Below, in pieces: positions 1-54,054 of a stretch of DNA of 54,054 nt. The notes under the pieces were generated by a model that ran no database searches, was not told the DNA's origin, and was given only the letters and a program-made list of their open reading frames with translations. The position numbers and the translations under genes were made by a program. How positions within the stretch are numbered: position 1 is the first letter of the stretch; the number at the start of each line of letters is the position of its first letter. The stretch comes from a virus (taxonomy: Duplodnaviria > Caudoviricetes), in IMG/VR virus record IMGVR_UViG_3300028091_000011, positions 1-54,054 of that record; one strand, written 5' to 3'.

Positions 1-196
1 GCTCCCGTGCGATCTTGTCGATCATCATCATCATCGCCCAGTCGCTTGGTGTCAAGTCCTCGTTGAACTTGTGCTTGAACATGGCGTTGATCGCGCCAAC
101 AGTACGCATGAAATGATGCTGTGCGTCTCCGTAGGTGCGTCCTCGCTTCGACACAGCATCAATCGCCTCATTCAATAATGCTTCTTTGTCGTTCAC
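1..196 (-). CDS. DUF6378-like phage protein, 3' end truncated by the window
   Basis: Not in the ORF track. The GTG start overlaps the MTase TGA (GTGA). It translates VNDKEALLNEAIDAVSKRGRTYGDAQHHF...LTPSDWAMMMMIDKIARE, matching the R..YG...T..D...MM..KIAR pattern. Confidence 0.7.
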   Translation of the reverse strand, partial: MNDKEALLNEAIDAVSKRGRTYGDAQHHFMRTVGAINAMFKHKFNEDLTPSDWAMMMMIDKIARE

Positions 197-1548
197 GGAG
201 TGGTCTCCGAGAAAAGAGTTGGATGCGCTGTTGATTTCGTTCGCTTTTCCATTGCAGACGCGATACGAGCCTTCGCTATCTCGACATAACTCGCTTCTCT
301 TTCAATACCAACAAAGCGAAATCCTTCCAGCATCGCTGCCTTGCCCGTACTTCCTGATCCCATGAAAGGATCAAGGACGATCCCGTTTGGAGGGGTGACC
401 AAGCGACATAGGTAGCGCATCAGGTCGGTCGGCTTGACCGTTGGATGGGTGTTCACCCTTGGTCGTGGATTCTGTTCACGAATCTCATTTGTGTAGGGAA
501 GCGTTCCATGCTTCCTCTGCCCGAATGCAACAGACTGCTGCAAGGTTCCGCTGTCGGATTCCAAGCCATCTTCCCTGTCGCTCCTGCTTGCCTTGGCGCA
601 GTAGAAGAAACGGGCGGCAGACCCGCTGTCGCCAAATCCCGTGAGCGGTCTACCCGCTTGAGACTGTCCGTAGGTGGAAGACTTGACATTCTGAATGCCG
701 CACGGCTTGCCGCTAGTTGTGTGGGGAAACAACCCCACCACCTCATCGCTGCCATCGTGAATGAGGTTGGCGGGGAAGCGACCCTTCGTCGTGTCCATTT
801 CCCCGATTCCGATTTGTGGAGAGAAGTATCCATCGCCTCTCCTTCTTCTGTCAATCCTCATCCTTGCAGAGTTGGGGCTGTTCACTCTTTCCATAGCGGC
901 TGCGTCCTCTGCGCTCGTGGAAATCCTACACCCATCAACATTGATCCCGCCCGTTCCGTGCTTCAACACATTCTCCGCAACCGTTCCGACGAGCGGCTTC
1001 CTTGCGACGATGATCGGCTCCCATGCGGGCTTGAGAGCGGTTCCCCAACCATTCCATTTTTTTGCATCATCGGTTGCTGGGGGATCAATGGTGATCTTCC
1101 TGCCACCAGCACTCCATCCCGATGATGTTTGGTATTCGCATTGTTGATTGACCAATCTCCCAGCCCTAGCGGGATCAACTTCTCCAACTTCACGCTCGGC
1201 TCCCGCCGCCTTGTCAATCGCCTTGCTCACATCATGCGACTTGGGGAATCCGCTGCCGTAGACCCACATGATGCAGTCTCGGATTTCCCATCCTGCGTCT
1301 TCAATCGCCACGGCAAGTCGGTGGTAGGTGCGAGTTCCGCCGAAGGCAAGAAGGTGACATCCCGGCTTTGCAACCCGCAAGGCTTCGATCCAAAAGTCCT
1401 TGGCGGGAACGCCGTGATCCCACTCCTTCCCCATGAACTCAAGTCCGTAGGGAGGATCGGTAACAATGGAGTCAATGCTTTGATCGCAAAGTTTCCGAAT
1501 CTCGTTCCAACAATCGCCTGCATAGATCGTGTGCCTGATGTCTTCCAT
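193..1548 (-). CDS. DNA N4-cytosine/N6-adenine methyltransferase (beta class)
   Basis: Catalytic TDPPY near the N-terminus, then HPTVKP and the SAM-binding LDPFMGSGSTG near the C-terminus. The start is moved to MEDIRH (1548), which has a GAGG RBS. Confidence 0.95.
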   Translation of the reverse strand: MEDIRHTIYAGDCWNEIRKLCDQSIDSIVTDPPYGLEFMGKEWDHGVPAKDFWIEALRVAKPGCHLLAFGGTRTYHRLAVAIEDAGWEIRDCIMWVYGSGFPKSHDVSKAIDKAAGAEREVGEVDPARAGRLVNQQCEYQTSSGWSAGGRKITIDPPATDDAKKWNGWGTALKPAWEPIIVARKPLVGTVAENVLKHGTGGINVDGCRISTSAEDAAAMERVNSPNSARMRIDRRRRGDGYFSPQIGIGEMDTTKGRFPANLIHDGSDEVVGLFPHTTSGKPCGIQNVKSSTYGQSQAGRPLTGFGDSGSAARFFYCAKASRSDREDGLESDSGTLQQSVAFGQRKHGTLPYTNEIREQNPRPRVNTHPTVKPTDLMRYLCRLVTPPNGIVLDPFMGSGSTGKAAMLEGFRFVGIEREASYVEIAKARIASAMEKRTKSTAHPTLFSETTP

Positions 1549-1574
1549 GACTTCCTCGTCTGTGCTTGGGCGAT

Positions 1575-3248
1575 CTAGCCCTTCTTGATCTTGTCGATTG
1601 CCTCTGACGCGCCCTTGCGGTCGAAGTTCGCGGGGTCGAGACCAGCCTTGCGAAGCACCCATGCCTGCTTGTCCGTGGGCGCGGACATGAGGTGTTCGAT
1701 CAACTGGCTTGCCTCCTTGGTGTTGAGGTTGTCAACATTGGGAATGTTGTTGCGCTTCAGGAAGGCGATCTGCTTCTCGCTGGCGGGAATGCGCTTCGCC
1801 CACCCGGGCACGCGCTGCGGCACGATCCCAAGCGACGAGAACGGGTCGATGTCCTGCGTCTTGTAGGTCGTGCGAATCTTGATGAAAGTCCTGCGCTTCT
1901 CCTCCGCCTCGCGCTTGAGGTCGCGCTCGACCTCATCCATCTGCTCAAGTACATCGACCTCGACCAGCAGCGAGTTGTTGGCATCCTGCTCCGACTTCGC
2001 CGTAGCCCTGTCGCGCACAGCGTCAGACCAGTTTCCTCCAAGCGCGTCCGCGACACGCATCAACTTGTGGCGACCAGAGTTCCCAACGAAGTCGAGGACG
2101 GTCACGCACTTCTTCGCGCTCGACGCGATTGCAGCCCGTCTCCCCTCTGGCGTTTCGATCCCGTCAATCACGCTCGGCAGCGTCCTCGTACCGCGACCAA
2201 CCATCTGGCAGTAAAGGCTCCTGCTCTTGGTCGGGCGCATCATGGCGATGAACTGAACGCCCTTGCCGTCCGTTGCTGGGTCGTCCCACCCCTCCGTGGC
2301 GATGCCGACATTGCAAAGGAACTGGTACTTGCCGTCACCGAAGTCGCGGAAGATGGTTCGCCTGCGGTCGTGCGGGGTGTTCGCGCTCACGAACGCCGCC
2401 GTGTTGGGCTTGTACCTGTTGATGATTTCAGCCACCCGCTCGGCGTGTTCGACGGACGCGCAGAAGATGAGCGTTCGCCTGTCGCCAGCGATCTTCACGG
2501 TCGGCTCGACCATGCGGTGGAGCGTCTCCTCGTACTTCAGAACGCGGTCGAGGTCGGCTCCGTTGAGGTCGCCAGCGGTGGTGCGGCAGTCGGAGTAGTC
2601 GAGGCTGCTGACCGTGACCATCGTCTGCTTGATGGGGACAAGAAATCCGTCTGCAATGCCTTCAGCGACACCGTACTCATACGCGACCGAATCGAACACC
2701 TGACCAAGAGCCTCTTCGTCGGCGCGGTCGGGGGTCGCGGTAACGCCAAGAACCTTCGCGCCGCCAGCGGTGAACCAGTTGATGACATCTCGGTACGACG
2801 AACTCGTCGCGTGGTGAGCCTCGTCAACGACGACAAGGCTGAACTGCGATGGGTTGAACCGCTCCATCCGCCGCGAACCGCCGCTCTCCGCGACACAGGT
2901 CTGGACGGATGCGACGACGACTGGATCGGCGTAGATGCCGTTCGTCGCACGCCGCTCCGCCATCTCAACGGAGGCGTTGATGCCAACTCGCGTCTGGATG
3001 TGCCGTGCAGCCTGTTCGACAAGTTCGCTTCGGTGGGCGATCACTAGGCAACGCTTCCCATTGCCAGACATTCGGCGGATCATCTCGCCAAAGGTCGCCG
3101 TCTTGCCAAGACCAGTCGCCATGACGAGCAGGGTCGAGTCGTTGGTCTGGAACTCGCGTTCGACAGCCTCGACAGCCTCGGTCTGGTACGGACGCAGGCT
3201 GATCGCCTTGCGCTGAATCAACTGCGTGGGAGTGAACAGGTCGGTCAT
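1575..3248 (-). CDS. Superfamily 2 DEAH helicase (ResIII/Irc3-like)
   Basis: LRPYQ Q-motif, ATGLGKT Walker A, DEAHH, TAT and QMVGRGTR motifs. The C-terminus has repeated SEKQ/TDKQ helices. Confidence 0.93.
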   Translation of the reverse strand: MTDLFTPTQLIQRKAISLRPYQTEAVEAVEREFQTNDSTLLVMATGLGKTATFGEMIRRMSGNGKRCLVIAHRSELVEQAARHIQTRVGINASVEMAERRATNGIYADPVVVASVQTCVAESGGSRRMERFNPSQFSLVVVDEAHHATSSSYRDVINWFTAGGAKVLGVTATPDRADEEALGQVFDSVAYEYGVAEGIADGFLVPIKQTMVTVSSLDYSDCRTTAGDLNGADLDRVLKYEETLHRMVEPTVKIAGDRRTLIFCASVEHAERVAEIINRYKPNTAAFVSANTPHDRRRTIFRDFGDGKYQFLCNVGIATEGWDDPATDGKGVQFIAMMRPTKSRSLYCQMVGRGTRTLPSVIDGIETPEGRRAAIASSAKKCVTVLDFVGNSGRHKLMRVADALGGNWSDAVRDRATAKSEQDANNSLLVEVDVLEQMDEVERDLKREAEEKRRTFIKIRTTYKTQDIDPFSSLGIVPQRVPGWAKRIPASEKQIAFLKRNNIPNVDNLNTKEASQLIEHLMSAPTDKQAWVLRKAGLDPANFDRKGASEAIDKIKKG

Positions 3249-3514
3249 GCGGTCGGCTTCCGATACGGATGCGAGTCATCGCCTGCAACGCCGCTTCTCG
3301 CGGCTTCTTCCATCGTCGCGTGATAGTGAGACGGTGGCATCTGCGCCATGATGAACGAGAACAGCCTGCGGGCATCCTCATCCTTGACCACGATCACCTC
3401 GTCGCCACGGGTCGCGCTCGGCTTGAGTTCGACTCTGGCATCGCCGCCAAAGAACGAGATTCTGCTGACGGAATCGACTGGTATGAACACCAGTTCGGAT
3501 AGTGGAATGAACAT
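3245..3514 (-). CDS. Hypothetical protein (MFIPLSELV...)
   Basis: The ATG overlaps the upstream stop (TGATG) and the stop overlaps the helicase start (ATGA). Confidence 0.7.
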   Translation of the reverse strand: MFIPLSELVFIPVDSVSRISFFGGDARVELKPSATRGDEVIVVKDEDARRLFSFIMAQMPPSHYHATMEEAARSGVAGDDSHPYRKPTA

Positions 3515-4338
3515 CACTTGCGTCCCTTCTTGAGATTCTTCGGAGCCATTTCGATTGCGACCTTTCCAAGCCAGCCCGTGTGCTTGCAGGCATCGCACCC
3601 GTCTCCATTGCAATACACGCACAGGTCGTGCGGCATCGCATCGGTCAGGCAACGCTTGGCGTTCCTTATGTCCGCGTCCAGCGCGTTCCAGTTGACCGAA
3701 TAGCCAGCGGGGTCGCTCGACAGCATCGTGAGCGCGGCACGCACCGCGTCGATCATGCCGATGATCTCCGTGTACTTCTTCTTCGCCTCCGCCATCGGCT
3801 CGTCTGCGGCGTTGTCGCCAGCGTCATCGTCGCCGTCAACGCCCGTGGACTCCTCGTCCATCTCCTCGACCTCATCGACCGAATCGGAGCCTTCCTCCTC
3901 GCGCATCCTGTGCTGGCGCACGAACTCGTGCGACACGCCGATGCGCCGCGCAATCTCCCTGTCCGACATCATCTCGGTGGTCGGGATCGCGAGAACCATC
4001 TCGACGGCGCGAATCTTGTCGGCGTTGCTTCGGCGCAGACCGTGCGACTGGTTCGCGCCAGCGGCACGCCACATAGCCTCGCTGTCGGTCATCGGAATGA
4101 CCTCGGCTTCGATCTCCTCGTATCCAAGTTCCCGTGCAGCCTGAACGCGATGCCATCCGTCAACGATGAACATCACGCCCTCGACAAGAGCGACCGTGAT
4201 AGGTGGCATGACCGCGCCGCCTGACATCGACTCCTTGTAGTCGTCAACCGTTCCCGTGTCGGTACGGGTGCGCGACTGAAACCGCGCATCATCGGTGAGG
4301 TCTGCGAGAGGGACAACCGTCTTCTTGGTCTTCGTCAT
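3514..4338 (-). CDS. ParB/Srx N-terminal domain protein with HTH and C-terminal Cys4 finger
   Basis: PPITV...IVDGWHRVQAA ParB motif, SDREIARRIGVSHEFV HTH, an acidic linker and CVYCNGDGCDAC. Confidence 0.85.
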   Translation of the reverse strand: MTKTKKTVVPLADLTDDARFQSRTRTDTGTVDDYKESMSGGAVMPPITVALVEGVMFIVDGWHRVQAARELGYEEIEAEVIPMTDSEAMWRAAGANQSHGLRRSNADKIRAVEMVLAIPTTEMMSDREIARRIGVSHEFVRQHRMREEEGSDSVDEVEEMDEESTGVDGDDDAGDNAADEPMAEAKKKYTEIIGMIDAVRAALTMLSSDPAGYSVNWNALDADIRNAKRCLTDAMPHDLCVYCNGDGCDACKHTGWLGKVAIEMAPKNLKKGRK

Positions 4339-4685
4339 TCCCGTATCATCCTTGATGTTGAGGTGTTTCTTTGGCTACCCGTGAGGCGGGAGCGCAGAGC
4401 GGCTCCTGAAGGAGAGCCGCTGCGATCTCTGGCTGACCCTTTCGGCGTACAGCGCGTATCGCGCCCCGTCAGAATGCTCATTTCGGTGGGGTCAGCCACC
4501 CGCTGATGACGGGGAATAGCGCGGGTGTCAATCGTTGACACTCGGCGTAGGGTAGAGCCAATCCCTACGGCAAATCCCCGTCTTTCGACGGGGAGACCTC
4601 GACCTTCTCGACGGGCAGTCGTCACCCTTCCCGATGCGCCACAGCGCAGTAGTCGTCGGGAGCGACTTGACCTTTGGTTGGACAT
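4335..4685 (-). CDS. Possible 116-aa Arg-rich ORF running through the structured element
   Basis: It starts in a TGATG overlap with the erf stop and ends in an ATGA overlap with the ParB start, but the sequence is not protein-like. Confidence 0.35.
   Translation of the reverse strand: MSNQRSSRSRRLLRCGASGRVTTARREGRGLPVERRGFAVGIGSTLRRVSTIDTRAIPRHQRVADPTEMSILTGRDTRCTPKGSARDRSGSPSGAALRSRLTGSQRNTSTSRMIRE
4339..4684 (-). ncRNA. Candidate highly structured RNA element between erf and the ParB-like gene
   Basis: At least 7 helices, including UCCCCGUC-GAAA-GACGGGGA and a pair of crossing helices (4430-4439/4489-4498 and 4464-4471/4507-4514). Confidence 0.55.
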
Positions 4686-5494
4686 CAGCCGCCCCTTGAG
4701 GAGCGGCGGGTGCGGAGCGTATCCAGCCGCGAGGACTTGTCACTACCCTCTGCGGAAGATTCCGCATTTTCTTCCCCAGCCGCCTCGCCGTGGGCTTGAA
4801 CAGCCTTGGCGACCCACGCTTCCACGCGAGGCAAGAGCGACTCGGGCAGACCAGCGATGCCGCTGGAGACATCGAAGCCCTGCCCCTCAACCGCCGCGAG
4901 GAGCGCGACTGGGTTGCGCTTGATCGCCGCCAGACGATTGAGAATCTCGTCGGCGCGGTCAGAGCCGATCAGAGGCTCGTCGGATGAAGCCGCGCGAATG
5001 GGGGCGGCTTCCGACAGGAAGTCGTCAGCGGGCTTGCTGGGCTTGCTGGCGGGCTTGCCGCTTCCGCCCTTGGCGTTGGCAGGGTTGAAGGTAGGACGGC
5101 TCTTGCGATCCTCTTCCCCATCGTCGTCGGGTTCCCCGACCACCAGACCGAACGCCGCAAGAGAGTACCTACGGAGGTAGGTCACGAACGAACCCAAGAC
5201 CTGTGCCGTTGCACGCTCGGGCAATGCCATGCTCACGCTGTCCGCCATCCATTCGCCGCTGGCGTGAATGAGTCGAGTCGTGACGGAGACGCTGTTGTCG
5301 CCCGTGCTGATTGACTGGACGATTGCGAGTCCTTGCTTCGCGAGTGGCTTGCGGAGCGACTCGGTGTGCGCCGCGAGACTCGCGTAGCGGTTCTTGAAGT
5401 GCGGGTTCACCGCGTCGAACTCTGGGTTCGCGATCTCAAGTTGCGCCTTCGCAAGCGCGGCAGCGAGACTGCCGATCTGCTGTGACTGTTCCAT
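4685..5494 (-). CDS. erf: ERF-family single-strand annealing protein
   Basis: LAAALAKAQ...NPHFKNRYASL...T.LIHASGEW...GS..TY.RRYSL...DDDG ERF signature. Confidence 0.92.
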   Translation of the reverse strand: MEQSQQIGSLAAALAKAQLEIANPEFDAVNPHFKNRYASLAAHTESLRKPLAKQGLAIVQSISTGDNSVSVTTRLIHASGEWMADSVSMALPERATAQVLGSFVTYLRRYSLAAFGLVVGEPDDDGEEDRKSRPTFNPANAKGGSGKPASKPSKPADDFLSEAAPIRAASSDEPLIGSDRADEILNRLAAIKRNPVALLAAVEGQGFDVSSGIAGLPESLLPRVEAWVAKAVQAHGEAAGEENAESSAEGSDKSSRLDTLRTRRSSRGG

Positions 5495-5549
5495 TGTGTG
5501 TTGCCTCTTGTCTCTGATTCAGGCGACCCCGTTAGCCGCCATTGTCGGT

Positions 5550-5577
5550 AGTATACCGAACTCGGAATAGGTGTCAA
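5550..5577 (-). promoter_or_regulatory. Sigma70-type promoter for the erf operon
   Basis: TTGACA-N16-TATACT, nearly identical to the promoter at 7026-7053. Confidence 0.8.
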
Positions 5578-5840
5578 GACCCTCGGACGAGTTTCCCGAA
5601 CTTCTTCAGGGCTTCGTCCCAGTCGTTGTAGAGTTCGATGGTTACATCGTTGCCGACGACCTGTACACGCGCGACCGCGTGAATGTCGTCGCGCACATTG
5701 CGGCAGAGCGCGGCGACCGCGAACTCCCCGATGCGACCGATTGCCGTAGCCCTGTTCTCCATGATGGAGTCAACGGCGGCGGCGGAGAGGAGACGAACCG
5801 TCTCCACCGAAGGGGAGAACTTCTTCTTGTTGGACATCAT
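5574..5840 (-). CDS. Hypothetical protein (MMSNKKKF...)
   Basis: Protein-like 3' part of ORF 5574..5960, starting after a terminator hairpin. Confidence 0.65.
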   Translation of the reverse strand: MMSNKKKFSPSVETVRLLSAAAVDSIMENRATAIGRIGEFAVAALCRNVRDDIHAVARVQVVGNDVTIELYNDWDEALKKFGKLVRGS

Positions 5841-5862
5841 GCTAGTTGTACCCGCTGAATCG

Positions 5863-5895
5863 AAAGCACCGCCGCGTGTCTGGTCGCGGCGGCGC
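5863..5895 (-). terminator. Intrinsic terminator after DUF932
   Basis: An 11-bp stem, GCGCCGCCGCG/CGCGGCGGTGC, is followed by TTT on the minus strand. Confidence 0.6.
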
Positions 5896-5926
5896 AACTT
5901 GAGGTCACCAGACGACCGTGAGACGC

Positions 5927-6946
5927 TTACGCGCCGACCAGTTCGACCGTCTTGCGCCACGCGATGTTGCGGAGTTCCGCCTCGCGTCCGAAGAGGTGCG
6001 AGTGGATGCGGGCATCGGACGAAGGTGCGCTACGCGCGGCGAGTTCGCTATGCTGGAGGAACTCGGTCACCGCGTTGTACGCGATCCAAGCGTTCGCACC
6101 GAACTGACCAGCCTCGCGGTCGAAGGTCTCGCTCATGCGGCGGAGCGCGGCGACACAGGTCGCCTTCTTCGTCTCCTCGCGCTTGTTGACGGGGTTCAGC
6201 GGGATTTCGCCGTACATCGTCTCAAGCACATCGACCCACAGCCCGCGAATCTGCTCGGCGTTCAGCGACTTCTTCGCCACGCCGTTGATGGCGATGGCGT
6301 AGTTGTCGGTCGCCTTCTTCCACGCCTTCGACACGCGCACCGCGTACTCGCGGTTCTCAAGGAAGTTGAGCGTGTGCTTGAGGCTCCACGCGAAGCCGTC
6401 CTTGCCGCCCTCCTGAAGAGCCATGCGGACGGTGTTCGCGCACACGGGGCGGATGCCCGACCACATTGACTTGTACGCGAGGGTTCCGTCATGCCCGTTG
6501 CACAGGATGAAGTAGGGCTTCACGAAGTCGCCCTTGCCTCCGATCTCAATGCCGTCCTTCGACCCGATGGCGGTGTACACGATGCGTCCGCCGCGAATCG
6601 AACCGAAGGTCTCGGCGCAACCGCCGATCTCCTCCGCGATCAACTGCGCGTCCTCCGCCATCTGGCGGTTCTGGAGCGGAGTCCAGTTGGACGGCTGGAC
6701 GGCGAAGATGTCGCCCGTGTCCTCGCGGATCACCATCTTGAAACGCTCGGTGGCGAAGGCGGTGGGCTTGTCGTCGCCGTCGATGTAACCCGACAGGCGG
6801 TTGGTCGTGACGATGTTCCAGTCCAGTCCCGACTCGCTGAACGCCTCCATCGGCATCATGTCGGTCTGGACGACCCGACCCTTGCCGTGCCAAGCGGCGG
6901 TGCGGCGGAGGATCAGGTTGTCGGTGTCGGTCATCTCGTGTGCCAT
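5927..6946 (-). CDS. DUF932-family phage/plasmid protein
   Basis: AWHGKG, ETFGSIRGGR, NGHDGT, IRPVCANT and AWIAYNAVTEF motifs. Confidence 0.88.
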   Translation of the reverse strand: MAHEMTDTDNLILRRTAAWHGKGRVVQTDMMPMEAFSESGLDWNIVTTNRLSGYIDGDDKPTAFATERFKMVIREDTGDIFAVQPSNWTPLQNRQMAEDAQLIAEEIGGCAETFGSIRGGRIVYTAIGSKDGIEIGGKGDFVKPYFILCNGHDGTLAYKSMWSGIRPVCANTVRMALQEGGKDGFAWSLKHTLNFLENREYAVRVSKAWKKATDNYAIAINGVAKKSLNAEQIRGLWVDVLETMYGEIPLNPVNKREETKKATCVAALRRMSETFDREAGQFGANAWIAYNAVTEFLQHSELAARSAPSSDARIHSHLFGREAELRNIAWRKTVELVGA

Positions 6947-7025
6947 TGCTCGTCTCTCCTATGCGTGTGCGGCGTTGCCGCGATTCCGATCAGTCGAGCC
7001 AGCCCGTTTGCTGTTCGACCCGCGT

Positions 7026-7053
7026 ACTATACCCCAATCGGCACAGGTGTCAA
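7026..7053 (-). promoter_or_regulatory. Leftward early sigma70 promoter
   Basis: TTGACA-N16-TATAGT. Confidence 0.8.
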
Positions 7054-7100
7054 GGGGTGTGAACAGAAAATGGGAGAAATAGATTCTTGCCGCGACCCAC

Positions 7101-7129
7101 TTGACAAGTGTTGATACTTGTGGTAGGGT
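7101..7129 (+). promoter_or_regulatory. Rightward early sigma70 promoter
   Basis: TTGACA-N17-TAGGGT with an upstream TG. The -35 lies inside the palindrome CACTTG-A-CAAGTG. Confidence 0.65.
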
Positions 7130-7153
7130 GTAAGCCTCACGGAAGGAGTCTTG

Positions 7154-7885
7154 ATGCCTACTCTCAAGAACGGCAAGTGGAGGATGCCCAAAGACAGCAG
7201 CATCCGACAATGGAAGAACACAAGCGAGTTTCCAGACTCGTGGGCAAAGGCAACGGTCGAGTGGCTGTGCGAGTTCTACGGAGTCCCTGCGGTGTCGATC
7301 ACCATCTGGGACGCGAAGAAGAGGCGCGGCAGCGGTACGGCGTTCCTGACCATGAACAGGGTTCATCTTTCCATCTCTCGGCGCAACTACCGCCGCGACT
7401 GGAAATACTGGAACATCTACTGGGATGTCCCGCGCACGGCGAACAGCGCGTGCGAGGCGTTCGTGTTCCTCGCGGCTCACGAGATCGCCCACATCAGTCA
7501 CGAGGGCAAGACGATCTACCGAACTTGCCAACAGGAGAGTTCGCTCCCGAACAAGCGCGACTGGCGGAACCGCATGGAGTGCCGCATTCAAGACATGGCG
7601 CAGAATGCGCTTGATGCCTACCGCGCGGGCGCATACAGGTGTCTCCTCGCGCATCACGCATCGTCCATCAGACGAGAAGCGGCGGCAAAGACCGCAAAGG
7701 CGGAGATGAAGCAAAGGGCAAGCACGGCAGAGGCTCGTGTACTCGCGCTGGAATCTCGCGTCGAGGTCTGGGACGCAAAGAAGCGCAGAGCGGAGAACGC
7801 GATCAAGAAACTACGCAGGAGCATCTCGGGAATACTGGCGGCGCAGAAGCGTGCCGCATTGAAAGCGGGCGCGAAGCCGCTATAG
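7154..7885 (+). CDS. HExxH-motif protein (putative zinc metalloprotease fold) with basic coiled-coil tail
   Basis: LAAHEIAH plus a downstream E (RMECR). AAGGAG RBS. Confidence 0.6.
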   Translation: MPTLKNGKWRMPKDSSIRQWKNTSEFPDSWAKATVEWLCEFYGVPAVSITIWDAKKRRGSGTAFLTMNRVHLSISRRNYRRDWKYWNIYWDVPRTANSACEAFVFLAAHEIAHISHEGKTIYRTCQQESSLPNKRDWRNRMECRIQDMAQNALDAYRAGAYRCLLAHHASSIRREAAAKTAKAEMKQRASTAEARVLALESRVEVWDAKKRRAENAIKKLRRSISGILAAQKRAALKAGAKPL

Positions 7886-7886
7886 T
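7859..7886 (+). promoter_or_regulatory. Promoter for a leaderless HTH gene
   Basis: TTGAAA-N16-TATAGT, with the ATG 7 nt downstream. Confidence 0.55.
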
Positions 7887-7893
7887 GTACCGA

Positions 7894-8094
7894 ATGCGGA
7901 ATATCTTGTCGGATCATGTCACGGTTGCCGACCTCGCGCGTATCTACGGGGTCACGCCTCGGCGCATCAGGGCAATCGCTGCAAACAGAAGCATCGAAGG
8001 CGAACGGGTTGGGCGCACGCTCGTCTTCAAGAAGAATCAGGTCGCCCAGTTCAGACCGCTTCCATGCGGTCATCGCGCTACGGGGCGCGGGTAA
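7894..8094 (+). CDS. Excisionase/MerR-like winged HTH DNA-binding protein
   Basis: VTVADLARIYGVTPRRIRAIA...GERVGRTLVF. Confidence 0.8.
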   Translation: MRNILSDHVTVADLARIYGVTPRRIRAIAANRSIEGERVGRTLVFKKNQVAQFRPLPCGHRATGRG

Positions 8095-8107
8095 GGAATG
8101 AGACGGA

Positions 8108-9046
8108 ATGGTCATCTCCCCACAGCAACTCGCTGATCGCAACAAGGGCATCGGCTCGTCGGACGCTGCGGCGATCCTCGGGTTGTCGTCGTACAAGACC
8201 CCCTACGACATCTGGCTCCAGAAGACTGGTCGCGTCGATGGCGGCGGTGCAGGCGAAGCCGCGTGGATCGGCACGATGCTTGAGAAGGCTGTCCTCGACA
8301 TGGCGGCGGTCAAGATCGGCAAGCCTGTCGTCGCGGCTCCAGACCACTCCGATGCGACCTTCGTTGACGGAATCCTCCGCGCGAATGTCGATGGCATGGT
8401 CGAGGCGTTTGAGCGCGGTCGTCCCATCGTGGAGTCCAAGACCACGGGTCAACTGAAGGACTGGGGCGATGCCGAAACCGATGGCGTTCCCGACCATGTT
8501 CTGGTTCAGGTGACGCATCAAATGATCTGTGCTGGCTCCGACCTCTGCTATGTGGCGCGGCTTGGGGCTGCATTCGGTCTGTCATTCGACATCTTCACCG
8601 TGCCTCTCGACCGATCCTTCGCGGAGGAAATCAAGTCGCGCCTTGGCGAGTGGTGGGACAACCATGTCGTGAAGGACACTCCGCCCGAGATCGTTGATGG
8701 TCAGGTTCCTTCGTTCGACCTTCTCCGCGCACGCAAGCGCGATGACGGGGTGATCGCGGAACTGCCAGAGGAACTGGTGATGCACGAGCGGGCTGCAAAG
8801 CAGCGGCTCGACGCTGCGGAGCAGGACTACGCGAACGCGAAGTCTCTGCTGGTCGCCGCGATGGGCGATGCGCCCGTAGGCATCGGAGCGGGAGTCCGCA
8901 TCACGGTCAGTCAGGTCAGCCGCAACGGGTTCGATACCGACAAGTGGAAGTTGGAGAACCCAGAGGCGGCGAAGAGGTACGCCAAGACGACCTCGTACTC
9001 CAAGATCGACATCCGCGATGTCGGTCGAGTCATCAGGTCGCGCTGA
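8108..9046 (+). CDS. YqaJ-like (lambda exonuclease family) recombination nuclease
   Basis: R.KGIGSSDAAAILGLS.YKTP...G..LE...ANVDG...ESKT...QV.HQM. Confidence 0.92.
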   Translation: MVISPQQLADRNKGIGSSDAAAILGLSSYKTPYDIWLQKTGRVDGGGAGEAAWIGTMLEKAVLDMAAVKIGKPVVAAPDHSDATFVDGILRANVDGMVEAFERGRPIVESKTTGQLKDWGDAETDGVPDHVLVQVTHQMICAGSDLCYVARLGAAFGLSFDIFTVPLDRSFAEEIKSRLGEWWDNHVVKDTPPEIVDGQVPSFDLLRARKRDDGVIAELPEELVMHERAAKQRLDAAEQDYANAKSLLVAAMGDAPVGIGAGVRITVSQVSRNGFDTDKWKLENPEAAKRYAKTTSYSKIDIRDVGRVIRSR

Positions 9047-9105
9047 TCCATTCACTCGCGGGCGGGCGCACGGACGCGCCTGTCAACCTTCTGTACGCGC
9101 AGCCC

Positions 9106-9134
9106 TTGACACGAGTCGAGGGCTGTGCTACAAT
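9106..9134 (+). promoter_or_regulatory. Sigma70 promoter for a leaderless transcript
   Basis: TTGACA-N17-TACAAT with extended TG, and ATG at 9141. Confidence 0.8.
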
Positions 9135-9140
9135 GTGGGC

Positions 9141-9398
9141 ATGAGCAAGCCAAAGCCAGACCATCTCTCCCCGACTGGAAGTCCGTACTGGACTGACGGC
9201 AACGGAGTTCCGCATCTCAACTTCGCATGGGCGGAGAGGCACTACGGGACGATGAGCGATGATGCTCTGCGCTGGAACATCGGTGACTGCCGAGCGGCGG
9301 TCAAGGCGAATCCAGACAATCCAAAGAACGGGCTGTACGAAGACACCGTTCATGTGATCGCGGGAATCCTGTCTCGCCGTAACAAGGAGAAGGCATGA
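9141..9398 (+). CDS. Hypothetical protein (MSKPKPDHL...)
   Basis: The ATG is 6 nt after the -10 element, and the stop overlaps the next start (ATGA). Confidence 0.75.
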   Translation: MSKPKPDHLSPTGSPYWTDGNGVPHLNFAWAERHYGTMSDDALRWNIGDCRAAVKANPDNPKNGLYEDTVHVIAGILSRRNKEKA

Positions 9399-10465
9399 GC
9401 AAGTTCATCTACAGTTCGATGTGGGAGTGGTCGCCATTGGCGGATGCTCTACATTCGTTTGTTGGGATGCCAGTCGTTGGTGAGCAAGGGCGCATTGTGA
9501 TTCCAACGCTTGACGAGATCGTCAGGGATCGCGAGGAGATGTTCGGCGCAAATCAGTTGCGCGATGGCATCAGACCGCCGCGCCTGATCCAGCCGCCAAG
9601 CGGCTTCACCGATCCGTACAAGTGGTGGGTTCTTGCGACCGAGACGGTCATCAGGGACAAGGACACGGACGCGGAGTTCGTGTCGCGCGGAGTCATGGAG
9701 GCGTTGCGTGAGCATGACGCGCCGACCTACTTCGTGAGTAACGAGATGATCGACGCGATGGAGCGAACCGACTTCGGCAACGCTCCGATGCGAGACATCC
9801 AATGGGCGCACGAGGGGATGCTGTTCATGCTCCCCGACCGACAGGACTCGTACTACGGGGCGGTCATGCGAGACCCCAATACGGGGAGCGCGTTCACAAC
9901 GAAGGTACGCGCTGTCGGCATCGGATTCGCCCGAGTCTGGTCAGAGGTCGAGAAGGGTGACGGTATCGCGGTGTTCATCGTGGACAGCGCGGGGGCTTGC
10001 TCTTGGGCTTTGATCCCGTTCATGGACACTTGGCAGGAGGCGATGGACTACATCGGCAAGCGCGACATGGTGGACGACGAGACGCGGAGGAAGTACCCGT
10101 GGCAGTCGAAACTGGCGGAGGTCGAGCGCGAGGCTTTGTTCAAGAACTGTTCGCTGATATTCAAGGTTCTCTGCCTCTGGAACTCCGAGCGGTCAGACGG
10201 TTCGTCGGAGATCGTCCAGCACGGAGGACGGATCATTCGCGCGGGCAACCCACGGCGAACCGACCGAAAGAGGCACGACCTCTGGAGCGGCATCCTGCTT
10301 CGGCTGAACGAGAGCGTTTCCGAGTCTGGCGAGAGCGGGGATGCCAGCGACCCCAAGGTGCGCCGACATTGGCGGCGAGGTCACTTCCGAAACCAGCCTC
10401 ACGGGGCTGGTCGATCCCTCCGAAGGTCTATCTGGATCAGACCGTACATGGCTGGTTCTCTGTAA
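9395..10465 (+). CDS. Hypothetical phage protein with C-terminal HWRRGHFR motif
   Basis: 356-aa ORF with an AAGGAG RBS and the basic motif RRHWRRGHFRNQ...IWIRPY common in phage proteins. Confidence 0.8.
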   Translation: MSKFIYSSMWEWSPLADALHSFVGMPVVGEQGRIVIPTLDEIVRDREEMFGANQLRDGIRPPRLIQPPSGFTDPYKWWVLATETVIRDKDTDAEFVSRGVMEALREHDAPTYFVSNEMIDAMERTDFGNAPMRDIQWAHEGMLFMLPDRQDSYYGAVMRDPNTGSAFTTKVRAVGIGFARVWSEVEKGDGIAVFIVDSAGACSWALIPFMDTWQEAMDYIGKRDMVDDETRRKYPWQSKLAEVEREALFKNCSLIFKVLCLWNSERSDGSSEIVQHGGRIIRAGNPRRTDRKRHDLWSGILLRLNESVSESGESGDASDPKVRRHWRRGHFRNQPHGAGRSLRRSIWIRPYMAGSL

Positions 10466-10539
10466 CCGTCAACGATTGACGGCTTCAAACCGAGGAAGCA
10501 GCCTTTCTGCCCGTATTTTACGAGCGGAAAGGCGTTTCC

Positions 10540-11313
10540 ATGCCAAGGACGGTACGGATAGTCGCGATCAGTTGTACCCACGCCCCATTCACCCCGCCAA
10601 GCACGGTGAAGTGGCTGTGCGACACCATCTCTGGACTGAAGGGGATCGACTGGTTCGTTCACCTTGGCGATCTGTTTGAGGCTGGTGCTGCAAGCGTCCA
10701 CGCCAGCAGCGCGGAGTATTCACACACGCTTGAGGACGAGTACCAGTTTGGTCACAACTTCCTCAAGTCGATCCGCGAGTGCCTGCCGAAGAAGGCGCAC
10801 ACGCTGTGCCACCTTGGGAACCACGACGACAACATCCTGACCCAAGACCCGCGCCGAGTCCCCTCGCAGTTGCGCTCACTCGTTGACTGGCGCAAGCACG
10901 AGAAGTACGGCAAGGAGTTCAGCCGATGGGTATGGAAGCCCTATGTCAAGGGCAGGGATGGGGTCTCGTCGTTCGGTCAGGTTCGACTCATCCACGGCTT
11001 CGACGCTGGAGCAAACAGCGACGAGTTGGAAGGCTTGCAGATCGCAAATCTGTTCGGCGGTGAGGCGAACCAGTTGGTCGTGCGGGGACACACGCATCGT
11101 CCGATGGAGGTGACGCAGGCGAAGAGGACGGCGCGAATACCGCTGCCGTACTGGTACGCCAATGTCGGCACAGCCGGTCCGCTGCAACCGACTTGGATGA
11201 TGCGAAAGGACACAAGCCAATGGGGAACCGCGCTGATCGTCATCGACGCGGTTGTTGACTACCGCCCCGCAGGAGGACGGCAATGGGACGCTCGACTCGT
11301 AAGAATGCCATAA
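10540..11313 (+). CDS. Calcineurin-like metallophosphoesterase
   Basis: ISCTH, LGD, GNHD, HG and GHTH motifs in order. Confidence 0.88.
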   Translation: MPRTVRIVAISCTHAPFTPPSTVKWLCDTISGLKGIDWFVHLGDLFEAGAASVHASSAEYSHTLEDEYQFGHNFLKSIRECLPKKAHTLCHLGNHDDNILTQDPRRVPSQLRSLVDWRKHEKYGKEFSRWVWKPYVKGRDGVSSFGQVRLIHGFDAGANSDELEGLQIANLFGGEANQLVVRGHTHRPMEVTQAKRTARIPLPYWYANVGTAGPLQPTWMMRKDTSQWGTALIVIDAVVDYRPAGGRQWDARLVRMP

Positions 11314-11618
11314 AGGACAGGATGCGCGTCATCCTGAACGGGAAGCGTTGGTTCATCTGGTTCGTGCGTTCAAGGGAGATTCCCTCCGACCGCTACGGCG
11401 ACTGTGGCTATTCGGGTTCGACTCCGATCATCCGAGTCCGCCGTGCGCTGCAAGGTCGCATGGCGTTGAATGTGCTGATCCACGAGGTGTTGCACGCCTC
11501 GCGTCCCGAACTGGCGGAAGAGGCTGTCACCGAGACCGCCAACGACATAGAGAAGGTGCTGTGGCGGCGCGGCTACAGGTTGATCCCAAAAGAAAGTTCA
11601 GAAAAATCTCCCGATTGA
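11283..11618 (+). CDS. Small HExxH metalloprotease-like protein
   Basis: YGDC...I.V...LIHEVLHA...EEAV. An alternative start lies at 11322. Confidence 0.75.
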   Translation: MGRSTRKNAIKDRMRVILNGKRWFIWFVRSREIPSDRYGDCGYSGSTPIIRVRRALQGRMALNVLIHEVLHASRPELAEEAVTETANDIEKVLWRRGYRLIPKESSEKSPD

Positions 11619-11630
11619 CCGATACACCAC

Positions 11631-11658
11631 TTGACAGGAGTGTAGTGCCTGCTATGAT
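11631..11658 (+). promoter_or_regulatory. Sigma70 early promoter
   Basis: TTGACA-N16-TATGAT with extended TG. The 20 bp around the -35 (11619-11638) are repeated at 54033-54052. Confidence 0.8.
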
Positions 11659-11703
11659 GCGCGTGTCGATCAAGGGGATCGACTCAACTTCAGGAGACGA
11701 GCA

Positions 11704-11961
11704 ATGACGATCAACTTCCAGCACACTCTGAAGAACGGCATGACGGTCAGCATCACCGCGACCGTCTGTGACGGATCGGTCGCTGACTACAGCGCGACCG
11801 CGAAGGTCGAGAAGAACGGTGTCGAGCGCGAGGTTCTCCTCGCGGAGCGCGGCAGCGCGTTCGACCGAGAGTTCATTCCCGCCATCGCCAATCGCATGAG
11901 CGCGGTGACGGTCGCGGAGTGCGACGACGACGAAGACGACTTCTCTCCCGACTGGGAGTGA
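11704..11961 (+). CDS. Hypothetical protein with acidic tail
   Basis: AGGAG RBS, directly downstream of the promoter. Confidence 0.8.
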   Translation: MTINFQHTLKNGMTVSITATVCDGSVADYSATAKVEKNGVEREVLLAERGSAFDREFIPAIANRMSAVTVAECDDDEDDFSPDWE

Positions 11962-11966
11962 GGTCG

Positions 11967-12075
11967 CCGCGACTGGGCAGAGTCGCGAACGAACCCCCTA
12001 GACCACGGGCTGGCTGCTCGTCTCGCCCGTTGGTCGCCCCTCCCGTCAGCCGCTTGCGAAGCGGGAGGGGTCTTT
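11967..12075 (+). ncRNA. Structured 3'-UTR or candidate antisense sRNA ending in a terminator
   Basis: Three hairpins. The middle one (12001-12035) carries TGCTCGTCTC, and the last is CCCCTCC...GGAGGGG-TCTTT. Confidence 0.45.
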
Positions 12076-12114
12076 GAACTACATTCGGCATCCATGTGCC
12101 GTCAGGAAGGAACC

Positions 12115-12447
12115 ATGTCAGGAAACCCAAGCATCGTCGCGATTGCGGGCAAGCGAGTGGATCGTGCGGAGTTCATCCGCTCGTTTCGGCAGCGCGGCAT
12201 GAACCTCATCATCGAATCAGCGCACAAGGCTCCGCCGTCGAACACGATTCCAGAGATCGTCGGCGGGCTTGACCGAGCCAAGACCATGCTGTGCATGGTT
12301 CACGCCGTGGACACGGGCGCGTCGAGCGCGACCATCGCGCTGGAGGTGAATGGCGACGAGATGGAGGTCGCCGTCCCCAAGAACCTTGAGCGCGAGGTCG
12401 AACTGGCTTTCCGCTACAACTGGGTCAAGCAACTGGAACCCGCATGA
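12115..12447 (+). CDS. Hypothetical protein
   Basis: AGGAAGG RBS and protein-like composition. Confidence 0.7.
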   Translation: MSGNPSIVAIAGKRVDRAEFIRSFRQRGMNLIIESAHKAPPSNTIPEIVGGLDRAKTMLCMVHAVDTGASSATIALEVNGDEMEVAVPKNLEREVELAFRYNWVKQLEPA

Positions 12448-12451
12448 AGGC

Positions 12452-12592
12452 GGGAGGCTTGAGGGCGCACGATGCGTCCAAGTCAACTTCGGAACTTGGT
12501 AGGTGGGCGGGTCGCCGCAAGCCTCCCATGTAATGGGCGGGCGCATCCTTGCGCCCTTACGGAACCGCAACCTGATCGTACTGTCGGGTTGC
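12452..12592 (+). ncRNA. Candidate structured cis-element upstream of the SSB-like gene
   Basis: A 10-bp closing stem, GGGAGGCTTG/CAAGCCTCCC, encloses three hairpins and is followed by two more hairpins. Confidence 0.4.
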
Positions 12593-12609
12593 TCAACAAC
12601 GGAGATTCA

Positions 12610-12855
12610 ATGGCTGGATACGAACACAAAGAGAACAGCGGGTCGCTCTTCCGCAACGACCGCAAGGAGAAGGAGACGCATCCCGACTACAAGGGAGCGT
12701 GCCTCGTCAACGGCGTGAAGATGGAGATCGCCGCGTGGATCAAGGAGCGCAACGATGGCTCCAAGTTCATGTCGCTTCGCTTTGAGGAGCCGCGTGAACG
12801 AACCGCCGCGCCGAAGAAGCCAGCCGACGAGATGGACAGCGACATCCCGTTCTGA
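12610..12855 (+). CDS. Small SSB-like protein (DUF736-like) with DIPF tail
   Basis: GSLFRND.KE...HPDYKG...AAW...FMSL, with the acidic C-terminus DSDIPF typical of SSB partner-binding tails. Confidence 0.8.
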   Translation: MAGYEHKENSGSLFRNDRKEKETHPDYKGACLVNGVKMEIAAWIKERNDGSKFMSLRFEEPRERTAAPKKPADEMDSDIPF

Positions 12856-12856
12856 A

Positions 12857-13255
12857 TCACTTCAGGACTGCGGATGACTTGAGACTCCCGCGCTGGTCGC
12901 GGGAGTTTTCTTTCTCGCGGGCGATTGCGAGTTCGGCGTTCATCAGGCTGATGGTGTTGGCGACAGCCTGCGCGAGTTGCGGCGGGATGGGCTTGCCAGC
13001 ATCGGCAAGTCGCTTGAACCGTTCGATGTCGTCCTGTGGCATGGAGGCGCAGATTAGCGAGACGGCTTCACCGAAGACCGCAAACACCTCTGACGGGTAC
13101 ATGAGCGCGTTTGTCTCATGCTGACCGATGACGATTCTCACGAGAAGTGCGTCGATCATGCCGCGATCATGTTGGATCGTCAATGTAACAAAGCCGCTTG
13201 CGTTGTGAGCAAGCCGTTCGTTTGTGCCGATGTTGTCGATTGTTGTGTATGCCAT
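12857..13255 (-). CDS. Hypothetical protein (MAYTTIDN...)
   Basis: Isolated minus-strand ORF filling a gap, with AAGG immediately before the ATG. Confidence 0.6.
   Translation of the reverse strand: MAYTTIDNIGTNERLAHNASGFVTLTIQHDRGMIDALLVRIVIGQHETNALMYPSEVFAVFGEAVSLICASMPQDDIERFKRLADAGKPIPPQLAQAVANTISLMNAELAIAREKENSRDQRGSLKSSAVLK
12884..12913 (+). terminator. Intrinsic terminator
   Basis: ACTCCCGCG-CTGGT-CGCGGGAGT-TTTCTTT. Confidence 0.8.
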
Positions 13256-13333
13256 CCTTGGCGTACATGAATGTCGGCGTGAACATGGGTGCGACTTCAA
13301 TAAACCGTAAGTGCTTGCAGTACGATATCCGCT

Positions 13334-13666
13334 ATGGTCGATGATGCAATGCTCCGCGACTTATGTAAGGCTTGCGAAGTCAAGGGGGTCTTGACTGGTG
13401 GCATCCTCTATTTCGTTGACGGCATGGATCACGCCATCGTCGGAGTAGGCGTTCGCTCTGGAAGACCATGCGTGGTGTATGACAGGGCGAAGGTCATGGA
13501 CACCCTGATGGGGTCTGGGGAAATGACCTACTGCGAGGCAGAACAGGTCATGGCAAGCAAGATCGAAGGTGTCAGCGTTGGCAAAAGCACCCCGATCTTC
13601 ATCGTGCCGTGTGAGGCAAGGCACATTCACATGGCGACAGAATGCCGAATCCCCGATCAGGATTAG
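13334..13666 (+). CDS. Conserved phage hypothetical protein
   Basis: DG.D.AIVGV...VVYD..KV...EAE...TPIF pattern. Probably leaderless (TACGAT 7 nt upstream). Confidence 0.75.
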   Translation: MVDDAMLRDLCKACEVKGVLTGGILYFVDGMDHAIVGVGVRSGRPCVVYDRAKVMDTLMGSGEMTYCEAEQVMASKIEGVSVGKSTPIFIVPCEARHIHMATECRIPDQD

Positions 13667-13708
13667 GCAAGAACCCGATTGATGCGTGTTACCATCCGAA
13701 AAACCGCC

Positions 13709-14410
13709 ATGCAACGCCGCGCGATCATTGTCATTTGGATACTGGCACTCGTTCTTATGACGCTTGGAGCGTGCAAGAGCGCGACCCAGCAGATTGCTTC
13801 GTCGGCGGAGGACATCAGGGCGCACTCCAACTACATCGCTGATGCCACGAAGCAGACCAGAGACCTAGCGGAAGTAAGTGGAAACAGGTTCAGGGGCATC
13901 GGGGCAGAAGCGCGGGCGGAAGCCCCAGACATCCAGAAGATCGAAGCCGAGGCTGTTGCAGGCGAGGCGGAGCAGGAGCAGATCGTCGTCAACTCCGATT
14001 CGATCATCGACAGGCACTACGAGATCATTGAGGCTGTTGGGGAGGTTGCAAAGTCCCTGACGGGGGTTCAGGACATCACGCCGTGGTGGGCGAAGACCAT
14101 CGCTTACGGTCTTCTGGCTTTGAGCGTTATAGGAATCTGCTTCATCCTGTGGTACACAGGTGTCGGAGCGTTCCTGCGTGGCGTTCTTGGTCTGGTCACG
14201 CCCCGCGCCCGCAAGGAAGCGGAGATCGCTGCGGCGGCAATGGACACCAGCGACCCGACGACAATGCGCGAGTTCGTGGCTGCAAAGCGCGGACTTGACC
14301 CAGAGTTTGACCGCGCATTCAGGAAAGTTTGGAAGCAGCACCGCGAAGCGGCGGCGGAGCAGCCTCCCGTGTCACAGCCAGCCGCGTCAGAGACAACGGA
14401 GACCACATGA
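13709..14410 (+). CDS. Lipoprotein with C-terminal TM helix, putative unimolecular spanin
   Basis: Signal peptide with lipobox LGA-C, a helical periplasmic region and the TM segment IAYGLLALSVIGICFILWY. Confidence 0.6.
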   Translation: MQRRAIIVIWILALVLMTLGACKSATQQIASSAEDIRAHSNYIADATKQTRDLAEVSGNRFRGIGAEARAEAPDIQKIEAEAVAGEAEQEQIVVNSDSIIDRHYEIIEAVGEVAKSLTGVQDITPWWAKTIAYGLLALSVIGICFILWYTGVGAFLRGVLGLVTPRARKEAEIAAAAMDTSDPTTMREFVAAKRGLDPEFDRAFRKVWKQHREAAAEQPPVSQPAASETTETT

Positions 14411-14535
14411 TCCTTGCGTCTATCGAATCGTTCCTTGGCGGAATCTGGTTTGCAGCCCTTGTCGGCGTGGCTTGCTACATCGCTGGAAGCGTGTTCCCGA
14501 TCAGCAGCCTGCTGTCGAAGTTCACCAAGAAGTGA
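14407..14535 (+). CDS. 42-aa membrane protein (holin-like)
   Basis: ATGA overlap, a hydrophobic core and a basic KFTKK tail. Confidence 0.55.
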   Translation: MILASIESFLGGIWFAALVGVACYIAGSVFPISSLLSKFTKK

Positions 14536-14581
14536 TCTGGTGTTCGCGCTGCCAGCCGACAGTCGGCATGGAGACCCAAGG

Positions 14582-14905
14582 ATGGAGATTTTCACGCCTG
14601 CAACTGTCGCCCTGTGGGGGACGCTTGGAACGACGATGACTTCGCTTGGTGTTGTTCTGGCGGACAAGTCGCAAAAGGTTCTGGCGGAAAGCACCTTCAC
14701 GGAGACGACCCTTGTCCCTGTCGGCATGATGCTGGCAGGGATTGCTGTGACAGCGGCTTTGGTCTGGAAGGTCGCCAACCAGAAGCACACCGTCGAACTC
14801 AACATGAAGGACTTGGAGAATCGGATCAGACGCTTGGAGGATGAGTTGAAGAGCGTCGAGACCGAGTTGGACGACAAGCAGGACAAGCAACATCACCGAA
14901 AGTGA
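14582..14905 (+). CDS. Membrane protein with C-terminal coiled coil (holin/antiholin-like)
   Basis: Hydrophobic segments are followed by the heptad stretch LENRIRRLEDELKSV. Confidence 0.55.
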   Translation: MEIFTPATVALWGTLGTTMTSLGVVLADKSQKVLAESTFTETTLVPVGMMLAGIAVTAALVWKVANQKHTVELNMKDLENRIRRLEDELKSVETELDDKQDKQHHRK

Positions 14906-14975
14906 CGATTGGTCTGCATGGTCGTGGGGCGATTGCCCGCCGTGTATTACAGTACGCGGGTAAGCAGGAGCATCT

Positions 14976-15392
14976 ATGCCAAAGAACACCCCATCCATCG
15001 TCCTGTCGCGTACAGACTCCGCCGTGCAAATCCTGTTTGGGGGCTTCGACACCTCCATCGACCCAGTTCTCGTTGAGCGACGAGCCGTTGGTGGATCGTC
15101 TTGGACGGTGGTTGCTACTCCATCGGACGGGGATGGCGAGGTCTTGGACGACTCCATCATCGACGGCGTGAACTACGAGTATCGCGCGACCGCAGGAGGG
15201 CAGAGCGCGATGGCGGCTACCGCCACCGAGCAGGAGCCGAAGCGGAAGCGCAAGGAGAAGCAGGCGGATGCGGTCGAACAGGCGATTGTTCCAGTCATGC
15301 AGCCCGTGATCTTTGACCCGTGGGGTCTGCTGGCTGACATCTCCGAGTACGACCCGCAGGCTGTGTTCATGGTTCCAAAGAATGACAAGTAG
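14976..15392 (+). CDS. Fibronectin type III-like protein
   Basis: VERR....W..V.....D.....G..YEYR..A pattern. AGGAG RBS. Confidence 0.6.
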   Translation: MPKNTPSIVLSRTDSAVQILFGGFDTSIDPVLVERRAVGGSSWTVVATPSDGDGEVLDDSIIDGVNYEYRATAGGQSAMAATATEQEPKRKRKEKQADAVEQAIVPVMQPVIFDPWGLLADISEYDPQAVFMVPKNDK

Positions 15393-17784
15393 TCGATCCA
15401 TCCTCTACGGACCGGATGGCGAGAAACTAGACATTCACGCCTCCATGAACGGTACTGCCCACGAGCGCAAGGTCGCGGGTGGTCGCATCATGCGTGCGTA
15501 CCAGAACTTCGTTTCTAGCATCTATGGGATCAGAACTGACCCGATTCGTCGCGCCACCGACCCATTCAGCAATCACGCTTGGGTCTACGCCGCAGCGATG
15601 GTTCGCGCCATCAACATCTCTCAAGCACCGTTTCTGGTGTACCAAGAGACATCGGACACCATCAGGCAGCGTCAGGAGAAGTTGGTTGGCAAGGGACTGC
15701 CTCCCGAGCCGCCACGAGCCAAGAATGGTCGTCGCGCCATCCACCGCCACTTGTCCAAGGCGGGCAACGCGCAACGGTTCACGGGCGCGAAGTTCAAGGG
15801 TGCAGAGCCAATCCTAGCGCATCCCCTGATGGACACGATGCTGCGTGCGAATCCCCACATGACAGGGGCGCAACTGTGGCAGGCGACCGAACTGTTCATG
15901 GCTCTGCGCGGAGAGTGCTTCTGGATTCTCGCCAAGGATGGTGCGGGACGGCTGCAATCTCGTGGTGAGTTTCCAGAGGAGATTTACCCGATCAGCCCCG
16001 ATCTGATGGAGGCGGAGGTCGAGGGTGGTCGCTTGGTCGCGTGGAGGTACAAGCAGGGCGGCGTGCGGTCGGACAAGATTCCTGCGCCCGTGATCGGAGA
16101 CCAGACTGGCGACATCATGCTGTTGCCGTGGGAGGTCATTCACTACCGCTACATCAACCCAGACGACTCGCTGCGAGGCTACTCGCCGCTGATTCCTGTG
16201 GCTTCGTCAATCGCCAGCGACATGACGGCGAAGACGCACAACATGAGCGTGCTGAAGAACGGAGCCAACCCGGGCGGAATCCTCATCGACAAGAACGCCG
16301 TCGAGCCGTGGTCAGCCGACGAGGAGAAGGAGTTCCTTGAGCGGTGGCAGCAGCGTCATGGCGGTGCAGGCAACCGTGGCGAACTCGCCATCCTGACCGG
16401 CGGTCTTGAGTACATCCCGACTGGGATGTCCCCCCGCGACATGGAGTACCTCGACTCCATGCGCTACAACCGCGAGGAAGTCTTCGCGACGATGCGCGTT
16501 CCCAAGACGGTTGTCGGCATCACGGACACCGTGAACTACGCGACCCAACTTGGTCAGGATGCGAACCTGTGGGACAAGTGCTTGCTGCCCGAGGTGCGCT
16601 ACTTTGAGGATGTCATCGACGGGACGCTCCTGTTCAGGGAGCCTGACTCCGTGTTTGCCGCGTTCGACCTGTCTGGCGTGGAGGCTCTGCGGTCGAGCCT
16701 CGCGGACAAGATCAACATGGTCAACACGCTGACGGCGGCGAACATCCACATGAGTCCGAAGGAGGCGTTCACCCTCGTTGGTCTGGAGGTTCCAGAGTAC
16801 GAGGGCAACGACAAGGCGTTCGTCGGGCCGGGTATGACCGTCAGCCAAGCCCTTCAGGGAGGCGGACAGCCATCCGAAGCCCCGCCCCCGCCCGCGCCCG
16901 CGCCCGCGCCCGCGACTGCACCAGCGCAGGATGCGACTCCTATTCAAGACATTCCAGATGCTCCCGCTGCTCCCGCCCCGACCATCGCATCCCTCAAGCG
17001 GCTTCGTGGATCGGACTACTGGAATCTCGCCAACAGGCGACTGTATTCGCGGATGGAGCCACGGCTTTCCCGCGCGTGGCGAGGCTTCGTCCGCCAAGTC
17101 AGGGACTCCTTCATGGAGTCTTTCGACGGCAAGGCTCGTGATGTGGAGAAGCGTCTCAAGGCTGTCGAGATCGACGGCTTGACCGCCCCAGACGCGGTTT
17201 CAGCGATCCTCCCAGCGCGTGATGTCCTTGGAAGGATGATTGAGACGCAGTTCAGGCAACCGCTGATGGCGAACCTGATGGATGTGTTCAACTTCACCAC
17301 GGACATCGACTTCCGTGGTGTCGCTAACTTCGCGATTGACGATCCCCGACTGATGTCGTGGTTCGACAAGGTTGACGACCGCCTTGCAGACACCGCCGCC
17401 GTCACGCTCCAGCAGAACATCCGCAATGCGGTTCGCGTTGGGATGGAGCAGGGCGAGTCGCTGATGCAAATCAGGCAGCGCGTGAGTCAGGTCTTCAGGG
17501 TCTCCGAGAGCGATGCCAAGGCTCTGACCGTGGCGCGGACGGAGAGCGGGGCGTTCCTGAACAACTCGCGCCAGATCATGCACCAAGCGCAGGGCTTCAC
17601 GGTCTACGAGTGGTCTACGGCGCAGGATGAACTCGTGCGCGACAGTCACGCGATGTTTGGGCGGATGCCTCCGCGCAAGTTTGGGCAGCAGTATGCACCG
17701 GGTCTTCGGTTCCCGCACGACCCAATGTGCATGGACGCAAGCGAAGTCGTCAACTGCCGCTGTATGCTTATCCCAGTTGAATAA
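15382..17784 (+). CDS. HK97-family portal protein fused to a MuF (Mu gpF/SPP1 gp7) domain
   Basis: Portal motifs WVYAA, GECFW, EVIHYRY.NP, RGYSPL and NGANPGG. After a Pro/Ala linker come the MuF motifs ARTE, W.TAQDELVRDSH, LRFPHDP and VNCRC. Confidence 0.9.
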   Translation: MTSSRSILYGPDGEKLDIHASMNGTAHERKVAGGRIMRAYQNFVSSIYGIRTDPIRRATDPFSNHAWVYAAAMVRAINISQAPFLVYQETSDTIRQRQEKLVGKGLPPEPPRAKNGRRAIHRHLSKAGNAQRFTGAKFKGAEPILAHPLMDTMLRANPHMTGAQLWQATELFMALRGECFWILAKDGAGRLQSRGEFPEEIYPISPDLMEAEVEGGRLVAWRYKQGGVRSDKIPAPVIGDQTGDIMLLPWEVIHYRYINPDDSLRGYSPLIPVASSIASDMTAKTHNMSVLKNGANPGGILIDKNAVEPWSADEEKEFLERWQQRHGGAGNRGELAILTGGLEYIPTGMSPRDMEYLDSMRYNREEVFATMRVPKTVVGITDTVNYATQLGQDANLWDKCLLPEVRYFEDVIDGTLLFREPDSVFAAFDLSGVEALRSSLADKINMVNTLTAANIHMSPKEAFTLVGLEVPEYEGNDKAFVGPGMTVSQALQGGGQPSEAPPPPAPAPAPATAPAQDATPIQDIPDAPAAPAPTIASLKRLRGSDYWNLANRRLYSRMEPRLSRAWRGFVRQVRDSFMESFDGKARDVEKRLKAVEIDGLTAPDAVSAILPARDVLGRMIETQFRQPLMANLMDVFNFTTDIDFRGVANFAIDDPRLMSWFDKVDDRLADTAAVTLQQNIRNAVRVGMEQGESLMQIRQRVSQVFRVSESDAKALTVARTESGAFLNNSRQIMHQAQGFTVYEWSTAQDELVRDSHAMFGRMPPRKFGQQYAPGLRFPHDPMCMDASEVVNCRCMLIPVE

Positions 17785-17786
17785 GG

Positions 17787-20700
17787 ATGGCAGGGATGCT
17801 CGACCAAATCACAGAACTCAAGTCCGCAGAAGTTATCGACACACCAGAAGGTGTCGAGCGGTTCCTTGCCGAACTCAAGAACGCGGTAAGCGAAAACGGA
17901 GACACCTCCGTAATGCAGACCGCTGACGGTCGTCTTTGCGTCACGAAGCAGAACCCCGCTACCGCGATGTCTGATCCGATGAGTGCGCCCTCGCGTGAGC
18001 GCATTCAGCAGATGGTCGCGGAGCGGGGAATGCCTTGGGACGAGAAGTACGCCGAGCGCGTCATTCCGTGGTGGGCTTCGGATGAGCGCGTTGACCGTCA
18101 GGGCGACATCGTTCTCCAGAACTGGAAGTTCGATGACTACCAGAACAACCCCTTGATGCTGTACGCGCATCGGTGGGACGATCCGCCGATTGGCACGGTT
18201 CTGAACTGGGAGGTCATGCCGCGAACGAGCCGCGCCTACAACGGTCGAAGCCTTCGCCTGATGCCCCTGTTCGCGACCAAGGATCAGTACGAGTGGGCTG
18301 ACACGATCTTCCGACTCGCCAAGGCGCGGTTCCTGCGGACTGGCTCCGTTGGGTTCTATTCGGACAACATCATTCAGGTTCGCGACCCCAACGAGCGGAT
18401 GCGTATGGGGCTTGGCAACATGGGCGTGATCTACGACAGAAACAACCTGATTGAGTGGACGGTGGCTCCCGTGCCTGCAAATCAGGGTGCGCTCCAGAGC
18501 CTTTCGCTCGTGGCACGCAAGGGTCTGCTGAAGGGCGACGACCTCCCTGTCGTCACGGACATCTTCAAGTCGTCCGTGAAGCGCGGGGTTGGAGACGCGG
18601 AGAAGATTCGCGACATTGAGAAGGCGGTCGGAAACTACTGGAACCGCCTCTTCCCAGCGACCAAAACGGTGTCAACCGTTGACACGAAGGCACTCCCGCA
18701 GTCGTACCGAGAGGCTGACGGCTCCCAGCGGTGCGAGAACTGCGCCTCCTACGAGCCTGACTCGACCGATGAGAAGATGGGCGTGTGCAGGCAGTACAGC
18801 GCAACTTGCCGAGCCAACATGACTTGCAACTCGTGGAAGGCGAAGATGCCTGTTGAGATTACGAAGGAAGGCGTTGCTGTTGCTGTTCCAGCACCCGCTG
18901 TCGCTCCAGTTGTATCTATGCCTGTTGCTGACTCTGGAAGTGGCATTACTGGTACTACTTCTGGAGGTCGCACAACTGGCGGAGCGTCAAGTCCAGTTGA
19001 CAATCAGCGTCCCGAGGCTGTTCCGCAGCGATGGGACGATGCGATGGACTTCATCAAGTCGCGCTACGAGGATCATCAGGCGGCTGTCGGAAACGATCCG
19101 CGCAAGCAAACCACGGAAGGCAAGTTGCAACAGGTGTTCGCGCGTGGCGTGAATGCTTGGGACGATGCCAACGAGGAGCAGCGCGGAGGTCTGACTGGCG
19201 AGGACTGGGGCTACGCGCGGGTGGAGTCGTTCCTGAACGCGCTGCAAAGCCTGCGCTTTGAGGGCGAACCTCACGATCAGGACTTGCTGCCTGCCGAGCA
19301 TCCCAAGTCCGAGCGCGAGAAGGTGAACAAGGCGGTTGTTGGTTACATCAACCGTGGCATGAACCGATTCATCAAGGGCGACTTCGTTTCGTGGCGGACG
19401 AAGGGCGGCATGGCTGTCGGTCAGATTGAGCAGATCGACATGAAGGGCATGGTTGCCACCGACAGCGAGGAGATGGAGGCGATGCCTGAAGACCCTGTGG
19501 CGACGATCAACCCGATTGTCGAGCAGGAAGGCAAGAAGATGGGCTGTGGCAAGCCGCGCCTGATGCCGTTCTCGCGCATCAAGATGGCTCCCAATCAGTT
19601 CCCCGAGCCGTCCAACTGGCGTTGCATGGATTCGCAGCGCAAGCGGATCGGTGACATGGTGATGTCGCACAACAAGGAGGTTGGCAATGATCCCATTCGT
19701 CTCGCATCCGCTGGCACGGCTGTTCATGTCTTTGAAAGAGGCATGGGGTCGTATCTGGAAGATCGCCGTGGCATCTCCGATGCAGGCTCCGCCGAGCAGT
19801 ACGCCGAAGCGCGTCTCGCGTCCTACCTCGACGCGCTCCGCAGGGGCGGCTTCCAAGGAGACTCGCACGACGAAGACCTCCTCCCACAAGACATTGCGGG
19901 ATCGCGCAGGGCGCAAGCCATCAAGGTGATGGTCGCGCGTGCGGCGGCATACGAAGGCATCGACTTCGTGCCGCCCGAGGGCGCACGCACCGAGGCGCAG
20001 CGCGGTCTTGACTGGAGGCGCGAGTACGGGCGTGGCGGCACGGAGATCGGTGTCGCCCGCGCACGCGACATTGCCAATGGCAAGAACCTGTCTCCCGAGA
20101 CTGTTCGCCGCATGAACTCGTACTTCGCACGCCACGAGGTGGACAAGAAGGGCGAGGGATTCAACCCAGACGAGAGCGGCTATCCGTCAGCGGGTCGAAT
20201 CGCGTGGGCGTTGTGGGGTGGTGATGCGGCGATGGGGTGGGCTGCAAAGGTGATGCGCCAGATGGAGGCGCGTCAGACCAAGATGTTTGAGCCGATTGGC
20301 GTTGTCGGCGGGCTTCGCGGTCGCATGAACGAGGCTTCAGACCGTTATCAGGAGATTTACCGTTGGGTCAAGACCGCCGATCCCGAGATGGTCAAGAAGG
20401 CTGTCGATGGCATCGGAGTGCGGACGGATGTCGATTACTCGACGCTCTGGCAGGACGAGCCGAAGGCGAAGTTCGTGTCCAGCGTGCTGCTGGCTGCGGA
20501 GATCGGAGGCGATCCTCGCGATCCCAACGAGACGCTCAAGTTCGTTCGGGGCTGCGTGTCCAAGGCGATTCGCCACCGAGCGGTCGAGCAGATCACGAAG
20601 GCTGCTGCAAAGAGAACTTCGGAGTTGGACTCGCTTGCGTCCGCGCTCAAGGAGTTCGATGAATCGAAGATCGACCGTGATGAGAACGGTCGGTTCAGCG

Positions 20701-21500
20701 GCGGCGGAGGCGGCGCATCAGATTCATCGTCCGATTCCAAGCAAGGCGCAGGCGAAGCGGCGAAGTTAGCGTCGATGGTCGAGGAGGCAAAGCAAGGGGT
20801 CTGGGCTTCTGGAAAGGATGATCGCGAGGCAAGCGAGTTGATCGCTGACGATCAGGAAACGATGACGGGTTTCATAGACAGGATCGACACGGAACTTGAC
20901 GATGAGAGGGAGGCTCTTGAAGCCCGAATCTCCGACTACGGAGGAGACGACGAGGCTGGTCTTCGGGAATCTTTGAAGGACGAGTTCGATTCGATTGCCG
21001 ATCAGCGTTCTTTCGTTGACGCAATCAGAAACAGAAACGATCAGATTGGAAGCGCGATCAGGCAGTACGACGAGGAAACACGCTTCGCCATTGGTGAGGC
21101 TCGTAACACCTTGAAGTCGGCAAGGTTTGCAAAGACGGCTGAAGAGTTCAGGGAGCGTGTCGCTGGCGCGGCAGGAAAACTCGTCTCTTCGCTTGATGCA
21201 GCAGACAAGAATGGCGGAGCCGCGCTGGATAGCCTTGTTCGACAGGCTCAATACGAGGCGGATCGCGACAAGAGGACGGGCGCAGGAGGCGACAAGATGC
21301 CCAAGGAAAGGCGCAGCGCGGCGGAAGCGTCTCGTTCTAGTGGAATCTCTGCTGGAAGGATTGCTCGGGTGAGGGTGGAGGTTCTTCGTCAGACATTGCT
21401 GCGCGGTCTTCGGTCTCCGCTTTACAGCGAGAGTCGGCATAGGGACGCAAGCGATGTCATTGCAAGAACCAGAAACCAGCGCGGCATTGGTGAAGACTGA
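17787..21500 (+). CDS. HK97-type prohead protease with long multidomain C-terminal extension
   Basis: ASDERVDRQGD, NPLMLYAH, GSVGF and E...PVPAN in the N-terminal part, followed by ~1000 aa of accessory modules. Confidence 0.85.
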   Translation: MAGMLDQITELKSAEVIDTPEGVERFLAELKNAVSENGDTSVMQTADGRLCVTKQNPATAMSDPMSAPSRERIQQMVAERGMPWDEKYAERVIPWWASDERVDRQGDIVLQNWKFDDYQNNPLMLYAHRWDDPPIGTVLNWEVMPRTSRAYNGRSLRLMPLFATKDQYEWADTIFRLAKARFLRTGSVGFYSDNIIQVRDPNERMRMGLGNMGVIYDRNNLIEWTVAPVPANQGALQSLSLVARKGLLKGDDLPVVTDIFKSSVKRGVGDAEKIRDIEKAVGNYWNRLFPATKTVSTVDTKALPQSYREADGSQRCENCASYEPDSTDEKMGVCRQYSATCRANMTCNSWKAKMPVEITKEGVAVAVPAPAVAPVVSMPVADSGSGITGTTSGGRTTGGASSPVDNQRPEAVPQRWDDAMDFIKSRYEDHQAAVGNDPRKQTTEGKLQQVFARGVNAWDDANEEQRGGLTGEDWGYARVESFLNALQSLRFEGEPHDQDLLPAEHPKSEREKVNKAVVGYINRGMNRFIKGDFVSWRTKGGMAVGQIEQIDMKGMVATDSEEMEAMPEDPVATINPIVEQEGKKMGCGKPRLMPFSRIKMAPNQFPEPSNWRCMDSQRKRIGDMVMSHNKEVGNDPIRLASAGTAVHVFERGMGSYLEDRRGISDAGSAEQYAEARLASYLDALRRGGFQGDSHDEDLLPQDIAGSRRAQAIKVMVARAAAYEGIDFVPPEGARTEAQRGLDWRREYGRGGTEIGVARARDIANGKNLSPETVRRMNSYFARHEVDKKGEGFNPDESGYPSAGRIAWALWGGDAAMGWAAKVMRQMEARQTKMFEPIGVVGGLRGRMNEASDRYQEIYRWVKTADPEMVKKAVDGIGVRTDVDYSTLWQDEPKAKFVSSVLLAAEIGGDPRDPNETLKFVRGCVSKAIRHRAVEQITKAAAKRTSELDSLASALKEFDESKIDRDENGRFSGGGGGASDSSSDSKQGAGEAAKLASMVEEAKQGVWASGKDDREASELIADDQETMTGFIDRIDTELDDEREALEARISDYGGDDEAGLRESLKDEFDSIADQRSFVDAIRNRNDQIGSAIRQYDEETRFAIGEARNTLKSARFAKTAEEFRERVAGAAGKLVSSLDAADKNGGAALDSLVRQAQYEADRDKRTGAGGDKMPKERRSAAEASRSSGISAGRIARVRVEVLRQTLLRGLRSPLYSESRHRDASDVIARTRNQRGIGED

Positions 21501-21503
21501 CAG

Positions 21504-22229
21504 ATGCAATGGGTTGATGGTCTTGTCCTGACAAGGCGAAACTGCGGCACGGGTGCGGGTGGATTTCAACCCGGGAACTCTTGCGGCGGCGGTTCTGGCT
21601 CTGGCGAATCAACCAGCCTCTCTCGCCTCATTGCAGCCCCAGACGAATCCCAGAAGGAGGCAATGCGGAACCTTGAGGGTGTCATCAGCCCCAAAGACCC
21701 GCTTGCCGCCACTATGCTTCGCCAGATCGCGGCGGACATCCCGTCCGAGCATTACGGCGGTCTGTCAACGATCAGTTCTGGTTCGCAGGGCGTTGACATG
21801 GTTACAAACATTCGCGTCTCCAGCGGCTCCGATGTCGTCCGTGTCCTTGGGTACTACCGTCCGTCAACTGCGGAGATTGTCCTATCAGGAGGCGACAACA
21901 TCGCGACCATCGGCGGTGGGACGCTGCACCACGAGATCGGTCATCATGTCCACGAGCGAAGGCTGACTTCGGAGGCTGACGCGGAGTGGCGAGGCATCTC
22001 CGACAACGGGCGAAACGCCTCCATCTCTGCCTATGCCCGAACTTCCCGTGGTGAGCATTTTGCCGAGGCGTATCGTGCCTACGCCAAGGGCGGCAACGAC
22101 AGGGCGCGACTGCGCCGTGTGGAGCCTCGCGCCTACCAGTTCATGGCAAAGGTGTTCCGCAAGGGGTCGAAGATGCTCAATCCAGACGGTCGTCTTGGTG
22201 GAATCGACACGACAAGGTGGGGCGACTGA
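21504..22229 (+). CDS. Lethal-factor-like (ATLF-type) zinc metallopeptidase with N-terminal CGTGAGGFQPGNSC motif
   Basis: HHEIGH...ISAYA..S..EHFAEAY. Confidence 0.75.
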   Translation: MQWVDGLVLTRRNCGTGAGGFQPGNSCGGGSGSGESTSLSRLIAAPDESQKEAMRNLEGVISPKDPLAATMLRQIAADIPSEHYGGLSTISSGSQGVDMVTNIRVSSGSDVVRVLGYYRPSTAEIVLSGGDNIATIGGGTLHHEIGHHVHERRLTSEADAEWRGISDNGRNASISAYARTSRGEHFAEAYRAYAKGGNDRARLRRVEPRAYQFMAKVFRKGSKMLNPDGRLGGIDTTRWGD

Positions 22230-22501
22230 TGGGCATCCGAGAGTTCGTCGCTGGCGTTCTGGATGGTTCGATCAAGGTGATCGGTGGCGGTCGATCTGCC
22301 GATGGGTACTTCACGGGAGAGGTGGATTCCTCCCGCTTGACCAGCGCGGACATCGCGGCTGAAGCCATTGGGAACGATGTGGACGACATCTCGTCAATGC
22401 CATTCAATCAGGTGGTTGCCGCCGTCGAGTCGGAGCGTGCGCGGATTCAGGCTAGGAAATCGCTTGTGGACGCTGTGTTTGCCCCGAAGAATCGGTCTTG
22501 A
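22229..22501 (+). CDS. Hypothetical protein, coupled to the peptidase (possible immunity/partner)
   Basis: TGATG overlap with the peptidase stop. Confidence 0.65.
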   Translation: MGIREFVAGVLDGSIKVIGGGRSADGYFTGEVDSSRLTSADIAAEAIGNDVDDISSMPFNQVVAAVESERARIQARKSLVDAVFAPKNRS

Positions 22502-22591
22502 CTCGTATCACAAGAAACTTGTCAAGATCGTTGGCGAAAAAACGGACAAAACCCACAAACCTCTTGGTGTCCGATAGAATGGAGATCGCTT

Positions 22592-23119
22592 ATGCAGGAC
22601 GCAACGAACATTTCTGACGCGGAAACTGTCTGGCTCAAGGCGATTGCTGCCGAGCAGTCGGATCGCATCGCGGAAGAACTCGTCCAGCCGAATCCCGATG
22701 CTTCGGTCGTGAAGAGCGTCGATTCGGAAGCGGCTGTTGAGACTGCAAACTCCGCAGAAGTTGCGGAGAAGTCGGAGTCTGGCGATGCCGTCAAGTGTCC
22801 TCCGATGAAGGATGGCATGGAGTACGGCTCGACCGATGCGGTCATGGTTCCGCCGAGCGCGGGTATGCCAGTCATGCCCCCGCAGGAGATGGAGTCGGAG
22901 CCTGCCCTTTCGTTCGGTGAGCAGATGCTCGTTGATCGAATGGACGATCTGATTGCAATCATGTCGGATATTCGTGACCGCCTTTCCACTACTGGTAGTG
23001 GTGATGCGGTATCTTCCCCTCAAGCGGTTGTGCCAGCCGAGGATGCAGGCACGAACCTTTCGTCTGCGCTTCTAGCGGCTCTGACGATCACGGACGGCAT
23101 CCTCGCAACCCGCAAGTGA
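22592..23119 (+). CDS. Acidic protein, putative scaffold/head assembly factor
   Basis: Lies immediately before the capsid gene, is acidic and low in complexity, and has TAGAAT and GGAG upstream. Confidence 0.5.
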   Translation: MQDATNISDAETVWLKAIAAEQSDRIAEELVQPNPDASVVKSVDSEAAVETANSAEVAEKSESGDAVKCPPMKDGMEYGSTDAVMVPPSAGMPVMPPQEMESEPALSFGEQMLVDRMDDLIAIMSDIRDRLSTTGSGDAVSSPQAVVPAEDAGTNLSSALLAALTITDGILATRK

Positions 23120-23142
23120 CCTCAAGGACGGAGCAGAAACAA

Positions 23143-24561
23143 ATGAGCGACATTGGTATCAAGCCCGAGCAGGAAGTGGCACGCCGCCTCCTCGCGAATG
23201 TCGAGAACCTTGGTAAGAACTACGAAGGTCTCGTCGCAGAGGTGAACAAGATTCAGGGCGACCTGAAGAAGTTCGACGGCTTCGACCCCGCGACCATCGA
23301 CATCAAGGGCGCGATTGCCGAGTTTGAGAAGACGAAGGCTGTCATCGAACAGATGAAGGCTGATCGTCGCCGCGCCTCTGGCAACAGCCGCATCCCGGGT
23401 CTCGCTGCCGAAGCCAAGAACTTCAGCATGATCCGCGCCATGACCGCCATCAAGACTGGCGACTGGTCGCGTGCAGGCTTTGAGCAGGAGGTCTTCTCCG
23501 CTGCCCGCACCAAGGCGCAGGCGATGGGCATCGACAGCGCGGGCGGCTACTTCATCCCCGACGAGGTGATCGAAGATGTGATCGCCGCGATCTACACCCA
23601 GTCCGCCCTCATCAACCTGTCGGGCGAAGGCACGACCCGTGTCAGCGTCCTCGACGGTCTGAACGGCGGCACGGTGAAGGTTCCGAAGTTCCTTGGCGGC
23701 GTGGTCGCCTACTGGATCGGTGAGTCGGACGAGTACGCGGAGTCGCAGACCAAGGTCGGTGACATGATGATGACCCCCAAGAAGTTGGGTGTCCTCGTCC
23801 GCATGACGCAGGAGATGCGTACCTACGCCTCCTACGGCTTTGAGAGCCTCCTCCGCACGGACATGATCCGCGCTGCGGCGAAGGTTCTCGACAAGTCGAT
23901 CCTGTACGGGTCGGGTACGGCTCACGCCCCCCGTGGCGTGGTCAACGCCGTGAACGCTGCGAATCTCGCCAAGGGCGACCTCAAGGCGTTCCCGTCCGTT
24001 CAGGTCTACGACGCGGCTGCAAAGGCTGGTTGGAACGGCGCGTCCGTCACCAACAACGAGACCAAGGACGATGCCGCGCTCGACTTCGACGGCATGGACA
24101 ACATGATGGCTCTGCTTGAGGACAACGATGTCGTCGCTGACAACAGCGCGGCGTTCCTCGCGCACCCCAAGTTCTTCCGCAAGGTCAAGCAGTTGAAGAT
24201 TGAGAACTACACCAGCCAGACCAGCGGTCAGCCGTACCTCCTCGGTGCGCCCCGCCTGCCTGACGCTCGGCTGTCGGACATCATCGGCAACTTCGCGAAG
24301 TCCACGCAGATCGCCACCAACAACAAGGCTGGCGAGTCGGTCGGCTGGACGGGTTCGTCCAACGCGGGTCACACCGATGTCTTCTACGGCAACTGGAACG
24401 AGGTCGTTCTCGGTCGCTGGGGCGGCATCGAAATCGAAGACGATGGCGGTCGTGGCAAGGGCTTCACCTCTGACCAGACCTACATGAAGATGCGCCTGTA
24501 TGTCGATGTCGGCTTCCGCCACGACCAGAGCATCGTCGTCTGCCCGAACGCGAAACTCTGA
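23143..24561 (+). CDS. Major capsid protein, HK97 fold, with N-terminal coiled-coil delta domain
   Basis: SAGGYFIP, AYWIGES, PKKLG, D..IL.GSG...PRG and YGNW motifs, with strong codon bias. Confidence 0.95.
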   Translation: MSDIGIKPEQEVARRLLANVENLGKNYEGLVAEVNKIQGDLKKFDGFDPATIDIKGAIAEFEKTKAVIEQMKADRRRASGNSRIPGLAAEAKNFSMIRAMTAIKTGDWSRAGFEQEVFSAARTKAQAMGIDSAGGYFIPDEVIEDVIAAIYTQSALINLSGEGTTRVSVLDGLNGGTVKVPKFLGGVVAYWIGESDEYAESQTKVGDMMMTPKKLGVLVRMTQEMRTYASYGFESLLRTDMIRAAAKVLDKSILYGSGTAHAPRGVVNAVNAANLAKGDLKAFPSVQVYDAAAKAGWNGASVTNNETKDDAALDFDGMDNMMALLEDNDVVADNSAAFLAHPKFFRKVKQLKIENYTSQTSGQPYLLGAPRLPDARLSDIIGNFAKSTQIATNNKAGESVGWTGSSNAGHTDVFYGNWNEVVLGRWGGIEIEDDGGRGKGFTSDQTYMKMRLYVDVGFRHDQSIVVCPNAKL

Positions 24562-24577
24562 ACCTGAACGGTGAATG

Positions 24578-24603
24578 GGGAGGGGTCGAAAGACCCCTCC
24601 CTT
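24578..24603 (+). terminator. Hairpin after the capsid gene (terminator/stabiliser)
   Basis: GGGAGGGGTC-GAAA-GACCCCTCCC with a short T tail. Confidence 0.65.
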
Positions 24604-24644
24604 GAAGCCATCCAAACCCGCACACACACTAGGGAAAACTCCCC

Positions 24645-25112
24645 ATGCTTCACAAGACCTTTCACGAATCCGTCATGGTCGGGACTGCACTCGTCCCCAC
24701 CGCCATCTCCGCAGCAACCGCCGTCAACGGCGCGACCATCGCCCTGAACTTCGGTGGCAGCGCGATCTCCTTCCTCTTCCAGACCACGAGCATCGCCACC
24801 GACGAGGTTGCGACCGTGAAGTTTGAGGAGTCGGTTGACGGCTCGACTTGGACGAAGGTTCAGTCGAACGATGCAGCCGCCGACCTCTCGTTCACCGTGC
24901 CGAACGCTGCTGCTGGCGACGAGACCACCGCGATGGCGACCATTCCCTTCGCGAAGTTCCTCTCGACCACCAAGTTCGTCCGCCTCGTGGTCACCTCGGC
25001 TGGCACTACGATCTCGTACACCGCTGCGGCGCAGTATGTGATCTCTGGCTTCCAGAGCCGTCCGACTTCGCAGGAAGACAAGACCTTCGCGGCGTGCGTG
25101 TCGTTCGTCTGA
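24645..25112 (+). CDS. Putative capsid decoration/cement protein
   Basis: Follows the capsid gene, is beta-rich (EESVDGSTW...KFVRLVVT) and has high-expression codon bias. Confidence 0.6.
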   Translation: MLHKTFHESVMVGTALVPTAISAATAVNGATIALNFGGSAISFLFQTTSIATDEVATVKFEESVDGSTWTKVQSNDAAADLSFTVPNAAAGDETTAMATIPFAKFLSTTKFVRLVVTSAGTTISYTAAAQYVISGFQSRPTSQEDKTFAACVSFV

Positions 25113-25139
25113 TCGAACAACCCACCCTGCCAGAAACTC

Positions 25140-25177
25140 ACAGGGGCGCAGGGCTTCGGCTCTGCGCCCCTGTCTTT
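25140..25177 (+). terminator. Intrinsic terminator
   Basis: 15-bp stem with a cTTCGg loop, followed by CTTTGTT. Confidence 0.85.
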
Positions 25178-25194
25178 GTTACGGGAGGTGACGA

Positions 25195-25365
25195 ATGGCG
25201 GCACGCGAGTCGATTGAGAAAACGGACATCCGCAATCCCAACGCAACGATGTCGGAGCCTGCAAAGGTTCAGACGGCTGCTGGAGTCGCGTCGATAAAGG
25301 TCGTCATGGGCTACAACAGGACGATCAAGGTTCGCGTCAGCGGAAAGGGGATCAGGAATGGCTGA
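25195..25365 (+). CDS. 56-aa hypothetical protein (not in ORF track)
   Basis: GGAGG RBS and the translation MAARESIEK...GIRNG. The stop overlaps the next gene's start region. Confidence 0.6.
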   Translation: MAARESIEKTDIRNPNATMSEPAKVQTAAGVASIKVVMGYNRTIKVRVSGKGIRNG

Positions 25366-25738
25366 AACGGCGACCCTGTATCTGACCCAAGGTGGGCAGG
25401 CTGTGGTCACGGTCGCGCTTGTGGCGGACACGGGCAGCGCGTACAGCATTCCCGCTGGTCACACCTTCTACGCCTTCACGATCTGTTCCTATCTGGGGGC
25501 AACGCCGAAGGTCAGCAAGGACACGGCTACGGTGAGCGGCTCCAATGTGAGCGTTACCCTGACGAGCGCGGACACGAATCTTCTGTCCGCTGGGAAGTAT
25601 GTGGGTCAGGTCGTCTTCTCCCTTGCAGGCAGCAACTATGTTTACTCCGACCCGTTCGTGGTCGTCGTGACCGCCAAGCCCGACTTCGGTCTTCCTGTCA
25701 ATATCCAGACCTTTGGTGATGACGGCGGTGTGTACTGA
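25358..25738 (+). CDS. Ig-like virion protein (BppU N-terminal-like)
   Basis: V.VTLT.ADT..L.AGKY..QV pattern. Confidence 0.55.
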   Translation: MAETATLYLTQGGQAVVTVALVADTGSAYSIPAGHTFYAFTICSYLGATPKVSKDTATVSGSNVSVTLTSADTNLLSAGKYVGQVVFSLAGSNYVYSDPFVVVVTAKPDFGLPVNIQTFGDDGGVY

Positions 25739-26409
25739 TGCCAATCCTCGCGACCATTGCCGATCTCCGTCTCCGCCGCGACATCGCCGTCGATGACGAG
25801 GCGATCTACGCCGCAACGCTGGATACGGTCGAGACGATGTTTGAGACCATGACCAAGCGGCTGTGGAAGTACCGCGAGAACCATGTCAAGTTGTTCTCGC
25901 TCGACTGGGAGAACCAGCGCAACGCCAAGCGACTCTACGCCCCGATCTTTCCCATCAACACCACGGTCGCGCTCCCGAAGGAACCCCAGATTTCTGTCAA
26001 GCATTGGCAGACTCCAAGCAAGGAGTCAGATGCCACCGTCTTGACGGTCAACGAGGACTACCAGTTGGAGTTGGATCGCGGAGTCGTCATTCGCACGATG
26101 GCAACCAACTGGTTCGACACCGTGAAGATGACGGTATCTGGCGGGTACGCATCTGCAAATGCGGAGGTCACGCCTGCTTCTGGTCTGGCAGTACCTCCGA
26201 CGACTCCTCTGGATGTTCTGGAGGCGATCTGCCGACAGACGATCTACATGAGGCTCCGAACGCAGAACGACAGGATCGTGCTTCAGTCGCAGTCGAGCCT
26301 TCAGGGGCAGGCGAATGTTTCATTCACCTACTCGGACAAGCCGCACGATTCCTTCTTCCTACAGGTCGTGAGGTCGTACACACGAAGGACATACGGCGGC
26401 TATGGCTAA
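25738..26409 (+). CDS. Head-tail connector/adaptor protein
   Basis: LAT.ADL N-terminus, DYQL....G and V...V.GGY...P.DV..A motifs, plus position. Confidence 0.75.
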   Translation: MPILATIADLRLRRDIAVDDEAIYAATLDTVETMFETMTKRLWKYRENHVKLFSLDWENQRNAKRLYAPIFPINTTVALPKEPQISVKHWQTPSKESDATVLTVNEDYQLELDRGVVIRTMATNWFDTVKMTVSGGYASANAEVTPASGLAVPPTTPLDVLEAICRQTIYMRLRTQNDRIVLQSQSSLQGQANVSFTYSDKPHDSFFLQVVRSYTRRTYGGYG

Positions 26410-27049
26410 AGCGGAACTGACGGTCAATGCGGATCAGGTTCGCATCCAGATCGACAGGCTGCTGAAGCGCATATCGGTCGAGGCTGTTCGTGCGGCTGTT
26501 GGTGCTGCATTCCAGCGAGGGGCTACGAAGGTCGGCGGCTTCATCGCGAAGAAGTTCCTGTCTGGTCAGGTTCTTCGGAGGAGGACTGGCAACCTCGCAC
26601 GCTCGGTCGAGGGAATCTTTGAGGTGTCTGATGGTCTGCCTCGTATTCGCGTGGGGGTCTTCAAGTCCCCAGCCAGAAACTATGCACGCATCCACGAGTT
26701 TGGAGGGACGATCACGCCCAAGAAGGCGAAGTCTCTTGCCGTACCCGTGGGTGCTGGGGCGGTTACTCCCGCTGGAGTGCCGAAGTACGCCAGTCCCCGC
26801 CAGTACCCGGGAGAGTTGCAATACATCCCCATCAACCGTGGCAATGTTGCAGCCATCCTCGTTGACCCCAAGGAGAAGCGCAAGGCTGAAGGAGAGCGCA
26901 TGAAGGCGACCTACCTCCTGCTGCGCCGCGTGCGTGTCAAGGCGCGTCCGTTCCTCCGACCCGGGGTAATGGCGTATCTGCCCGAACTCACGGAAGAGGT
27001 GTCCCGTGCCGTCAGAAAGGTTGTGAATACAGATGTCAGCGGTAACTAG
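26402..27049 (+). CDS. Neck/tail completion protein (HK97 gp10-like)
   Basis: RTGNLARS, YARIHEFGG.I and ARPFLRP. Confidence 0.8.
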   Translation: MAKAELTVNADQVRIQIDRLLKRISVEAVRAAVGAAFQRGATKVGGFIAKKFLSGQVLRRRTGNLARSVEGIFEVSDGLPRIRVGVFKSPARNYARIHEFGGTITPKKAKSLAVPVGAGAVTPAGVPKYASPRQYPGELQYIPINRGNVAAILVDPKEKRKAEGERMKATYLLLRRVRVKARPFLRPGVMAYLPELTEEVSRAVRKVVNTDVSGN

Positions 27050-27485
27050 CCAGCGCACCCGCGTCCTCGCCCAGATCATCGACCTGTGCAAGCAGGCTGG
27101 CGGTGGTCGCTACTTTGTGAGACGCGGCGCGGTGAACTGGGCGGAGTTCGACTTCAACCGATACTCGGCTGGCATCTCAATCCTCACCCCAGAGTTCACG
27201 CTTCTGGGCGTTCAACTGAACAGTATCACAGTCACGCTGGAACTTGTGCAACGCATTCCAGACGGAGAGCGTCTGTATCTTGAAACTGATGGGCTAAATG
27301 ACGAGGAAATCGAAGGACTTGTCGAGGATGCCCGTATCATTCTTCTTGGCTTGAAGGCGGCGAAGGACGACAGCGGAGATGCGACTGTTCTGCGAATCGT
27401 GGACAATCGCATTGAAGGTCAGGAAATGTCCAATCTCGACTTCAGCATTCAGGGCGTTATGGTCACCTTCACCGTAGAATACTGA
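27033..27485 (+). CDS. Putative tail terminator
   Basis: Size, position before the tail tube genes and C-terminal FTVEY. Confidence 0.6.
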   Translation: MSAVTSQRTRVLAQIIDLCKQAGGGRYFVRRGAVNWAEFDFNRYSAGISILTPEFTLLGVQLNSITVTLELVQRIPDGERLYLETDGLNDEEIEGLVEDARIILLGLKAAKDDSGDATVLRIVDNRIEGQEMSNLDFSIQGVMVTFTVEY

Positions 27486-27509
27486 TCGCACCAACAGAGG
27501 AGCGAACAC

Positions 27510-28343
27510 ATGGCAGGCATCGTTGGAACTCAAGACCTGTGGGTCGTCGGATCGCGGTTTTTCTTCAAGCCCGAAAGCACGATCTCTGATCGCATCATCG
27601 ACATTGGCACGATCAACACGGTGAATCCCGCGATTGAGCCGACCAAGGTCGATCTTCGCGACTCTGGCTCGGGCTTCTCCAAGATCATCGACTCGACCCT
27701 CACGGATGTCTCGGAGTCGTTTGAGGTCACCACGAAGAACTTCAGCCGCGACAACCTGTCGTACCTCTTCGTGTCCGCGACCCCGAAGGAACTCACCGAA
27801 GAAGCGGACACGGCTGTCCAGATGCTCCTGTCGAATGTGGCTGCAACGGCTTACCCCGTGAACACGCTCGTCAAGGTCTACAACAACACGGGAACGGGAA
27901 ACACGGGTCAGCCCGTCTACAACATCAACGCCAACCCGACGAACGCCGTGTCTGGCTTCGCCTCTGGCGCGATCTCCTTCGTCGTGCATGACGCTGCGCG
28001 TGGCATCCTGCGGGTCGCTACAAACAGCCTGTCGGGAACGGGCAGCATCACGATCACGCTTGCTACGACCGATCCCGAACCTGTGGCGAACAACCGCCGC
28101 GTGCTGACCCCGCAGATGGGTTCGCTCTCGCGCCTGACTGGTCGCGGCTACATCTACTACTCGCGCAACAACTTTGAGTACCAGACCGTTCGCGAGTTCA
28201 AGTGCCAGATCACCCCGTCGAACGCGAACTTCCAAGTCGAGGACTACTCGGACTTCACGCTGACGGCGAAGGCTCTGTATGAGCCGACCAACACCACCGC
28301 GCCGTTCGGTCGTCTCGTCGCATTCGCTGGCTCCATCGTCTGA
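27510..28343 (+). CDS. Tail tube (major tail) protein, paralog A
   Basis: Lies between the terminator and the chaperone/TMP, starts MAGIVG.QDLWVVGSR and has strong codon bias. Confidence 0.75.
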   Translation: MAGIVGTQDLWVVGSRFFFKPESTISDRIIDIGTINTVNPAIEPTKVDLRDSGSGFSKIIDSTLTDVSESFEVTTKNFSRDNLSYLFVSATPKELTEEADTAVQMLLSNVAATAYPVNTLVKVYNNTGTGNTGQPVYNINANPTNAVSGFASGAISFVVHDAARGILRVATNSLSGTGSITITLATTDPEPVANNRRVLTPQMGSLSRLTGRGYIYYSRNNFEYQTVREFKCQITPSNANFQVEDYSDFTLTAKALYEPTNTTAPFGRLVAFAGSIV

Positions 28344-28361
28344 TAGAAAGAGGACACCACA

Positions 28362-29309
28362 ATGGCAGGACTCGTTGGCAATCAAGACCTCTGGATCGTT
28401 GGCTCCCGCTTCTACTTTGAGCAGGGAACTCGCGGCTCTGGCAAGATGATCGACCTCGGAACCGTGGATGTCATCTCGCCGCAGTTGACGACCAACATCG
28501 CTGAACTGAAGGACGGCGACAAGGGCATCCTGCGCCTCCTCGACCAGTCAATCACCCAGATTGATGAGGTCTACAACATCACCATCAAGAACTTCAACCT
28601 GACCAACCTGAACACGCTGTTCCTCGGCGGCGGTTGGACGGGAAGCAGCACGGCTGTCACGGGCAGCAACACCGCGTTCGACACGCTGAAGTTGAGCCTT
28701 GAGGACATCAACAACATCGGCGGCACGATCAACACGGGACAGTCGATTACTGGCGCGGGTGGTCTCTACCTGTTCCAGTTGACTGCAAGTGGTGAGCCTG
28801 TCCGAAACTTCGTTGGTACTGGCGGAACGCTGACCATCGGCGGCATCACGCAAGTCGAGAACACCAACTGGAAGTGGTACGACAAGAGCCGTGGCATCAT
28901 CCAGATTCTCACGCTTGCCGACTCGGGTGGCGGTGACGGCGTGACCGAATACAGCCCCGACATCACCTTCTCGGGCAACCGCGCTACTGGGTTCTCCAGC
29001 GGCAGCACCATCGACCTGATCTACACCCCCAGCAGCGCAGCCTACGGGTTCAGCGCGGGTCGCATCATGTACCCGCAGACCGCCACCCTGTCGTCGCTGT
29101 CGGGAACGGGTCATGTCTACTGGACGCGAAACAACGGCGAGTACATGACCGCCCGTTCGTTCCCATGCCAGATTCAGCCCGCTGGTGCAGCCCTCTCCGC
29201 AGACGATTACTCGTCGTGGACTCTGGCTGTCACCGTTCTCGCGAACAGCACCGTGGCTGGCGAAGAGGCTGGTCGCATGGTGTACGCGACTGGTACTGGC
29301 GAAATCTGA
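28362..29309 (+). CDS. Tail tube protein, paralog B
   Basis: MAGLVG.QD.WIVGSRFYFE...DDYSSWTL. Confidence 0.75.
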   Translation: MAGLVGNQDLWIVGSRFYFEQGTRGSGKMIDLGTVDVISPQLTTNIAELKDGDKGILRLLDQSITQIDEVYNITIKNFNLTNLNTLFLGGGWTGSSTAVTGSNTAFDTLKLSLEDINNIGGTINTGQSITGAGGLYLFQLTASGEPVRNFVGTGGTLTIGGITQVENTNWKWYDKSRGIIQILTLADSGGGDGVTEYSPDITFSGNRATGFSSGSTIDLIYTPSSAAYGFSAGRIMYPQTATLSSLSGTGHVYWTRNNGEYMTARSFPCQIQPAGAALSADDYSSWTLAVTVLANSTVAGEEAGRMVYATGTGEI

Positions 29310-29327
29310 CCCTGACAGGAGGATGGC

Positions 29328-30143
29328 ATGGCAGGCATCGTCGGTTCCCAAGACCTCTGGGTCGTTGGATCAAGGGCTTACTTTCAGCGCGAGGGCGCGG
29401 CGAGTCTCGTGGAGATCGGAACGATCAACACGGTCAGCCCCGCCGTCGAGCCAGTCAAGATCGACCTCCGCGAGTACGAGACGGGTCTCGGCAAGTTGTT
29501 CGACTCGACGCTGACGGAGTTCACGGAGACCTACGAGGTCACCACCAAGAACTTCTTCCGCGACAACATCGCCAACCTGTTCCTGTCGTCTGCACCTGTG
29601 ACGCGATCCAATCCGTCAGAGAGCGTAAACGCAAATCAGGCGATCTTCAGTTTCACCTTCGACAGCAGCCGTCACGCGGCTGGTTCGTTGTTCTTGGCGG
29701 TAGACAACGGCGGAACATCACCGACCAATCAGGTTTGCTACAACATCACGAACATCGCCGCAAGCGGTGCGCTGTCTGCTCAAGTCGAGGTCGCTGACGC
29801 GACTCGCGGTCTCATTCGCCTATTGGGTGTTAGCGGTCTTACGGAGGCGCAGACATACTCCATCACGGTCAACCTTGATGCCCCAATCGGAAACAACCGT
29901 CAGGTCATTCGACCGCAGACGGCTACGCTTTCGCGGGTCACGGGCGAGATGCTGGTGTACTTTGAGCGCAACAACGGCGAGTACCAGTCCTGCCGTAACT
30001 TCAAGTGCATCATCCAGCCGTCGAACGCGAACTTCCAGATTGAGGACTACTCGGAGTTCACCTTCACCGCGAAGGCTCTCTACGAGCCGTCCAAGGCGGC
30101 GAAGTTCGGCAAGTTCATCACCTACCGTGGCAGCGTGATCTAA
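29328..30143 (+). CDS. Tail tube protein, paralog A'
   Basis: Shares PSNANFQ.EDYS.FT.TAKALYEP with paralog A. Confidence 0.75.
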   Translation: MAGIVGSQDLWVVGSRAYFQREGAASLVEIGTINTVSPAVEPVKIDLREYETGLGKLFDSTLTEFTETYEVTTKNFFRDNIANLFLSSAPVTRSNPSESVNANQAIFSFTFDSSRHAAGSLFLAVDNGGTSPTNQVCYNITNIAASGALSAQVEVADATRGLIRLLGVSGLTEAQTYSITVNLDAPIGNNRQVIRPQTATLSRVTGEMLVYFERNNGEYQSCRNFKCIIQPSNANFQIEDYSEFTFTAKALYEPSKAAKFGKFITYRGSVI

Positions 30144-30155
30144 AGGGAGCAAGTC

Positions 30156-31247
30156 ATGGCAGGACTCGTTGGCTCACAGGACTACTGGATCGTTGGCTCT
30201 CGGTTCTACTTTGAGCCGAATCTCTCTGGCACGACCACGCGCAGCGGCGAGATGATCGACCTTGGCACGGTTGACACCATCAGCCCGCAGATCGCGACCA
30301 ACATCGCGGAACTCAAGGACGCGGAGAGCGGTGTCATTCGCCTTGTGGATCAGGGACTCGTGAGCATTGACGAGACCTACTCCATCACGGTCAAGAACTT
30401 CAACTTCCGCAACCTCCAGATTCTCTTCGCTGGCAAGCCGCAGGCGGAGACGCAGGCGGCGAACATCACTCCTGCATCCATCACGCTGTCGAGCGAGGAA
30501 CTTTCGCGAACTCCGTCAGGCAACTCTGGTTCGATCATCAAGCCGACTGGCGGCTACCTCCTCGTCCAGTTGCGGGATAGCAACGGCAATCCTCTCCGCA
30601 ACTTCACCACGAGCAGCACCCTGACTGCAACAGCCAACATCGGTATTGGTGGTGCTTCTGCTGGGCTGACCAAGGACACTCATTGGACTTGGTGGGATGC
30701 GCCGAAGGGCATCATTCGCATCATCAACCTTCCTGCTGGTAGCGGTGGATATGCGGGCATGACGGTCACGGGCGGAGTCATCACCGCCTATCCGACCGCT
30801 GGGTTCACGATCACCTTCTCGGCGGCGACTGGTCTTGGCTACTCGGGCAACCGCGTGATCTACCCGCAGTCTGCAACGCTGTCCGACCTGACTGGCAACG
30901 CGCACATCTACTGGACGCGCAACAACGGGCAGGATGTCTCCGCCCGCACCTTCGCGTGCCAGATTCAGCCTGCTGGTAGTTCGCTGACCACCGACGACTA
31001 TTCGTCGTGGACGCTGACCGTGACTGCCCTCGCCACGGGATCGTCCACGGAGATCGCTGGTCGCTACACCAACATCAAGTGGAACAACACCACCACGGGC
31101 GACAATCTTGGTCTGCTGCCTAACGGCAACCCCGCGTACAACGAGAACTATGACGGCGCGGGTGGCGGTACGACAGGAACCAACTGGGACAAGAACCCGA
31201 ACGACTTTGATGTCGGCGGAACGCTTGGTGGCGGCAAGGCTGTCTAA
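30156..31247 (+). CDS. Tail tube protein, paralog B' with C-terminal extension
   Basis: Shares YWTRNNG...CQIQPAG...DDYSSWTL with paralog B. Confidence 0.75.
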   Translation: MAGLVGSQDYWIVGSRFYFEPNLSGTTTRSGEMIDLGTVDTISPQIATNIAELKDAESGVIRLVDQGLVSIDETYSITVKNFNFRNLQILFAGKPQAETQAANITPASITLSSEELSRTPSGNSGSIIKPTGGYLLVQLRDSNGNPLRNFTTSSTLTATANIGIGGASAGLTKDTHWTWWDAPKGIIRIINLPAGSGGYAGMTVTGGVITAYPTAGFTITFSAATGLGYSGNRVIYPQSATLSDLTGNAHIYWTRNNGQDVSARTFACQIQPAGSSLTTDDYSSWTLTVTALATGSSTEIAGRYTNIKWNNTTTGDNLGLLPNGNPAYNENYDGAGGGTTGTNWDKNPNDFDVGGTLGGGKAV

Positions 31248-31292
31248 AGAAGCGACAAGTATCACACTTCTCACGCAGCGTGATACAATCAG

Positions 31293-31331
31293 ACCCGTGG
31301 TGGCGCACCCGCTCCCACGGGTTCTTCTTTT
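31293..31331 (+). terminator. Intrinsic terminator after the tail tube array
   Basis: ACCCGTGG...CCACGGGT-TCTTCTTTT. Confidence 0.75.
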
Positions 31332-31340
31332 GGAGAGAAA

Positions 31341-31820
31341 ATGCCTCAAGCGCGAGATGAACTTGCCGAACTGTTCCCGGGCAAGACGATTGAGATCAAG
31401 GGCAACGGCAGGACGATCAGGGTCACCGTCTACCCGATGGCGATCAAGCACTTCCGCACCTTCAAGGATTCCGTCACCAAGGCGATGGACAAGATCGGGA
31501 AGGCTCCCGCTGGAGGAGACTGGTCGAGCGTCATCATGCCCATGATCGTCCAGATTGCAGCCGATGATCTTCTGGACATCGTGAATGAGTGCGTCGAGGG
31601 CATCGACCTCAAGCACGACCGATGCCCCAACTGGGTCTACCCCATCGTCGTCAAGGAGTGGGTCATCGAATCATTCGGGTCGGAGGACAAAATCCGCCCT
31701 TGGGTGAGCCTTCTGGAAGAACTGGCAGAGAGGGTGGGCGGTCAGAAGGTCAACATTTGGCAGACGCTTACGCAACGCTCATCCTCTGCGGCTGGAGCAA
31801 GCCAGACATCGACAGACTGA
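31341..31820 (+). CDS. Tail assembly chaperone (gpG-like)
   Basis: Size and position between the tube genes and the TMP. Confidence 0.7.
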   Translation: MPQARDELAELFPGKTIEIKGNGRTIRVTVYPMAIKHFRTFKDSVTKAMDKIGKAPAGGDWSSVIMPMIVQIAADDLLDIVNECVEGIDLKHDRCPNWVYPIVVKEWVIESFGSEDKIRPWVSLLEELAERVGGQKVNIWQTLTQRSSSAAGASQTSTD

Positions 31821-31981
31821 CGCTCAAGCAGTTCAATCTGTTCTCCGAACGCGCAGTTCTCGCAGTAAGACGCTTCCAAGCCTCGCAAGGAGAGATAATC
31901 AGGGTCGGAACGGCATCCCTGCTATCCAAGGAAGGGCAGCAGGCTTACAAGCGGCTGAATCAGGAGATACAGCGTGGCTGA
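31757..31981 (+). CDS. Tail assembly chaperone C-terminal part (gpT-like), -1 frame
   Basis: LADAYATLILCGWSKPDIDRLTLKQF overlaps gpG in the -1 frame and ends over the TMP start. Confidence 0.6.
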   Translation: MADAYATLILCGWSKPDIDRLTLKQFNLFSERAVLAVRRFQASQGEIIRVGTASLLSKEGQQAYKRLNQEIQRG

Positions 31982-34900
31982 AGGCTCTGACATCTCAATC
32001 GACATTGTTCTGAAGGAACAGGTCAAGCCTGCACTTGACGCGCTGTCGAGCGGGATTGCGGAGTTCACGAAGACGCTTTCGATCCTGACGGCGCAGGCGA
32101 AGTCCGCTGGCGATCTGATCGGCAAGGTCGGCACGCAGGCGGAGCAGGCTGGGCAGAAGGTCGCTGCCGCCACCAAGCCAACGGAGCAGTTGAAGACCAC
32201 GCTGACGGCGGAGGCGAAGGCTGCGAAGGAAGCGGCTGATGCCACCTCTCGGTTCGGTACGGCGGTTGACAAGGACTCGCCGCGCATCAGGTCGAACGCG
32301 AGGGAGATTGAGGCTCTCGTCAGTTCGTACAGCCGATTCAGGCAGGGCATCACGAATGCCGCCACGACATTGCAGAATCAGGTTCGCGGCTTGCGCGGGG
32401 CGAAGGAGGCGTTTGCCGACCTACGGTCTGGAGTCAACGACACCGTTGGTGCGCTGACCTCGTTCAAGGCTCTCGCTATCGCGGCTGTGGCAACGCTTGG
32501 CGTGTTCAAGGCGAAGTCGTTCATCGAAGGCATCGTCGGTGACGCGGCGAAACTGGACGAGACGCTCCGCAAGGCGGCTGCTGCCGTTGGTGCGCTCAAC
32601 GAGACCACCACGGAGAGGCTCCGTGAAGACCTAAAGCGGCTCTCCATTGAGGAGGGCGCGGACATCCGTGCGCTTGCGGAGGCGGCTGTCGGGGTCATTC
32701 CAGATGTGGGCGAGAAGGGAATCGCGGAGTTCCTGAAGGTCGCCCAGAGGTTCAGCGAGGTCGCTGGCGGCAATGTCGCGCAGATCGCGGACACGCTGGT
32801 ATTCATCATCAAGGGCTTCGGAGACGAGGCTGACAACTCGTCCAAGAGCATGGCGGAACTCGCTTCCACCATCTCGGACAAGTTGTTCGTGGCTGCACGA
32901 GAGGGCAACATCGCCATCGGGCAGTTGACGGGCATTGTCGGACTGGCGGCGCAGCAGGCGGAGGTGCTTGGCATCTCCTTCGATGAACTTCTGGCGGCTT
33001 TCACCGCGCTGGGCGATGTGGGCGTGAAGCCCATGCGTGCGTTCCGCGTGCTGTCTGGCGTGCTTGCTGGGGTACAGGAACCGTCCGTCAAGGTCGTGGA
33101 GGCTGTCGAGCGAGTCAACAGGGCTATCCCGACCCTGAACCTCGACTTCTCTCGGACTGGTCTTGCAGCGGACGGTCTTGCCAAGTTCCTCGGCAAGTTG
33201 ACCATCGCGCTCAAGGCGGACGAAGACCTCGCCAAAGACTTGGGCATCAACATCCGCGAGATGGGTCTGATCTTCAAGGCGACCGCCAACGAAGGCAAGG
33301 CTCTTGCGGATCAGTTGGAGAACATCCAGAACAGCGGCGGCGAGGTCAACCGTGCGGCGGACTTCATTCTGGAAGGCACGGAAGGCAAGTTGCGCCGCAT
33401 CAGCGCGGTGTTCGCGGCACTCAAGGACGACATCGCACAGGTCTTCATCCCTGCCATTGACGACTTCCTTGAGAACTTCAAGAACGGCATCGAAGGGTTC
33501 AGGAACTCGTTCGGCGGGTCGCTGTCTGCAATCAGGCAGGCGGTGAGCGAAGTTCAGCAGTCTAACCTGACCACGGATCAGAAGAAGGTCGCGCTAGCGA
33601 CCCTTGGCGACCTACAGCGCGAGGTGAACAGGGCTGGTCTGACGGTGCTTGTCGAGGCGTTGAAGGTCGCGTTCATCGCTGGCGGAAAGATTCTTGCAGA
33701 CCTGATCTTCGCCGCGTTTGCCAAGGGCGGTCTCGTCCTCAAGAACACCATCTTGGAGGCACTTGGAAAAGAAACAGCAGGGACGCGGGCTGCTCGTCTT
33801 GAGGCAACTCAATCCGTTATTCAGCGAGTCATTCCGCGCGGAGGCGTGATTCCAGAGGCGGTTCCAAACGAGTCGCAGGCTAGCGATATTGCCATAGCGA
33901 TCTCGCAAACGCTTGCGAACGCACAGGCACTATCTCGTCGCCAGCCGATACCAGCAGACGCAAGCACCCGAACGGATACCGACAATCGGATTCTGGGCTT
34001 TGCGAAGGATATTTCCGATGCCGTCAAGGAATCTGTTGGGCGATTGCCAGAGGAGGTTCGTGCGGCTCTTGGGGCAAGCGGAGCCATCGACCCCCTCACG
34101 AACGAAGTCAAGAACCTACGGCAGATCGCGTCAGAGCAGCCCGAGTTGTTCAGGGAGATTGTTGCAGCCGTCCTTCGCGGTCAGTCTGAACTTGTCAGGC
34201 AGAACAACGACACCGACATCAACAGGCGGATCGACTTCGTTCGCAGGACGGATCGCCCCGCACTTCTGGCTGAACAAACACGGTTGCGTGAGCAGAGGGA
34301 TCAGCAGGCGAATGACGGGGCTGGCGTTGGTTCGCGCAGGAATCTGGTAACAGACGCGGCGATCCAGCAGGCGGAGTTCCAAGTCGAGTCATCGTTGTTC
34401 ATCGACAACATCCGCAGCCTGAATGTGGCGTTGCGAGGTGGGTTCGGCGCGGGTGGCGGTGGCTTCGGAAGCGCAGAGTTTTACAATCAGACGGTTGGCG
34501 GTCTTGCTGGTACTGGAATCCCGACTAGGCAGTTGCCAGCGACTTTCCGCGAGGGGAATCAATCGGAGCAGGGCGTTGCTCTCGACATTCTTCAGAGATT
34601 CTCCGCCCAAGGCAATCGGTTCCCGCAACTCACCGCTGCACGCTCGTTGATTGAACAGGCTGGCATTGGCGGCTTGAGCCGTCTGGACTTTGAACAGCAA
34701 CTCCGCGAGGCGCAGGCAGAGCGTGACGCGGAAGAAGCCGTGATCCGCGAGTTCATCGACAGCGCGATTTCCCGTGCTGGGGAAACGGCGCAGGGCTTTT
34801 CGCGGGTGGTCGGTGAACTTGGCAAGGCGCAGACAGCCGATGATTTGCGAAAGGTTCTGGAGAACCTTGGCGCGGACGCTGGCGACTTCGCCCCGCTTGT

Positions 34901-37900
34901 GCAGGCGTTCATTGACATCCGATCTGAAGGCGATGATGTCGTCAAGTCGCTTGAGGAGATGGGCAAGTCGCTTGGCTTTGTCGCGACCAAGGGCGATGAC
35001 GGTCTGATCTCGCTAGTCAGGACGACCGACGAGGCTGGCAAGGCTGTTGCGGATACTCAATCGAACATTCAGGATGCGGCATCTGCGGCGATTGACGGAC
35101 TGACTGACACGGCGGAAAAGGTCGGCACGCTCCAGCAGCGCATAGCGGAGCAGGCTGGAGACTCCGCGCTGACGCTGGCGAAGCGGTTCGCGCAGGCAGA
35201 GGTGGAGCGCAGGAAGGCTATTGGTTCGGTCACCGAGGATCGAATCGCCGCCGAAATCCAAGCCGCCATCAAGGTTGCAGACGACCTCAAGAGCCAGATC
35301 GCCGCAGTTCAAGAACAGAAGACCGCTCGTGTTATTGGAGAGAAGGAAGCGGTCGAGCAGACTCGTCAACTGCGTCAACGGTTGACAGAGCAGGCACAGA
35401 TCATCTTCAAGTTTGTCCCAGATGCGAGTGCGATCTTCAAGTCCGTCGAGGACATCGGCAAGCGCATTGATGAACTCCGCGCACGCGCGTCTGCGATCAA
35501 GTTTCAACAGTCGATCCTGCCGCCGATTGCGTCACCGCAGCAGGATGCACTTCGTGTCGAGGCTAGTGATGTTGGGGCGCAACTTCAAGAGGCTGCAAAG
35601 GACTACGCGAACGCGCTGGTCACCCTTATCCGCGCCAACGACAAGGCTACGCAGGAGGAGACGGTCAATGTCTTCCGCGCTGCGGTAGACAAGAGCGCGG
35701 ACGGAGCGGAGAAACTGATTGTCGAGGTCGCCAAGCGTGCCGCGAAGTTGTATCAGGAGTCGTTGCGGACGCTGTTCAAGGACGAGGCTGGCGCGAAGCA
35801 GAGTGAAGCCATCGTCGCGGAACTCGACCGCCTTGTTTCAGCGAAGACTGATGCCACGGCGAAGGGGCTGGTGACGGAGGTCGATCAACTCAACAAGGAC
35901 ATTGCTGGCAAGATCGCGACATTGCTTGGGACGCTACAGGGCGATGTTCCTGCCGAGTTGAAGACCGCCTACGAAACGATTGTCGCGCGGTTGCGGGACA
36001 TCCAGACCGCGACAGGCGACAAGGCAAAGAGCATCATTGAGCAGTCTGGTCAGGAGATTTCTGACCTCATCAAAGTGCTGTTTGCCACGAGCGACAATCT
36101 GGCAAAGGAGTTGGCGGCTGCACAGGAGAACTTCCGAAAGAGCGAGGAAGAGTTCAAGCGCGGCAGGGAGTCGCGGTCGCAGACGGTGCGGGTTGGAGAG
36201 GTCGTCTCGCAGAGGTTGGCTGTAGGACCGGTTATCCCCGCTGGCAACCAGTCCCTCATCGACCAGAGCGCGGGAGGGATCACGGCGGCATTTGAGGCAT
36301 CGCAGCAGGCTGGTCGCGAGATCGACTTCCTGATCGACAAGATCAAGACCCTTGAGAGTCAGTTGGATGCGGTGCGTTCGCTTCAGGTCGGAGCCGAAGA
36401 CGAGCCGAAGCGTCAGGCACTCATTGCCCAGATCAACGGCATCATCTCTGGAACCGAAGTTCTCCTTCAGACCAAGTTGCAGAACGCTGGAGTGCCGTTC
36501 GTCGGAGATGACGACATCACTCGTGCTGATGCTCTGGTCAAGGCGCAGTTGGAGTTGCTCCGTGTCGAGGAACAGCGCGTTCCCGTGCTTGAACTCGTCA
36601 GGCAGGCGACCGAGGCGCAAGTGAAGGCGCAGGAGAAACTCGCCAACTCGCAGAAACTCGCCGCTGCCGCTGGTACGAATCAGTACGCGACCCTTGAGGC
36701 GGTCTACGGTGTTGCCACCTTCCAGATCGACAAGACGCGCGGCAGCATTGAGCAGCAGAGGCAGGCTCTACAGGCGTACATTGCGGAACTGGAGTCGATC
36801 CGCGTCCGCTTGCAGGACGCTCTCTCCCTGAATCCAGACCTTGCTGGCGATCTTCAGCCAGCCATTGACGAGGCGAAGCAGAAGATTGACGATGCACAGG
36901 TCGATCTGGACGCTCTTGGTCGCAAGTGGGGCGGCGCGTTCGGTGAGGGATTCAAGCAGGGTCTTGGTGCGGTCGAGACTGCCGACGAGTTCTTGGCGAA
37001 CCTTGGACGAGGTGCTGGTCAGGCTCTCCAGAGCAACCTTGGGACTGCAATCGACAGCGTGATCGACGGCACGAAGTCGCTTGGGGAGGCATTCAAGGAG
37101 TTTGTTGCCAGCACGCTGATCGACATCGGCAAACTCATCATCAAGATGCTCATTCTTCAGGCGATCCAGTCCGCGCTTGGCGGGCTTGGTCTCTTCAACG
37201 ATGGCGGTGTCGTCCCAGAGCCAGTCGAGTTGAACCGTGGAGGCATGGTTCCAGACTTGCGCCAGCCCCGCCGATGGAACGGATACAACACGGGTGGATC
37301 GGTCAGCAACGACGATCCGAAGCAGCCGAGTCGTGGAATCATGTCGAGGATCAGGGCGGCTGTGGCGCGAATCAAGCCCACGCCCTCTCCAGAGCCGCAG
37401 CCTGTGTTCGTCCGCGCCTACGCGGAGGGCGGATTCGTCGGTGCTGACCCGCTTACCAAGGCGATCCACACCATCGTCAATGTCCTTTCCCCGAGTCAAG
37501 AGGAGCCGCGTTTCTACGACACGGGCGGCTTCGTCGCTAGGAACGCGGAAGACACGCCGAGGATCGACAGGGTAATCAATACGATCAGCAGGGTGTTTGA
37601 GCCGCAGGATGTGCAGGCACTCAACACGGGCGGACGGGTGGAGAAGAGCGGTGTCGGAAAGGCGTTGAGGGCGATTGCTTCTGTGCTTCAGCCGCAGGAG
37701 CCAGAGGTGCTGGCTCTGGCTGGTGGAGGTGTCGCGTATCTGGCGGTGGGAGGATTCCCAGCGAATGCGCCTCGTCGCAAGGGCAGAGTACCCGGTCCTG
37801 ATGTGAATCGCGATGTGGTTCCCGCGATGCTCACCCCGGGTGAGTTCGTGATGAAGCGTTCGGCTGTGAGCAACTACGGTCTGGGCGTGATGTACGCCAT

Positions 37901-38165
37901 GAACGAAGGTCTTGTGCCGAAGGATATGTTCGGTAGCCTACCCGGGGTTCGGAAACTAGCCACGGGCGGTACGGCAGAGGCGACCATCCCACCAAAGATC
38001 GAAGTCACTACTCCGATGCAGCCGCCTCCCCAGATGCCGCAGCAGTCTGGTTCGCAAGCCCCAGTTCCCGCCTACATCGTTGCCAACGAGCAGGCGATGC
38101 AAAACCTACTCAACGGCGGCAGGAACGCCATGATCGACTTCATGCGTCGAAACAAGAACACATGA
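31974..38165 (+). CDS. Tail tape measure protein (2063 aa)
   Basis: Long Ala-rich helical protein with a TP901-like core and C-terminal D.VPAMLTPGEFVM. Confidence 0.93.
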   Translation: MAEGSDISIDIVLKEQVKPALDALSSGIAEFTKTLSILTAQAKSAGDLIGKVGTQAEQAGQKVAAATKPTEQLKTTLTAEAKAAKEAADATSRFGTAVDKDSPRIRSNAREIEALVSSYSRFRQGITNAATTLQNQVRGLRGAKEAFADLRSGVNDTVGALTSFKALAIAAVATLGVFKAKSFIEGIVGDAAKLDETLRKAAAAVGALNETTTERLREDLKRLSIEEGADIRALAEAAVGVIPDVGEKGIAEFLKVAQRFSEVAGGNVAQIADTLVFIIKGFGDEADNSSKSMAELASTISDKLFVAAREGNIAIGQLTGIVGLAAQQAEVLGISFDELLAAFTALGDVGVKPMRAFRVLSGVLAGVQEPSVKVVEAVERVNRAIPTLNLDFSRTGLAADGLAKFLGKLTIALKADEDLAKDLGINIREMGLIFKATANEGKALADQLENIQNSGGEVNRAADFILEGTEGKLRRISAVFAALKDDIAQVFIPAIDDFLENFKNGIEGFRNSFGGSLSAIRQAVSEVQQSNLTTDQKKVALATLGDLQREVNRAGLTVLVEALKVAFIAGGKILADLIFAAFAKGGLVLKNTILEALGKETAGTRAARLEATQSVIQRVIPRGGVIPEAVPNESQASDIAIAISQTLANAQALSRRQPIPADASTRTDTDNRILGFAKDISDAVKESVGRLPEEVRAALGASGAIDPLTNEVKNLRQIASEQPELFREIVAAVLRGQSELVRQNNDTDINRRIDFVRRTDRPALLAEQTRLREQRDQQANDGAGVGSRRNLVTDAAIQQAEFQVESSLFIDNIRSLNVALRGGFGAGGGGFGSAEFYNQTVGGLAGTGIPTRQLPATFREGNQSEQGVALDILQRFSAQGNRFPQLTAARSLIEQAGIGGLSRLDFEQQLREAQAERDAEEAVIREFIDSAISRAGETAQGFSRVVGELGKAQTADDLRKVLENLGADAGDFAPLVQAFIDIRSEGDDVVKSLEEMGKSLGFVATKGDDGLISLVRTTDEAGKAVADTQSNIQDAASAAIDGLTDTAEKVGTLQQRIAEQAGDSALTLAKRFAQAEVERRKAIGSVTEDRIAAEIQAAIKVADDLKSQIAAVQEQKTARVIGEKEAVEQTRQLRQRLTEQAQIIFKFVPDASAIFKSVEDIGKRIDELRARASAIKFQQSILPPIASPQQDALRVEASDVGAQLQEAAKDYANALVTLIRANDKATQEETVNVFRAAVDKSADGAEKLIVEVAKRAAKLYQESLRTLFKDEAGAKQSEAIVAELDRLVSAKTDATAKGLVTEVDQLNKDIAGKIATLLGTLQGDVPAELKTAYETIVARLRDIQTATGDKAKSIIEQSGQEISDLIKVLFATSDNLAKELAAAQENFRKSEEEFKRGRESRSQTVRVGEVVSQRLAVGPVIPAGNQSLIDQSAGGITAAFEASQQAGREIDFLIDKIKTLESQLDAVRSLQVGAEDEPKRQALIAQINGIISGTEVLLQTKLQNAGVPFVGDDDITRADALVKAQLELLRVEEQRVPVLELVRQATEAQVKAQEKLANSQKLAAAAGTNQYATLEAVYGVATFQIDKTRGSIEQQRQALQAYIAELESIRVRLQDALSLNPDLAGDLQPAIDEAKQKIDDAQVDLDALGRKWGGAFGEGFKQGLGAVETADEFLANLGRGAGQALQSNLGTAIDSVIDGTKSLGEAFKEFVASTLIDIGKLIIKMLILQAIQSALGGLGLFNDGGVVPEPVELNRGGMVPDLRQPRRWNGYNTGGSVSNDDPKQPSRGIMSRIRAAVARIKPTPSPEPQPVFVRAYAEGGFVGADPLTKAIHTIVNVLSPSQEEPRFYDTGGFVARNAEDTPRIDRVINTISRVFEPQDVQALNTGGRVEKSGVGKALRAIASVLQPQEPEVLALAGGGVAYLAVGGFPANAPRRKGRVPGPDVNRDVVPAMLTPGEFVMKRSAVSNYGLGVMYAMNEGLVPKDMFGSLPGVRKLATGGTAEATIPPKIEVTTPMQPPPQMPQQSGSQAPVPAYIVANEQAMQNLLNGGRNAMIDFMRRNKNT

Positions 38166-41100
38166 CCGTCACGCAATCGTCATTCGTGTCTCGCGCTGGC
38201 ACGCCAGCACCCTTGTCAGCGAACGGTGTGAATCCAGCAGTTCCGCTTGTGGAGCGATGCTGGGAGCCGCAGGCGTTGTTCATCCACGACTGGAGTCAGC
38301 CAGTCACGCTTCGCAGCAAGTGGAATACCGTGGTCAGCAAGAGCCGTACTGGAGAAATCCAGAGGATCGGCTTGAGCGACAAGCCGACCCTGACTCTTGA
38401 TTCCGAAAGCCGTTGCTTCAATCAGAATCATTGGAGCAACCTAAACGAGATGCTGTCGAAGCAGGAGGTTTGCCGATACCTGTCGCCGCTGCATTGCGAT
38501 CCGATTCATGGCGTGACCCTGTTCGACCCGCAGTATCACCGCTTCGCCGTCACGAGCGACTTGAATACGCGAAGGTTGTTTCAGGGTCAGAACGCCATGA
38601 TCGCAACCGTCCCATCGACGGCTATGACATCGGAGTTCACTTGCTCTGAAGTTACTGATGTCAATAGGACTACGAAGCGAATCACATTGGAGACTCCGCT
38701 TCGCAGGGCGCAGTATGAAGAGCCGAAGATCGACAAGTCGATCTACGCAGTTACAAGCACAAGTGCCATTCCGTCTGGTGGTTATGGATACGCAAGTGGC
38801 TCGACGGTAACGATGTGGTGTCGTAAGTCGTGGACGGCTGGCAATCCGACGACTGTTGGATCGCGTGCTTCAGATGGTGGGCAGACGACATCCGTTGCTG
38901 GCGTTGAACTTGTCGTCAACAGCAAGGCGCAGGCTGTTCTCATCAAGCCAAACGATCAGATCATCCATATCGGCTACACGATGGCTCGTAACAGCCAGTC
39001 AATGACCCTAACGCCAACGGTCATCAAGGCAGTCAAGGGTGCTGGCGGCGCAACCACACAGGTATCTCCAACTTGGACGCTGGTCGCGCTCAATGGCGGA
39101 GTCACCGATTGGGTTGAGAGCGGTACTGTCGGTGGAAGCACGGCTAATCAACCGACCAACTTCAGTCATCAGCGCGTTGGAGCGGCTACCCCAACGACAG
39201 CGCAAGTGAGAACTTGCCGCGTTCAGGTTCGCACTACGACCGTCACGCAGGCAATGATCGACACCCTTCGTGCAGCCGATACTGGCATCACAGGGAATGG
39301 CGCGGCTCAAGTCTATGTTGAGGCTACCGTTGCTGGATCGGCTGGCACAAGCACTACGACCGACAACGCGCTTGCCCATGTCGTGCTTGTGGTCAGAGAC
39401 GGATTTCTGAAGCCAACTGGTGCTACGGCATCGCTAATCGCCGCCGTTGATGCGGAGATGATGACACACCTGTCTGCGTCAGCACCAGATACCAACCAGA
39501 ACGACTATCCATCTGGGGCTTCAGCCTATCCGTTGTATACGCAGTCGATTTCTCTTACTTCTGCGGCTCCAAAGTCAAAGACGCTTGCGATCCAGTTCTT
39601 GAGTTATGGGCGTTCATCACAGCAAGGCGACCCAGCGATTGCCGTTTCGTCGCCACTTGCTGCAACTCTGCTGTACCCAACATCACAGTCGTATCCCGAT
39701 GGATCGTCAACTCCATCGAACACCAACCTTTCTCGTGCGTTTGTGTCGTCGTCGGCTACCGATGTCACGACAATGATTCACGAGATCGTTGACGCATCAG
39801 CCGTTGAAGCCGAGCCGATCACGGGAAACCTGAAGAACTACGGGTTCAGCGGTACTTTTGGATACACGAGTGGTGTGCCGACCACGCCGAATGTCACGCC
39901 GTTCCTGTTCAACCTTGGTCTGGTGCTGAATCCTTCGATTCAGAAGCCGCTTCGCTGCTATCCGCTGATGGAGAGCGATCCATCGCCGTCGAATCCGCAG
40001 TACGGAACGCCAGACACAAGCACGATTGGAAAGGTGTCCGTCAGCGCATCGCAGTCGAGCGGGATGGTCGCCTTGGATTCGCCTGACACGATGATCCAAA
40101 CTGGATGGGATTACGCCGCATATCCGCCGTTCCAGTCGAATCCAAAGCGAGTCAACTCTGGTTCGGTGTGCAACACGAGCAGCGACTATGCGACCACGGC
40201 AATCGTCGCGCCTCTTCTGACGGGCAAGTTTGACTACGCGACAGGAATCACAATCGGCGCATCGTCATCGGTTGACATGGAGACAGTTGGCATCGGTCGA
40301 TCAGTCGAGGGGTATCAGGAAGAGCCGCGCAAGGAGTTCTCCGTGCAGGCGACATTCCTCAAGCGAACGGACGCTTTCAAGTTTCTTCAACTATGGAACA
40401 ACCGCCGTGGTCGTTTGGCTCCCGTTTGGTTCCCAAATCCATCCGACAGCCTCAACGCGCTGTATTCAGCCTTCGACAACGAAATCTACTTTGCCGCAAA
40501 TGACTCCAATGTCCTTCCGTCCATTACGCACGGAGCGAAGTTTATCTACATCAGGACGACAGGTGGCACTTCATACATCTTGTCGGTGAGTGGATGGACA
40601 AGCGGGCAAGGGTTCATCGTGGCAACCATTGACACCACATTGCGTTCTGATGGAACGCAGTTGTGCAACCTTGATCCAGCGGTTGCTAGCGCGATCCAGA
40701 CAAAGACTGTTGCGCGAATCACGACCGCGCATCTTTGCTACTTCGACAACGACGAGTTGACCGAGCAATGGCGCACGGACGAGGTGATGTCCGTGCAGTT
40801 CAAACTGACGGAACACAGCGGCGTATTCAAGCCAGAGATGGAGGCTGGAGTTGCGACTCCAACCACGGGATGCGGATACTGCTGCGGTTCAGTCGATCCG
40901 TGTCCATGTACTGGCGGTAGCGCGTTCGGCTGTCCTACGACGATCAACTCGCCAAATGCGTGCTGCATTTGCCGAACATCTGGTTTGAAGTTGCGCGTCA
41001 CGGTGTTTTGCTACGACCCCTGCTACAACATTGAAGAACCAGATAACGATCCTCTTGATTGCCCGGGTTGTTCGTGTACGAAATGCACGCTTGCTGGTAG

Positions 41101-41644
41101 TTACTGCCTCCCGACTGGGGCAAAAGAGTTTGAGTTAGAGGTCTCGGCTCCCGATACAACTTGTTCCGTCCTTGGCTTTAGGTCTCCAGCACCAGCCGCG
41201 TGTGCAGCGGGTGGAGATCAAGCGTTCACCGCTTTCTTGGACACAAGGACTGGTCAATGGACGGTCTCGCAGAACTCTTGGATAATCAATCCATGTTGTG
41301 CTGGAGGAGCCTGCCAATGTCCGCCACAGGGATGTCCTTGCGCCACGGCTAACTGCAACAATGCTTGCGGGACTCCAAAGTCCGTGTCTGAATGCGCGAA
41401 GTTTGAGTTCTACGAGAATATTTGCGATTTGACTTGCGTAATAAACCCAAACTGCGCCTCTCTGAAATGCGGTCAACTGGTTGGCGGAACGAGAAGACCA
41501 CTTACAGACTGTTGTGGGAAAGAAGACCCCAATCGACCCGGGAACGCCGTTGGTCGCCTGAAGGTGCTTGGAGAACTCATCAACGAGTGGGGGTCAATCG
41601 GATCGACTACTGGATGCACGCTTGCTTGCGCCACTTGCACCTAG
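38162..41644 (+). CDS. Distal tail/virion structural protein with large insertion and Cys-rich C-terminal domain
   Basis: Follows the TMP and has W.T.V..SRTGE.QR and RRGRL.PVW.P motifs. The last ~257 aa hold ~36 Cys. Confidence 0.65.
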   Translation: MTVTQSSFVSRAGTPAPLSANGVNPAVPLVERCWEPQALFIHDWSQPVTLRSKWNTVVSKSRTGEIQRIGLSDKPTLTLDSESRCFNQNHWSNLNEMLSKQEVCRYLSPLHCDPIHGVTLFDPQYHRFAVTSDLNTRRLFQGQNAMIATVPSTAMTSEFTCSEVTDVNRTTKRITLETPLRRAQYEEPKIDKSIYAVTSTSAIPSGGYGYASGSTVTMWCRKSWTAGNPTTVGSRASDGGQTTSVAGVELVVNSKAQAVLIKPNDQIIHIGYTMARNSQSMTLTPTVIKAVKGAGGATTQVSPTWTLVALNGGVTDWVESGTVGGSTANQPTNFSHQRVGAATPTTAQVRTCRVQVRTTTVTQAMIDTLRAADTGITGNGAAQVYVEATVAGSAGTSTTTDNALAHVVLVVRDGFLKPTGATASLIAAVDAEMMTHLSASAPDTNQNDYPSGASAYPLYTQSISLTSAAPKSKTLAIQFLSYGRSSQQGDPAIAVSSPLAATLLYPTSQSYPDGSSTPSNTNLSRAFVSSSATDVTTMIHEIVDASAVEAEPITGNLKNYGFSGTFGYTSGVPTTPNVTPFLFNLGLVLNPSIQKPLRCYPLMESDPSPSNPQYGTPDTSTIGKVSVSASQSSGMVALDSPDTMIQTGWDYAAYPPFQSNPKRVNSGSVCNTSSDYATTAIVAPLLTGKFDYATGITIGASSSVDMETVGIGRSVEGYQEEPRKEFSVQATFLKRTDAFKFLQLWNNRRGRLAPVWFPNPSDSLNALYSAFDNEIYFAANDSNVLPSITHGAKFIYIRTTGGTSYILSVSGWTSGQGFIVATIDTTLRSDGTQLCNLDPAVASAIQTKTVARITTAHLCYFDNDELTEQWRTDEVMSVQFKLTEHSGVFKPEMEAGVATPTTGCGYCCGSVDPCPCTGGSAFGCPTTINSPNACCICRTSGLKLRVTVFCYDPCYNIEEPDNDPLDCPGCSCTKCTLAGSYCLPTGAKEFELEVSAPDTTCSVLGFRSPAPAACAAGGDQAFTAFLDTRTGQWTVSQNSWIINPCCAGGACQCPPQGCPCATANCNNACGTPKSVSECAKFEFYENICDLTCVINPNCASLKCGQLVGGTRRPLTDCCGKEDPNRPGNAVGRLKVLGELINEWGSIGSTTGCTLACATCT

Positions 41645-41677
41645 TTGTGATACACTAGGTTCGCTTGGTAATCTGCC

Positions 41678-42115
41678 ATGAACACGGCACAGACACGCAT
41701 TCACAACAACGCCTGCTTCGTGACCGTCACCATTGACGGTCATTCGTTGCACGCCAAGTTCGTGCCGAGTAAGCAGGCGATCATTCGGCTTGAGGCGGAC
41801 GATATGCCCGCAAGCATGATGAAGCAGGAAGGCGATCCTTCTCCAGCAGCGGTTGAAGTTGCGGACAAGGCGGTCGCCGTCGAACAGCATCAGGAACAGC
41901 CTAACCTTGGCGTTGCTGCGACCATCGCTGGTGCAGCGAAGTTGGCGGCTACGCATCTTGGGATCGGGATGGCATCCAAGGATGATGTCTCGCGGCGCAC
42001 ATCAGTCTGTCTTGGATGTCCGAAGAACGATCTTGGTCGATGCAATGCCTGTGGCTGCTATCTCTGGGCGAAGGTTCGTCAGGCGAAGGAAACCTGTCCA
42101 ATAGGGAAGTGGTGA
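41678..42115 (+). CDS. Protein with C-terminal DUF6171-like Cys cluster
   Basis: R...C..CP.....C..CGC...AK......CP.GKW. Confidence 0.7.
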   Translation: MNTAQTRIHNNACFVTVTIDGHSLHAKFVPSKQAIIRLEADDMPASMMKQEGDPSPAAVEVADKAVAVEQHQEQPNLGVAATIAGAAKLAATHLGIGMASKDDVSRRTSVCLGCPKNDLGRCNACGCYLWAKVRQAKETCPIGKW

Positions 42116-42118
42116 CGC

Positions 42119-43135
42119 ATGGCTGGCGGACTGACCGAGACAGTCAGCAACCTCTACCTTATGGTGGAGTTTGAGTGGGGATTGCTGTGCGACTACGGCG
42201 CAGGCAGCGCACCAAACGATCCATGCGTTGAGACTGCGGCGTATCGGGTTGGGTTCATTCGCGCCAATACGGATGCGACTCTGGACATCGGCGGGGAGAG
42301 CAAGACCTATAAGGCAGTTCCAGAGATGGACTTTGAGATGGTCGATGCGCTCAAGGGCGGTACTGCCGACGAGCCGTTCAGAGTCATCTTGCCGCTGCAC
42401 ATCTATCCAGCCAATGTGATGGTTGGCAACCCTTTCCCAACGACACGAGTGTCGGTTTGGCAATGCCGAATGGGAGATGCTGGAGTACCCGGGACTTGGG
42501 GAGGCGCAAACTACAGCAGGCGGCTTCTCGCGCAAGGGCAAGTTGGTCGCACTACCGCGCGGTACAACCGACGACCAGACATCGTTGCCGTCGAGTGTTA
42601 TCGCAACAAGGCGCAGATGCAGTCTGTAACCCTTGGCATCACATCGTCGCAGCGTTGCTATTGGAGGTTTGGAGACAACAACTGCCAGTTCCCTATTCAG
42701 CAGGCGACCGTAAGCACCGTCTCTTGCACGAGCATTCAGAATCAGAAACTCTATGTCACCATCCCGCAGAATGCTGTCGTCGGCAGCGCACTTCAGGTCA
42801 TCAGCGGGTATCAGGCATTTCAGTACGGCTATGCCGAGGCAGAGGGTCTCAAAATCTTCATCCGCGAACATAGGGTAAAGAGCGGCGCGAACTACATCGT
42901 CGCGACATCTGGAGTTGCAGTCGGGCAGCAACTTGAACTGCTCCTGACATTCCAGCCACCATCTCATCCGAACTACACATGGCTCACCAAGCCGATCACC
43001 TTGGTCGGCGGATGCACGAAAAACAAGTCTGCTTGCATCGGCAAGTGGAACAACGCTGAACACTTTGGGGGATTTGGAATCCTTGTTCCGACATACAACC
43101 CAGTCTGGGAGGTTGGCGGAGGTATGCCAGCATGA
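42119..43135 (+). CDS. Baseplate hub/tail tip protein, DUF2163/BR0599-like (putative 4Fe-4S)
   Basis: CYWRFGDNNC and GC.K...AC..KWNN..HFGGF...P..NP. Confidence 0.85.
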   Translation: MAGGLTETVSNLYLMVEFEWGLLCDYGAGSAPNDPCVETAAYRVGFIRANTDATLDIGGESKTYKAVPEMDFEMVDALKGGTADEPFRVILPLHIYPANVMVGNPFPTTRVSVWQCRMGDAGVPGTWGGANYSRRLLAQGQVGRTTARYNRRPDIVAVECYRNKAQMQSVTLGITSSQRCYWRFGDNNCQFPIQQATVSTVSCTSIQNQKLYVTIPQNAVVGSALQVISGYQAFQYGYAEAEGLKIFIREHRVKSGANYIVATSGVAVGQQLELLLTFQPPSHPNYTWLTKPITLVGGCTKNKSACIGKWNNAEHFGGFGILVPTYNPVWEVGGGMPA

Positions 43136-43623
43136 GAACGCTTGCCGAGTTCAATGACGAACTTCAGGGGTGGTATGCGACTCCGTATCGGCATGGGATC
43201 AGCATCAAGGGTTCTCATGGCGGGGTGGACTGCGTTCGCTTCGTCGTGTCTATGCTTGAGTGGCTGCATGGACGAAAGGCTGATGCTGGGTGCATTCCAT
43301 TCGACTTTCCTGCTTCGGCTGCGTATGTCGCGAAGTTCCCAGCCGTAGATGTGTTCAACTGGATGACCGACAGGTATCCATGCCATGTCGTTTATCGCAA
43401 GGGCAGGGATTCGGAGATGCCTGAACTAGCCCCAGCGGATGTCGTTGTGCTTGAACACACGGACGAAGAGCCGTGCCACATGATGATCGCTGGAGACGGG
43501 GTGATCTGGCACTCCAACAACTGGCTGCACGGCGGTCGAGTTAGTTGGACTGGGCTTACGGAGAAGATGCGCGAAAGCGTCTGGTGCATCTGGCGCGTAG
43601 ACGCGGCAAGGAGCCTTCGTTGA
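43132..43623 (+). CDS. NlpC/P60 tail-associated peptidase
   Basis: W..TPYRH, GVDC and H...I....IWHS catalytic pattern. Confidence 0.85.
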   Translation: MRTLAEFNDELQGWYATPYRHGISIKGSHGGVDCVRFVVSMLEWLHGRKADAGCIPFDFPASAAYVAKFPAVDVFNWMTDRYPCHVVYRKGRDSEMPELAPADVVVLEHTDEEPCHMMIAGDGVIWHSNNWLHGGRVSWTGLTEKMRESVWCIWRVDAARSLR

Positions 43624-46600
43624 CTGGCTACACGCCCATCCTCGCGACCTTCTTCGGCATCGAATACCTGATTGCCTATGCGATTGTCGCCGCAATCTCC
43701 ATTGGTGCTGGACTGCTGCTTCGTCGCAAGAGCAGTCAGGCTTCGATGGATGTGCAGGCTGAACAGCCGACGAATCAAACAGCCCGTGGTGGCTTCATCC
43801 CCATTGTCATGGGACGAAGGCGAGTTGGATCATGCTTCCTTTGGACTGGTGATCGCATTGAGATTGAGGAGGTTGTCGGTCAAGCACCGTCAGGAGGAAA
43901 GGATTTTGGCGGCGGCGGGTCACAGGACATCAAGCAAGTCGCCTACTTGGAGCGTGGATGGATTGGTCTTTGTTGCGAACGCGCCCTGATCGTCCACGGC
44001 ATCTACAAGGATGGTCGCCTTGTCGAGAACAGCCGTTTCGCCAAGCCATTCATGCCATCTGGTTCGCGCATTGACTTCGCGAAGGATGGCTCTGGGTTCA
44101 TCTTCTGGGGAGAAGACCACCCACCAATCACTCACGAGGCGTTGGTTCTGCTGAACGACCTTGCTGGAGTGCAGTCAAAGTGGGAAGGCATGGTCTGGAT
44201 GTATTGGGACAGGCTCCGTCTTGGTCAGGTCGCCAGATGGGGCAACATGGAATACGACATTGAGACTTGCCCTCCGTCTGGTCTTGGGGGCTTTACGGCT
44301 CCATCAACAATCGGAGCAGACGAGGACAAGGGTTGGAATCCCTCTCTGTGCATCTTGATTCTCCTGATGCAAGAGTCACCCCTTGGATGTGCGATTCCCA
44401 ACTGCCGCATTGACTTCGCAAGTTTCAACACGGTTGGAAATGCGATGAATAGCGAGGGGCTGTCTGCAAACATCTTGGTTCAAGATGGTCAGACCGCCGA
44501 GAATGTCATTGGCGGAATCCTTGAGGACATCGGAGCGATGCTCTACGAGGTTGATGGCAAGATCGGCATTCGCCTTGTCCGTCAGGTCGCCACTCCGCTT
44601 GCAATCACCGACGATGTGATGCTCCCGCCCTACGAGGAGATCGACAGGTTTCATCGAATCACGCAAACGGATCAGATTGTCTTTACCTACGCCAATGTCA
44701 CGCGAGACTTTGCGCCCGACATCGTGAACATCGAAGACGATGGATTGTCGGAACAGGGGACACGGCGAAGGCAGCGTCGAGTTCCACTTACGATTGCAAC
44801 GAGCGAGAAGGTTGCTTGGAAGATCGCAAACAGGCGATTGCAGGAGAGTTTTGCTCCGTTTGCGAAGTACGGAATCAAGTTCATCCGTGACTTCAAGATG
44901 CTGCTACCCGGGGAGACGGTTCGCCATCCCACGCTTGGCGATCTACGGCTGATTGAGACGCGCTTCGACGCGAACAGCCCGACCACGGACTGCCTTTTCG
45001 TTCAAGATGTCTACGGCAATGCCCCTGACTACACCGACCCAGACGATGGCGGTGGTGGCGGCGGAACGGCGGAGGCTCCACTTCCTGACTTGATGTTCAA
45101 GATGTACGAGGTTCCAAGAACGATGTTGCAGCGCGGCAACTACACAGGGATACAGCCCGTGTTTTCAATGCTGCGCGTCCGCAAGCGCAACTCTGTTGCT
45201 CGTGCTGGCTTGTATCGCGGAACATCTCCGCTTGAGTATGTCCTCGTAACAAGCACGGGACGAAGGCAGTTCGGTGGCTTTCTGGTTGGTGGGATTCAGG
45301 ACGACTTTCGATACGAAGACGCTTCGATCATCATTGAAATCTTCGGAAACGGCTTTGAAGCACCGCTAACCGATACGGACAAGAAGAAGCACGCGATTGA
45401 CATGGCTTCTTGGGTTCCAGTCACAACTCAAGCAAACTACTTCAATGGCGGAATCACCGTTGTCATAGGAACTCTTGGACAAGAAGAGATTTGCTACGCC
45501 AAGCAGATTGAGCCATATGCGACTGCAAGCATTGATGGGAAGAACAGTCTTGTCGTCCAATACAGGATTCGCGGCTTGGTCAGAGGCAGGCATCAGACCG
45601 AAATCGGAACACATTACGCTGGCGCAAGGGTGTTTGTGTTTCAATCGGCATCTGCAAATCAGAGACCGCTCACGGTTATTGGAACGACCGCCACAGGATT
45701 GACCGCTTATCACAAGTCTCGTGCGGTAAACGCTAATGGAACGGCGATCACCCTAAACGCATCTCCGAACTCCAACATTACGGTGGCAGGCAAGTGGGAT
45801 AAGGCAATCCCGCTGCAATACTTGCGGTTTGGCGAGAAGATGCCAGCCATCGACCTTTCACTTCTGCCAAGCGGAAATGCTTGGCGTTCCGAACTTCCGA
45901 ACTTCAAGGCTAACAGGACGATTGACACTTACGCGATAACCAACTCGTTTGGTACAGCCGTGGTACTCGCGGCAATCGCCATTGAGATCAGCATTCCGTC
46001 AAACACTTACCTGAAGGGGGCTGGTGGTCGAGCCTACGCATCATCGGCTGGCGGCAGCGGATCGGTTGCGGAAAGTGGATTGGAGAAGACACGAGATAGG
46101 TTTGTTCTTGAAGTGTGCTTTGTCCCTTGGGATGGATCGGCTAGGCGTTCAGCACCAGTCGTCATTCGATCCCAAACGGTCGCTGACTACACAACCACCG
46201 ATCCAGACGGTTCGTTCAGGAACCACGCCAGATACTACGGAAGCGTCACCATCGACTACTCCGCCTTGATGCACGAGGAGGATCGAACTGCGACACTCGC
46301 TTGGCTAAATGCAAACGCTGGATGGTCTATCAATCGTAAAGTGAGTAGTGCAGACTTCAGCAACTCTTTCTTCAGCGAAGACATTCCAGTCGTCGGTGAT
46401 GTCGGAAACGAGACGGGCAATCCTCCGATCTTCTACATCAGGATTGCTCACTATCTGATCGACAACGCTCCGAACGGAACGCCTGCGTCCGTAAGGTATT
46501 ACTACTCTTACGACAGTCGAATCAGGCATGATTGGCGAACCCCGAAGTACGATGCAAGGGATGAGTTTGGGGGGTTTTCTTGGCATCGCGCTGACTACCA

Positions 46601-46631
46601 GTTCCTTGGATTTGACGGAGGTCAGTATTGA
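43620..46631 (+). CDS. Tail tip/central fibre protein (GTA megatron or lambda J-like)
   Basis: TTG start after AAGGAG, a hydrophobic N-terminus, and IPIV.GRRRV, WNP, IDFASF and LLPGE.V motifs. Confidence 0.8.
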   Translation: MTGYTPILATFFGIEYLIAYAIVAAISIGAGLLLRRKSSQASMDVQAEQPTNQTARGGFIPIVMGRRRVGSCFLWTGDRIEIEEVVGQAPSGGKDFGGGGSQDIKQVAYLERGWIGLCCERALIVHGIYKDGRLVENSRFAKPFMPSGSRIDFAKDGSGFIFWGEDHPPITHEALVLLNDLAGVQSKWEGMVWMYWDRLRLGQVARWGNMEYDIETCPPSGLGGFTAPSTIGADEDKGWNPSLCILILLMQESPLGCAIPNCRIDFASFNTVGNAMNSEGLSANILVQDGQTAENVIGGILEDIGAMLYEVDGKIGIRLVRQVATPLAITDDVMLPPYEEIDRFHRITQTDQIVFTYANVTRDFAPDIVNIEDDGLSEQGTRRRQRRVPLTIATSEKVAWKIANRRLQESFAPFAKYGIKFIRDFKMLLPGETVRHPTLGDLRLIETRFDANSPTTDCLFVQDVYGNAPDYTDPDDGGGGGGTAEAPLPDLMFKMYEVPRTMLQRGNYTGIQPVFSMLRVRKRNSVARAGLYRGTSPLEYVLVTSTGRRQFGGFLVGGIQDDFRYEDASIIIEIFGNGFEAPLTDTDKKKHAIDMASWVPVTTQANYFNGGITVVIGTLGQEEICYAKQIEPYATASIDGKNSLVVQYRIRGLVRGRHQTEIGTHYAGARVFVFQSASANQRPLTVIGTTATGLTAYHKSRAVNANGTAITLNASPNSNITVAGKWDKAIPLQYLRFGEKMPAIDLSLLPSGNAWRSELPNFKANRTIDTYAITNSFGTAVVLAAIAIEISIPSNTYLKGAGGRAYASSAGGSGSVAESGLEKTRDRFVLEVCFVPWDGSARRSAPVVIRSQTVADYTTTDPDGSFRNHARYYGSVTIDYSALMHEEDRTATLAWLNANAGWSINRKVSSADFSNSFFSEDIPVVGDVGNETGNPPIFYIRIAHYLIDNAPNGTPASVRYYYSYDSRIRHDWRTPKYDARDEFGGFSWHRADYQFLGFDGGQY

Positions 46632-46963
46632 CCAGCATCGCCATCAACCGCATTCGCAGGCGAATCTCTGGCGCGGGAGGTGCGCCAGCCGACATCGCTC
46701 ACGGCGAACTCGCGTTCAACGAGGTCGATGGTGTCCTTTACTACGGATCGGGCGCAAAGAAGAGCAGCGACAAGGCGACTCTCGCCCTCAAGGTCGGTGG
46801 CGTGGGGACTTTCGTCGCGCTTGAAGGTAATCAGACCATCAATGGGAACAAGACCTTTCAAGGTATAGTTACAGTCGCAACTCCACCGCTTGACGATGAC
46901 AGTTTGCGCGTTGCAAACACCAGTTGGGTGCAGGCGAAGTCGATTGACGGCGGAAACTTCTAG
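46628..46963 (+). CDS. Short fibre-anchor-domain protein
   Basis: GELAFNEVD..LYYG and QTI.GNKTF motifs, ending IDGGNF. Confidence 0.7.
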   Translation: MTSIAINRIRRRISGAGGAPADIAHGELAFNEVDGVLYYGSGAKKSSDKATLALKVGGVGTFVALEGNQTINGNKTFQGIVTVATPPLDDDSLRVANTSWVQAKSIDGGNF

Positions 46964-46971
46964 GACACATC

Positions 46972-49230
46972 ATGGCAAACACCATTCGTATCAAGCGGCG
47001 TGGTTCTGGCATTGCTGGCGCACCAGCGTCTCTCGCAAGCGCAGAGTTGGCGTTCAACGAGATCGACAACACGCTCTACTACGGCAAGGGCGACAGTAGC
47101 GGAACCGCGACGAGCATCGCTGCCATCGGCGGTGACGGCGCGTTCGTCTCGCTGTCTGGCACGCAGACGATCAGCGGCAACAAGACCTTCTCTGGAACGG
47201 TATCGCTTGGCTCTTCGGCAACTGCGACTACGCCTGCAAGCAACAGCAACGACACCACCCTCGCGACGACTGCCTTCGTCACGACCAAGACCACGGGTTT
47301 CGGAAGCGGATCGGTGACCAGCGTTGGTCTGTCCTTGCCCGCCATGTTCTCGGTCACGGGTTCTCCCGTCACGACCAGCGGCACGCTCACGGCAAGCCTT
47401 GCTTCGCAGACCGCCAACTATGTGTTCATCGCTCCGAATGGAACGGCTGGCGCACCGACCTTCCGCGCACTCGTTGCAGCCGATCTTCCGTCCCTGACGG
47501 GAACCTACCTCGGTCTGTCTGCGGGCGGAACCGTCTCTGGAAACACGACCTTCAGCGGCACGGTCGCGCTTGGCGCATCGGCTACGGCGACCACCCCATC
47601 GACCATCGACAACAGCACGAAGGTCGCAACCACCGCGTATGTCCAGAATCAGGGCTTCCTCACTACAGCGGTGTCGAGCGTTGGGCTTTCGCTCCCCAAC
47701 ATCTTCACGGTGTCTGGCTCCCCAGTCACCCTGTCGGGAACGCTGACGGCTTCGCTGGCATCGCAGACGACCAACACCGTCTTCGCCGCGCCGAACGGCT
47801 CGACGGGCGCACCCACCTTCCGTTCGCTTGCTGCGGCTGACATCCCGACCCTGACTGCTGCGAAGATCAGCGACTTCGACACGCAAGTCCGCACCTCGCG
47901 TCTGGATCAGATGGCTGCGCCGACTGCAAGCGTGGCGTTCAACAGCCAGAAGATCACGGGTCTTGCCGATCCGACGAACGCGCAGGACGCGGCGACGAAG
48001 TTGTATGTCGATAACTCCCGTCTGGGAATCGACTTCAAGGACAGCGTTCGCGTTGCTACCACGGCGAACATCACGACCATCGCTGGCGGCGCACCGTCAA
48101 CCGTTGACGGAGTGAGCCTCGTGGCGAACGACCGAATCCTCGTCAAGAACCAGACGACCGCCTCGCAGAACGGCATCTACAAGGTCGATACGGTTGGAAC
48201 GGGAGCGAACGGCAGTTGGTCGCGAACGACCGATGCTGACGGCTCTCCCGCTGGCGAGTTGACCTCTGGTGCGTTCGTGTATGTCGAGGAAGGCACAGCC
48301 AACGCGCAGGATCAGTATGTCATCACGACTACTGGCACGATCACCGTTGGCACGACTGGCATCACATGGGGTCTGTTCTCTGGCGCGGGCAAGATCACCG
48401 CTGGTGCTGGTCTGTCGAAGACGAAGGACACCCTCGCGTTATCCCTTGCTGGAAGCAGCGGTCTTGAGACGACGAGCGGTCTTGCCCTGACCAACACGGG
48501 CGTTTCCGCTGGCTCTTATCAGAGCGTCACCGTCGATGCGAAGGGTCGAGTGACGGCTGGAACGAATCCGACCACCCTGTCTGGATACAACATCACGGAC
48601 GCGCAGTCCTCTGACCCGACCCTCACCGCTCTTGCAGGGGTCACGACCGCCGCCGACCAGATCATCTACGCGACTGGCTCCGACACCTTCACCACGACCG
48701 CGCTGACCTTGACGGCTCGTAGCCTCCTTGACGACACCTCGACCTCCGCGATGCGGACGACCCTTGGTGTGGCAATCGGCACGGATGTTCAGGCTTACGA
48801 TGCGACCCTCGCCGCCCTCGCTGGCGTGACGACCGCCGCAGACAAGTTGATCTACGCCAGCGGCGTGGACACCTTCCTGACGACCGACTTCACCTCGACC
48901 GCCCGCACCCTGCTGGACGACACCAGCACGAGCGCAATGCGGACGACCCTCGGCGTTGCCATCGGAACCGATGTGCAGGCGTACAACGCCGCCCTTGCCT
49001 CCATCGCTGGTCTGACCACGCTGGCGGACAGGATGATCTACACGACCGCCTCTAACACCTACGCGGTCACCACCCTGACCTCGTTCGGTCGAAGCCTTGT
49101 TGACGATGCGGACGCATCGACGGCACGCACGACCCTCGGTCTTGGAACGATGGCTACGCAGTCTGCAAGCAGCGTGAGCATCACGGGCGGCAGCATCGAC
49201 GGCATCACCATCGACGGCGGAACCTTCTGA
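46972..49230 (+). CDS. Tail fibre protein with internal repeats
   Basis: MANTIRIKR...ELAFNE, DAATK.YVD and VTVDAKGRVT fibre motifs, ending IDGGTF. Confidence 0.85.
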   Translation: MANTIRIKRRGSGIAGAPASLASAELAFNEIDNTLYYGKGDSSGTATSIAAIGGDGAFVSLSGTQTISGNKTFSGTVSLGSSATATTPASNSNDTTLATTAFVTTKTTGFGSGSVTSVGLSLPAMFSVTGSPVTTSGTLTASLASQTANYVFIAPNGTAGAPTFRALVAADLPSLTGTYLGLSAGGTVSGNTTFSGTVALGASATATTPSTIDNSTKVATTAYVQNQGFLTTAVSSVGLSLPNIFTVSGSPVTLSGTLTASLASQTTNTVFAAPNGSTGAPTFRSLAAADIPTLTAAKISDFDTQVRTSRLDQMAAPTASVAFNSQKITGLADPTNAQDAATKLYVDNSRLGIDFKDSVRVATTANITTIAGGAPSTVDGVSLVANDRILVKNQTTASQNGIYKVDTVGTGANGSWSRTTDADGSPAGELTSGAFVYVEEGTANAQDQYVITTTGTITVGTTGITWGLFSGAGKITAGAGLSKTKDTLALSLAGSSGLETTSGLALTNTGVSAGSYQSVTVDAKGRVTAGTNPTTLSGYNITDAQSSDPTLTALAGVTTAADQIIYATGSDTFTTTALTLTARSLLDDTSTSAMRTTLGVAIGTDVQAYDATLAALAGVTTAADKLIYASGVDTFLTTDFTSTARTLLDDTSTSAMRTTLGVAIGTDVQAYNAALASIAGLTTLADRMIYTTASNTYAVTTLTSFGRSLVDDADASTARTTLGLGTMATQSASSVSITGGSIDGITIDGGTF
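47173..47847 (+). repeat. Two ~120-aa repeats in the fibre
   Basis: SGN.TFSGTV...V.SVGLSLP..F.V.GSPVT.SGTLTASLASQT...GAPTFR.L.AAD occurs twice. Confidence 0.9.
48613..49146 (+). repeat. Three 62-aa (186-nt) repeats in the fibre
   Basis: Units start at 48613, 48799 and 48985: L.ALAG.TT.AD..IY...RTTLG. Confidence 0.9.
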
Positions 49231-49286
49231 TCTAGGCACTACACCCGATGAAGCCATCGGGTATAGTGCATTCTGGGATGTGATAC

Positions 49287-49946
49287 ATGGCGAACACCAT
49301 CATCCATAAGCGAAGCAGTACAGCATCAGCCGTCCCTACGGCGGGATCGTTGTCCTTGGGCGAGTTGGCGATCAACACCACGGACGGCAAGGTCTACTTG
49401 AAGAAGGGGGATGGCTCTGTTGTCGAGGTGAGCAGCAACAACAGCCACACGCACTCCGCCACGGACATCACGAGCGGAACCCTCGCCAACGCACGGACGA
49501 CCGCCGTATCCACAAACGATGCAAGCACCATCGTCCTGCGTGATGCCTCAAAGGGGTTCTCCTGCACTTCGATAAGTGGCGGCAACAATGGTCTCACGAT
49601 CTCTGGGTCGGTGAAGATTCTTGATTCCGCAGTCTTCTCCGCTGGCACATTGCGATCTGGCTACTACATCCAGTACGCGGACGGGAACATCCAGACCGTG
49701 ACTGGAACGACGACTGGAACGCAAGTCTCCTATGCAGTTCGCTATGACGGCATGAGTGGCTCTGCGACGACTGTGATCTTCACGAACGGTGGGCTGATGA
49801 GCGGCTCGACGGCGTTCTGGCATCCCACGATCCTGTTCCCCGGTGGAGTGAAGCCAACGCTGTCGAGCAGCGGCATTGATGTCATCACCTTCATCAACGA
49901 TGGGACAAACACCCTCGCCTTCGTCGGCGGATTGGCGTTCGCATGA
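49287..49946 (+). CDS. Fibre-like virion protein
   Basis: MANTIIHKRS...GELAINTTDGKVY anchor and C-terminal PTLS...IDVITF. Confidence 0.7.
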   Translation: MANTIIHKRSSTASAVPTAGSLSLGELAINTTDGKVYLKKGDGSVVEVSSNNSHTHSATDITSGTLANARTTAVSTNDASTIVLRDASKGFSCTSISGGNNGLTISGSVKILDSAVFSAGTLRSGYYIQYADGNIQTVTGTTTGTQVSYAVRYDGMSGSATTVIFTNGGLMSGSTAFWHPTILFPGGVKPTLSSSGIDVITFINDGTNTLAFVGGLAFA

Positions 49947-50692
49947 TCGGAGCCGCCTACATCGGAAGCCAGCGTGCGACATCTCGTGTCCTCCTGTCAA
50001 CGACTGACATCACGCTTACTGGCTCTCGTTCGTACACCGTTCCCGCAGGAGCCGTGTATGTCGAAGCCGATATGTACGGCGGCGGCGGTGGTGGTGCAGC
50101 AGGCAACTACATCGCTGGCAGCAAGGGAAATCCAGCGAACTACAAAGGTGGCGGCGGCGGTGGCGGTGGAGGTCGGACGGCGCATCGCTACTCGGGCAGC
50201 ATGACATCTGGTGATGCCATCAACTTCACCGTTGGCTCTGGAGGAGTCGCTGGAAGCGGCGGAGGTGATGGCGGTGACGGCGGTGCGACGACCATGAACA
50301 CGCACACCAGAAGCGCGACGACGATCACTACTTTCTCGCCTGCTCCAAGTGGCGGAGGTGGAGAGGGCGGTGGCGGATACATCACGATTGGAAGAACGGG
50401 TGCGGCTGGAGTGGCTGCAAACGGAAATATGTCGAACCAGAGCGGAAGTTCTGGAACCGCTGGTGGAAGCGGGACAACGGAGCAGAACGGCGGTAACGGC
50501 GGCAACCCGGGCAGCGGCGGCAACTACTCTGGAACTCAAACCAGAGGCAACGGCGGAGTCGCCTCAACCAGCACCGTTCCGACAGCAGGCACGCAACCCG
50601 GTGGTGGTGGCGGCGGTGGCTATTCCAAGACGACACCAGTCGCAGGAACGGTCGGCGGCGCGGGTCAGGTTCGCATCAAGGCATACGGATGA
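49943..50692 (+). CDS. Glycine-rich virion/fibre-associated protein
   Basis: YTVPAG....GGGGGG...VGSGG...G.G.V.I glycine-rich domain. Confidence 0.75.
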   Translation: MIGAAYIGSQRATSRVLLSTTDITLTGSRSYTVPAGAVYVEADMYGGGGGGAAGNYIAGSKGNPANYKGGGGGGGGGRTAHRYSGSMTSGDAINFTVGSGGVAGSGGGDGGDGGATTMNTHTRSATTITTFSPAPSGGGGEGGGGYITIGRTGAAGVAANGNMSNQSGSSGTAGGSGTTEQNGGNGGNPGSGGNYSGTQTRGNGGVASTSTVPTAGTQPGGGGGGGYSKTTPVAGTVGGAGQVRIKAYG

Positions 50693-50695
50693 ACT

Positions 50696-51580
50696 ATGGG
50701 AACTTCATACGACTTTTCTCTCAAGGACACGGAAGACGCAATGCCAGTCGATGCAGGCATCGACGGCTGGGATGCCGTAATCCAGATCAACAATGTCGTC
50801 AATCGACGCTACGCCGCCCAGACACCCCTGTCGCTCATCTCTCGTCAGATCGACTTCAGGGGCAACTACGACCGAGGAACTACTGCTGGTAATGTTGGTT
50901 TCACGCTTGATGCAGGAACAGTCTTCCCGTTGATTGACATGGGAGGGATCGGCTCGTCATCGAATGTGAAGAACCTCATCATCATCCCGACCATGATCGG
51001 GCTAATGGTTCATCCAGAGTCAACTGGAACAATGACCCTCCCCTTTACTGGGTTCATCGGCGTGCGTAACAACGGTACGGCTTCAACGCCATACGCACTT
51101 ACCAGCGCATTCTCGTTGGCTCCCCAAGCGGCGACATTGAACTCTACTACTATAGGTTCGTCTCTCGTTATGCCCAACATGGCTGGATCAGCAACCAACA
51201 ATGTTCCCCAGCCAACTGCGGCAACTGGCTCGGGCTTGGGATCATCGGTTAGCACGGTCGCCTTGAATGTTCCACCGACATCAGAGCCGCCAAAGGGCTA
51301 CTACTACCTATGCCCAGTCAATAGGCATTGGCTTGGTCATCAACTTGGTACTGCTGGTGGCGCACCGCTTCGTGGCTTCACGGCGTTGAACAGCATTAGT
51401 GGCAACACCGCGTTCATCCCAGATGCCAATGATCCATCCTATACCGCCGATGCAGATGTCGTTTACGCATCAAGCGTATCTGGATTGAACGAGATCGTTC
51501 TTGTCTGCGTGGGGACTTCAAACACGGCGCGATTCTCCATCATCGACCTCTATGGGATGGTCATTCCGACCACGGGCTAA
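50696..51580 (+). CDS. Hypothetical protein (probably structural)
   Basis: Ser/Thr/Gly/Asn-rich ORF at the end of the tail module. Confidence 0.7.
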   Translation: MGTSYDFSLKDTEDAMPVDAGIDGWDAVIQINNVVNRRYAAQTPLSLISRQIDFRGNYDRGTTAGNVGFTLDAGTVFPLIDMGGIGSSSNVKNLIIIPTMIGLMVHPESTGTMTLPFTGFIGVRNNGTASTPYALTSAFSLAPQAATLNSTTIGSSLVMPNMAGSATNNVPQPTAATGSGLGSSVSTVALNVPPTSEPPKGYYYLCPVNRHWLGHQLGTAGGAPLRGFTALNSISGNTAFIPDANDPSYTADADVVYASSVSGLNEIVLVCVGTSNTARFSIIDLYGMVIPTTG

Positions 51581-51813
51581 TGAGCGATCAACGCAGGACG
51601 CAGTTCGTGATCTTCAGGCTGACGGTCGAGCAGCAGCATTCGCTGCATTCGGCGGCGGCGCGGCGCGGAATCTCCGTCTCCGATGTCGTCCGCGATGCGC
51701 TTGACAACTATTCACAAGGTGGTAGGCTGGAGGGATGGAGTTCGACCTCTACCACGCATTCGTCTTCTGGCTCCCTTGGAGCCTCGGCATCCTCACGGCA
51801 ATCGCGGCAGTAG
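51580..51813 (+). CDS. Ribbon-helix-helix (CopG-like) DNA-binding protein
   Basis: VIFRLT.EQ...L..AA..RGISVSDVVRDAL, with a TAATG overlap. Confidence 0.7.
   Translation: MSDQRRTQFVIFRLTVEQQHSLHSAAARRGISVSDVVRDALDNYSQGGRLEGWSSTSTTHSSSGSLGASASSRQSRQ
51701..51728 (+). promoter_or_regulatory. Sigma70 promoter inside the RHH gene
   Basis: TTGACA-N16-TAGGCT with extended TG. Confidence 0.6.
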
Positions 51814-51848
51814 CCGTATTGGTGGGCAAGTGGACACGAAAGAACTGA
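51735..51848 (+). CDS. 37-aa single-TM peptide (not in ORF track)
   Basis: MEFDLYHAFVFWLPWSLGILTAIAAVAVLVGKWTRKN, with the ATG 6 nt after the -10. Confidence 0.55.
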   Translation: MEFDLYHAFVFWLPWSLGILTAIAAVAVLVGKWTRKN

Positions 51849-52312
51849 AGGGATTGTTCGGGACGGCTGAAGAGCGCAAGTCAATCGACTGGGCGGCTCT
51901 CAAGCAGCAGAACAAGCAACTCTGCGCCATCCATCCGCTTCTCGACCTGTCCGCGAAGGCGACGATCCCCGACAAGGAGACGATCATCGACCTGATGCGC
52001 GATGTCATGGACTACTGGTTTGACGAGCGCATTGAATGCAGCCGTTCGGACGGCAAGAAGATCGCCTTGCTGCCCATCAAGGGGTACTGGCGAATCGGTG
52101 CTGTTTCTGGTCGCGGTCTCTGCGCGGACAAGCCTGTGGTGTGCAACGAGAAGATGGTCGAGATGGTCTTCTGGTCGCGCGAGGCGGTCGAGTCCGACGA
52201 GGCTATGCGTGCTGTGATCCCAGAAGACCTGTTGGAGAACATCGAATGGTGGTTCGTGGGGATCGACCCGCTTGCTGCCGAAGAACATTCCGATCAGGAG
52301 ACCAATCAATGA
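51830..52312 (+). CDS. Hypothetical protein
   Basis: Protein-like from GTG 51830, and the stop overlaps the next ATG. Confidence 0.7.
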   Translation: MDTKELKGLFGTAEERKSIDWAALKQQNKQLCAIHPLLDLSAKATIPDKETIIDLMRDVMDYWFDERIECSRSDGKKIALLPIKGYWRIGAVSGRGLCADKPVVCNEKMVEMVFWSREAVESDEAMRAVIPEDLLENIEWWFVGIDPLAAEEHSDQETNQ

Positions 52313-52551
52313 GCGCAACTGAAATCGCCGTACTGTCGCTGGCTGCAAGCACGGTTGTCCTGTTTCTGATGCTGGTGTGGCAGAATCGCCGCCATGCCGA
52401 ATGCAAGACCGATGCGAGGTTCGATGAGATTCATCGTGAACTTGGCAAGGTCTGGGACGAGATGGACGAGAAGATCGAACGGCACGACCGCGACATCAGC
52501 GACAGGTTCGACGCGCTTGAGCGATCATTGGAAGCGAAGAGCAAGGGCTGA
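52309..52551 (+). CDS. Membrane-anchored coiled-coil protein
   Basis: AGGAG RBS, an N-terminal TM segment and a charged heptad region. Confidence 0.75.
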   Translation: MSATEIAVLSLAASTVVLFLMLVWQNRRHAECKTDARFDEIHRELGKVWDEMDEKIERHDRDISDRFDALERSLEAKSKG

Positions 52552-52554
52552 ATC

Positions 52555-52586
52555 AAAAGAGCCGCACGGCTTCAGCCGAGCGGCTC
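52555..52586 (-). terminator. Terminator between convergent genes
   Basis: GAGCCGC...GCGGCTC stem with an inner hairpin and a TTTT tail on the minus strand. Confidence 0.7.
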
Positions 52587-52611
52587 CGAGGAGAAAGATG
52601 GCTGTGCAGCG

Positions 52612-52809
52612 TTACGGGCGCGTTGCGATGTTCTGATTCGCGGCGGCGCGGGCGGCACGGCGTTCGGAGTTGTTGGTCTTCACGCGACCACCGCCTCCGC
52701 GACCTCCGCCGCCGACAAACACACCCGGGACGACTTCGATGGCTTGCTGCCGTCCTGCGCGATTCGATCCGAAACCCGGCGGGTCAACAAGTCTTCCAAA
52801 TCGGCTCAT
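52612..52809 (-). CDS. Gly/Arg-rich 65-aa peptide, paralog 2
   Basis: AAAGGAG upstream, and it shares MSRF...AANQNIATR with its neighbour. Confidence 0.8.
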   Translation of the reverse strand: MSRFGRLVDPPGFGSNRAGRQQAIEVVPGVFVGGGGRGGGGRVKTNNSERRAARAAANQNIATRP

Positions 52810-52823
52810 GTCCTGATTCTCCT

Positions 52824-53024
52824 TTAGCCACGAGTGGCGATGTTCTGGTTTGCAGCCTCACGAGCCAACCGCCGCTCGTTGGTCTTCGGGCGACCTCCCG
52901 TGATTCCTGCGCCACGGTCACGCGCGAACACGCCAAGGGGAAGGGCGGGCTTGTTGGGATTGGCGATGCCTCCGCCGCCGAAGCGGTCAGTACCAGCAAA
53001 GCCCGATGGATTGAATCGGCTCAT
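52824..53024 (-). CDS. Gly/Arg-rich 66-aa peptide, paralog 1
   Basis: TAGAAT lies 6 nt before the ATG, and it shows synonymous divergence from paralog 2. Confidence 0.8.
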   Translation of the reverse strand: MSRFNPSGFAGTDRFGGGGIANPNKPALPLGVFARDRGAGITGGRPKTNERRLAREAANQNIATRG

Positions 53025-53044
53025 GGCACGATTCTACCGCCTCG

Positions 53045-53473
53045 TCAGTAGGTTCGGGCATTCCACTCGCTTGGAACGCCGTTGATGAGCATGGACAGGT
53101 AGTGGGCTACGCGGCAGTCCTTGCCCCCGATGTTCCATTGGGTGACGCTTCCGACAGGAAGGTCTTGCTTCCAGTCGTAGATGGTGGCGACCCCCCTGAA
53201 CACCGCCCCGTCCTCCTCGTCTTCGGCGGCGTAGACCCTGATGTGCCACTCCGCCCTGACCTTGCCGTCCCCGTTGGCTTCGGTGTATCGGTAAGGTGCG
53301 CCGAAGAGTTCCACTAGCCGCGCGAACGGCGTTGTGATACAGCCCTGAAGGGAAGTCCCCTCCGTCCGCTCCATGAGGGAATCGGCGGCTCTCTGGCTGC
53401 TGTTGTGACTGGAGGCGGAGATGGTGAGACCGTCCGCCGAGAGTTCGATGTCGTCTGTTCCAGCGATGTTCAT
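53045..53473 (-). CDS. Conserved phage hypothetical protein
   Basis: GTSLQG...LFG.P....DGKV..EW...ATIYDWK...WNIGG, with an AAAGGA RBS. Confidence 0.8.
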   Translation of the reverse strand: MNIAGTDDIELSADGLTISASSHNSSQRAADSLMERTEGTSLQGCITTPFARLVELFGAPYRYTEANGDGKVRAEWHIRVYAAEDEEDGAVFRGVATIYDWKQDLPVGSVTQWNIGGKDCRVAHYLSMLINGVPSEWNARTY

Positions 53474-53484
53474 GGCTTGTCCTT

Positions 53485-53862
53485 TCAGTCGATGCGGGAG
53501 CCAGCGCACACCTCGTATCCAGCGTTCGACAGCGCGTCCGCCACGGCGTGGGCGTAAGCCTCCTTCATGGCGAGGCTCTGCCTGAAGTCGCTGATGTTGA
53601 CCCAGTAGCAGCGGTGGTACGAGGACACGGAGCCGATCCCGCTCTTCTTGAGGAAGGTGACGAGCGATCCACGGGCGGGACGAATCTCCAGCCACGCGAA
53701 CCCGCACACGCCATCGGGAACGATGTAGGAACCCTCGCGCCCGACCACGACCATCGGCTTGATGGTCTCGCGGACGCGGGCGACCGCCTCCAGCCCAGCG
53801 AGGTGGGCGATGTTCCAGTCGCGGGCGACTTCGCGGGCGGTCTTCTTCACGGCGATCTTCAT
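53485..53862 (-). CDS. Conserved phage hypothetical protein
   Basis: DGVCGFAW.....QS...KEAYA.A.A..L...G....SRID, with an AGGAG RBS. Confidence 0.8.
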   Translation of the reverse strand: MKIAVKKTAREVARDWNIAHLAGLEAVARVRETIKPMVVVGREGSYIVPDGVCGFAWLEIRPARGSLVTFLKKSGIGSVSSYHRCYWVNISDFRQSLAMKEAYAHAVADALSNAGYEVCAGSRID

Positions 53863-53915
53863 GGCTCGTCTCCTGTTCTTGCGTTCCGCCAGTCCCCTTG
53901 ACCAGCGATGCGACG

Positions 53916-53944
53916 ATCCTAGCGCAAGCATTGACCGCTGTCAA
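53916..53944 (-). promoter_or_regulatory. Leftward sigma70 early promoter
   Basis: TTGACA-N17-TAGGAT. Confidence 0.75.
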
Positions 53945-54032
53945 TGGCTTGGGGAGGGAAATCCGAGAAATCTATTCCGACGAGGGAACCGATAACGGGA
54001 TGGAAAAAACTTGTGGAAATCATCCGATTCAC

Positions 54033-54052
54033 CCGATACACCACTTGACAGG
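54033..54052 (+). promoter_or_regulatory. Upstream/-35 part of a rightward early promoter (truncated)
   Basis: CCGATACACCACTTGACAGG is identical to 11619-11638. Confidence 0.7.
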
Positions 54053-54054
54053 TA

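Follow-up and report, generated by a model that had tools for sequence, protein, structure and literature searches.

The interval between the erf gene and the ParB-like gene of an uncultivated riverine phage (4339-4684) could be read as a small gene, as a DNA site or as an RNA, and the question is which of these it is. The DNA analysed, referred to here as the window, is the complete 54-kb contig of the phage. An initial annotation of this interval had proposed an unrecognised large phage ncRNA, a ribozyme or a translation-dependent switch that would gate the helicase/MTase operon, with a structured replication origin as the alternative. Our analysis gives a probability of about 0.7 that positions 4368-4666, on the minus strand, are a conserved, highly structured non-coding RNA domain within the leftward early operon transcript. 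We present the element as a candidate phage ncRNA, a new structured RNA of narrow distribution.

Position and distribution of the element

The structured RNA core (4368-4666, minus strand) has 299 nt, corresponds to the range of covariance model R1 and has its 5' end 18 nt past the erf stop codon. The upstream gene, erf (4685-5494, minus), encodes a single-strand annealing protein (Pfam ERF, E = 9.2e-18), and the gene downstream (3514-4338, minus) matches PHROG 1033, ParB-like partition protein (E = 3.4e-18), with a Pfam ParB_N score of 24.6 bits, slightly below the 26.3-bit cut-off. Ahead of erf there is a promoter-like site (5577-5550, minus) composed of TTGACA, 16 nt and TATACT, which agrees with 11 of 12 consensus positions; on the strength of this consensus match, the transcript containing the element probably begins here, and a search of the minus strand from 4690 to 5550 gave no second promoter. 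Transcription from this site would pass through erf, the element, the ParB-like gene, the helicase and the methyltransferase, in this order. Regarding intrinsic terminators or attenuators (GC-rich hairpin plus U-tract), no minus-strand terminator-like site is present within 4339-4684.

The homologue search, made with DNA-pattern and protein-based scans, gave three lineages throughout. The element is found in only two diverged relatives of the phage, L005 and L093, and every time between erf and the ParB-like gene. No further copies were detected by these scans in 2.9 million viral contigs, the metagenome collection and 185,579 species genomes, and the protein-based scan of genome contigs returned none. 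Conserved 18-mers of the element gave 19 genome-contig matches and four new viral matches, all attributed to chance, the viral ones being located in unrelated coding sequence. The 18-nt GAAA hairpin of the element is common to 72 viral stretches, of which five belong to this phage group and the others match over approximately 20-40 nt only. In the more distant erf phages L014, L016 and L017, erf is not followed by an element of this kind. Within the phage's own record there is a single match, and the covariance model reveals no second copy in the window, so the several genomic copies of a dispersed repeat (REP/BIME or MITE-like) are absent.

Rfam 15 at gathering scores has no matches across the 54-kb window. 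When the region 3500-5600 was scanned at E up to 10, three chance-level matches appeared, none of them inside 4339-4684, and the ribozyme suggested by the initial annotation is not supported at that threshold by any Rfam family. A hammerhead was considered for the plus-strand CUGAUGA at approximately 4502-4509 and rejected; the motif is not conserved, L091, L005 and L093 having another base at 4505, and there is no Rfam ribozyme match. The hairpin 4575-4594 with its 3' tail has what we take to be a resemblance to a type I-E CRISPR repeat. A CRISPR-repeat mimic was also rejected, as the stem is altered with compensation in L093 and no Rfam family matches; Rfam includes CRISPR-DR families. A literature search found nothing specific on an erf-ParB RNA, a phage decoy RNA or an ORF-masked RNA.

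The core is followed by an A-rich parB leader (4339-4367, minus), which contains AAGGA at 4353-4349 and is for the most part unpaired. Conservation in the erf-parB gap is lowest here, with numerous changes and a deletion of 5 nt in L093; the small 3' hairpins in the fold of the window alone are not retained in this relative, where the deletion falls. The consensus fold leaves the leader unpaired, save three doubtful outer pairs (80% paired), and shows no pairing of AAGGA of the kind that a riboswitch-like or translational operator of parB would need.

Conservation and predicted fold

The core is more conserved than its flanks. In L093 its identity to the window is 81.5% (247/303), against 73% for the N-terminal part of erf, 51% for the C-terminal part and 67% for parB, and in L005 it is 91% (272/299), against 82%, 76% and 89%, respectively. 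Overall, 233 of the 303 alignment columns are invariant, and loops and junctions are conserved to the same degree as stems.

Regarding folding energy, the whole 346 nt have z = -2.99 on the minus strand, with one of 100 shuffles equally stable, and z = -3.60 on the plus strand. The 299-nt core reaches z = -4.22 on the minus strand (0/200 shuffles), and the homologous cores -4.00 (L005) and -3.76 (L093). For comparison, 37 minus-strand windows of 300 nt from the same operon have a median z of -1.04 (25 shuffles each), although low folding energy alone is not peculiar to the element, since a window in the DUF932 gene reaches z = -3.48. The alignment-fold energy (alifold) is -138.7 kcal/mol for the plus strand versus -129.3 for the minus strand, each optimum using the G·U pairs of its own strand.

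In the consensus fold, 11 of 109 pairs have two-sided changes, compared with 2.5 +/- 1.3 in shuffles (0/500 reach 11) and 0-3 in slid controls; this fold was optimised on the same alignment in which the changes were counted. The fold of the window alone, which is blind to the relatives, has nine, again versus 2.5 +/- 1.3 (0/500), with 0-4 in slid controls. Of the 78 pairs that both strands are predicted to form, 15 are altered in L093; nine of these changes are two-sided, and all nine still pair (binomial P = 1.4e-6). In L005, changes affect 5 of 156 paired columns versus 20 of 142 unpaired ones. The covariation sample consists of three diverged lineages, with all 9-11 double changes on one branch (L093), and R-scape-type statistics are unusable because of this number of lineages. 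The pattern of substitutions shows selection on nucleotide sequence and base pairing, not on the 116-codon frame that spans the element.

Single changes in the 78 shared pairs give G·U on the minus strand six times and A·C once, and one double change gives G·U; this strand bias of wobble pairs, 7 versus 1, has P ~0.035 (one-sided binomial). In addition, the two GAAA loops of the fold read GAAA on the minus strand only. Of 23 listed riverine metatranscriptome runs, 20 contain at least half of a 1.7-kb stretch, and a contig covering the element is present in all four runs examined (4395-4779, 4465-4651, 4388-4716 and 4411-4688), although this evidence consists of contigs and such libraries may contain DNA. 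The three conditions that the initial annotation had named for its refutation all turn out in its favour: the energy is better than in shuffles, covariation is present, and the ORF spanning the element is not conserved in its amino acids. Its proposal of a structured RNA of considerable size, unrecognised so far and formed on the strand that is transcribed (minus), is supported.

Contig depth over the element is 6.8, 10.0 and 7.2, versus ~2 in the flanks, in three of the four runs and 2.9 in the fourth, but neither such depth nor the uncovered bins can rank genes or parts of a transcript. In three studies contigs have their left ends at 4395, 4388 and 4411, which could hint, weakly at best, at a 3' boundary.

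All six helices listed in the initial annotation were recovered as inverted repeats. Five are 100% complementary: 4398-4405/4414-4421, 4464-4471/4507-4514 and 4575-4582/4587-4594 (8 nt each), 4430-4439/4489-4498 (10 nt) and 4546-4552/4563-4569 (7 nt). The remaining repeat, 4525-4531/4535-4541, is a core extendable to 10 nt at 90%. According to the consensus fold, the RNA is predicted to form approximately nine helices, including two hairpins capped by GAAA and one with an invariant 10-nt loop.

From the 5' side, the first is a hairpin domain at 4621-4666 (minus) with arms 4661-4656/4634-4629 and 4648-4644/4639-4635, in which 100% of cells are paired. An invariant outer extension (4666-4662/4625-4621) is present in the window-only fold; one pair goes from C-G in the window to U·G in L005 and U-A in L093, two more become G·U, and the 4-nt loop is variable (UGUG/UGCG/UCAG). 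It is followed by the hairpin 4575-4594 (minus), whose loop at 4586-4583 reads GAAA on the minus strand, as first reported. Three of its eight pairs have two-sided changes in L093 with pairing kept, and one U-A becomes U·G in L005. CCCCGTC/GACGGGG does recur, and cross-pairings among the copies are possible in the window. However, alternative pairing, which had been raised on this basis, is not supported by L093, where both arms of 4575-4594 are altered in step and the other copies are not.

The next hairpin (4547-4568, minus) has 6-7 invariant pairs and a 10-nt loop (4562-4553), invariant apart from its first base in L005. A 7-bp pairing of this loop with 4406-4400 is possible in all lineages, and we consider it, from complementarity, a candidate tertiary or alternative contact. 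The hairpin 4519-4546 (minus) is built around the perfect palindrome 4541-4535/4531-4525, with invariant arms and a variable 3-nt loop (CGA/TCA/CGG); nine of its 11 pairs never vary, one is compensatory and one is broken.

In the region 4464-4514 (minus), the consensus fold has an invariant helix (4514-4507/4471-4464) enclosing a hairpin (4500-4496/4489-4485), two of whose five pairs have two-sided changes in L093 and still pair. This region bears on the pseudoknot or switch that had been inferred from the crossing of two helices, 4430-4439/4489-4498 and 4464-4471/4507-4514. The two do cross in the window sequence, but the former, although present there on the minus strand, is not conserved: it loses 4 of 10 pairs in L005 or L093 without compensation, and the local hairpin with its two compensatory pairs takes its place. 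The latter is uninformative for a pseudoknot because it is invariant. Relatives thus do not support the pseudoknot or switch.

The branch at 4422-4462 (minus; 4462-4458/4426-4422 and 4453-4444/4439-4432), which carries the second GAAA loop at 4443-4440, is a weaker and uncertain prediction, with 92-95% of cells paired, no compensatory change and two pairs broken in relatives. The hairpin 4399-4420 (minus; 4420-4413/4406-4399), the first helix of the initial annotation, has two-sided changes in two of its eight pairs in L093, pairing being kept, and one U·G becomes U-A. At the 3' end, 4374-4393 (minus) can form either a terminal hairpin (4393-4387/4381-4374) or, by long-range pairing with 4618-4603, the 3' strand of a closing helix. 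The hairpin is 100% paired, with two pairs becoming G·U in L093; the closing helix has one compensatory pair, and two pairs only lose pairing in relatives. Another long-range pairing, 4707-4694/4412-4399, was discarded, as by-eye reading of the alignment indicates that it is not retained in L093.

Protein, DNA or RNA

The open frame that spans the element, ORF116 (4335-4685, minus), has 116 codons and an ATG start, and had been described as doubly coupled and non-protein-like. The upstream coupling stands: base 4685 belongs both to ORF116 and to the erf stop (TGATG), and this overlap is kept in all three lineages. The downstream one, in which the ORF116 stop overlaps the parB ATG (ATGA), holds in the window lineage only, the ORF ending 8 nt before the parB ATG in L005 and 48 nt beyond it in L093. 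The non-protein-like character is confirmed by dN/dS values of 1.05 (L005) and 1.06 (L093), versus 0.04-0.10 in erf and parB, with no conservation at the amino-acid level. 'Synonymous' divergence in ORF116 (0.11 in L005 and 0.17 in L093) is 5-15 times lower than in its neighbours, erf and parB, with 0.52-0.95 in L005 and 2.3-2.8 in L093. Substitutions per codon position in the two relatives are 7/11/6 and 11/12/12 in ORF116, and 4/1/33 and 19/23/70 in parB. Indels of -2, +3, +1 and -5 nt shift the frame in L093, and a 1-nt deletion lies close to the end of ORF116 in L005. As judged from these comparisons of sequence, the frame is open but does not represent a conserved protein gene.

A genuine small protein, rich in arginine and evolving fast, with the RNA structure secondary, is nonetheless conceivable for a frame that extends between the erf stop and the start of parB and is open from the same ATG in L005 (112 aa) and L093 (129 aa). 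Such openness occurs in just 2.6% of shuffles and exceeds the chance expectation; with the same changes placed at random, the frame would be retained with a chance of 0.30 in L005 and 0.28 in L093, and both relatives retain it. There is also a homologue at E <= 0.01, a 'hypothetical protein' cluster of 113 aa with 80% identity, but it is the only one of 45 candidates to reach this threshold among 5.8 billion proteins, and Pfam and PHROG have 0 matches each. A protein is moreover hard to reconcile with a dN/dS of about 1 when conservation at each codon position exceeds that of the neutral sites of the flanks by a factor of 5-15, with a last third read in other frames in L093 despite its conserved nucleotides, or with a G+C content at codon positions 1/2/3 of 0.58/0.69/0.54, where position 2 exceeds position 3, unlike the four neighbouring genes (GC3 0.75-0.89). 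We regard the protein as the most improbable explanation of the locus. Since the frame is open beyond chance, translation through the fold is possible, and it would unfold the RNA.

Quite unlikely, although better placed than the protein, is an element acting as DNA, be it a replication origin, a minus-strand ssDNA initiation site or operator/parS-like palindromes bound by the ParB-like HTH protein. It would fit the location beside recombination and ParB-like genes and the lack of a recognised replication initiator among the 26 different proteins scanned, which leaves the origin unplaced. However, the structured origin of the initial annotation is at odds with the absence of iterons (12 of 12 direct-repeat families are two-copy, the longest having 23 nt at 78% identity) and of an AT-rich unwinding stretch (G+C 0.55-0.64 in all 100-nt windows, 4300-4749). 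The 17-bp palindrome 4525-4541, with invariant arms and a free 3-bp centre, is like dimeric operator sites; yet protein-binding palindromes keep their bases, and here three hairpins altered both arms in step, while all the hairpins differ in sequence and hence offer no repeated binding sites. Hairpin potential is near strand-symmetric in energy, and G·T wobble in minus-strand ssDNA would mimic the strand bias of an RNA, but the stretch occurs in RNA libraries. Very unlikely, too, is an insert that does nothing by itself, either selfish or only recently shared, and owes its conservation to history and not to selection. Its very narrow distribution, in three lineages, would agree with this, but the flanking genes on the same contigs are far more diverged, compensatory changes require selection on pairing, and the element is single-copy in a constant slot.

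Possible roles and relation to known RNAs

For the structured RNA domain, our tentative preference, at a little under even chances, is a stable, partner-binding module that would outlive the flanking mRNA. A purely cis role is possible but doubtful; it could set the stability of erf versus downstream mRNA, shield the untranslated gap from Rho or couple translation. The partner-binding module is preferred because loops and junctions are conserved like the stems, because the fold does not include the ribosome-binding site of parB and because there is no terminator.

Unlikely, but of interest, is a dual element, in which the conserved fold coexists with a frame kept open only for the passage of ribosomes from erf to parB, translation toggling two RNA states. 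Ribosomes leaving erf would restart at TGATG and run through the fold to the parB start, making a meaningless product. The unfolded state would be a coupling conduit and the folded one a stable, partner-binding ncRNA, so that the translational state of the early operon would be signalled or set by the fold. A possible toggle would be the loop 4562-4553, mimicking the 5' arm of the hairpin 4399-4420.

GOLLD, ROOL and OLE, with sizes of ~500-800 nt, are families present in Rfam. The class is reported to comprise large structured phage- or metagenome-associated ncRNAs to which no function is assigned (bioRxiv 10.1101/2024.12.08.627333). The element is similar in being multi-helix, several hundred nt long and phage-borne or environmental, with loops and junctions conserved like stems. 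It differs in its ~300 nt, in the absence of an Rfam match, in lying between two cistrons of an operon, threaded by an open frame, and in being confined to three phage lineages.

A survey of candidate structured RNAs (csRNAs) in the intergenic DNA of IMG/VR used only regions between MetaProdigal genes, with at least three unique regions, and gave motifs of 29-151 nt (PMC10690425). The element comes from the same data source and has the same kind of evidence, i.e. covariation in phage non-coding DNA, but it is set apart by its ~300 nt and by an ORF annotated as a hypothetical protein. The survey would probably have masked it as coding, although an overlap with one of the csRNAs that it lists is possible. 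The cabRNA is reported to be a structured phage RNA sensed by a CBASS cyclase (PMC10686824). Like the element it arises within a phage operon with no dedicated gene; it comes, however, from terminase genes of staphylococcal phages, and no sequence relation is expected.

Cis-acting structures offer another comparison. Intercistronic stabiliser hairpins of the REP/BIME type set the relative expression of neighbouring genes, and long-range structures of RNA phages couple the translation of neighbouring cistrons. The element likewise lies between or within cistrons, and ribosomes could reach the next start by way of an upstream frame. In contrast to REP elements, which are dispersed repeats, it is single-copy. 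It also has conserved loops, and its conserved fold leaves the parB Shine-Dalgarno unsequestered.

The known phage ncRNAs of ~300 nt are few, the majority being without an assigned function. The element described here is strongly constrained while the neighbouring genes diverge, belongs to an early recombination and DNA-modification operon and is present in many river metatranscriptomes. It also illustrates how such RNAs can be overlooked: since gene callers report an ORF at the element, surveys limited to 'intergenic' DNA would skip it. If the frame is kept open only for the passage of ribosomes, a single sequence would, unusually, serve both translation and RNA folding. Similar elements may hide among the hypothetical proteins of viral metagenomes.

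The early operon and its surroundings

The window, with a G+C content of 59% and a completeness of 100% (IMG/VR rating; whole virus record, 54,054 bp), looks like a tailed phage, having portal, major head and tail proteins matched by PHROGs. The minus-strand genes from about 7700 to 190 are an early operon, including a DUF932 protein gene (5927-6946), erf (4685-5494; Pfam ERF, E = 9e-18), the 346-nt element (4339-4684), a ParB-like protein gene (parB, 3514-4338), a ResIII/DEAD helicase gene (1575-3248) and an N6/N4 DNA methylase gene (193-1662). A strong sigma-70-like site matching the promoter consensus lies immediately upstream of erf (5577-5550, minus strand). Two promoter-like sites in opposite directions, 7026-7053 (minus) and 7859-7886 (plus), with 11 of 12 and 10 of 12 consensus matches, respectively, bracket the switch between leftward and rightward gene blocks.

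At 0.58, the GC3 of the methylase gene is below the 0.75-0.89 of four other operon genes, and the gene may have been acquired recently. The DUF932 gene has a GC3 of 0.89; three 300-nt windows of the stretch 6013-7014 (minus) have unusually stable folds (z = -3.48, -2.88 and -2.88; 25 shuffles each), and the other high contig depth figures of two riverine RNA libraries fall there (7.3 and 8.5 in X17, 7.4 in X19). ParB family matches are confined to the N-terminal 145 residues of the ParB-like protein, a candidate partition protein, nuclease or regulator, which carries a C-terminal cysteine cluster (C..C-N-G-D-G-C..C) preceded by an acidic linker and an HTH-like segment. The 3' end of its gene is overlapped by 139 nt of a 135-codon minus-strand ORF (3245-3652; predicted start), with no significant family match in Pfam or PHROGs. 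Elsewhere, within 27510-31247, three of four consecutive genes (27510-28343, 28362-29309 and 30156-31247) match phrog_807 (major tail protein with Ig-like domain), which suggests tandem paralogues.

Folding, relatives and covariation

All helices listed in the initial annotation were found as inverted repeats, positions 4583-4586 read GAAA on the minus strand as it had stated, and the recurrence of CCCCGTC/GACGGGG was confirmed. Compared with dinucleotide shuffles, the 346-nt stretch folds more stably on the minus strand (z = -2.99) and on the plus strand (z = -3.60), and the 299-nt core (4368-4666) has z = -4.22, with none of 200 shuffles equally stable. The median z across 37 windows of the early operon is -1.04, one DUF932-gene window reaching -3.48; because folding energy alone is not unique to the element, the case for a structured RNA rests on its relatives.

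Protein-anchored and pattern scans over viral contigs, metagenome contigs and species genomes confined the element to one small phage group. Near-identical copies occur in the viral sequences L002/L004, L003 and L091, and two diverged lineages share 91% (L005, identical to L006; 272/299) and 81.5% (L093; 247/303) of the core. Every carrier has it in the gap separating erf from the ParB-like gene; it is single-copy within the phage, and is missing from the more distant erf phages L014, L016 and L017. Single conserved 18-mer matches outside the group were dismissed as chance. An exact copy of the 18-nt GAAA-capped hairpin at 4577-4594 is present in 72 viral contig stretches (L018-L089), five of them from this phage group; as the remainder are alike over about 20-40 nt only, it is a generic GC-rich GNRA hairpin recurring in unrelated phages.

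Five distinct sequences yield a consensus fold of 109 pairs, in which 96.7% of cells are paired. Covariation was found: both partners differ in 11 consensus pairs, against 2.5 +/- 1.3 such pairs in shuffles (0/500) and 0-3 with slid partners. As this fold had been optimised on the very alignment being scored, the count was repeated on the window's own minimum-energy fold, blind to the relatives, giving nine double-changed pairs against 2.5 +/- 1.3 (0/500; slid controls 0-4). Of the 78 pairs common to the predictions for the two strands, L093 altered 15, nine on both sides, and all nine still pair (expected share 0.09; binomial P = 1.4e-6); all double changes are on the L093 branch, and the comparison is one of two to three taxa, not a deep alignment. 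The compensated helices, all on the minus strand, are 4575-4594 (three pairs), 4399-4420 and 4485-4500 (two each), 4629-4661 (one) and an extension of 4519-4546 (one). Changes in L005 fall in 5 of 156 paired columns versus 20 of 142 unpaired columns.

The pseudoknot or switch proposed from the crossing of helix 2 (4430-4439/4489-4498) with helix 3 (4464-4471/4507-4514) is not conserved, since helix 2 loses pairs at four of ten positions in L005 or L093 with no compensation, and its 5' arm falls in a compensated hairpin (4500-4496/4489-4485) nested inside the invariant helix 3. Nor is the suggested cross-pairing among the CCCCGTC/GACGGGG copies maintained, because L093 altered both arms of 4575-4594 together and left the other copies unaltered.

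Reading frame and transcription

ORF116, the 116-codon minus-strand frame (4335-4685) threading the element, overlaps the erf stop at TGATG, a junction preserved across all lineages, and the parB start at ATGA, as previously described. Its description as non-protein-like was borne out. Its GC by codon position is 0.58/0.69/0.54 (GC3 of 0.75-0.89 and GC2 of 0.44-0.51 in the four neighbouring genes), and the other reading frames lack a coding look too. ORF116 has no Pfam or PHROG family, and its one homologous cluster in 5.8 billion proteins is 113 aa long, at 80% identity (source name 'hypothetical protein'). On the 76 codons aligning without indels, dN/dS is 1.05 (L005) and 1.06 (L093), versus 0.04-0.10 for erf and parB, and substitutions are spread evenly across codon positions. 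Apparent synonymous divergence is 0.11 (L005) and 0.17 (L093), far below that of erf and parB in the same contigs (0.52-0.95 and 2.3-2.8), which implies strong constraint on every position. Indels in L093 (-2, +3, +1 and -5 nt) shift the final third of the ORF into other frames, with the nucleotides still conserved. On the favoured reading, calling the element a hypothetical protein would be an error.

The alignment-fold energy (minus strand -129.3, plus strand -138.7 kcal/mol) does not decide the strand. Read on the minus strand, single changes in the strand-neutral 78 pairs gave G·U six times and A·C once, and one double change gave G·U; this wobble tally of 7 vs 1 (P about 0.035, one-sided binomial, by hand) is a bias equally expected from hairpins in minus-strand ssDNA. 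Two GAAA loops favour the minus, transcribed strand. At least half of the words sampled from 3900-5600 occur in 20 of 23 listed runs, from 19 studies, and all 20 are riverine metatranscriptomes kept as contigs. A contig covers the element in all four runs compared over 1-10000, which were those of the 20 with the lowest shares (4395-4779, 4465-4651, 4388-4716 and 4411-4688). Since such contigs carry no strand, ends or level, and DNA is possible in these libraries, they indicate presence in RNA libraries only, depths and contig ends being weak hints.

Nature and possible role of the element

Covariation, the shuffles and the lack of amino-acid constraint agree with the earlier inference of an unrecognised structured RNA, and we put at roughly 70% the probability that the transcribed strand of this early phage operon carries, in the element, a new and conserved structured RNA domain about 300 nt long. 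That it works instead as DNA, an origin or a set of protein-binding palindromes, is unlikely: iterons are absent (12 of 12 direct-repeat families have two copies), as is an AT-rich stretch (GC 0.55-0.64), and its hairpins are unlike in sequence and co-vary, which is not how protein-binding palindromes behave. The palindrome of 17 bp at 4525-4541, whose arms are invariant and whose centre varies, could still be an operator or a ParB-type site lying within the RNA element.

The element is outside any known Rfam family and its distribution is very narrow. Across the whole window Rfam gave no match at gathering scores, and none around the element at E up to 10 among families covering ribozymes, riboswitches and large ncRNAs, leaving the ribozyme option of the initial annotation without a supporting family. 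Part of the element might be listed in the supplementary csRNA catalogue of PMC10690425. A classical Shine-Dalgarno-sequestering switch is not supported, because the parB leader (4339-4367; AAGGA at 4353-4349) is A-rich, shows little conservation and stays unpaired in the consensus.

The structured RNA may, tentatively, be a stable module binding a partner; an exclusively cis-acting role (mRNA stability, Rho shielding or translational coupling) seems somewhat less likely. The former is favoured because loops and junctions are conserved as much as stems, the fold leaves the ribosome-binding site downstream of it free, and no terminator-like site occurs inside the element on the minus strand. 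The frame of ORF116 is open in 2.6% of dinucleotide shuffles (any of three sense frames, 10.5%), and its first 228 nt stay open under random placement of the observed changes with probabilities of 0.30 (L005) and 0.28 (L093), a null that leaves strong nucleotide constraint out. Openness itself may be selected, although the product is not; on this basis the element could combine a conserved fold with a frame kept open for ribosome passage, an unlikely reading that, if true, would raise its significance above moderate.

Follow-up and report, generated by a model that had tools for sequence, protein, structure and literature searches.

A putative antisense hairpin-terminator module with a loop complementary to a start box shared by early genes of an uncultured river phage

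Early units of the phage and their shared start context

The window, i.e. the full 54,054-nt stretch of an uncultured river phage (Caudoviricetes; IMGVR_UViG_3300028091_000011), carries a leftward early operon headed by a DUF932 gene, a rightward unit with a gene for an 85-aa protein and a leftward unit with a gene for a 125-aa protein, each behind a sigma70-like promoter and a leader with a hairpin (Table 1). The start contexts of these first genes, AGGAGAGACGAGCAATG (minus strand) for DUF932, CAGGAGACGAGCAATG for gene 11704 and CAGGAGACGAGCCATG (minus strand) for gene 53862, are nearly identical, as the initial annotation had pointed out, and they share the 9-mer GAGACGAGC, here designated start box, at 6956-6948, 11694-11702 and 53872-53864. 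Genes 11704 and 53862 have leaders that align from end to end, and the window contains a repeat of the promoter region (11590-11638 versus 54004-54052). The AAGGG loop of the gene 11704 leader hairpin recurs on three further stems in the window and its relatives, and one pair of the DUF932 leader stem is changed to G-U in L005-7.

Table 1. Positions of genes, promoters and predicted RNA elements in the window
Feature	Position	Strand	Basis
DUF932 gene, 339 aa, heads the leftward early operon	5927..6946	-	Pfam PF06067, E 1.5e-28
Start box GAGACGAGC, 1 nt ahead of DUF932 ATG 6946	6948..6956	-	sequence match
5'-terminal leader hairpin of the DUF932 mRNA, loop AAACGG	6993..7019	-	predicted fold; conserved in L005-7
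Sigma70-like promoter, DUF932 unit, TTGACA-16-TATAGT	7026..7053	-	11/12 matches
Possible fourth target: promoter 9106-9134, ATG 9141	9106..9156	+	loop complementarity
Sigma70-like promoter, 85-aa gene unit, TTGACA-16-TATGAT, with TG	11631..11658	+	11/12 matches
5'-terminal leader hairpin GUCGAUC-AAGGG-GAUCGAC, 85-aa gene unit	11665..11683	+	predicted fold
Start box GAGACGAGC ahead of ATG 11704	11694..11702	+	sequence match
Gene for 85-aa protein	11704..11961	+	open reading frame; 12 homologous clusters
First 3'-UTR hairpin, H1	11967..11988	+	predicted fold
Single-stranded box ACCCCCUAG, just 5' of the antisense hairpin	11993..12001	+	module alignment
Antisense hairpin H2; loop with GCUCGUCUC (12016-12024), the start-box complement	12001..12035	+	predicted fold, stem covariation
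Intrinsic-terminator-like hairpin, short tail UCUUUG	12036..12076	+	predicted fold
Gene for 125-aa protein	53485..53862	-	open reading frame
Start box GAGACGAGC ahead of ATG 53862	53864..53872	-	sequence match
5' leader hairpin CGCUGGUC-AAGGG-GACUGGCG, 125-aa gene unit	53887..53907	-	sequence/fold
Sigma70-like promoter, 125-aa gene unit, TTGACA-17-TAGGAT	53916..53944	-	10/12 matches

Searches with the 85-aa protein revealed no Pfam or PHROG family match. Its AlphaFold2 model (mean pLDDT 79) showed a predicted four-stranded sheet and a helix with a disordered acidic tail, and no PDB match was obtained at E ≤ 0.001. The comparison with type I toxin mRNAs drawn previously, i.e. with a hok-like toxin, is not supported, because this product is not predicted to be a small hydrophobic toxic peptide and the other box genes encode the DUF932 protein (339 aa) and the 125-aa protein.

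Contigs assembled from four metatranscriptome RNA-library runs served as expression evidence; such contigs show neither RNA ends nor levels nor strand. They begin at 11671 (X17), 11677 (X18) and 11620 (X16), near the transcript start predicted at ~11665, and for the leftward unit they end at 7003, 6973 and 6973, the stretch 7003-7103/7148 being without contig cover in three of the four runs. The contigs fit the predicted transcript starts and break at the predicted promoters.

The exact 9-mer occurs four times in the window (1.15 copies expected), and at least four copies were reached by 3 of 100 shuffles of the window. Three of the copies adjoin the ATG of a first gene behind a sigma70-like promoter; the fourth lies on the complement strand inside hairpin 12001-12035, directly 5' of the terminator. 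The placement of the motif is clearly non-random: the 20-nt zones ahead of same-strand called starts, to which 1.1% of strand positions belong, contain three of the four 9-mers and four of the 15 AGACGAG 7-mers of the window. Degenerate copies were not in excess, as the 14-mer with up to three mismatches gave 25 matches in the window versus 25.8 expected. Judged on the window alone, chance is excluded only modestly; the decisive support beyond chance comes from sequence comparison with relatives of the phage.

A hairpin with the complementary loop follows the 85-aa gene

The upper part of hairpin H2 contains TGCTCGTCTC (12015-12024), and both this hairpin just 5' of a terminator and its perfect 10-nt complementarity, which had been reported before, were verified. 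The terminator hairpin spans 12036-12071 and is followed by the tail UCUUUG. The complementarity is exact over 10 nt to the box plus an adjacent A for DUF932 and gene 11704 and over 9 nt for gene 53862. In the predicted fold, the H2 loop of the window (12011-12024) is partly shut by a weak 3-bp inner helix, and its core is unpaired with a mean probability of 0.58, as compared to 0.94-1.0 in L165, L156 and L010. The start box is predicted to be about half open in the leader folds (0.45-0.51).

The promoter (11631), the box (11694), the loop (12016) and the terminator (12036) are all located on one strand. Box and loop are spanned by contigs of X17 (11671-12943) and X18 (11677-12148), a contig being no proof of a single molecule. 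Both contigs, together with one of X15 (9943-13000), also bridge the terminator, which indicates that termination is incomplete or that the module is contained within longer transcripts as well.

Loop duplexes were predicted for the start regions of the 59 called genes. The four best had energies of -20.1, -19.8, -19.5 and -19.5 kcal/mol, followed by -16.6 kcal/mol, and all four belong to first genes behind promoter-like sites. The gene on rank 2 (-19.8 kcal/mol) starts at ATG 9141, ~7 nt past the -10 hexamer, and is a candidate for a leaderless mRNA; the 5' part of the H2 loop finds its complement in bases 9144-9153 of this gene, and its homologue in L117 carries AAGACGAGC immediately 3' of the ATG instead. 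The yqaJ gene does have the partial motif ascribed to it (start at 8108, context GAGACGGAATG), but is not supported as a target, its duplex of -14.7 kcal/mol being on rank 12 of 59. Similarly, CGTCTC (5925-5920) and TCGTCT (5915-5910) are present downstream of DUF932 on the minus strand as described, but the relatives L006 and L007 do not preserve the former, and a role of these motifs in the system is not supported.

Nested folding of the complete 416-nt mRNA did not pair box and loop, and nested co-folding did not place the three box genes on top (two of these genes gained -8.5 and -8.4 kcal/mol, and gene 11704 was outside the top 10); neither method can represent loop-to-strand kissing.

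Box and loop are retained in related phages

The comparative set is small, with about four genome types and modules of two or three lineages. In these four genome types (window, L117, L165/L166, L156, L010), the start box was found ahead of eight different first genes, in all leaders in sense orientation and 0-3 nt from the start codon. One subtype of the box includes GGAG. The subtype GAAACGAGACGAGCAATG lacks it, and some box-bearing leaders are without a GGAG Shine-Dalgarno sequence; the box is thus more than a strong Shine-Dalgarno sequence.

The box persists where its surroundings change. In front of gene 11704 it is invariant in L001 and L010 while the spacer 5' of it diverges; L010 keeps the box at 10 of 10 positions, with 5 of 10 positions of the adjoining upstream spacer and also the -10 hexamer being different. 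In the DUF932 leader of L005-7, the box is kept at 13 of 13 positions despite a 6-nt deletion that takes out AGGAG. This pattern argues for selection on the start box itself.

Six variants of the hairpin (window, L117, L010, L165, L287 and L156) were compared. The loop core CUCGUCU is present in all six and the following C in five, whereas the stems show six two-sided pair changes, two changes to wobble pairs and no broken pair. L165 and L156, with homologous flanks and terminators, differ in 4 of 7 stem pairs, and the loop core is retained on three unrelated stems. A CCCC(N)UAG-like box precedes the hairpin in five aligned variants plus L287. The GC-rich terminator hairpin occurs in 6 of 6 variants; in the window it has a short tail and is read through by the RNA contigs, whereas the tails of L117 and L010 are longer. 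On the sense strand of the upstream genes, a T-rich tail follows each module. The modules occupy two contexts, 3' of the 85-aa gene and, in relatives, 3' of the rusA-like last gene of the DUF932 operon; metagenome contigs of the L001 type show both (L117 and L287, separate contigs taken as one phage type).

In a permutation control, of the 139 other permutations of CTCGTCT solely the 1-nt-shifted TCGTCTC was located in hairpin loops at 5 of 5 loci. The loop, as judged from these alignments, is likewise selected. Conservation of the loop together with the leaders in related phages, which the initial annotation had named as a test, was therefore observed: the core is invariant in six variants with covarying stems, and the box is kept in diverging leaders. 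True box-loop covariation was not found, both cores being invariant across the variants; in L010 and L287, where the loop flanks are changed, the complementarity is down to 7-8 bp instead of 9-10 bp, and the box shows no change that would compensate for this.

Proposed mechanism

Shut-off of early phage genes is usually credited to proteins such as repressors, nucleases or RNA polymerase modifiers. We consider it fairly probable that the phage described here employs a portable 3'-UTR hairpin-terminator module instead, the loop of which would pair with the start box of early mRNAs and block translation initiation in cis or in trans. The antisense relation between the 3'-UTR hairpin loop and the shared early start context, as proposed earlier, is supported at the RNA level by the comparisons above.

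The proposed system consists of two parts. The start box (G)AGACGAG(C), 0-3 nt 5' of the start codon, would mark the first gene of early sigma70-type units. The 3'-UTR module, in the order CCCC(N)UAG box, hairpin with open loop CUCGUCU(C) and intrinsic terminator, would be placed at the end of early units, namely the 85-aa gene in the window and in relatives also the rusA-like last gene of the DUF932 operon. Loop and box would pair over 7-10 bp, with energies of about -19.5 to -20 kcal/mol for the window, either within one transcript or with other early mRNAs. Presumably, this duplex forms in vivo and masks the ribosome landing site right 5' of the AUG, and its effect would be repression, i.e. 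the translation of promoter-proximal early genes would be switched off. In trans, the module would act as a released 3' fragment. Only complete transcription of an early unit yields the module, which would make it a timer or a negative feedback. One can speculate, and we put this forward as a tentative possibility only, that this is a timing device of phages in general, not described so far, in which a completed early transcript releases an RNA that silences promoter-proximal genes; there seem to be two modules per genome in the group, and the one ending a 7-kb operon might serve as a transcription-completion clock.

Alternative explanations

The loop might pair in cis only, with the start box near the beginning of the mRNA that carries it, and tune translation or decay of that mRNA, without any regulon. 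Transcripts that end with a module indeed begin with a box gene (85-aa unit of the window; DUF932 operon of G002 and L156), and icaR provides a precedent in which initiation is blocked by such pairing and a substrate for RNase III arises, as described in the cited report (PMC3868564). We nevertheless regard this restriction to cis as rather unlikely: box and module are ~7.3 kb apart along the DUF932 operon of G002, and conservation of the box is left unexplained because units without a module of their own (gene 53862 of the window; 132-aa, 75-aa and 138-aa genes of L165) carry the same box. It is quite improbable that box and loop have independent functions, the former as a translation-initiation element, such as an enhancer or a site for a protein or ribosomal component, the latter as a protein-binding or processing site. 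The position of the box at the ribosome binding site, the GGAG of one subtype and the cluster K mycobacteriophages, whose start boxes are conserved with no known partner in the description cited (PMC3203893), agree with this explanation; yet it requires two separately conserved motifs of 7-9 nt to be exact complements by accident, and the subtype without GGAG also argues against it.

At the DNA level, GAGACGAGC could serve in either orientation as an operator, bound by a protein of the phage or of its host, with 12016-12024 as one more site. The exact 9-mer does occur in both orientations near transcription signals, and one phage protein is ParB-N-like, its score lying below the Pfam cut-off. 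This is very unlikely considering that the motif is not palindromic, that all leader copies are sense at 0-3 nt from the start codon and that all six module copies are antisense within a hairpin loop. Furthermore, covariation of the stem flanking this loop points to a constraint on folded single strands rather than on duplex DNA. Finally, the leaders may have spread with a promoter cassette and the complementary loop may be coincidental. Co-duplication with the promoters, previously named as the null explanation, accounts for the similarity of the leaders, illustrated by the two alignable leaders and the repeated promoter region, and the 9-mer count is only mildly unusual (four copies in 3 of 100 shuffles). 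It does not account for a conserved complementary loop on three unrelated stems in two contexts with a clean permutation control, nor for a box retained where adjacent leader bases change; this explanation is already disfavoured and appears hardly credible.

Comparison with known systems

If the proposed pairing of loop and box is correct, the phage possesses a feedback that is encoded in RNA alone and recognisable in the sequence: the box marks the genes to be silenced and the 3'-UTR loop silences them. The module of about 75 nt would be a compact and portable part for synthetic translation control, and comparative sequence analysis alone would be able to find such devices in uncultured phages.

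The closest analogues appear to be the c4 RNA of phages P1 and P7, the pairing of 3'- and 5'-UTR in icaR and the start-associated sequences (SAS) of mycobacteriophages. The c4 RNA is described as a phage RNA whose short complementary sequences, which probably reside in loops, match the ribosome-binding region of a phage mRNA and block its translation; similarly, the module is predicted to present a complement of a ribosome-binding region in a hairpin loop. c4 governs one operon (ant) for immunity, whereas several unrelated first genes are matched here. c4 is located upstream of its targets and is processed out of the transcript. The module differs in being a 3'-UTR hairpin with one loop and a terminator, and screening of the entire window against Rfam 15 (gathering thresholds) gave no match to a curated RNA family. 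The regulatory RNA DicF is described as originating from the end of a prophage operon transcript with a terminator-like hairpin at its end; it targets host mRNAs (ftsZ), whereas the predicted targets here are the early genes of the phage itself. As in terminator-bearing 3'-UTR-derived sRNAs, a conserved seed (CUCGUCU) is combined with a variable scaffold in the six variants of the module.

The SAS of cluster K mycobacteriophages is described as a conserved asymmetric box a few nucleotides 5' of the starts of non-structural genes of different families, the partner of which may be an RNA or a protein (PMC3203893). The start box likewise adjoins genes of different families, but is limited to promoter-proximal first genes, whereas the SAS is another sequence of 13 bp with far more copies per genome, for which the cited description includes no complementary hairpin loop (PMC3203893). 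As (G)AGACGAG(C) differs from the SAS consensus, membership in the SAS was rejected and the box is considered an analogue (PMC3203893). The mechanism proposed here would offer a testable explanation for start-associated boxes, which have been without a known partner since their description in mycobacteriophages (PMC3203893).

In the icaR mRNA of Staphylococcus aureus, a short 3'-UTR motif is reported to pair with the Shine-Dalgarno region of the same mRNA, which keeps the initiation complex from forming and produces a target for RNase III (PMC3868564). The 85-aa unit has the same layout, with target and complementary 3'-UTR motif on one transcript. In the account cited, the target in icaR is the generic Shine-Dalgarno sequence of a single host gene, whereas a phage-specific box common to many genes and a portable module are found here (PMC3868564). 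If the proposed mechanism is confirmed, pairing between 3'- and 5'-UTR, as described for the single bacterial gene icaR, would also apply to a phage regulon of several genes.

Start box and antisense hairpin in the window

The initial annotation had described a translation-start motif common to early genes and its exact complement in a 3′-UTR hairpin, and all features of this description were found in place. The 9-mer GAGACGAGC has four copies in the window, three of which, the start boxes, sit 1 nt ahead of an ATG, while the fourth is present as the complement in the upper part of a hairpin flanked by a first hairpin and a terminator-like hairpin (see table). Each of the three box genes is the first behind a sigma70-like site with 10–11 of 12 consensus matches. 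The 119-nt 3′ UTR after the 85-aa gene 11704 folds with −61.2 kcal/mol (z = −3.1), and none of 200 shuffles folded as well.

Four copies of the 9-mer compare with 1.15 expected, a number reached by 3 of 100 shuffles; degenerate copies showed no excess in the window. Three of the four 9-mers and 4 of 15 AGACGAG 7-mers lie no more than 20 nt ahead of a called start, a location that applies to 1.1% of strand positions. The location of the box is not random, and the within-window statistics are modest. Ahead of the methylase start chosen by the gene caller, AGACGAGG (1561–1548, minus) combines a 7-nt box match with its GAGG Shine-Dalgarno sequence; this start is not promoter-proximal.

Coordinates and sequences of start boxes, leader hairpins and antisense hairpins
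Feature	Locus	Position	Strand	Context or sequence
Start box	window	6956–6948	minus	before DUF932 ATG
Start box	window	11694–11702	plus	before ATG of 85-aa gene (11704)
Start box	window	53872–53864	minus	before ATG of 125-aa gene (53862)
5′ leader hairpin	window	11665–11683	plus	gene 11704; GUCGAUC-AAGGG-GAUCGAC
5′ leader hairpin	window	53907–53887	minus	gene 53862; CGCUGGUC-AAGGG-GACUGGCG
5′ leader hairpin	window	7019–6993	minus	DUF932; loop AAACGG
5′ leader hairpin	window	~5540–5522	minus	ERF; loop UAACGGG
5′ leader hairpin	L165	near 12661	minus	
5′ leader hairpin	L165	near 12822	plus	
5′ leader hairpin	L156	near 1737	minus	
First 3′-UTR hairpin	window	11967–11988	plus	
Antisense hairpin, type A	window	12001–12035	plus	
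Terminator-like hairpin	window	12036–12071	plus	
Antisense hairpin, type B	L165			CCAUCGC-UCCCGCUCGUCUC-GCGAUGG
Antisense hairpin, type B	L287			CCAUUGC-UACUCGUCUC-GCGAUGG
Antisense hairpin, type B	L156			UCACUGU-CUCGUCUC-ACAGUGA

Phage genome and relatives

The window comprises all 54,054 bp of its virus record. Gene calling returned 59 genes, with early genes at 193–11961 and 52612–53862 and a block at 12115–52551 that lies on the plus strand except for one gene. The products include a portal protein with a Mu-F-like domain, a major capsid protein, DUF932, an ERF recombinase, a YqaJ exonuclease, a helicase and a DNA methylase. Rfam and tRNA/tmRNA scans of the window gave no matches, nor did blastn of positions 5800–13000 against 50,697 phage records, and the capsid protein was less than 60% identical in all 80 matching records (22–32% in the 12 rows listed). 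The phage is uncultured and lacks a close cultured relative; near-identical DNA was found in river metagenomes and six river metatranscriptome runs. The window does not represent a closed genome: a minus-strand gene (2–196) is truncated on the left, and on the right a further copy of the 11590–11638 promoter region (54004–54052, 71% identical) is cut and points off the end. Repeats were observed in two late regions (plus strand), namely four tandem paralogous genes at 27510–31247 (277, 315, 271 and 363 aa) with N-terminal and internal repeats in common (families D2–D6), and three tandem 186-nt repeats at 48594–49151 within the 752-aa gene 46972–49230, with 73% and 60% identity to the first.

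Protein- and pattern-anchored scans yielded a small group of related metagenomic contigs. It comprises a near-identical locus (L009; 85-aa protein 99% identical to that of the window), the L001 type (L001-3, L117, L005-7, L287; 85-aa protein 75%, DUF932 92%, helicase 93%), the L010 type (L010; 85-aa protein 65%), the G002 type (L004, L165, L166; DUF932 and helicase 100%, remainder mosaic) and the L156 type (L156; helicase 85%). A protein-pattern scan of genome contigs confirmed no locus of a prophage relative, and a leader-pattern scan of genome contigs matched at least 120 stretches, with none among the matches listed having the features of the group. In IMG/VR, a 15-mer of the type B terminator gave no new relatives among 79 new loci checked, and the 14-mer GGAGACGAGCAATG matched at least 117 stretches, L117 being the sole relative among 80 loci checked. 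The latter matches ruled out the start box as a widespread phage ribosome-binding site. Four IMG/VR loci of an unrelated group (L157, L160, L162, L163; GC 0.63–0.66) have a GC-rich hairpin with loop CAAG, followed by GAGGAGACGAGCCATG and a conserved gene; that this start context is the same as in window gene 53862 is probably a coincidence.

Conservation of loop and leader among relatives had been proposed as a check, and both motifs are kept against a changing background. In the DUF932 leader of L005-7, GAGACGAGCAATG is intact despite many spacer substitutions and a 6-nt deletion of AGGAG; in L010, GGAGACGAGC is intact, with differences in the −10 hexamer and in 5 of the 10 spacer positions directly upstream of the box. 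In the group as a whole, eight different first genes (339, 85, 125, 132, 138, 75, 90 and 106 aa, the last with the variant GAGACGAGU) have (G)AGACGAG 0–3 nt ahead of their start codon, and in the box subtype GAAACGAGACGAGCAATG GGAG is absent altogether. From these comparisons we infer that the start box is conserved for itself.

Antisense hairpin modules

The antisense hairpin and its terminator occur in two positions, 3′ of the 85-aa gene (type A) or 3′ of a rusA-like gene that ends the DUF932-helicase-primase operon (type B). In type A, the inner stem changes from G-C to A-U in L117 and from C-G to U-A in L010, one outer pair becomes a wobble, and CUCGUCU is kept. In type B, flanks and terminators are homologous between L165 and L156, yet 4 of 7 stem pairs are altered on both sides. 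Because a MAFFT alignment of all hairpins gave inconsistent stem columns, stem pairs were tabulated from explicit coordinates; the six variants contain 6 double changes, 2 wobble changes and no broken pair. The loop core CUCGUCU is invariant in all six and the next C in five of them. When the 139 other orderings of the seven core bases were used as a permutation control, TCGTCTC, a 1-nt shift, was alone in occurring in hairpin loops of all five non-redundant loci; as these loci are related, the control represents two or three independent lineages, not five. Taken together, the variants indicate that the antisense loop has been conserved while its scaffold changed.

Among L001-type contigs, L117 has type A and L287 has type B; the two are distinct contigs from similar sources. 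If these are taken as one phage type, one genome type can carry both modules. The stretch missing beyond the window ends is occupied in G002 and L156 by primase-like and rusA-like genes together with a second antisense module. Since the missing end of the window corresponds to the place of type B in these relatives, the window genome may also have a second module. A CCCC(N)UAG-like box lies upstream of the hairpin in five aligned variants and L287; a duplex between this box and GGG in the 5′ leader loops would reach 4–5 bp at most and is not claimed.

Leaders and untranslated regions

The leaders of genes 11704 and 53862 can be aligned end to end, which implies that part of the leader similarity reflects common descent. 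Both are arranged as promoter, hairpin at about the predicted transcript start, spacer and box, and a comparable 5′ hairpin is present in the leaders of DUF932 and ERF. Such a hairpin is seen at about the predicted transcript start of every early leader, with loop AAGGG or its variants AAUGGG, AAACGG and UAACGGG and with differing stems (GUCGAUC/GAUCGAC, CGCUGGUC/GACUGGCG, GUCAGC/GCUGAC); it may be a 5′-end stabiliser or a factor site. The 11-mer ACGGGCUGGCU (RNA sense) is common to the DUF932 leader hairpin (7009–6999, minus) and to the 5′ arm of the antisense hairpin (12005–12015, plus). L001-type relatives have the same G-to-A change in both copies (GGCUGGCU to GGCUGACU), and a common origin or gene conversion is possible.

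The 85-aa protein encoded by gene 11704 belongs to no Pfam or PHROG family; its AlphaFold2 model has a mean pLDDT of 79, with a best PDB match at E 0.076. Twelve clusters of homologues were found, located on contigs as long as 82 kb. The suggested analogy with type I toxin mRNAs fails on this product. Two 6-mers in the DUF932 3′ UTR, also put forward by the initial annotation, were dropped as parts of the system, being too short and, in the case of CGTCTC, not conserved. In the same region (minus strand), the loop GUCUGGU of a small hairpin (5913–5907) is exactly complementary to ACCAGAC (5884–5878), which lies in the loop of a neighbouring strong terminator hairpin (5895–5866). L006 and L007 retain both motifs; the two loops may contact each other or take part in an alternative fold.

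Predicted pairing and transcripts

The predicted duplexes of the window loop with the three box regions (−20.1, −19.5 and −19.5 kcal/mol) rank 1, 3 and 4 among 59 start regions. Rank 2 is gene 9141 (−19.8 kcal/mol), of which bases 9144–9153 are complementary to the 5′ portion of the loop. Within 9106–9156 (plus), this gene, which has an 85-aa product, stands behind a strong promoter-like site (TTGACA-17-TACAAT, with TG; 11 of 12 matches), and as its ATG lies about 7 nt past the −10 hexamer the mRNA is a candidate leaderless one. The homologue in L117 has AAGACGAGC directly after the ATG, a single comparison that may point to a fourth target, retained in another register. The gene yqaJ, which had been listed with a partial box, is not convincing as a target (rank 12 of 59).

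The predicted openness of the loop core is 0.94–1.0 in L165, L156 and L010 and 0.58 in the window, and that of the start boxes is about half (0.45–0.51). Nested folding and co-folding did not show box–loop pairing; a kissing interaction with a closed hairpin loop is beyond what such methods represent, and the missing pairing was therefore not counted as evidence.

RNA data consisted solely of assembled contigs from four river RNA libraries (X15–X18), whose ends are approximate. Contigs start at 11671 (X17), 11677 (X18) and 11620 (X16), with a predicted start near 11665, and leftward ones end at 6973 (X17, X18) and, with adapter sequence beyond, at 7003 (X15), with a predicted start near 7019. 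The promoter regions 7003–7103, in three of four runs, and about 11428–11671 are without contigs. Around promoter 9106, contigs likewise stop at 9078–9087 and restart at 9155–9197 in three of four runs. These breaks fit real transcripts and the predicted promoters and are a weak hint that the 5′ hairpins lie at transcript ends. Contigs of X15, X17 and X18 cross the terminator into genes 12115 onward, which speaks against a clean 3′ end.

The terminator, within 12036–12148, is followed on the plus strand by roughly 40 kb of late genes (12115–52551). These may be transcribed by read-through from promoter 11631, an arrangement resembling a late promoter with antitermination. This promoter, the ORF and the terminator would then form a candidate late switch like lambda PR′-tR′; contigs bridge the terminator, and no promoter-like site in 20001–40000 exceeds 9 of 12 matches.

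Discussion

Box and loop are exact complements, both carried by the sense strand of early transcripts; the loop is open and directly precedes a terminator. Given two conserved complementary motifs on early transcripts, RNA–RNA pairing is the economical explanation. The loop–box duplex would end 0–1 nt before the AUG, within the area needed by the 30S subunit, so that repression would be the expected outcome. This expectation is based on antisense control at ribosome-binding sites, which is established. The observation of box and loop is confirmed and goes well beyond chance once the relatives are counted. We consider it fairly probable that the loop pairs in trans with several early mRNAs, possibly also in cis; this antisense reading is the best supported and remains a proposal.

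Pairing in cis only would suit the type A module, which follows a box gene on the same strand; a box also stands before the 125-aa gene, and we regard this explanation as unlikely. Somewhat less probable again are independent functions of the two conserved motifs, whose complementarity would then be incidental. A DNA-level operator could account for a kept motif near promoters; the loop core lies within stems whose pairs change on both sides, and such an operator seems very improbable. Least probable of all is chance combined with hitch-hiking. The initial annotation had considered that leaders might simply be co-duplicated with their promoters: common descent does explain part of the leader similarity, but the box is kept on a changing background.

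In a narrow full-text search and in review passages, no start-box regulon of several genes with a matching portable 3′-UTR hairpin-terminator was described. The start box resembles the start-associated sequences (SAS) of Cluster K mycobacteriophages but differs from them in sequence; the partner of SAS is described as unknown, and several Cluster K genomes have one inverted copy apart from gene starts (PMC3203893). The 3′ UTR of icaR is described as pairing with the Shine-Dalgarno region of the same mRNA, so that initiation is blocked and an RNase III substrate arises (PMC3868564). By sequence, with no Rfam match and a box that differs from SAS, the putative device belongs to neither of these nor to c4. 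The closest by mechanism is the c4 RNA of P1/P7, which presents complements of the ribosome-binding region in loops.

Follow-up and report, generated by a model that had tools for sequence, protein, structure and literature searches.

An A-B-A'-B' array of four diverged tail tube genes in an uncultured river phage, probably encoding a tail shaft of several kinds of subunit

A long non-contractile tail is usually regarded as a polymer of a single tube protein, and models of tail assembly, flexibility and DNA-ejection signalling rest on that. In the published descriptions, the rings of YSD1 and JBD30 consist of one protein, and the inserted domain of the YSD1 protein girds the tube and wraps around adjacent subunits; the model 6xgr_A contains YSD1 domains 1 and 2 (PMC7385642). 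As a rule, the statement of the first-pass annotation that tubes are normally homopolymers holds, but two major-tail-protein genes per genome have been published for several actinophage clusters. In cluster DJ, two such genes with 43% identity are reported for 56 of 56 phages, one of them with 51 extra C-terminal residues, and the authors suggest horizontal acquisition (PMC12859696). Outside phages, Hcp2-Hcp3 of the Bacteroides type VI system is described as an obligate heterohexamer with a hypervariable surface, encoded by side-by-side paralogous genes (PMC13035841). The T5 pb6 tube is reported to consist of trimeric rings with quasi-sixfold symmetry. In pb6, two tube domains are reportedly fused in one chain.

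The array described here comes from an uncultured river phage whose tail is unusually long, and it lies in a complete 54-kb viral record, whose full length of 54,054 nucleotides was analysed (hereafter the window). Its four genes are open reading frames on the plus strand with ATG starts: the tube paralogs A (27510-28343, 277 aa), B (28362-29309, 315 aa), A' (29328-30143, 271 aa) and B' (30156-31247, 363 aa, with a C-terminal extension). The intergenic spacers A/B, B/A' and A'/B' are 18, 18 and 12 nt, and the Shine-Dalgarno-like purine-rich stretches GAGGAG, AGAGGA, AGGAGGA and AGGGAG end 4-8 nt 5' of the four starts, in agreement with the earlier description of four intact genes with one ribosome-binding site each. 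In the alignment, A shares 51% of its residues with A', 33% with B and 36% with B'; the identity of B and B' is 47%. The N-terminus MAG(I/L)VG.QD.W(V/I)VGSR, which had been noticed in all four products, is among the 54 columns that are invariant across them, and the class motifs PSNANFQ.EDYS.FT.TAKALYEP (A and A') and YWTRNNG...CQIQPAG...DDYSSWTL (B and B') were likewise seen in the alignment. At the DNA level, similarity in register was found between A and A' (73-79% over 181 and 129 nt), between B and B' (71% over 182 nt) and among all four gene starts (67-77% over 73 nt). The short identities pointed out earlier in the flanks were recovered beside this longer similarity: the 20-mer CCGTCGAACGCGAACTTCCA has exactly two copies, at 28215 and 30018, and two matches were seen in 0 of 100 shuffles.

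An assembly artefact or a collapsed repeat was excluded as the source of the array. The four genes recur in unchanged order in an independent metagenome record, L006. Of 24 listed public runs, 20 contained at least 89% of the words sampled from 27000-32000, one of these runs possibly being the source, and single contigs from two other runs extend across 27113-31187 and 27369-31315 with 8 and 10 letter differences, respectively. These facts corroborate the integrity of the array.

The family phrog_807 ('major tail protein with Ig-like domain') matched all four products, with E values of 8.7e-7 for A, 1.2e-7 for B (over residues 22-305), 4e-6 for A' and 2.6e-11 for B', and each open reading frame gave one end-to-end family-profile match (profile positions 1 to 283-286). 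No Pfam match was obtained for the four in the local copy, which is without PF27730.1; homologs bear this entry as a precomputed label. A sequence profile search against the PDB returned nothing significant, the sole match having an E value of 0.19. Fold modelling covered A and B', the partners of A' (51% identical to A) and B (47% identical to B'). The best fold match of the A model (pLDDT 67.9, moderate confidence) was the YSD1 major tail protein 6xgr_A (E 3.7e-10). The B' model (pLDDT 83.0, pTM 0.70) matched the same chain in Foldseek with an E value of 1e-13 and a TMt of 0.71, and its alignment gave a Z score of 16.0 and an rmsd of 3.3, with 252 of 275 residues aligned. The corresponding values for the JBD30 major tail protein 8rk3_q were 15.2 and 4.1, with 241 of 252 residues aligned, and the two known proteins have only 14-16% sequence identity to the B' model protein.

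Compared with 6xgr_A, both models contain the tube-forming beta-sandwich with a long beta-hairpin, and an Ig-like insert lies inside the tube domain; in all four proteins the insert is located between conserved N- and C-terminal parts. On the basis of the models, the predicted fold of A and B' is that of the major tail (tube) proteins of YSD1 and JBD30, in which an Ig-like domain interrupts the tube domain. The lack of this fold had been named beforehand as an observation that would speak against the reading of the array, and both models match tube proteins.

The position of the array leads to the same identification. The order neck1, the gene at 27033-27485, tube, chaperone and tape measure is syntenic with L006, L008, L011, L017, L020, L023, L024 and L028, so that the array occupies the major-tail-protein position and the earlier assignment as tail tube genes is borne out. 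The conserved gene directly 5' of the array (27033-27485, plus strand, 150 aa) had no Pfam or PHROG match. Its homolog stands directly before the tube gene in the loci just named and in L025, and this position suggests that the product is a tail terminator or completion protein. On the 3' side, a candidate tail assembly chaperone (31341-31820, plus strand) matched phrog_1442 weakly (E 0.013), and every syntenic relative has a homolog of it following the tube gene. The tape measure protein (31974-38165, plus strand) is 2063 aa long, and at both ends it can be aligned with the tape measures of single-copy relatives, which have 977-1037 aa. An internal duplication as the origin of its length was rejected, as neither a BLAST self-match nor a tandem repeat was found. 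None of the scanned open reading frames was recognisable as a large terminase subunit, and the translation of 13334-15392 did not resemble one.

Eight distant syntenic relatives have one tube gene at this position, and the complete tape measure is about 1000 aa in seven of the eight single-copy relatives versus 2063 aa here. The four-gene order was found throughout the array in L006, and as far as the contig ends in L007, L008 and L010. Since four conserved, different tube genes are present where the relatives have one, the tail shaft probably consists of several kinds of subunit. The rooted tree had the form ((A,A'),(B,B')), in which A, A', B and B' each form a supported clade of 14-19 ortholog rows, with a support of 100/100 for A'. 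The duplication of an A-B pair, as previously proposed, fits both this sequence-based tree and the order A-B-A'-B'. The stem branches are longer for the second pair (0.72 for A' against about 0.24 for A; 0.44 for B' against about 0.21 for B). The sole genome match was a distant single-copy relative with 29% identity on a SAR86 MAG contig, which has little bearing on the host. Searches of viral contigs with the alignments A1 and P0018, and of genome contigs with A1, gave no match.

We considered whether each copy could be a tube subunit. The C-terminal extension of B' (31080-31244, plus strand, residues 309-363) is Gly/Asn/Thr-rich and predicted to be disordered, with pLDDT below 50 at residues 309-321 and 325-363 of the model. 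It is nevertheless a real feature, as had been thought: 18 of 19 aligned B'-class rows have it, one row stopping early, and short motifs such as PAYNEN, found in most rows, are kept among orthologs. Such a disordered, motif-bearing tail could bind something, and some copies might accordingly form an outer layer or side appendages on the tube of another copy, or be decaying duplicates. We regard this as very unlikely. In all four proteins the tube core is complete and both the N-terminal arm and the long hairpin region are retained, and each open reading frame has its single end-to-end family-profile match. Core dN/dS was 0.04-0.21 in 11 of 11 gene-by-locus comparisons (against orthologs, 0.08-0.16 for A, 0.04-0.13 for B and 0.10-0.17 for A'), which rules out decay; judged from these substitution ratios, all four cores are under purifying selection.

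Seventy core columns have a consensus of at least 90% in each class. Thirty-three of them, including the N-terminal arm, are identical across all four classes, and 11 core columns are fixed differently between the A and B types across all orthologs. None of the 70 separates A and B from A' and B', and none separates A and B' from A' and B. Because of the former result there is no signature of two co-adapted pairs, and co-adaptation of either pairing was rejected.

The central domains, with bounds taken from alignments, lie on the plus strand at 27783-28109 in A (residues ~92-200), 28635-29075 in B (~92-238), 29601-29909 in A' (~92-194) and 30441-30869 in B' (~96-238). They had been described as the divergent parts of the genes, and ortholog identities and local hot spots concur. 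The identity among A orthologs is 0.65 in the central domain versus 0.90 in the cores. Divergence of A from L006 has a local peak at 27801-27900, and that of B has peaks at 28701-29000; mismatch reaches 10-29% at 29601-29900 in A' and 7-20% at 30401-30800 in B'. Between the window and L006, dS in the central domain was 0.51 for A' and 0.30 for B', as compared with 0.026 and 0.039 in the respective cores, the synonymous divergence of a central domain exceeding that of the core by a factor of up to about 20. Each central domain thus has a hot spot of divergence between near-identical genomes, which is expected if selection acts on all four.

These sequence patterns are signs of recombination in which divergent alleles of one and the same paralog class were exchanged. 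When the central parts of 75 clade proteins were all compared with one another by BLAST, A-A' matches had 25-41% and B-B' matches 23-43% identity, and no A-type domain matched a B-type domain at E<=1e-3. The earlier suggestion of recombinational shuffling can therefore be retained as allelic exchange within a class, whereas shuffling of central domains between paralogs was rejected.

The rapid diversification and recombination of the exposed central domains would also suit alternative or redundant tubes, in which each paralog is self-sufficient and mixed virion surfaces, or insurance against defences or receptors, are the benefit. Some defence systems are known to respond to tail tube proteins, and toxin-antitoxin-chaperone systems reportedly sense a major tail protein. 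Conservation of the interfaces and of the N-terminal arm in all four makes homomeric assembly of each plausible, and B is broken in one natural variant: in L009, which shares 99.5% identity with the window, a 1-bp deletion splits B, which may be an assembly error or may mean that B is dispensable. We nevertheless think that redundancy of this kind is quite unlikely. Neither gene loss nor copy-number variation was found among six clade loci within the parts covered by contigs, and the 11 columns fixed differently between the two types point to two distinct conserved structural roles rather than to interchangeable proteins. The genes, moreover, form one block in one orientation, which leaves no switch for expression of one at a time.

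Words of the array were also found in RNA libraries, six metatranscriptome runs holding 89-91% of those sampled. In run X15 the array was on one contig with a word depth of 100.4, the adjoining contigs having 16.4 and 22, and in run X16 it was on one contig with a depth of 37.6, the adjoining ones having 3-3.5 and 13.5, whereas depth was flat (14.6-16) in the DNA run; this evidence consists of contigs only, contig depth measures expression poorly, and DNA can occur in RNA libraries. These values are a hint that the array is expressed. A consensus scan found a weak terminator-like hairpin with a T-rich tail just 3' of B' (31307-31332, plus strand). RNA-run contigs of two runs stop at 31300 and 31315, where a DNA contig continues, and this is a weak hint of a transcript end at the hairpin. 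The end of the X15 RNA contig at 31187 was rejected as a transcript end, since a DNA contig stops there too. No internal terminator-like site of any strength was found within the array, and the scan for sigma-70-like promoters was uninformative (3 found versus 3.0 expected).

The arrangement of these signals bears on a division of labour, in which one or two paralogs would build the bulk of the tube and the others special rings by the neck or tip or a distinct distal section of a tail of doubled length. The tube fold is often reused for terminator, distal-tail and initiator rings, and neck, tip and baseplate entries are among the fold matches; the longer Chi neck-entry chain 8vhx_H (375 aa) matches as well as the Chi tube chain. 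The longer stem branches of A' and B' fit a new role for the second pair, and B' alone has a conserved C-terminal extension. A protein needed in six copies, however, is usually not placed and signalled like one needed in hundreds, and the four genes form one block, have similar ribosome-binding sites and are not interrupted by any terminator-like site. The pattern of central-domain hot spots is also shared by all four. Such a specialisation therefore seems rather unlikely to us.

The contact between the two types was analysed by complex prediction, which covered A with B only. The A-B complex scored 0.69 and the best of three controls 0.00; 116 of 157 solved complexes attained the former mark, as did 2 of 215 mismatched pairs, and these counts apply only roughly because our own alignments were used for the prediction. 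Contacts agreed by at least 96% between runs, with a partner pLDDT of at least 80. Because A-A or B-B could score equally, the prediction does not favour a heteromer over homomers, and because homomeric tube rings of this kind have been solved, the score may reflect likeness to them. The prediction supports an A-B contact through the inserted domain of B. Residues of the B central domain in the predicted interface have a conservation of 0.87, as compared with 0.68 elsewhere in the domain (18 orthologs, permutation p<1e-4), and the inserted-domain contacts described for YSD1 match this interface. The central domains had been regarded as surface display domains. Display is probably not their sole role, since the central domain matches the inserted domain 2 of YSD1 and makes up much of the predicted interface.

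On balance we lean towards the co-assembly of all four products into one heteropolymeric tube, which we hold to be somewhat more probable than the contrary. An ancestral single tube gene would have given rise to the A and B types, and the A-B pair would then have been duplicated in one phage clade. The four products would be made together and form a mixed polymer around the very long tape measure, and conservation of the N-terminal arm and core would keep them mutually compatible. The inserted domain may gird the tube on the outside and take part in the contact between neighbouring subunits, and its exposed part may be a fast-evolving, recombining surface. The subunits could be arranged in mixed rings, in alternating A and B rings, or as ring types that differ along the tail. 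The lack of a signature of co-adapted pairs and the split B gene of L009 weigh against co-assembly. A stricter version, which we put forward as doubtful, is an ordered hetero-oligomer, in which A and B would alternate in each ring with threefold, quasi-sixfold symmetry, A/B and A'/B' rings would follow a set pattern, and the inserts would act as keys. If this were true, such a tube would be an unfused counterpart of T5 pb6 and a phage counterpart of Hcp2-Hcp3, with a set ring order along a tail for which the tape measure had doubled in length within the same lineage; we found no description of a siphophage tail with such a multi-subunit repeat.

A clade with four distinct tube subunits, whose inserted domain is predicted to lie in the contact between them, asks how order is set in a mixed polymer, whether a doubled tail length is tied to subunit diversity, and whether one tail shaft can simultaneously display several surfaces that evolve fast. 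The literature searched contained no paper on a four-gene tube array.

The closest proteins are those of YSD1 (YSD1_22, 6xgr), Chi and JBD30, which have the same fold, domain plan and gene position. The matched entries are, however, single major tail proteins, while four diverged genes are present here. T5 pb6 is a precedent in that a siphophage ring, as reported for it, need not be six identical chains; its fused-domain plan is absent here, each gene encoding one tube domain (271-363 aa). Hcp chains were among the fold matches of the B' model (Z 7.8-9.0), and Hcp2-Hcp3 is like the array in its tube fold group and in having adjacent paralogous tube genes that are conserved together. As described, however, it belongs to a contractile secretion system and its variable surface is luminal and binds cargo, whereas the variable part here is outside the tube core; its heteromer was demonstrated by structure, and the array is known from sequence and prediction. 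The actinophages, in the published accounts, share with this clade the presence of more than one related major-tail-protein gene per siphophage genome, group-wide and with unexplained function. They have two genes with at least one other gene between them, as against four in the interleaved order A-B-A'-B', and horizontal acquisition was proposed for cluster DJ, whereas the tree here indicates duplication in place. When 50,697 deposited phage records were searched by tblastn with A and with B', nothing matched at E<=1e-3, and the origin of the array is thus independent of the actinophage pairs. Next to the two-gene actinophages, the array is a second case, independent of them and more extreme.

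Four open reading frames for tail tube paralogs lie head to tail on the plus strand of the viral record, which has 54,054 bases and is classed as linear and 100% complete. These are A (27510-28343, 277 amino acids), B (28362-29309, 315 amino acids), A' (29328-30143, 271 amino acids) and B' (30156-31247, 363 amino acids). The intergenic spacers are 18, 18 and 12 nucleotides long, and a Shine-Dalgarno-like site is found at every one of the four starts. In protein alignment, A shares 51% identity with A', 33% with B and 36% with B'. The alignment also confirmed the common N-terminus and the class-specific C-terminal motifs described in the first-pass annotation. A 20-nucleotide sequence quoted there was found exactly at 28215 and 30018 and was matched by none of 100 shuffles; longer stretches of in-register DNA similarity were also found between A and A' and between B and B'.

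The array is not confined to this record. An independent, nearly identical metagenome record (L006) carries all four genes in identical order, with identities of 98, 95, 90 and 94% to A, B, A' and B', respectively, and three short contigs (L007, L008 and L010) carry A-B-A' or parts thereof as far as the contig ends. Of the 24 public runs listed, which are labelled riverine metagenome, 20 contained no less than 89% of the words sampled from 27000-32000; one of these runs is possibly the source. Single contigs from two other runs spanned 27113-31187 and 27369-31315, respectively.

The tube fold proposed for these proteins was borne out by family and structure comparisons. The family phrog_807, "major tail protein with Ig-like domain", matched all four paralogs (E 8.7e-7 to 2.6e-11). 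No match for the four was found in a copy of Pfam lacking PF27730.1, a label that is precomputed on many homologs. The best matches of the A model (pLDDT 67.9) were siphophage tube proteins, with YSD1 (6xgr_A, E 3.7e-10) at the top. The B' model, built from 113 sequences (pLDDT 83.0, pTM 0.70) and compared also by Foldseek, resembled the major tail proteins of YSD1 (Z 16.0, rmsd 3.3, 252 residues aligned) and JBD30 (Z 15.2, rmsd 4.1, 241 residues aligned). The available text on YSD1 describes domain 2 as a sandwich of Ig-like fold set within the tube domain; domain 2 wraps around neighbouring subunits and forms a girdle about the tube (PMC7385642). The YSD1 protein, YSD1_22, has been expressed in a laboratory strain of E. 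coli. In A, B, A' and B', it is the divergent central part that occupies the position of domain 2. A non-tube role for some of the copies seems very improbable to us. Residues 309-363 of the B' model are disordered. This C-terminal tail (31080-31244) is of low complexity, yet short motifs are kept across the orthologs, which suggests from sequence a binding peptide rather than a spacer.

The tube family is small: of 1.84 billion cluster representatives, 210 matched at E<=1e-3. Among deposited phages, no match to A or B' was found. The gene order (portal, long unknown gene, capsid, neck genes, the 150-residue gene g27033, tube, chaperone and tape measure) is common to the relatives. Several other features were observed in this region. 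In 15313-21500, the portal gene encodes a fusion to a Mu F-like domain (823 amino acids) and is followed by a 1237-residue open reading frame, of which only the first ~290 residues are common to relatives; beyond them, the sole family match is that of residues 718-827 to phrog_2859. Between this gene and the capsid gene, a 241-residue open reading frame (21504-22226) gave a sub-threshold match (25.1 bits against a cut-off of 27.4) to PF07737, a zinc-metalloprotease-type domain family, and is possibly a candidate for the head protease. A strong terminator-like hairpin (25140-25173; 15 pairs, 11 of them G-C) with a T-rich tail lies 3' of the capsid gene and its following 155-residue gene. Though the record is rated complete, none of the 48 open reading frames compared with PHROGs, or of the 41 compared with Pfam, was recognisable as a large terminase subunit.

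Eight separate loci that are more distantly related and include flanks (L011, L017, L020, L023, L024, L027, L028 and L035) have a single tube gene at this place; L029-L033 are the same records recovered again and are outside this count. Phylogeny was analyzed with a quick tree, whose 131 rows were the locus proteins and every full-length row of P0001-P0110, and a careful tree of 46 chosen rows, rooted on the single-copy group. In the careful tree, the multi-copy proteins form one clade (98/98) that divides into A-type (100/99) and B-type (100/100), and A, A', B and B' are each monophyletic (100/98, 100/100, 95/90 and 100/99, respectively). The stem branches of A' and B' are longer. There are other lineages of A-like and B-like proteins (P0063, P0058/P0071, P0020/P0021, P0018/P0019 and P0016), with longest contigs of 1.4 to 63.6 kb. 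Together with the gene order A-B-A'-B', the tree topology is explained most simply by a single duplication of an A-B pair, as the first-pass annotation had supposed.

The tape measure also differs between the groups. It has 2063 amino acids in the window (31974-38165) and 2078 in L006 (stop to stop), against 977-1037 for the complete proteins of seven single-copy loci (L011, L017, L020, L023, L024, L028 and L035). In the four-copy clade its length is about double, and the roughly 1000 additional residues, in which no internal repeat was found, lie in the middle. Tail length follows a rule of about 1.5 Å per tape-measure residue. These lengths therefore imply tails of roughly 150 nm in the single-copy relatives and 300 nm in the four-copy clade. 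A longer tail and a larger number of tube genes seem to have arisen within one lineage.

The cores showed dN/dS of 0.04-0.21 in all 11 comparisons, and the central domains 0.20-1.04. Against the nearly identical L006, the dS of the central domain far exceeded that of the core in three of the four genes: A' (0.51 against 0.026), B' (0.30 against 0.039) and B (0.12 against 0.041). In A, the values were 0.034 and 0.033. This excess of dS points to replacement of the central domains by divergent alleles, beyond selection alone. In a 100-nucleotide profile, divergence showed one peak within each tube gene over a background of 0-3%. The recombinational shuffling envisaged earlier is indicated as allele replacement; between A-type and B-type no match of central domains was found, and the domains stay in class. 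Other hot spots between the window and L006 (14-44% mismatch) were seen at 18801-19000 in the 1237-residue unknown gene, 33801-34800 in the central part of the tape measure, and 38101-38300 at the start of a 1160-residue tail gene.

The stretch is present in six metatranscriptome runs. In two of them, X15 and X16, the array lies on a single contig, with depths of 100.4 and 37.6, respectively; the adjoining contigs have depths of 16.4 and 22 in X15 and of 3-3.5 and 13.5 in X16, and a DNA run is flat at 14.6-16. Two RNA contigs start at 27105 and 27113, and those of two runs end at 31300 and 31315, where a DNA contig continues. A weak terminator-like hairpin lies 3' of B' (31307-31322). The depths and ends point to expression of the array, as hints only, since they come from contigs rather than reads and DNA can occur in RNA libraries.

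The first-pass annotation inferred a heteropolymeric tail, and we lean somewhat towards co-assembly of all four paralogs into one tube. The predicted complex of A with B scored 0.69, against 0.00 for the best of three controls. Among solved complexes, 116 of 157 attained this score, as did 2 of 215 mismatched pairs; these counts hold only roughly for our prediction, which used our own alignments. Contact agreement between runs was at least 96%, and the partner pLDDT at least 80. In the predicted interface, the N-terminal arm, loop 23-31 and C-terminal tail of A face the core and inserted domain of B. Across 18 B orthologs, interface residues of the B central domain show higher conservation than its other residues (0.87 against 0.68, p<1e-4). 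Since homomeric tubes of similar proteins have been solved, the score, which covered A with B only, may reflect likeness to them.

Two observations count against co-assembly. No pair-specific column was found among 70. In the contig L009 (600-1558, window about 28708), 99.5% identical to the window, a 1-bp deletion splits B into two overlapping frames. The split may come from an error of assembly, or L009 may represent a natural variant that lacks B. Positional specialisation of the paralogs, in place of co-assembly, appears unlikely to us, and alternative or redundant tubes slightly less likely still.

The array may be compared with known systems. In the available part of the published literature, no report was found of at least three tandem tube genes, and the phrase "multiple major tail proteins" occurs in the accessible text of PMC12191866. 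Two related tube genes per genome are recorded for actinophage clusters AM, AU, AW, BI, CC, DJ and EL, without explanation in the available portions of the publications. For a secretion system, mixed rings of Hcp2 and Hcp3 have been shown, according to the accessible part of that source.
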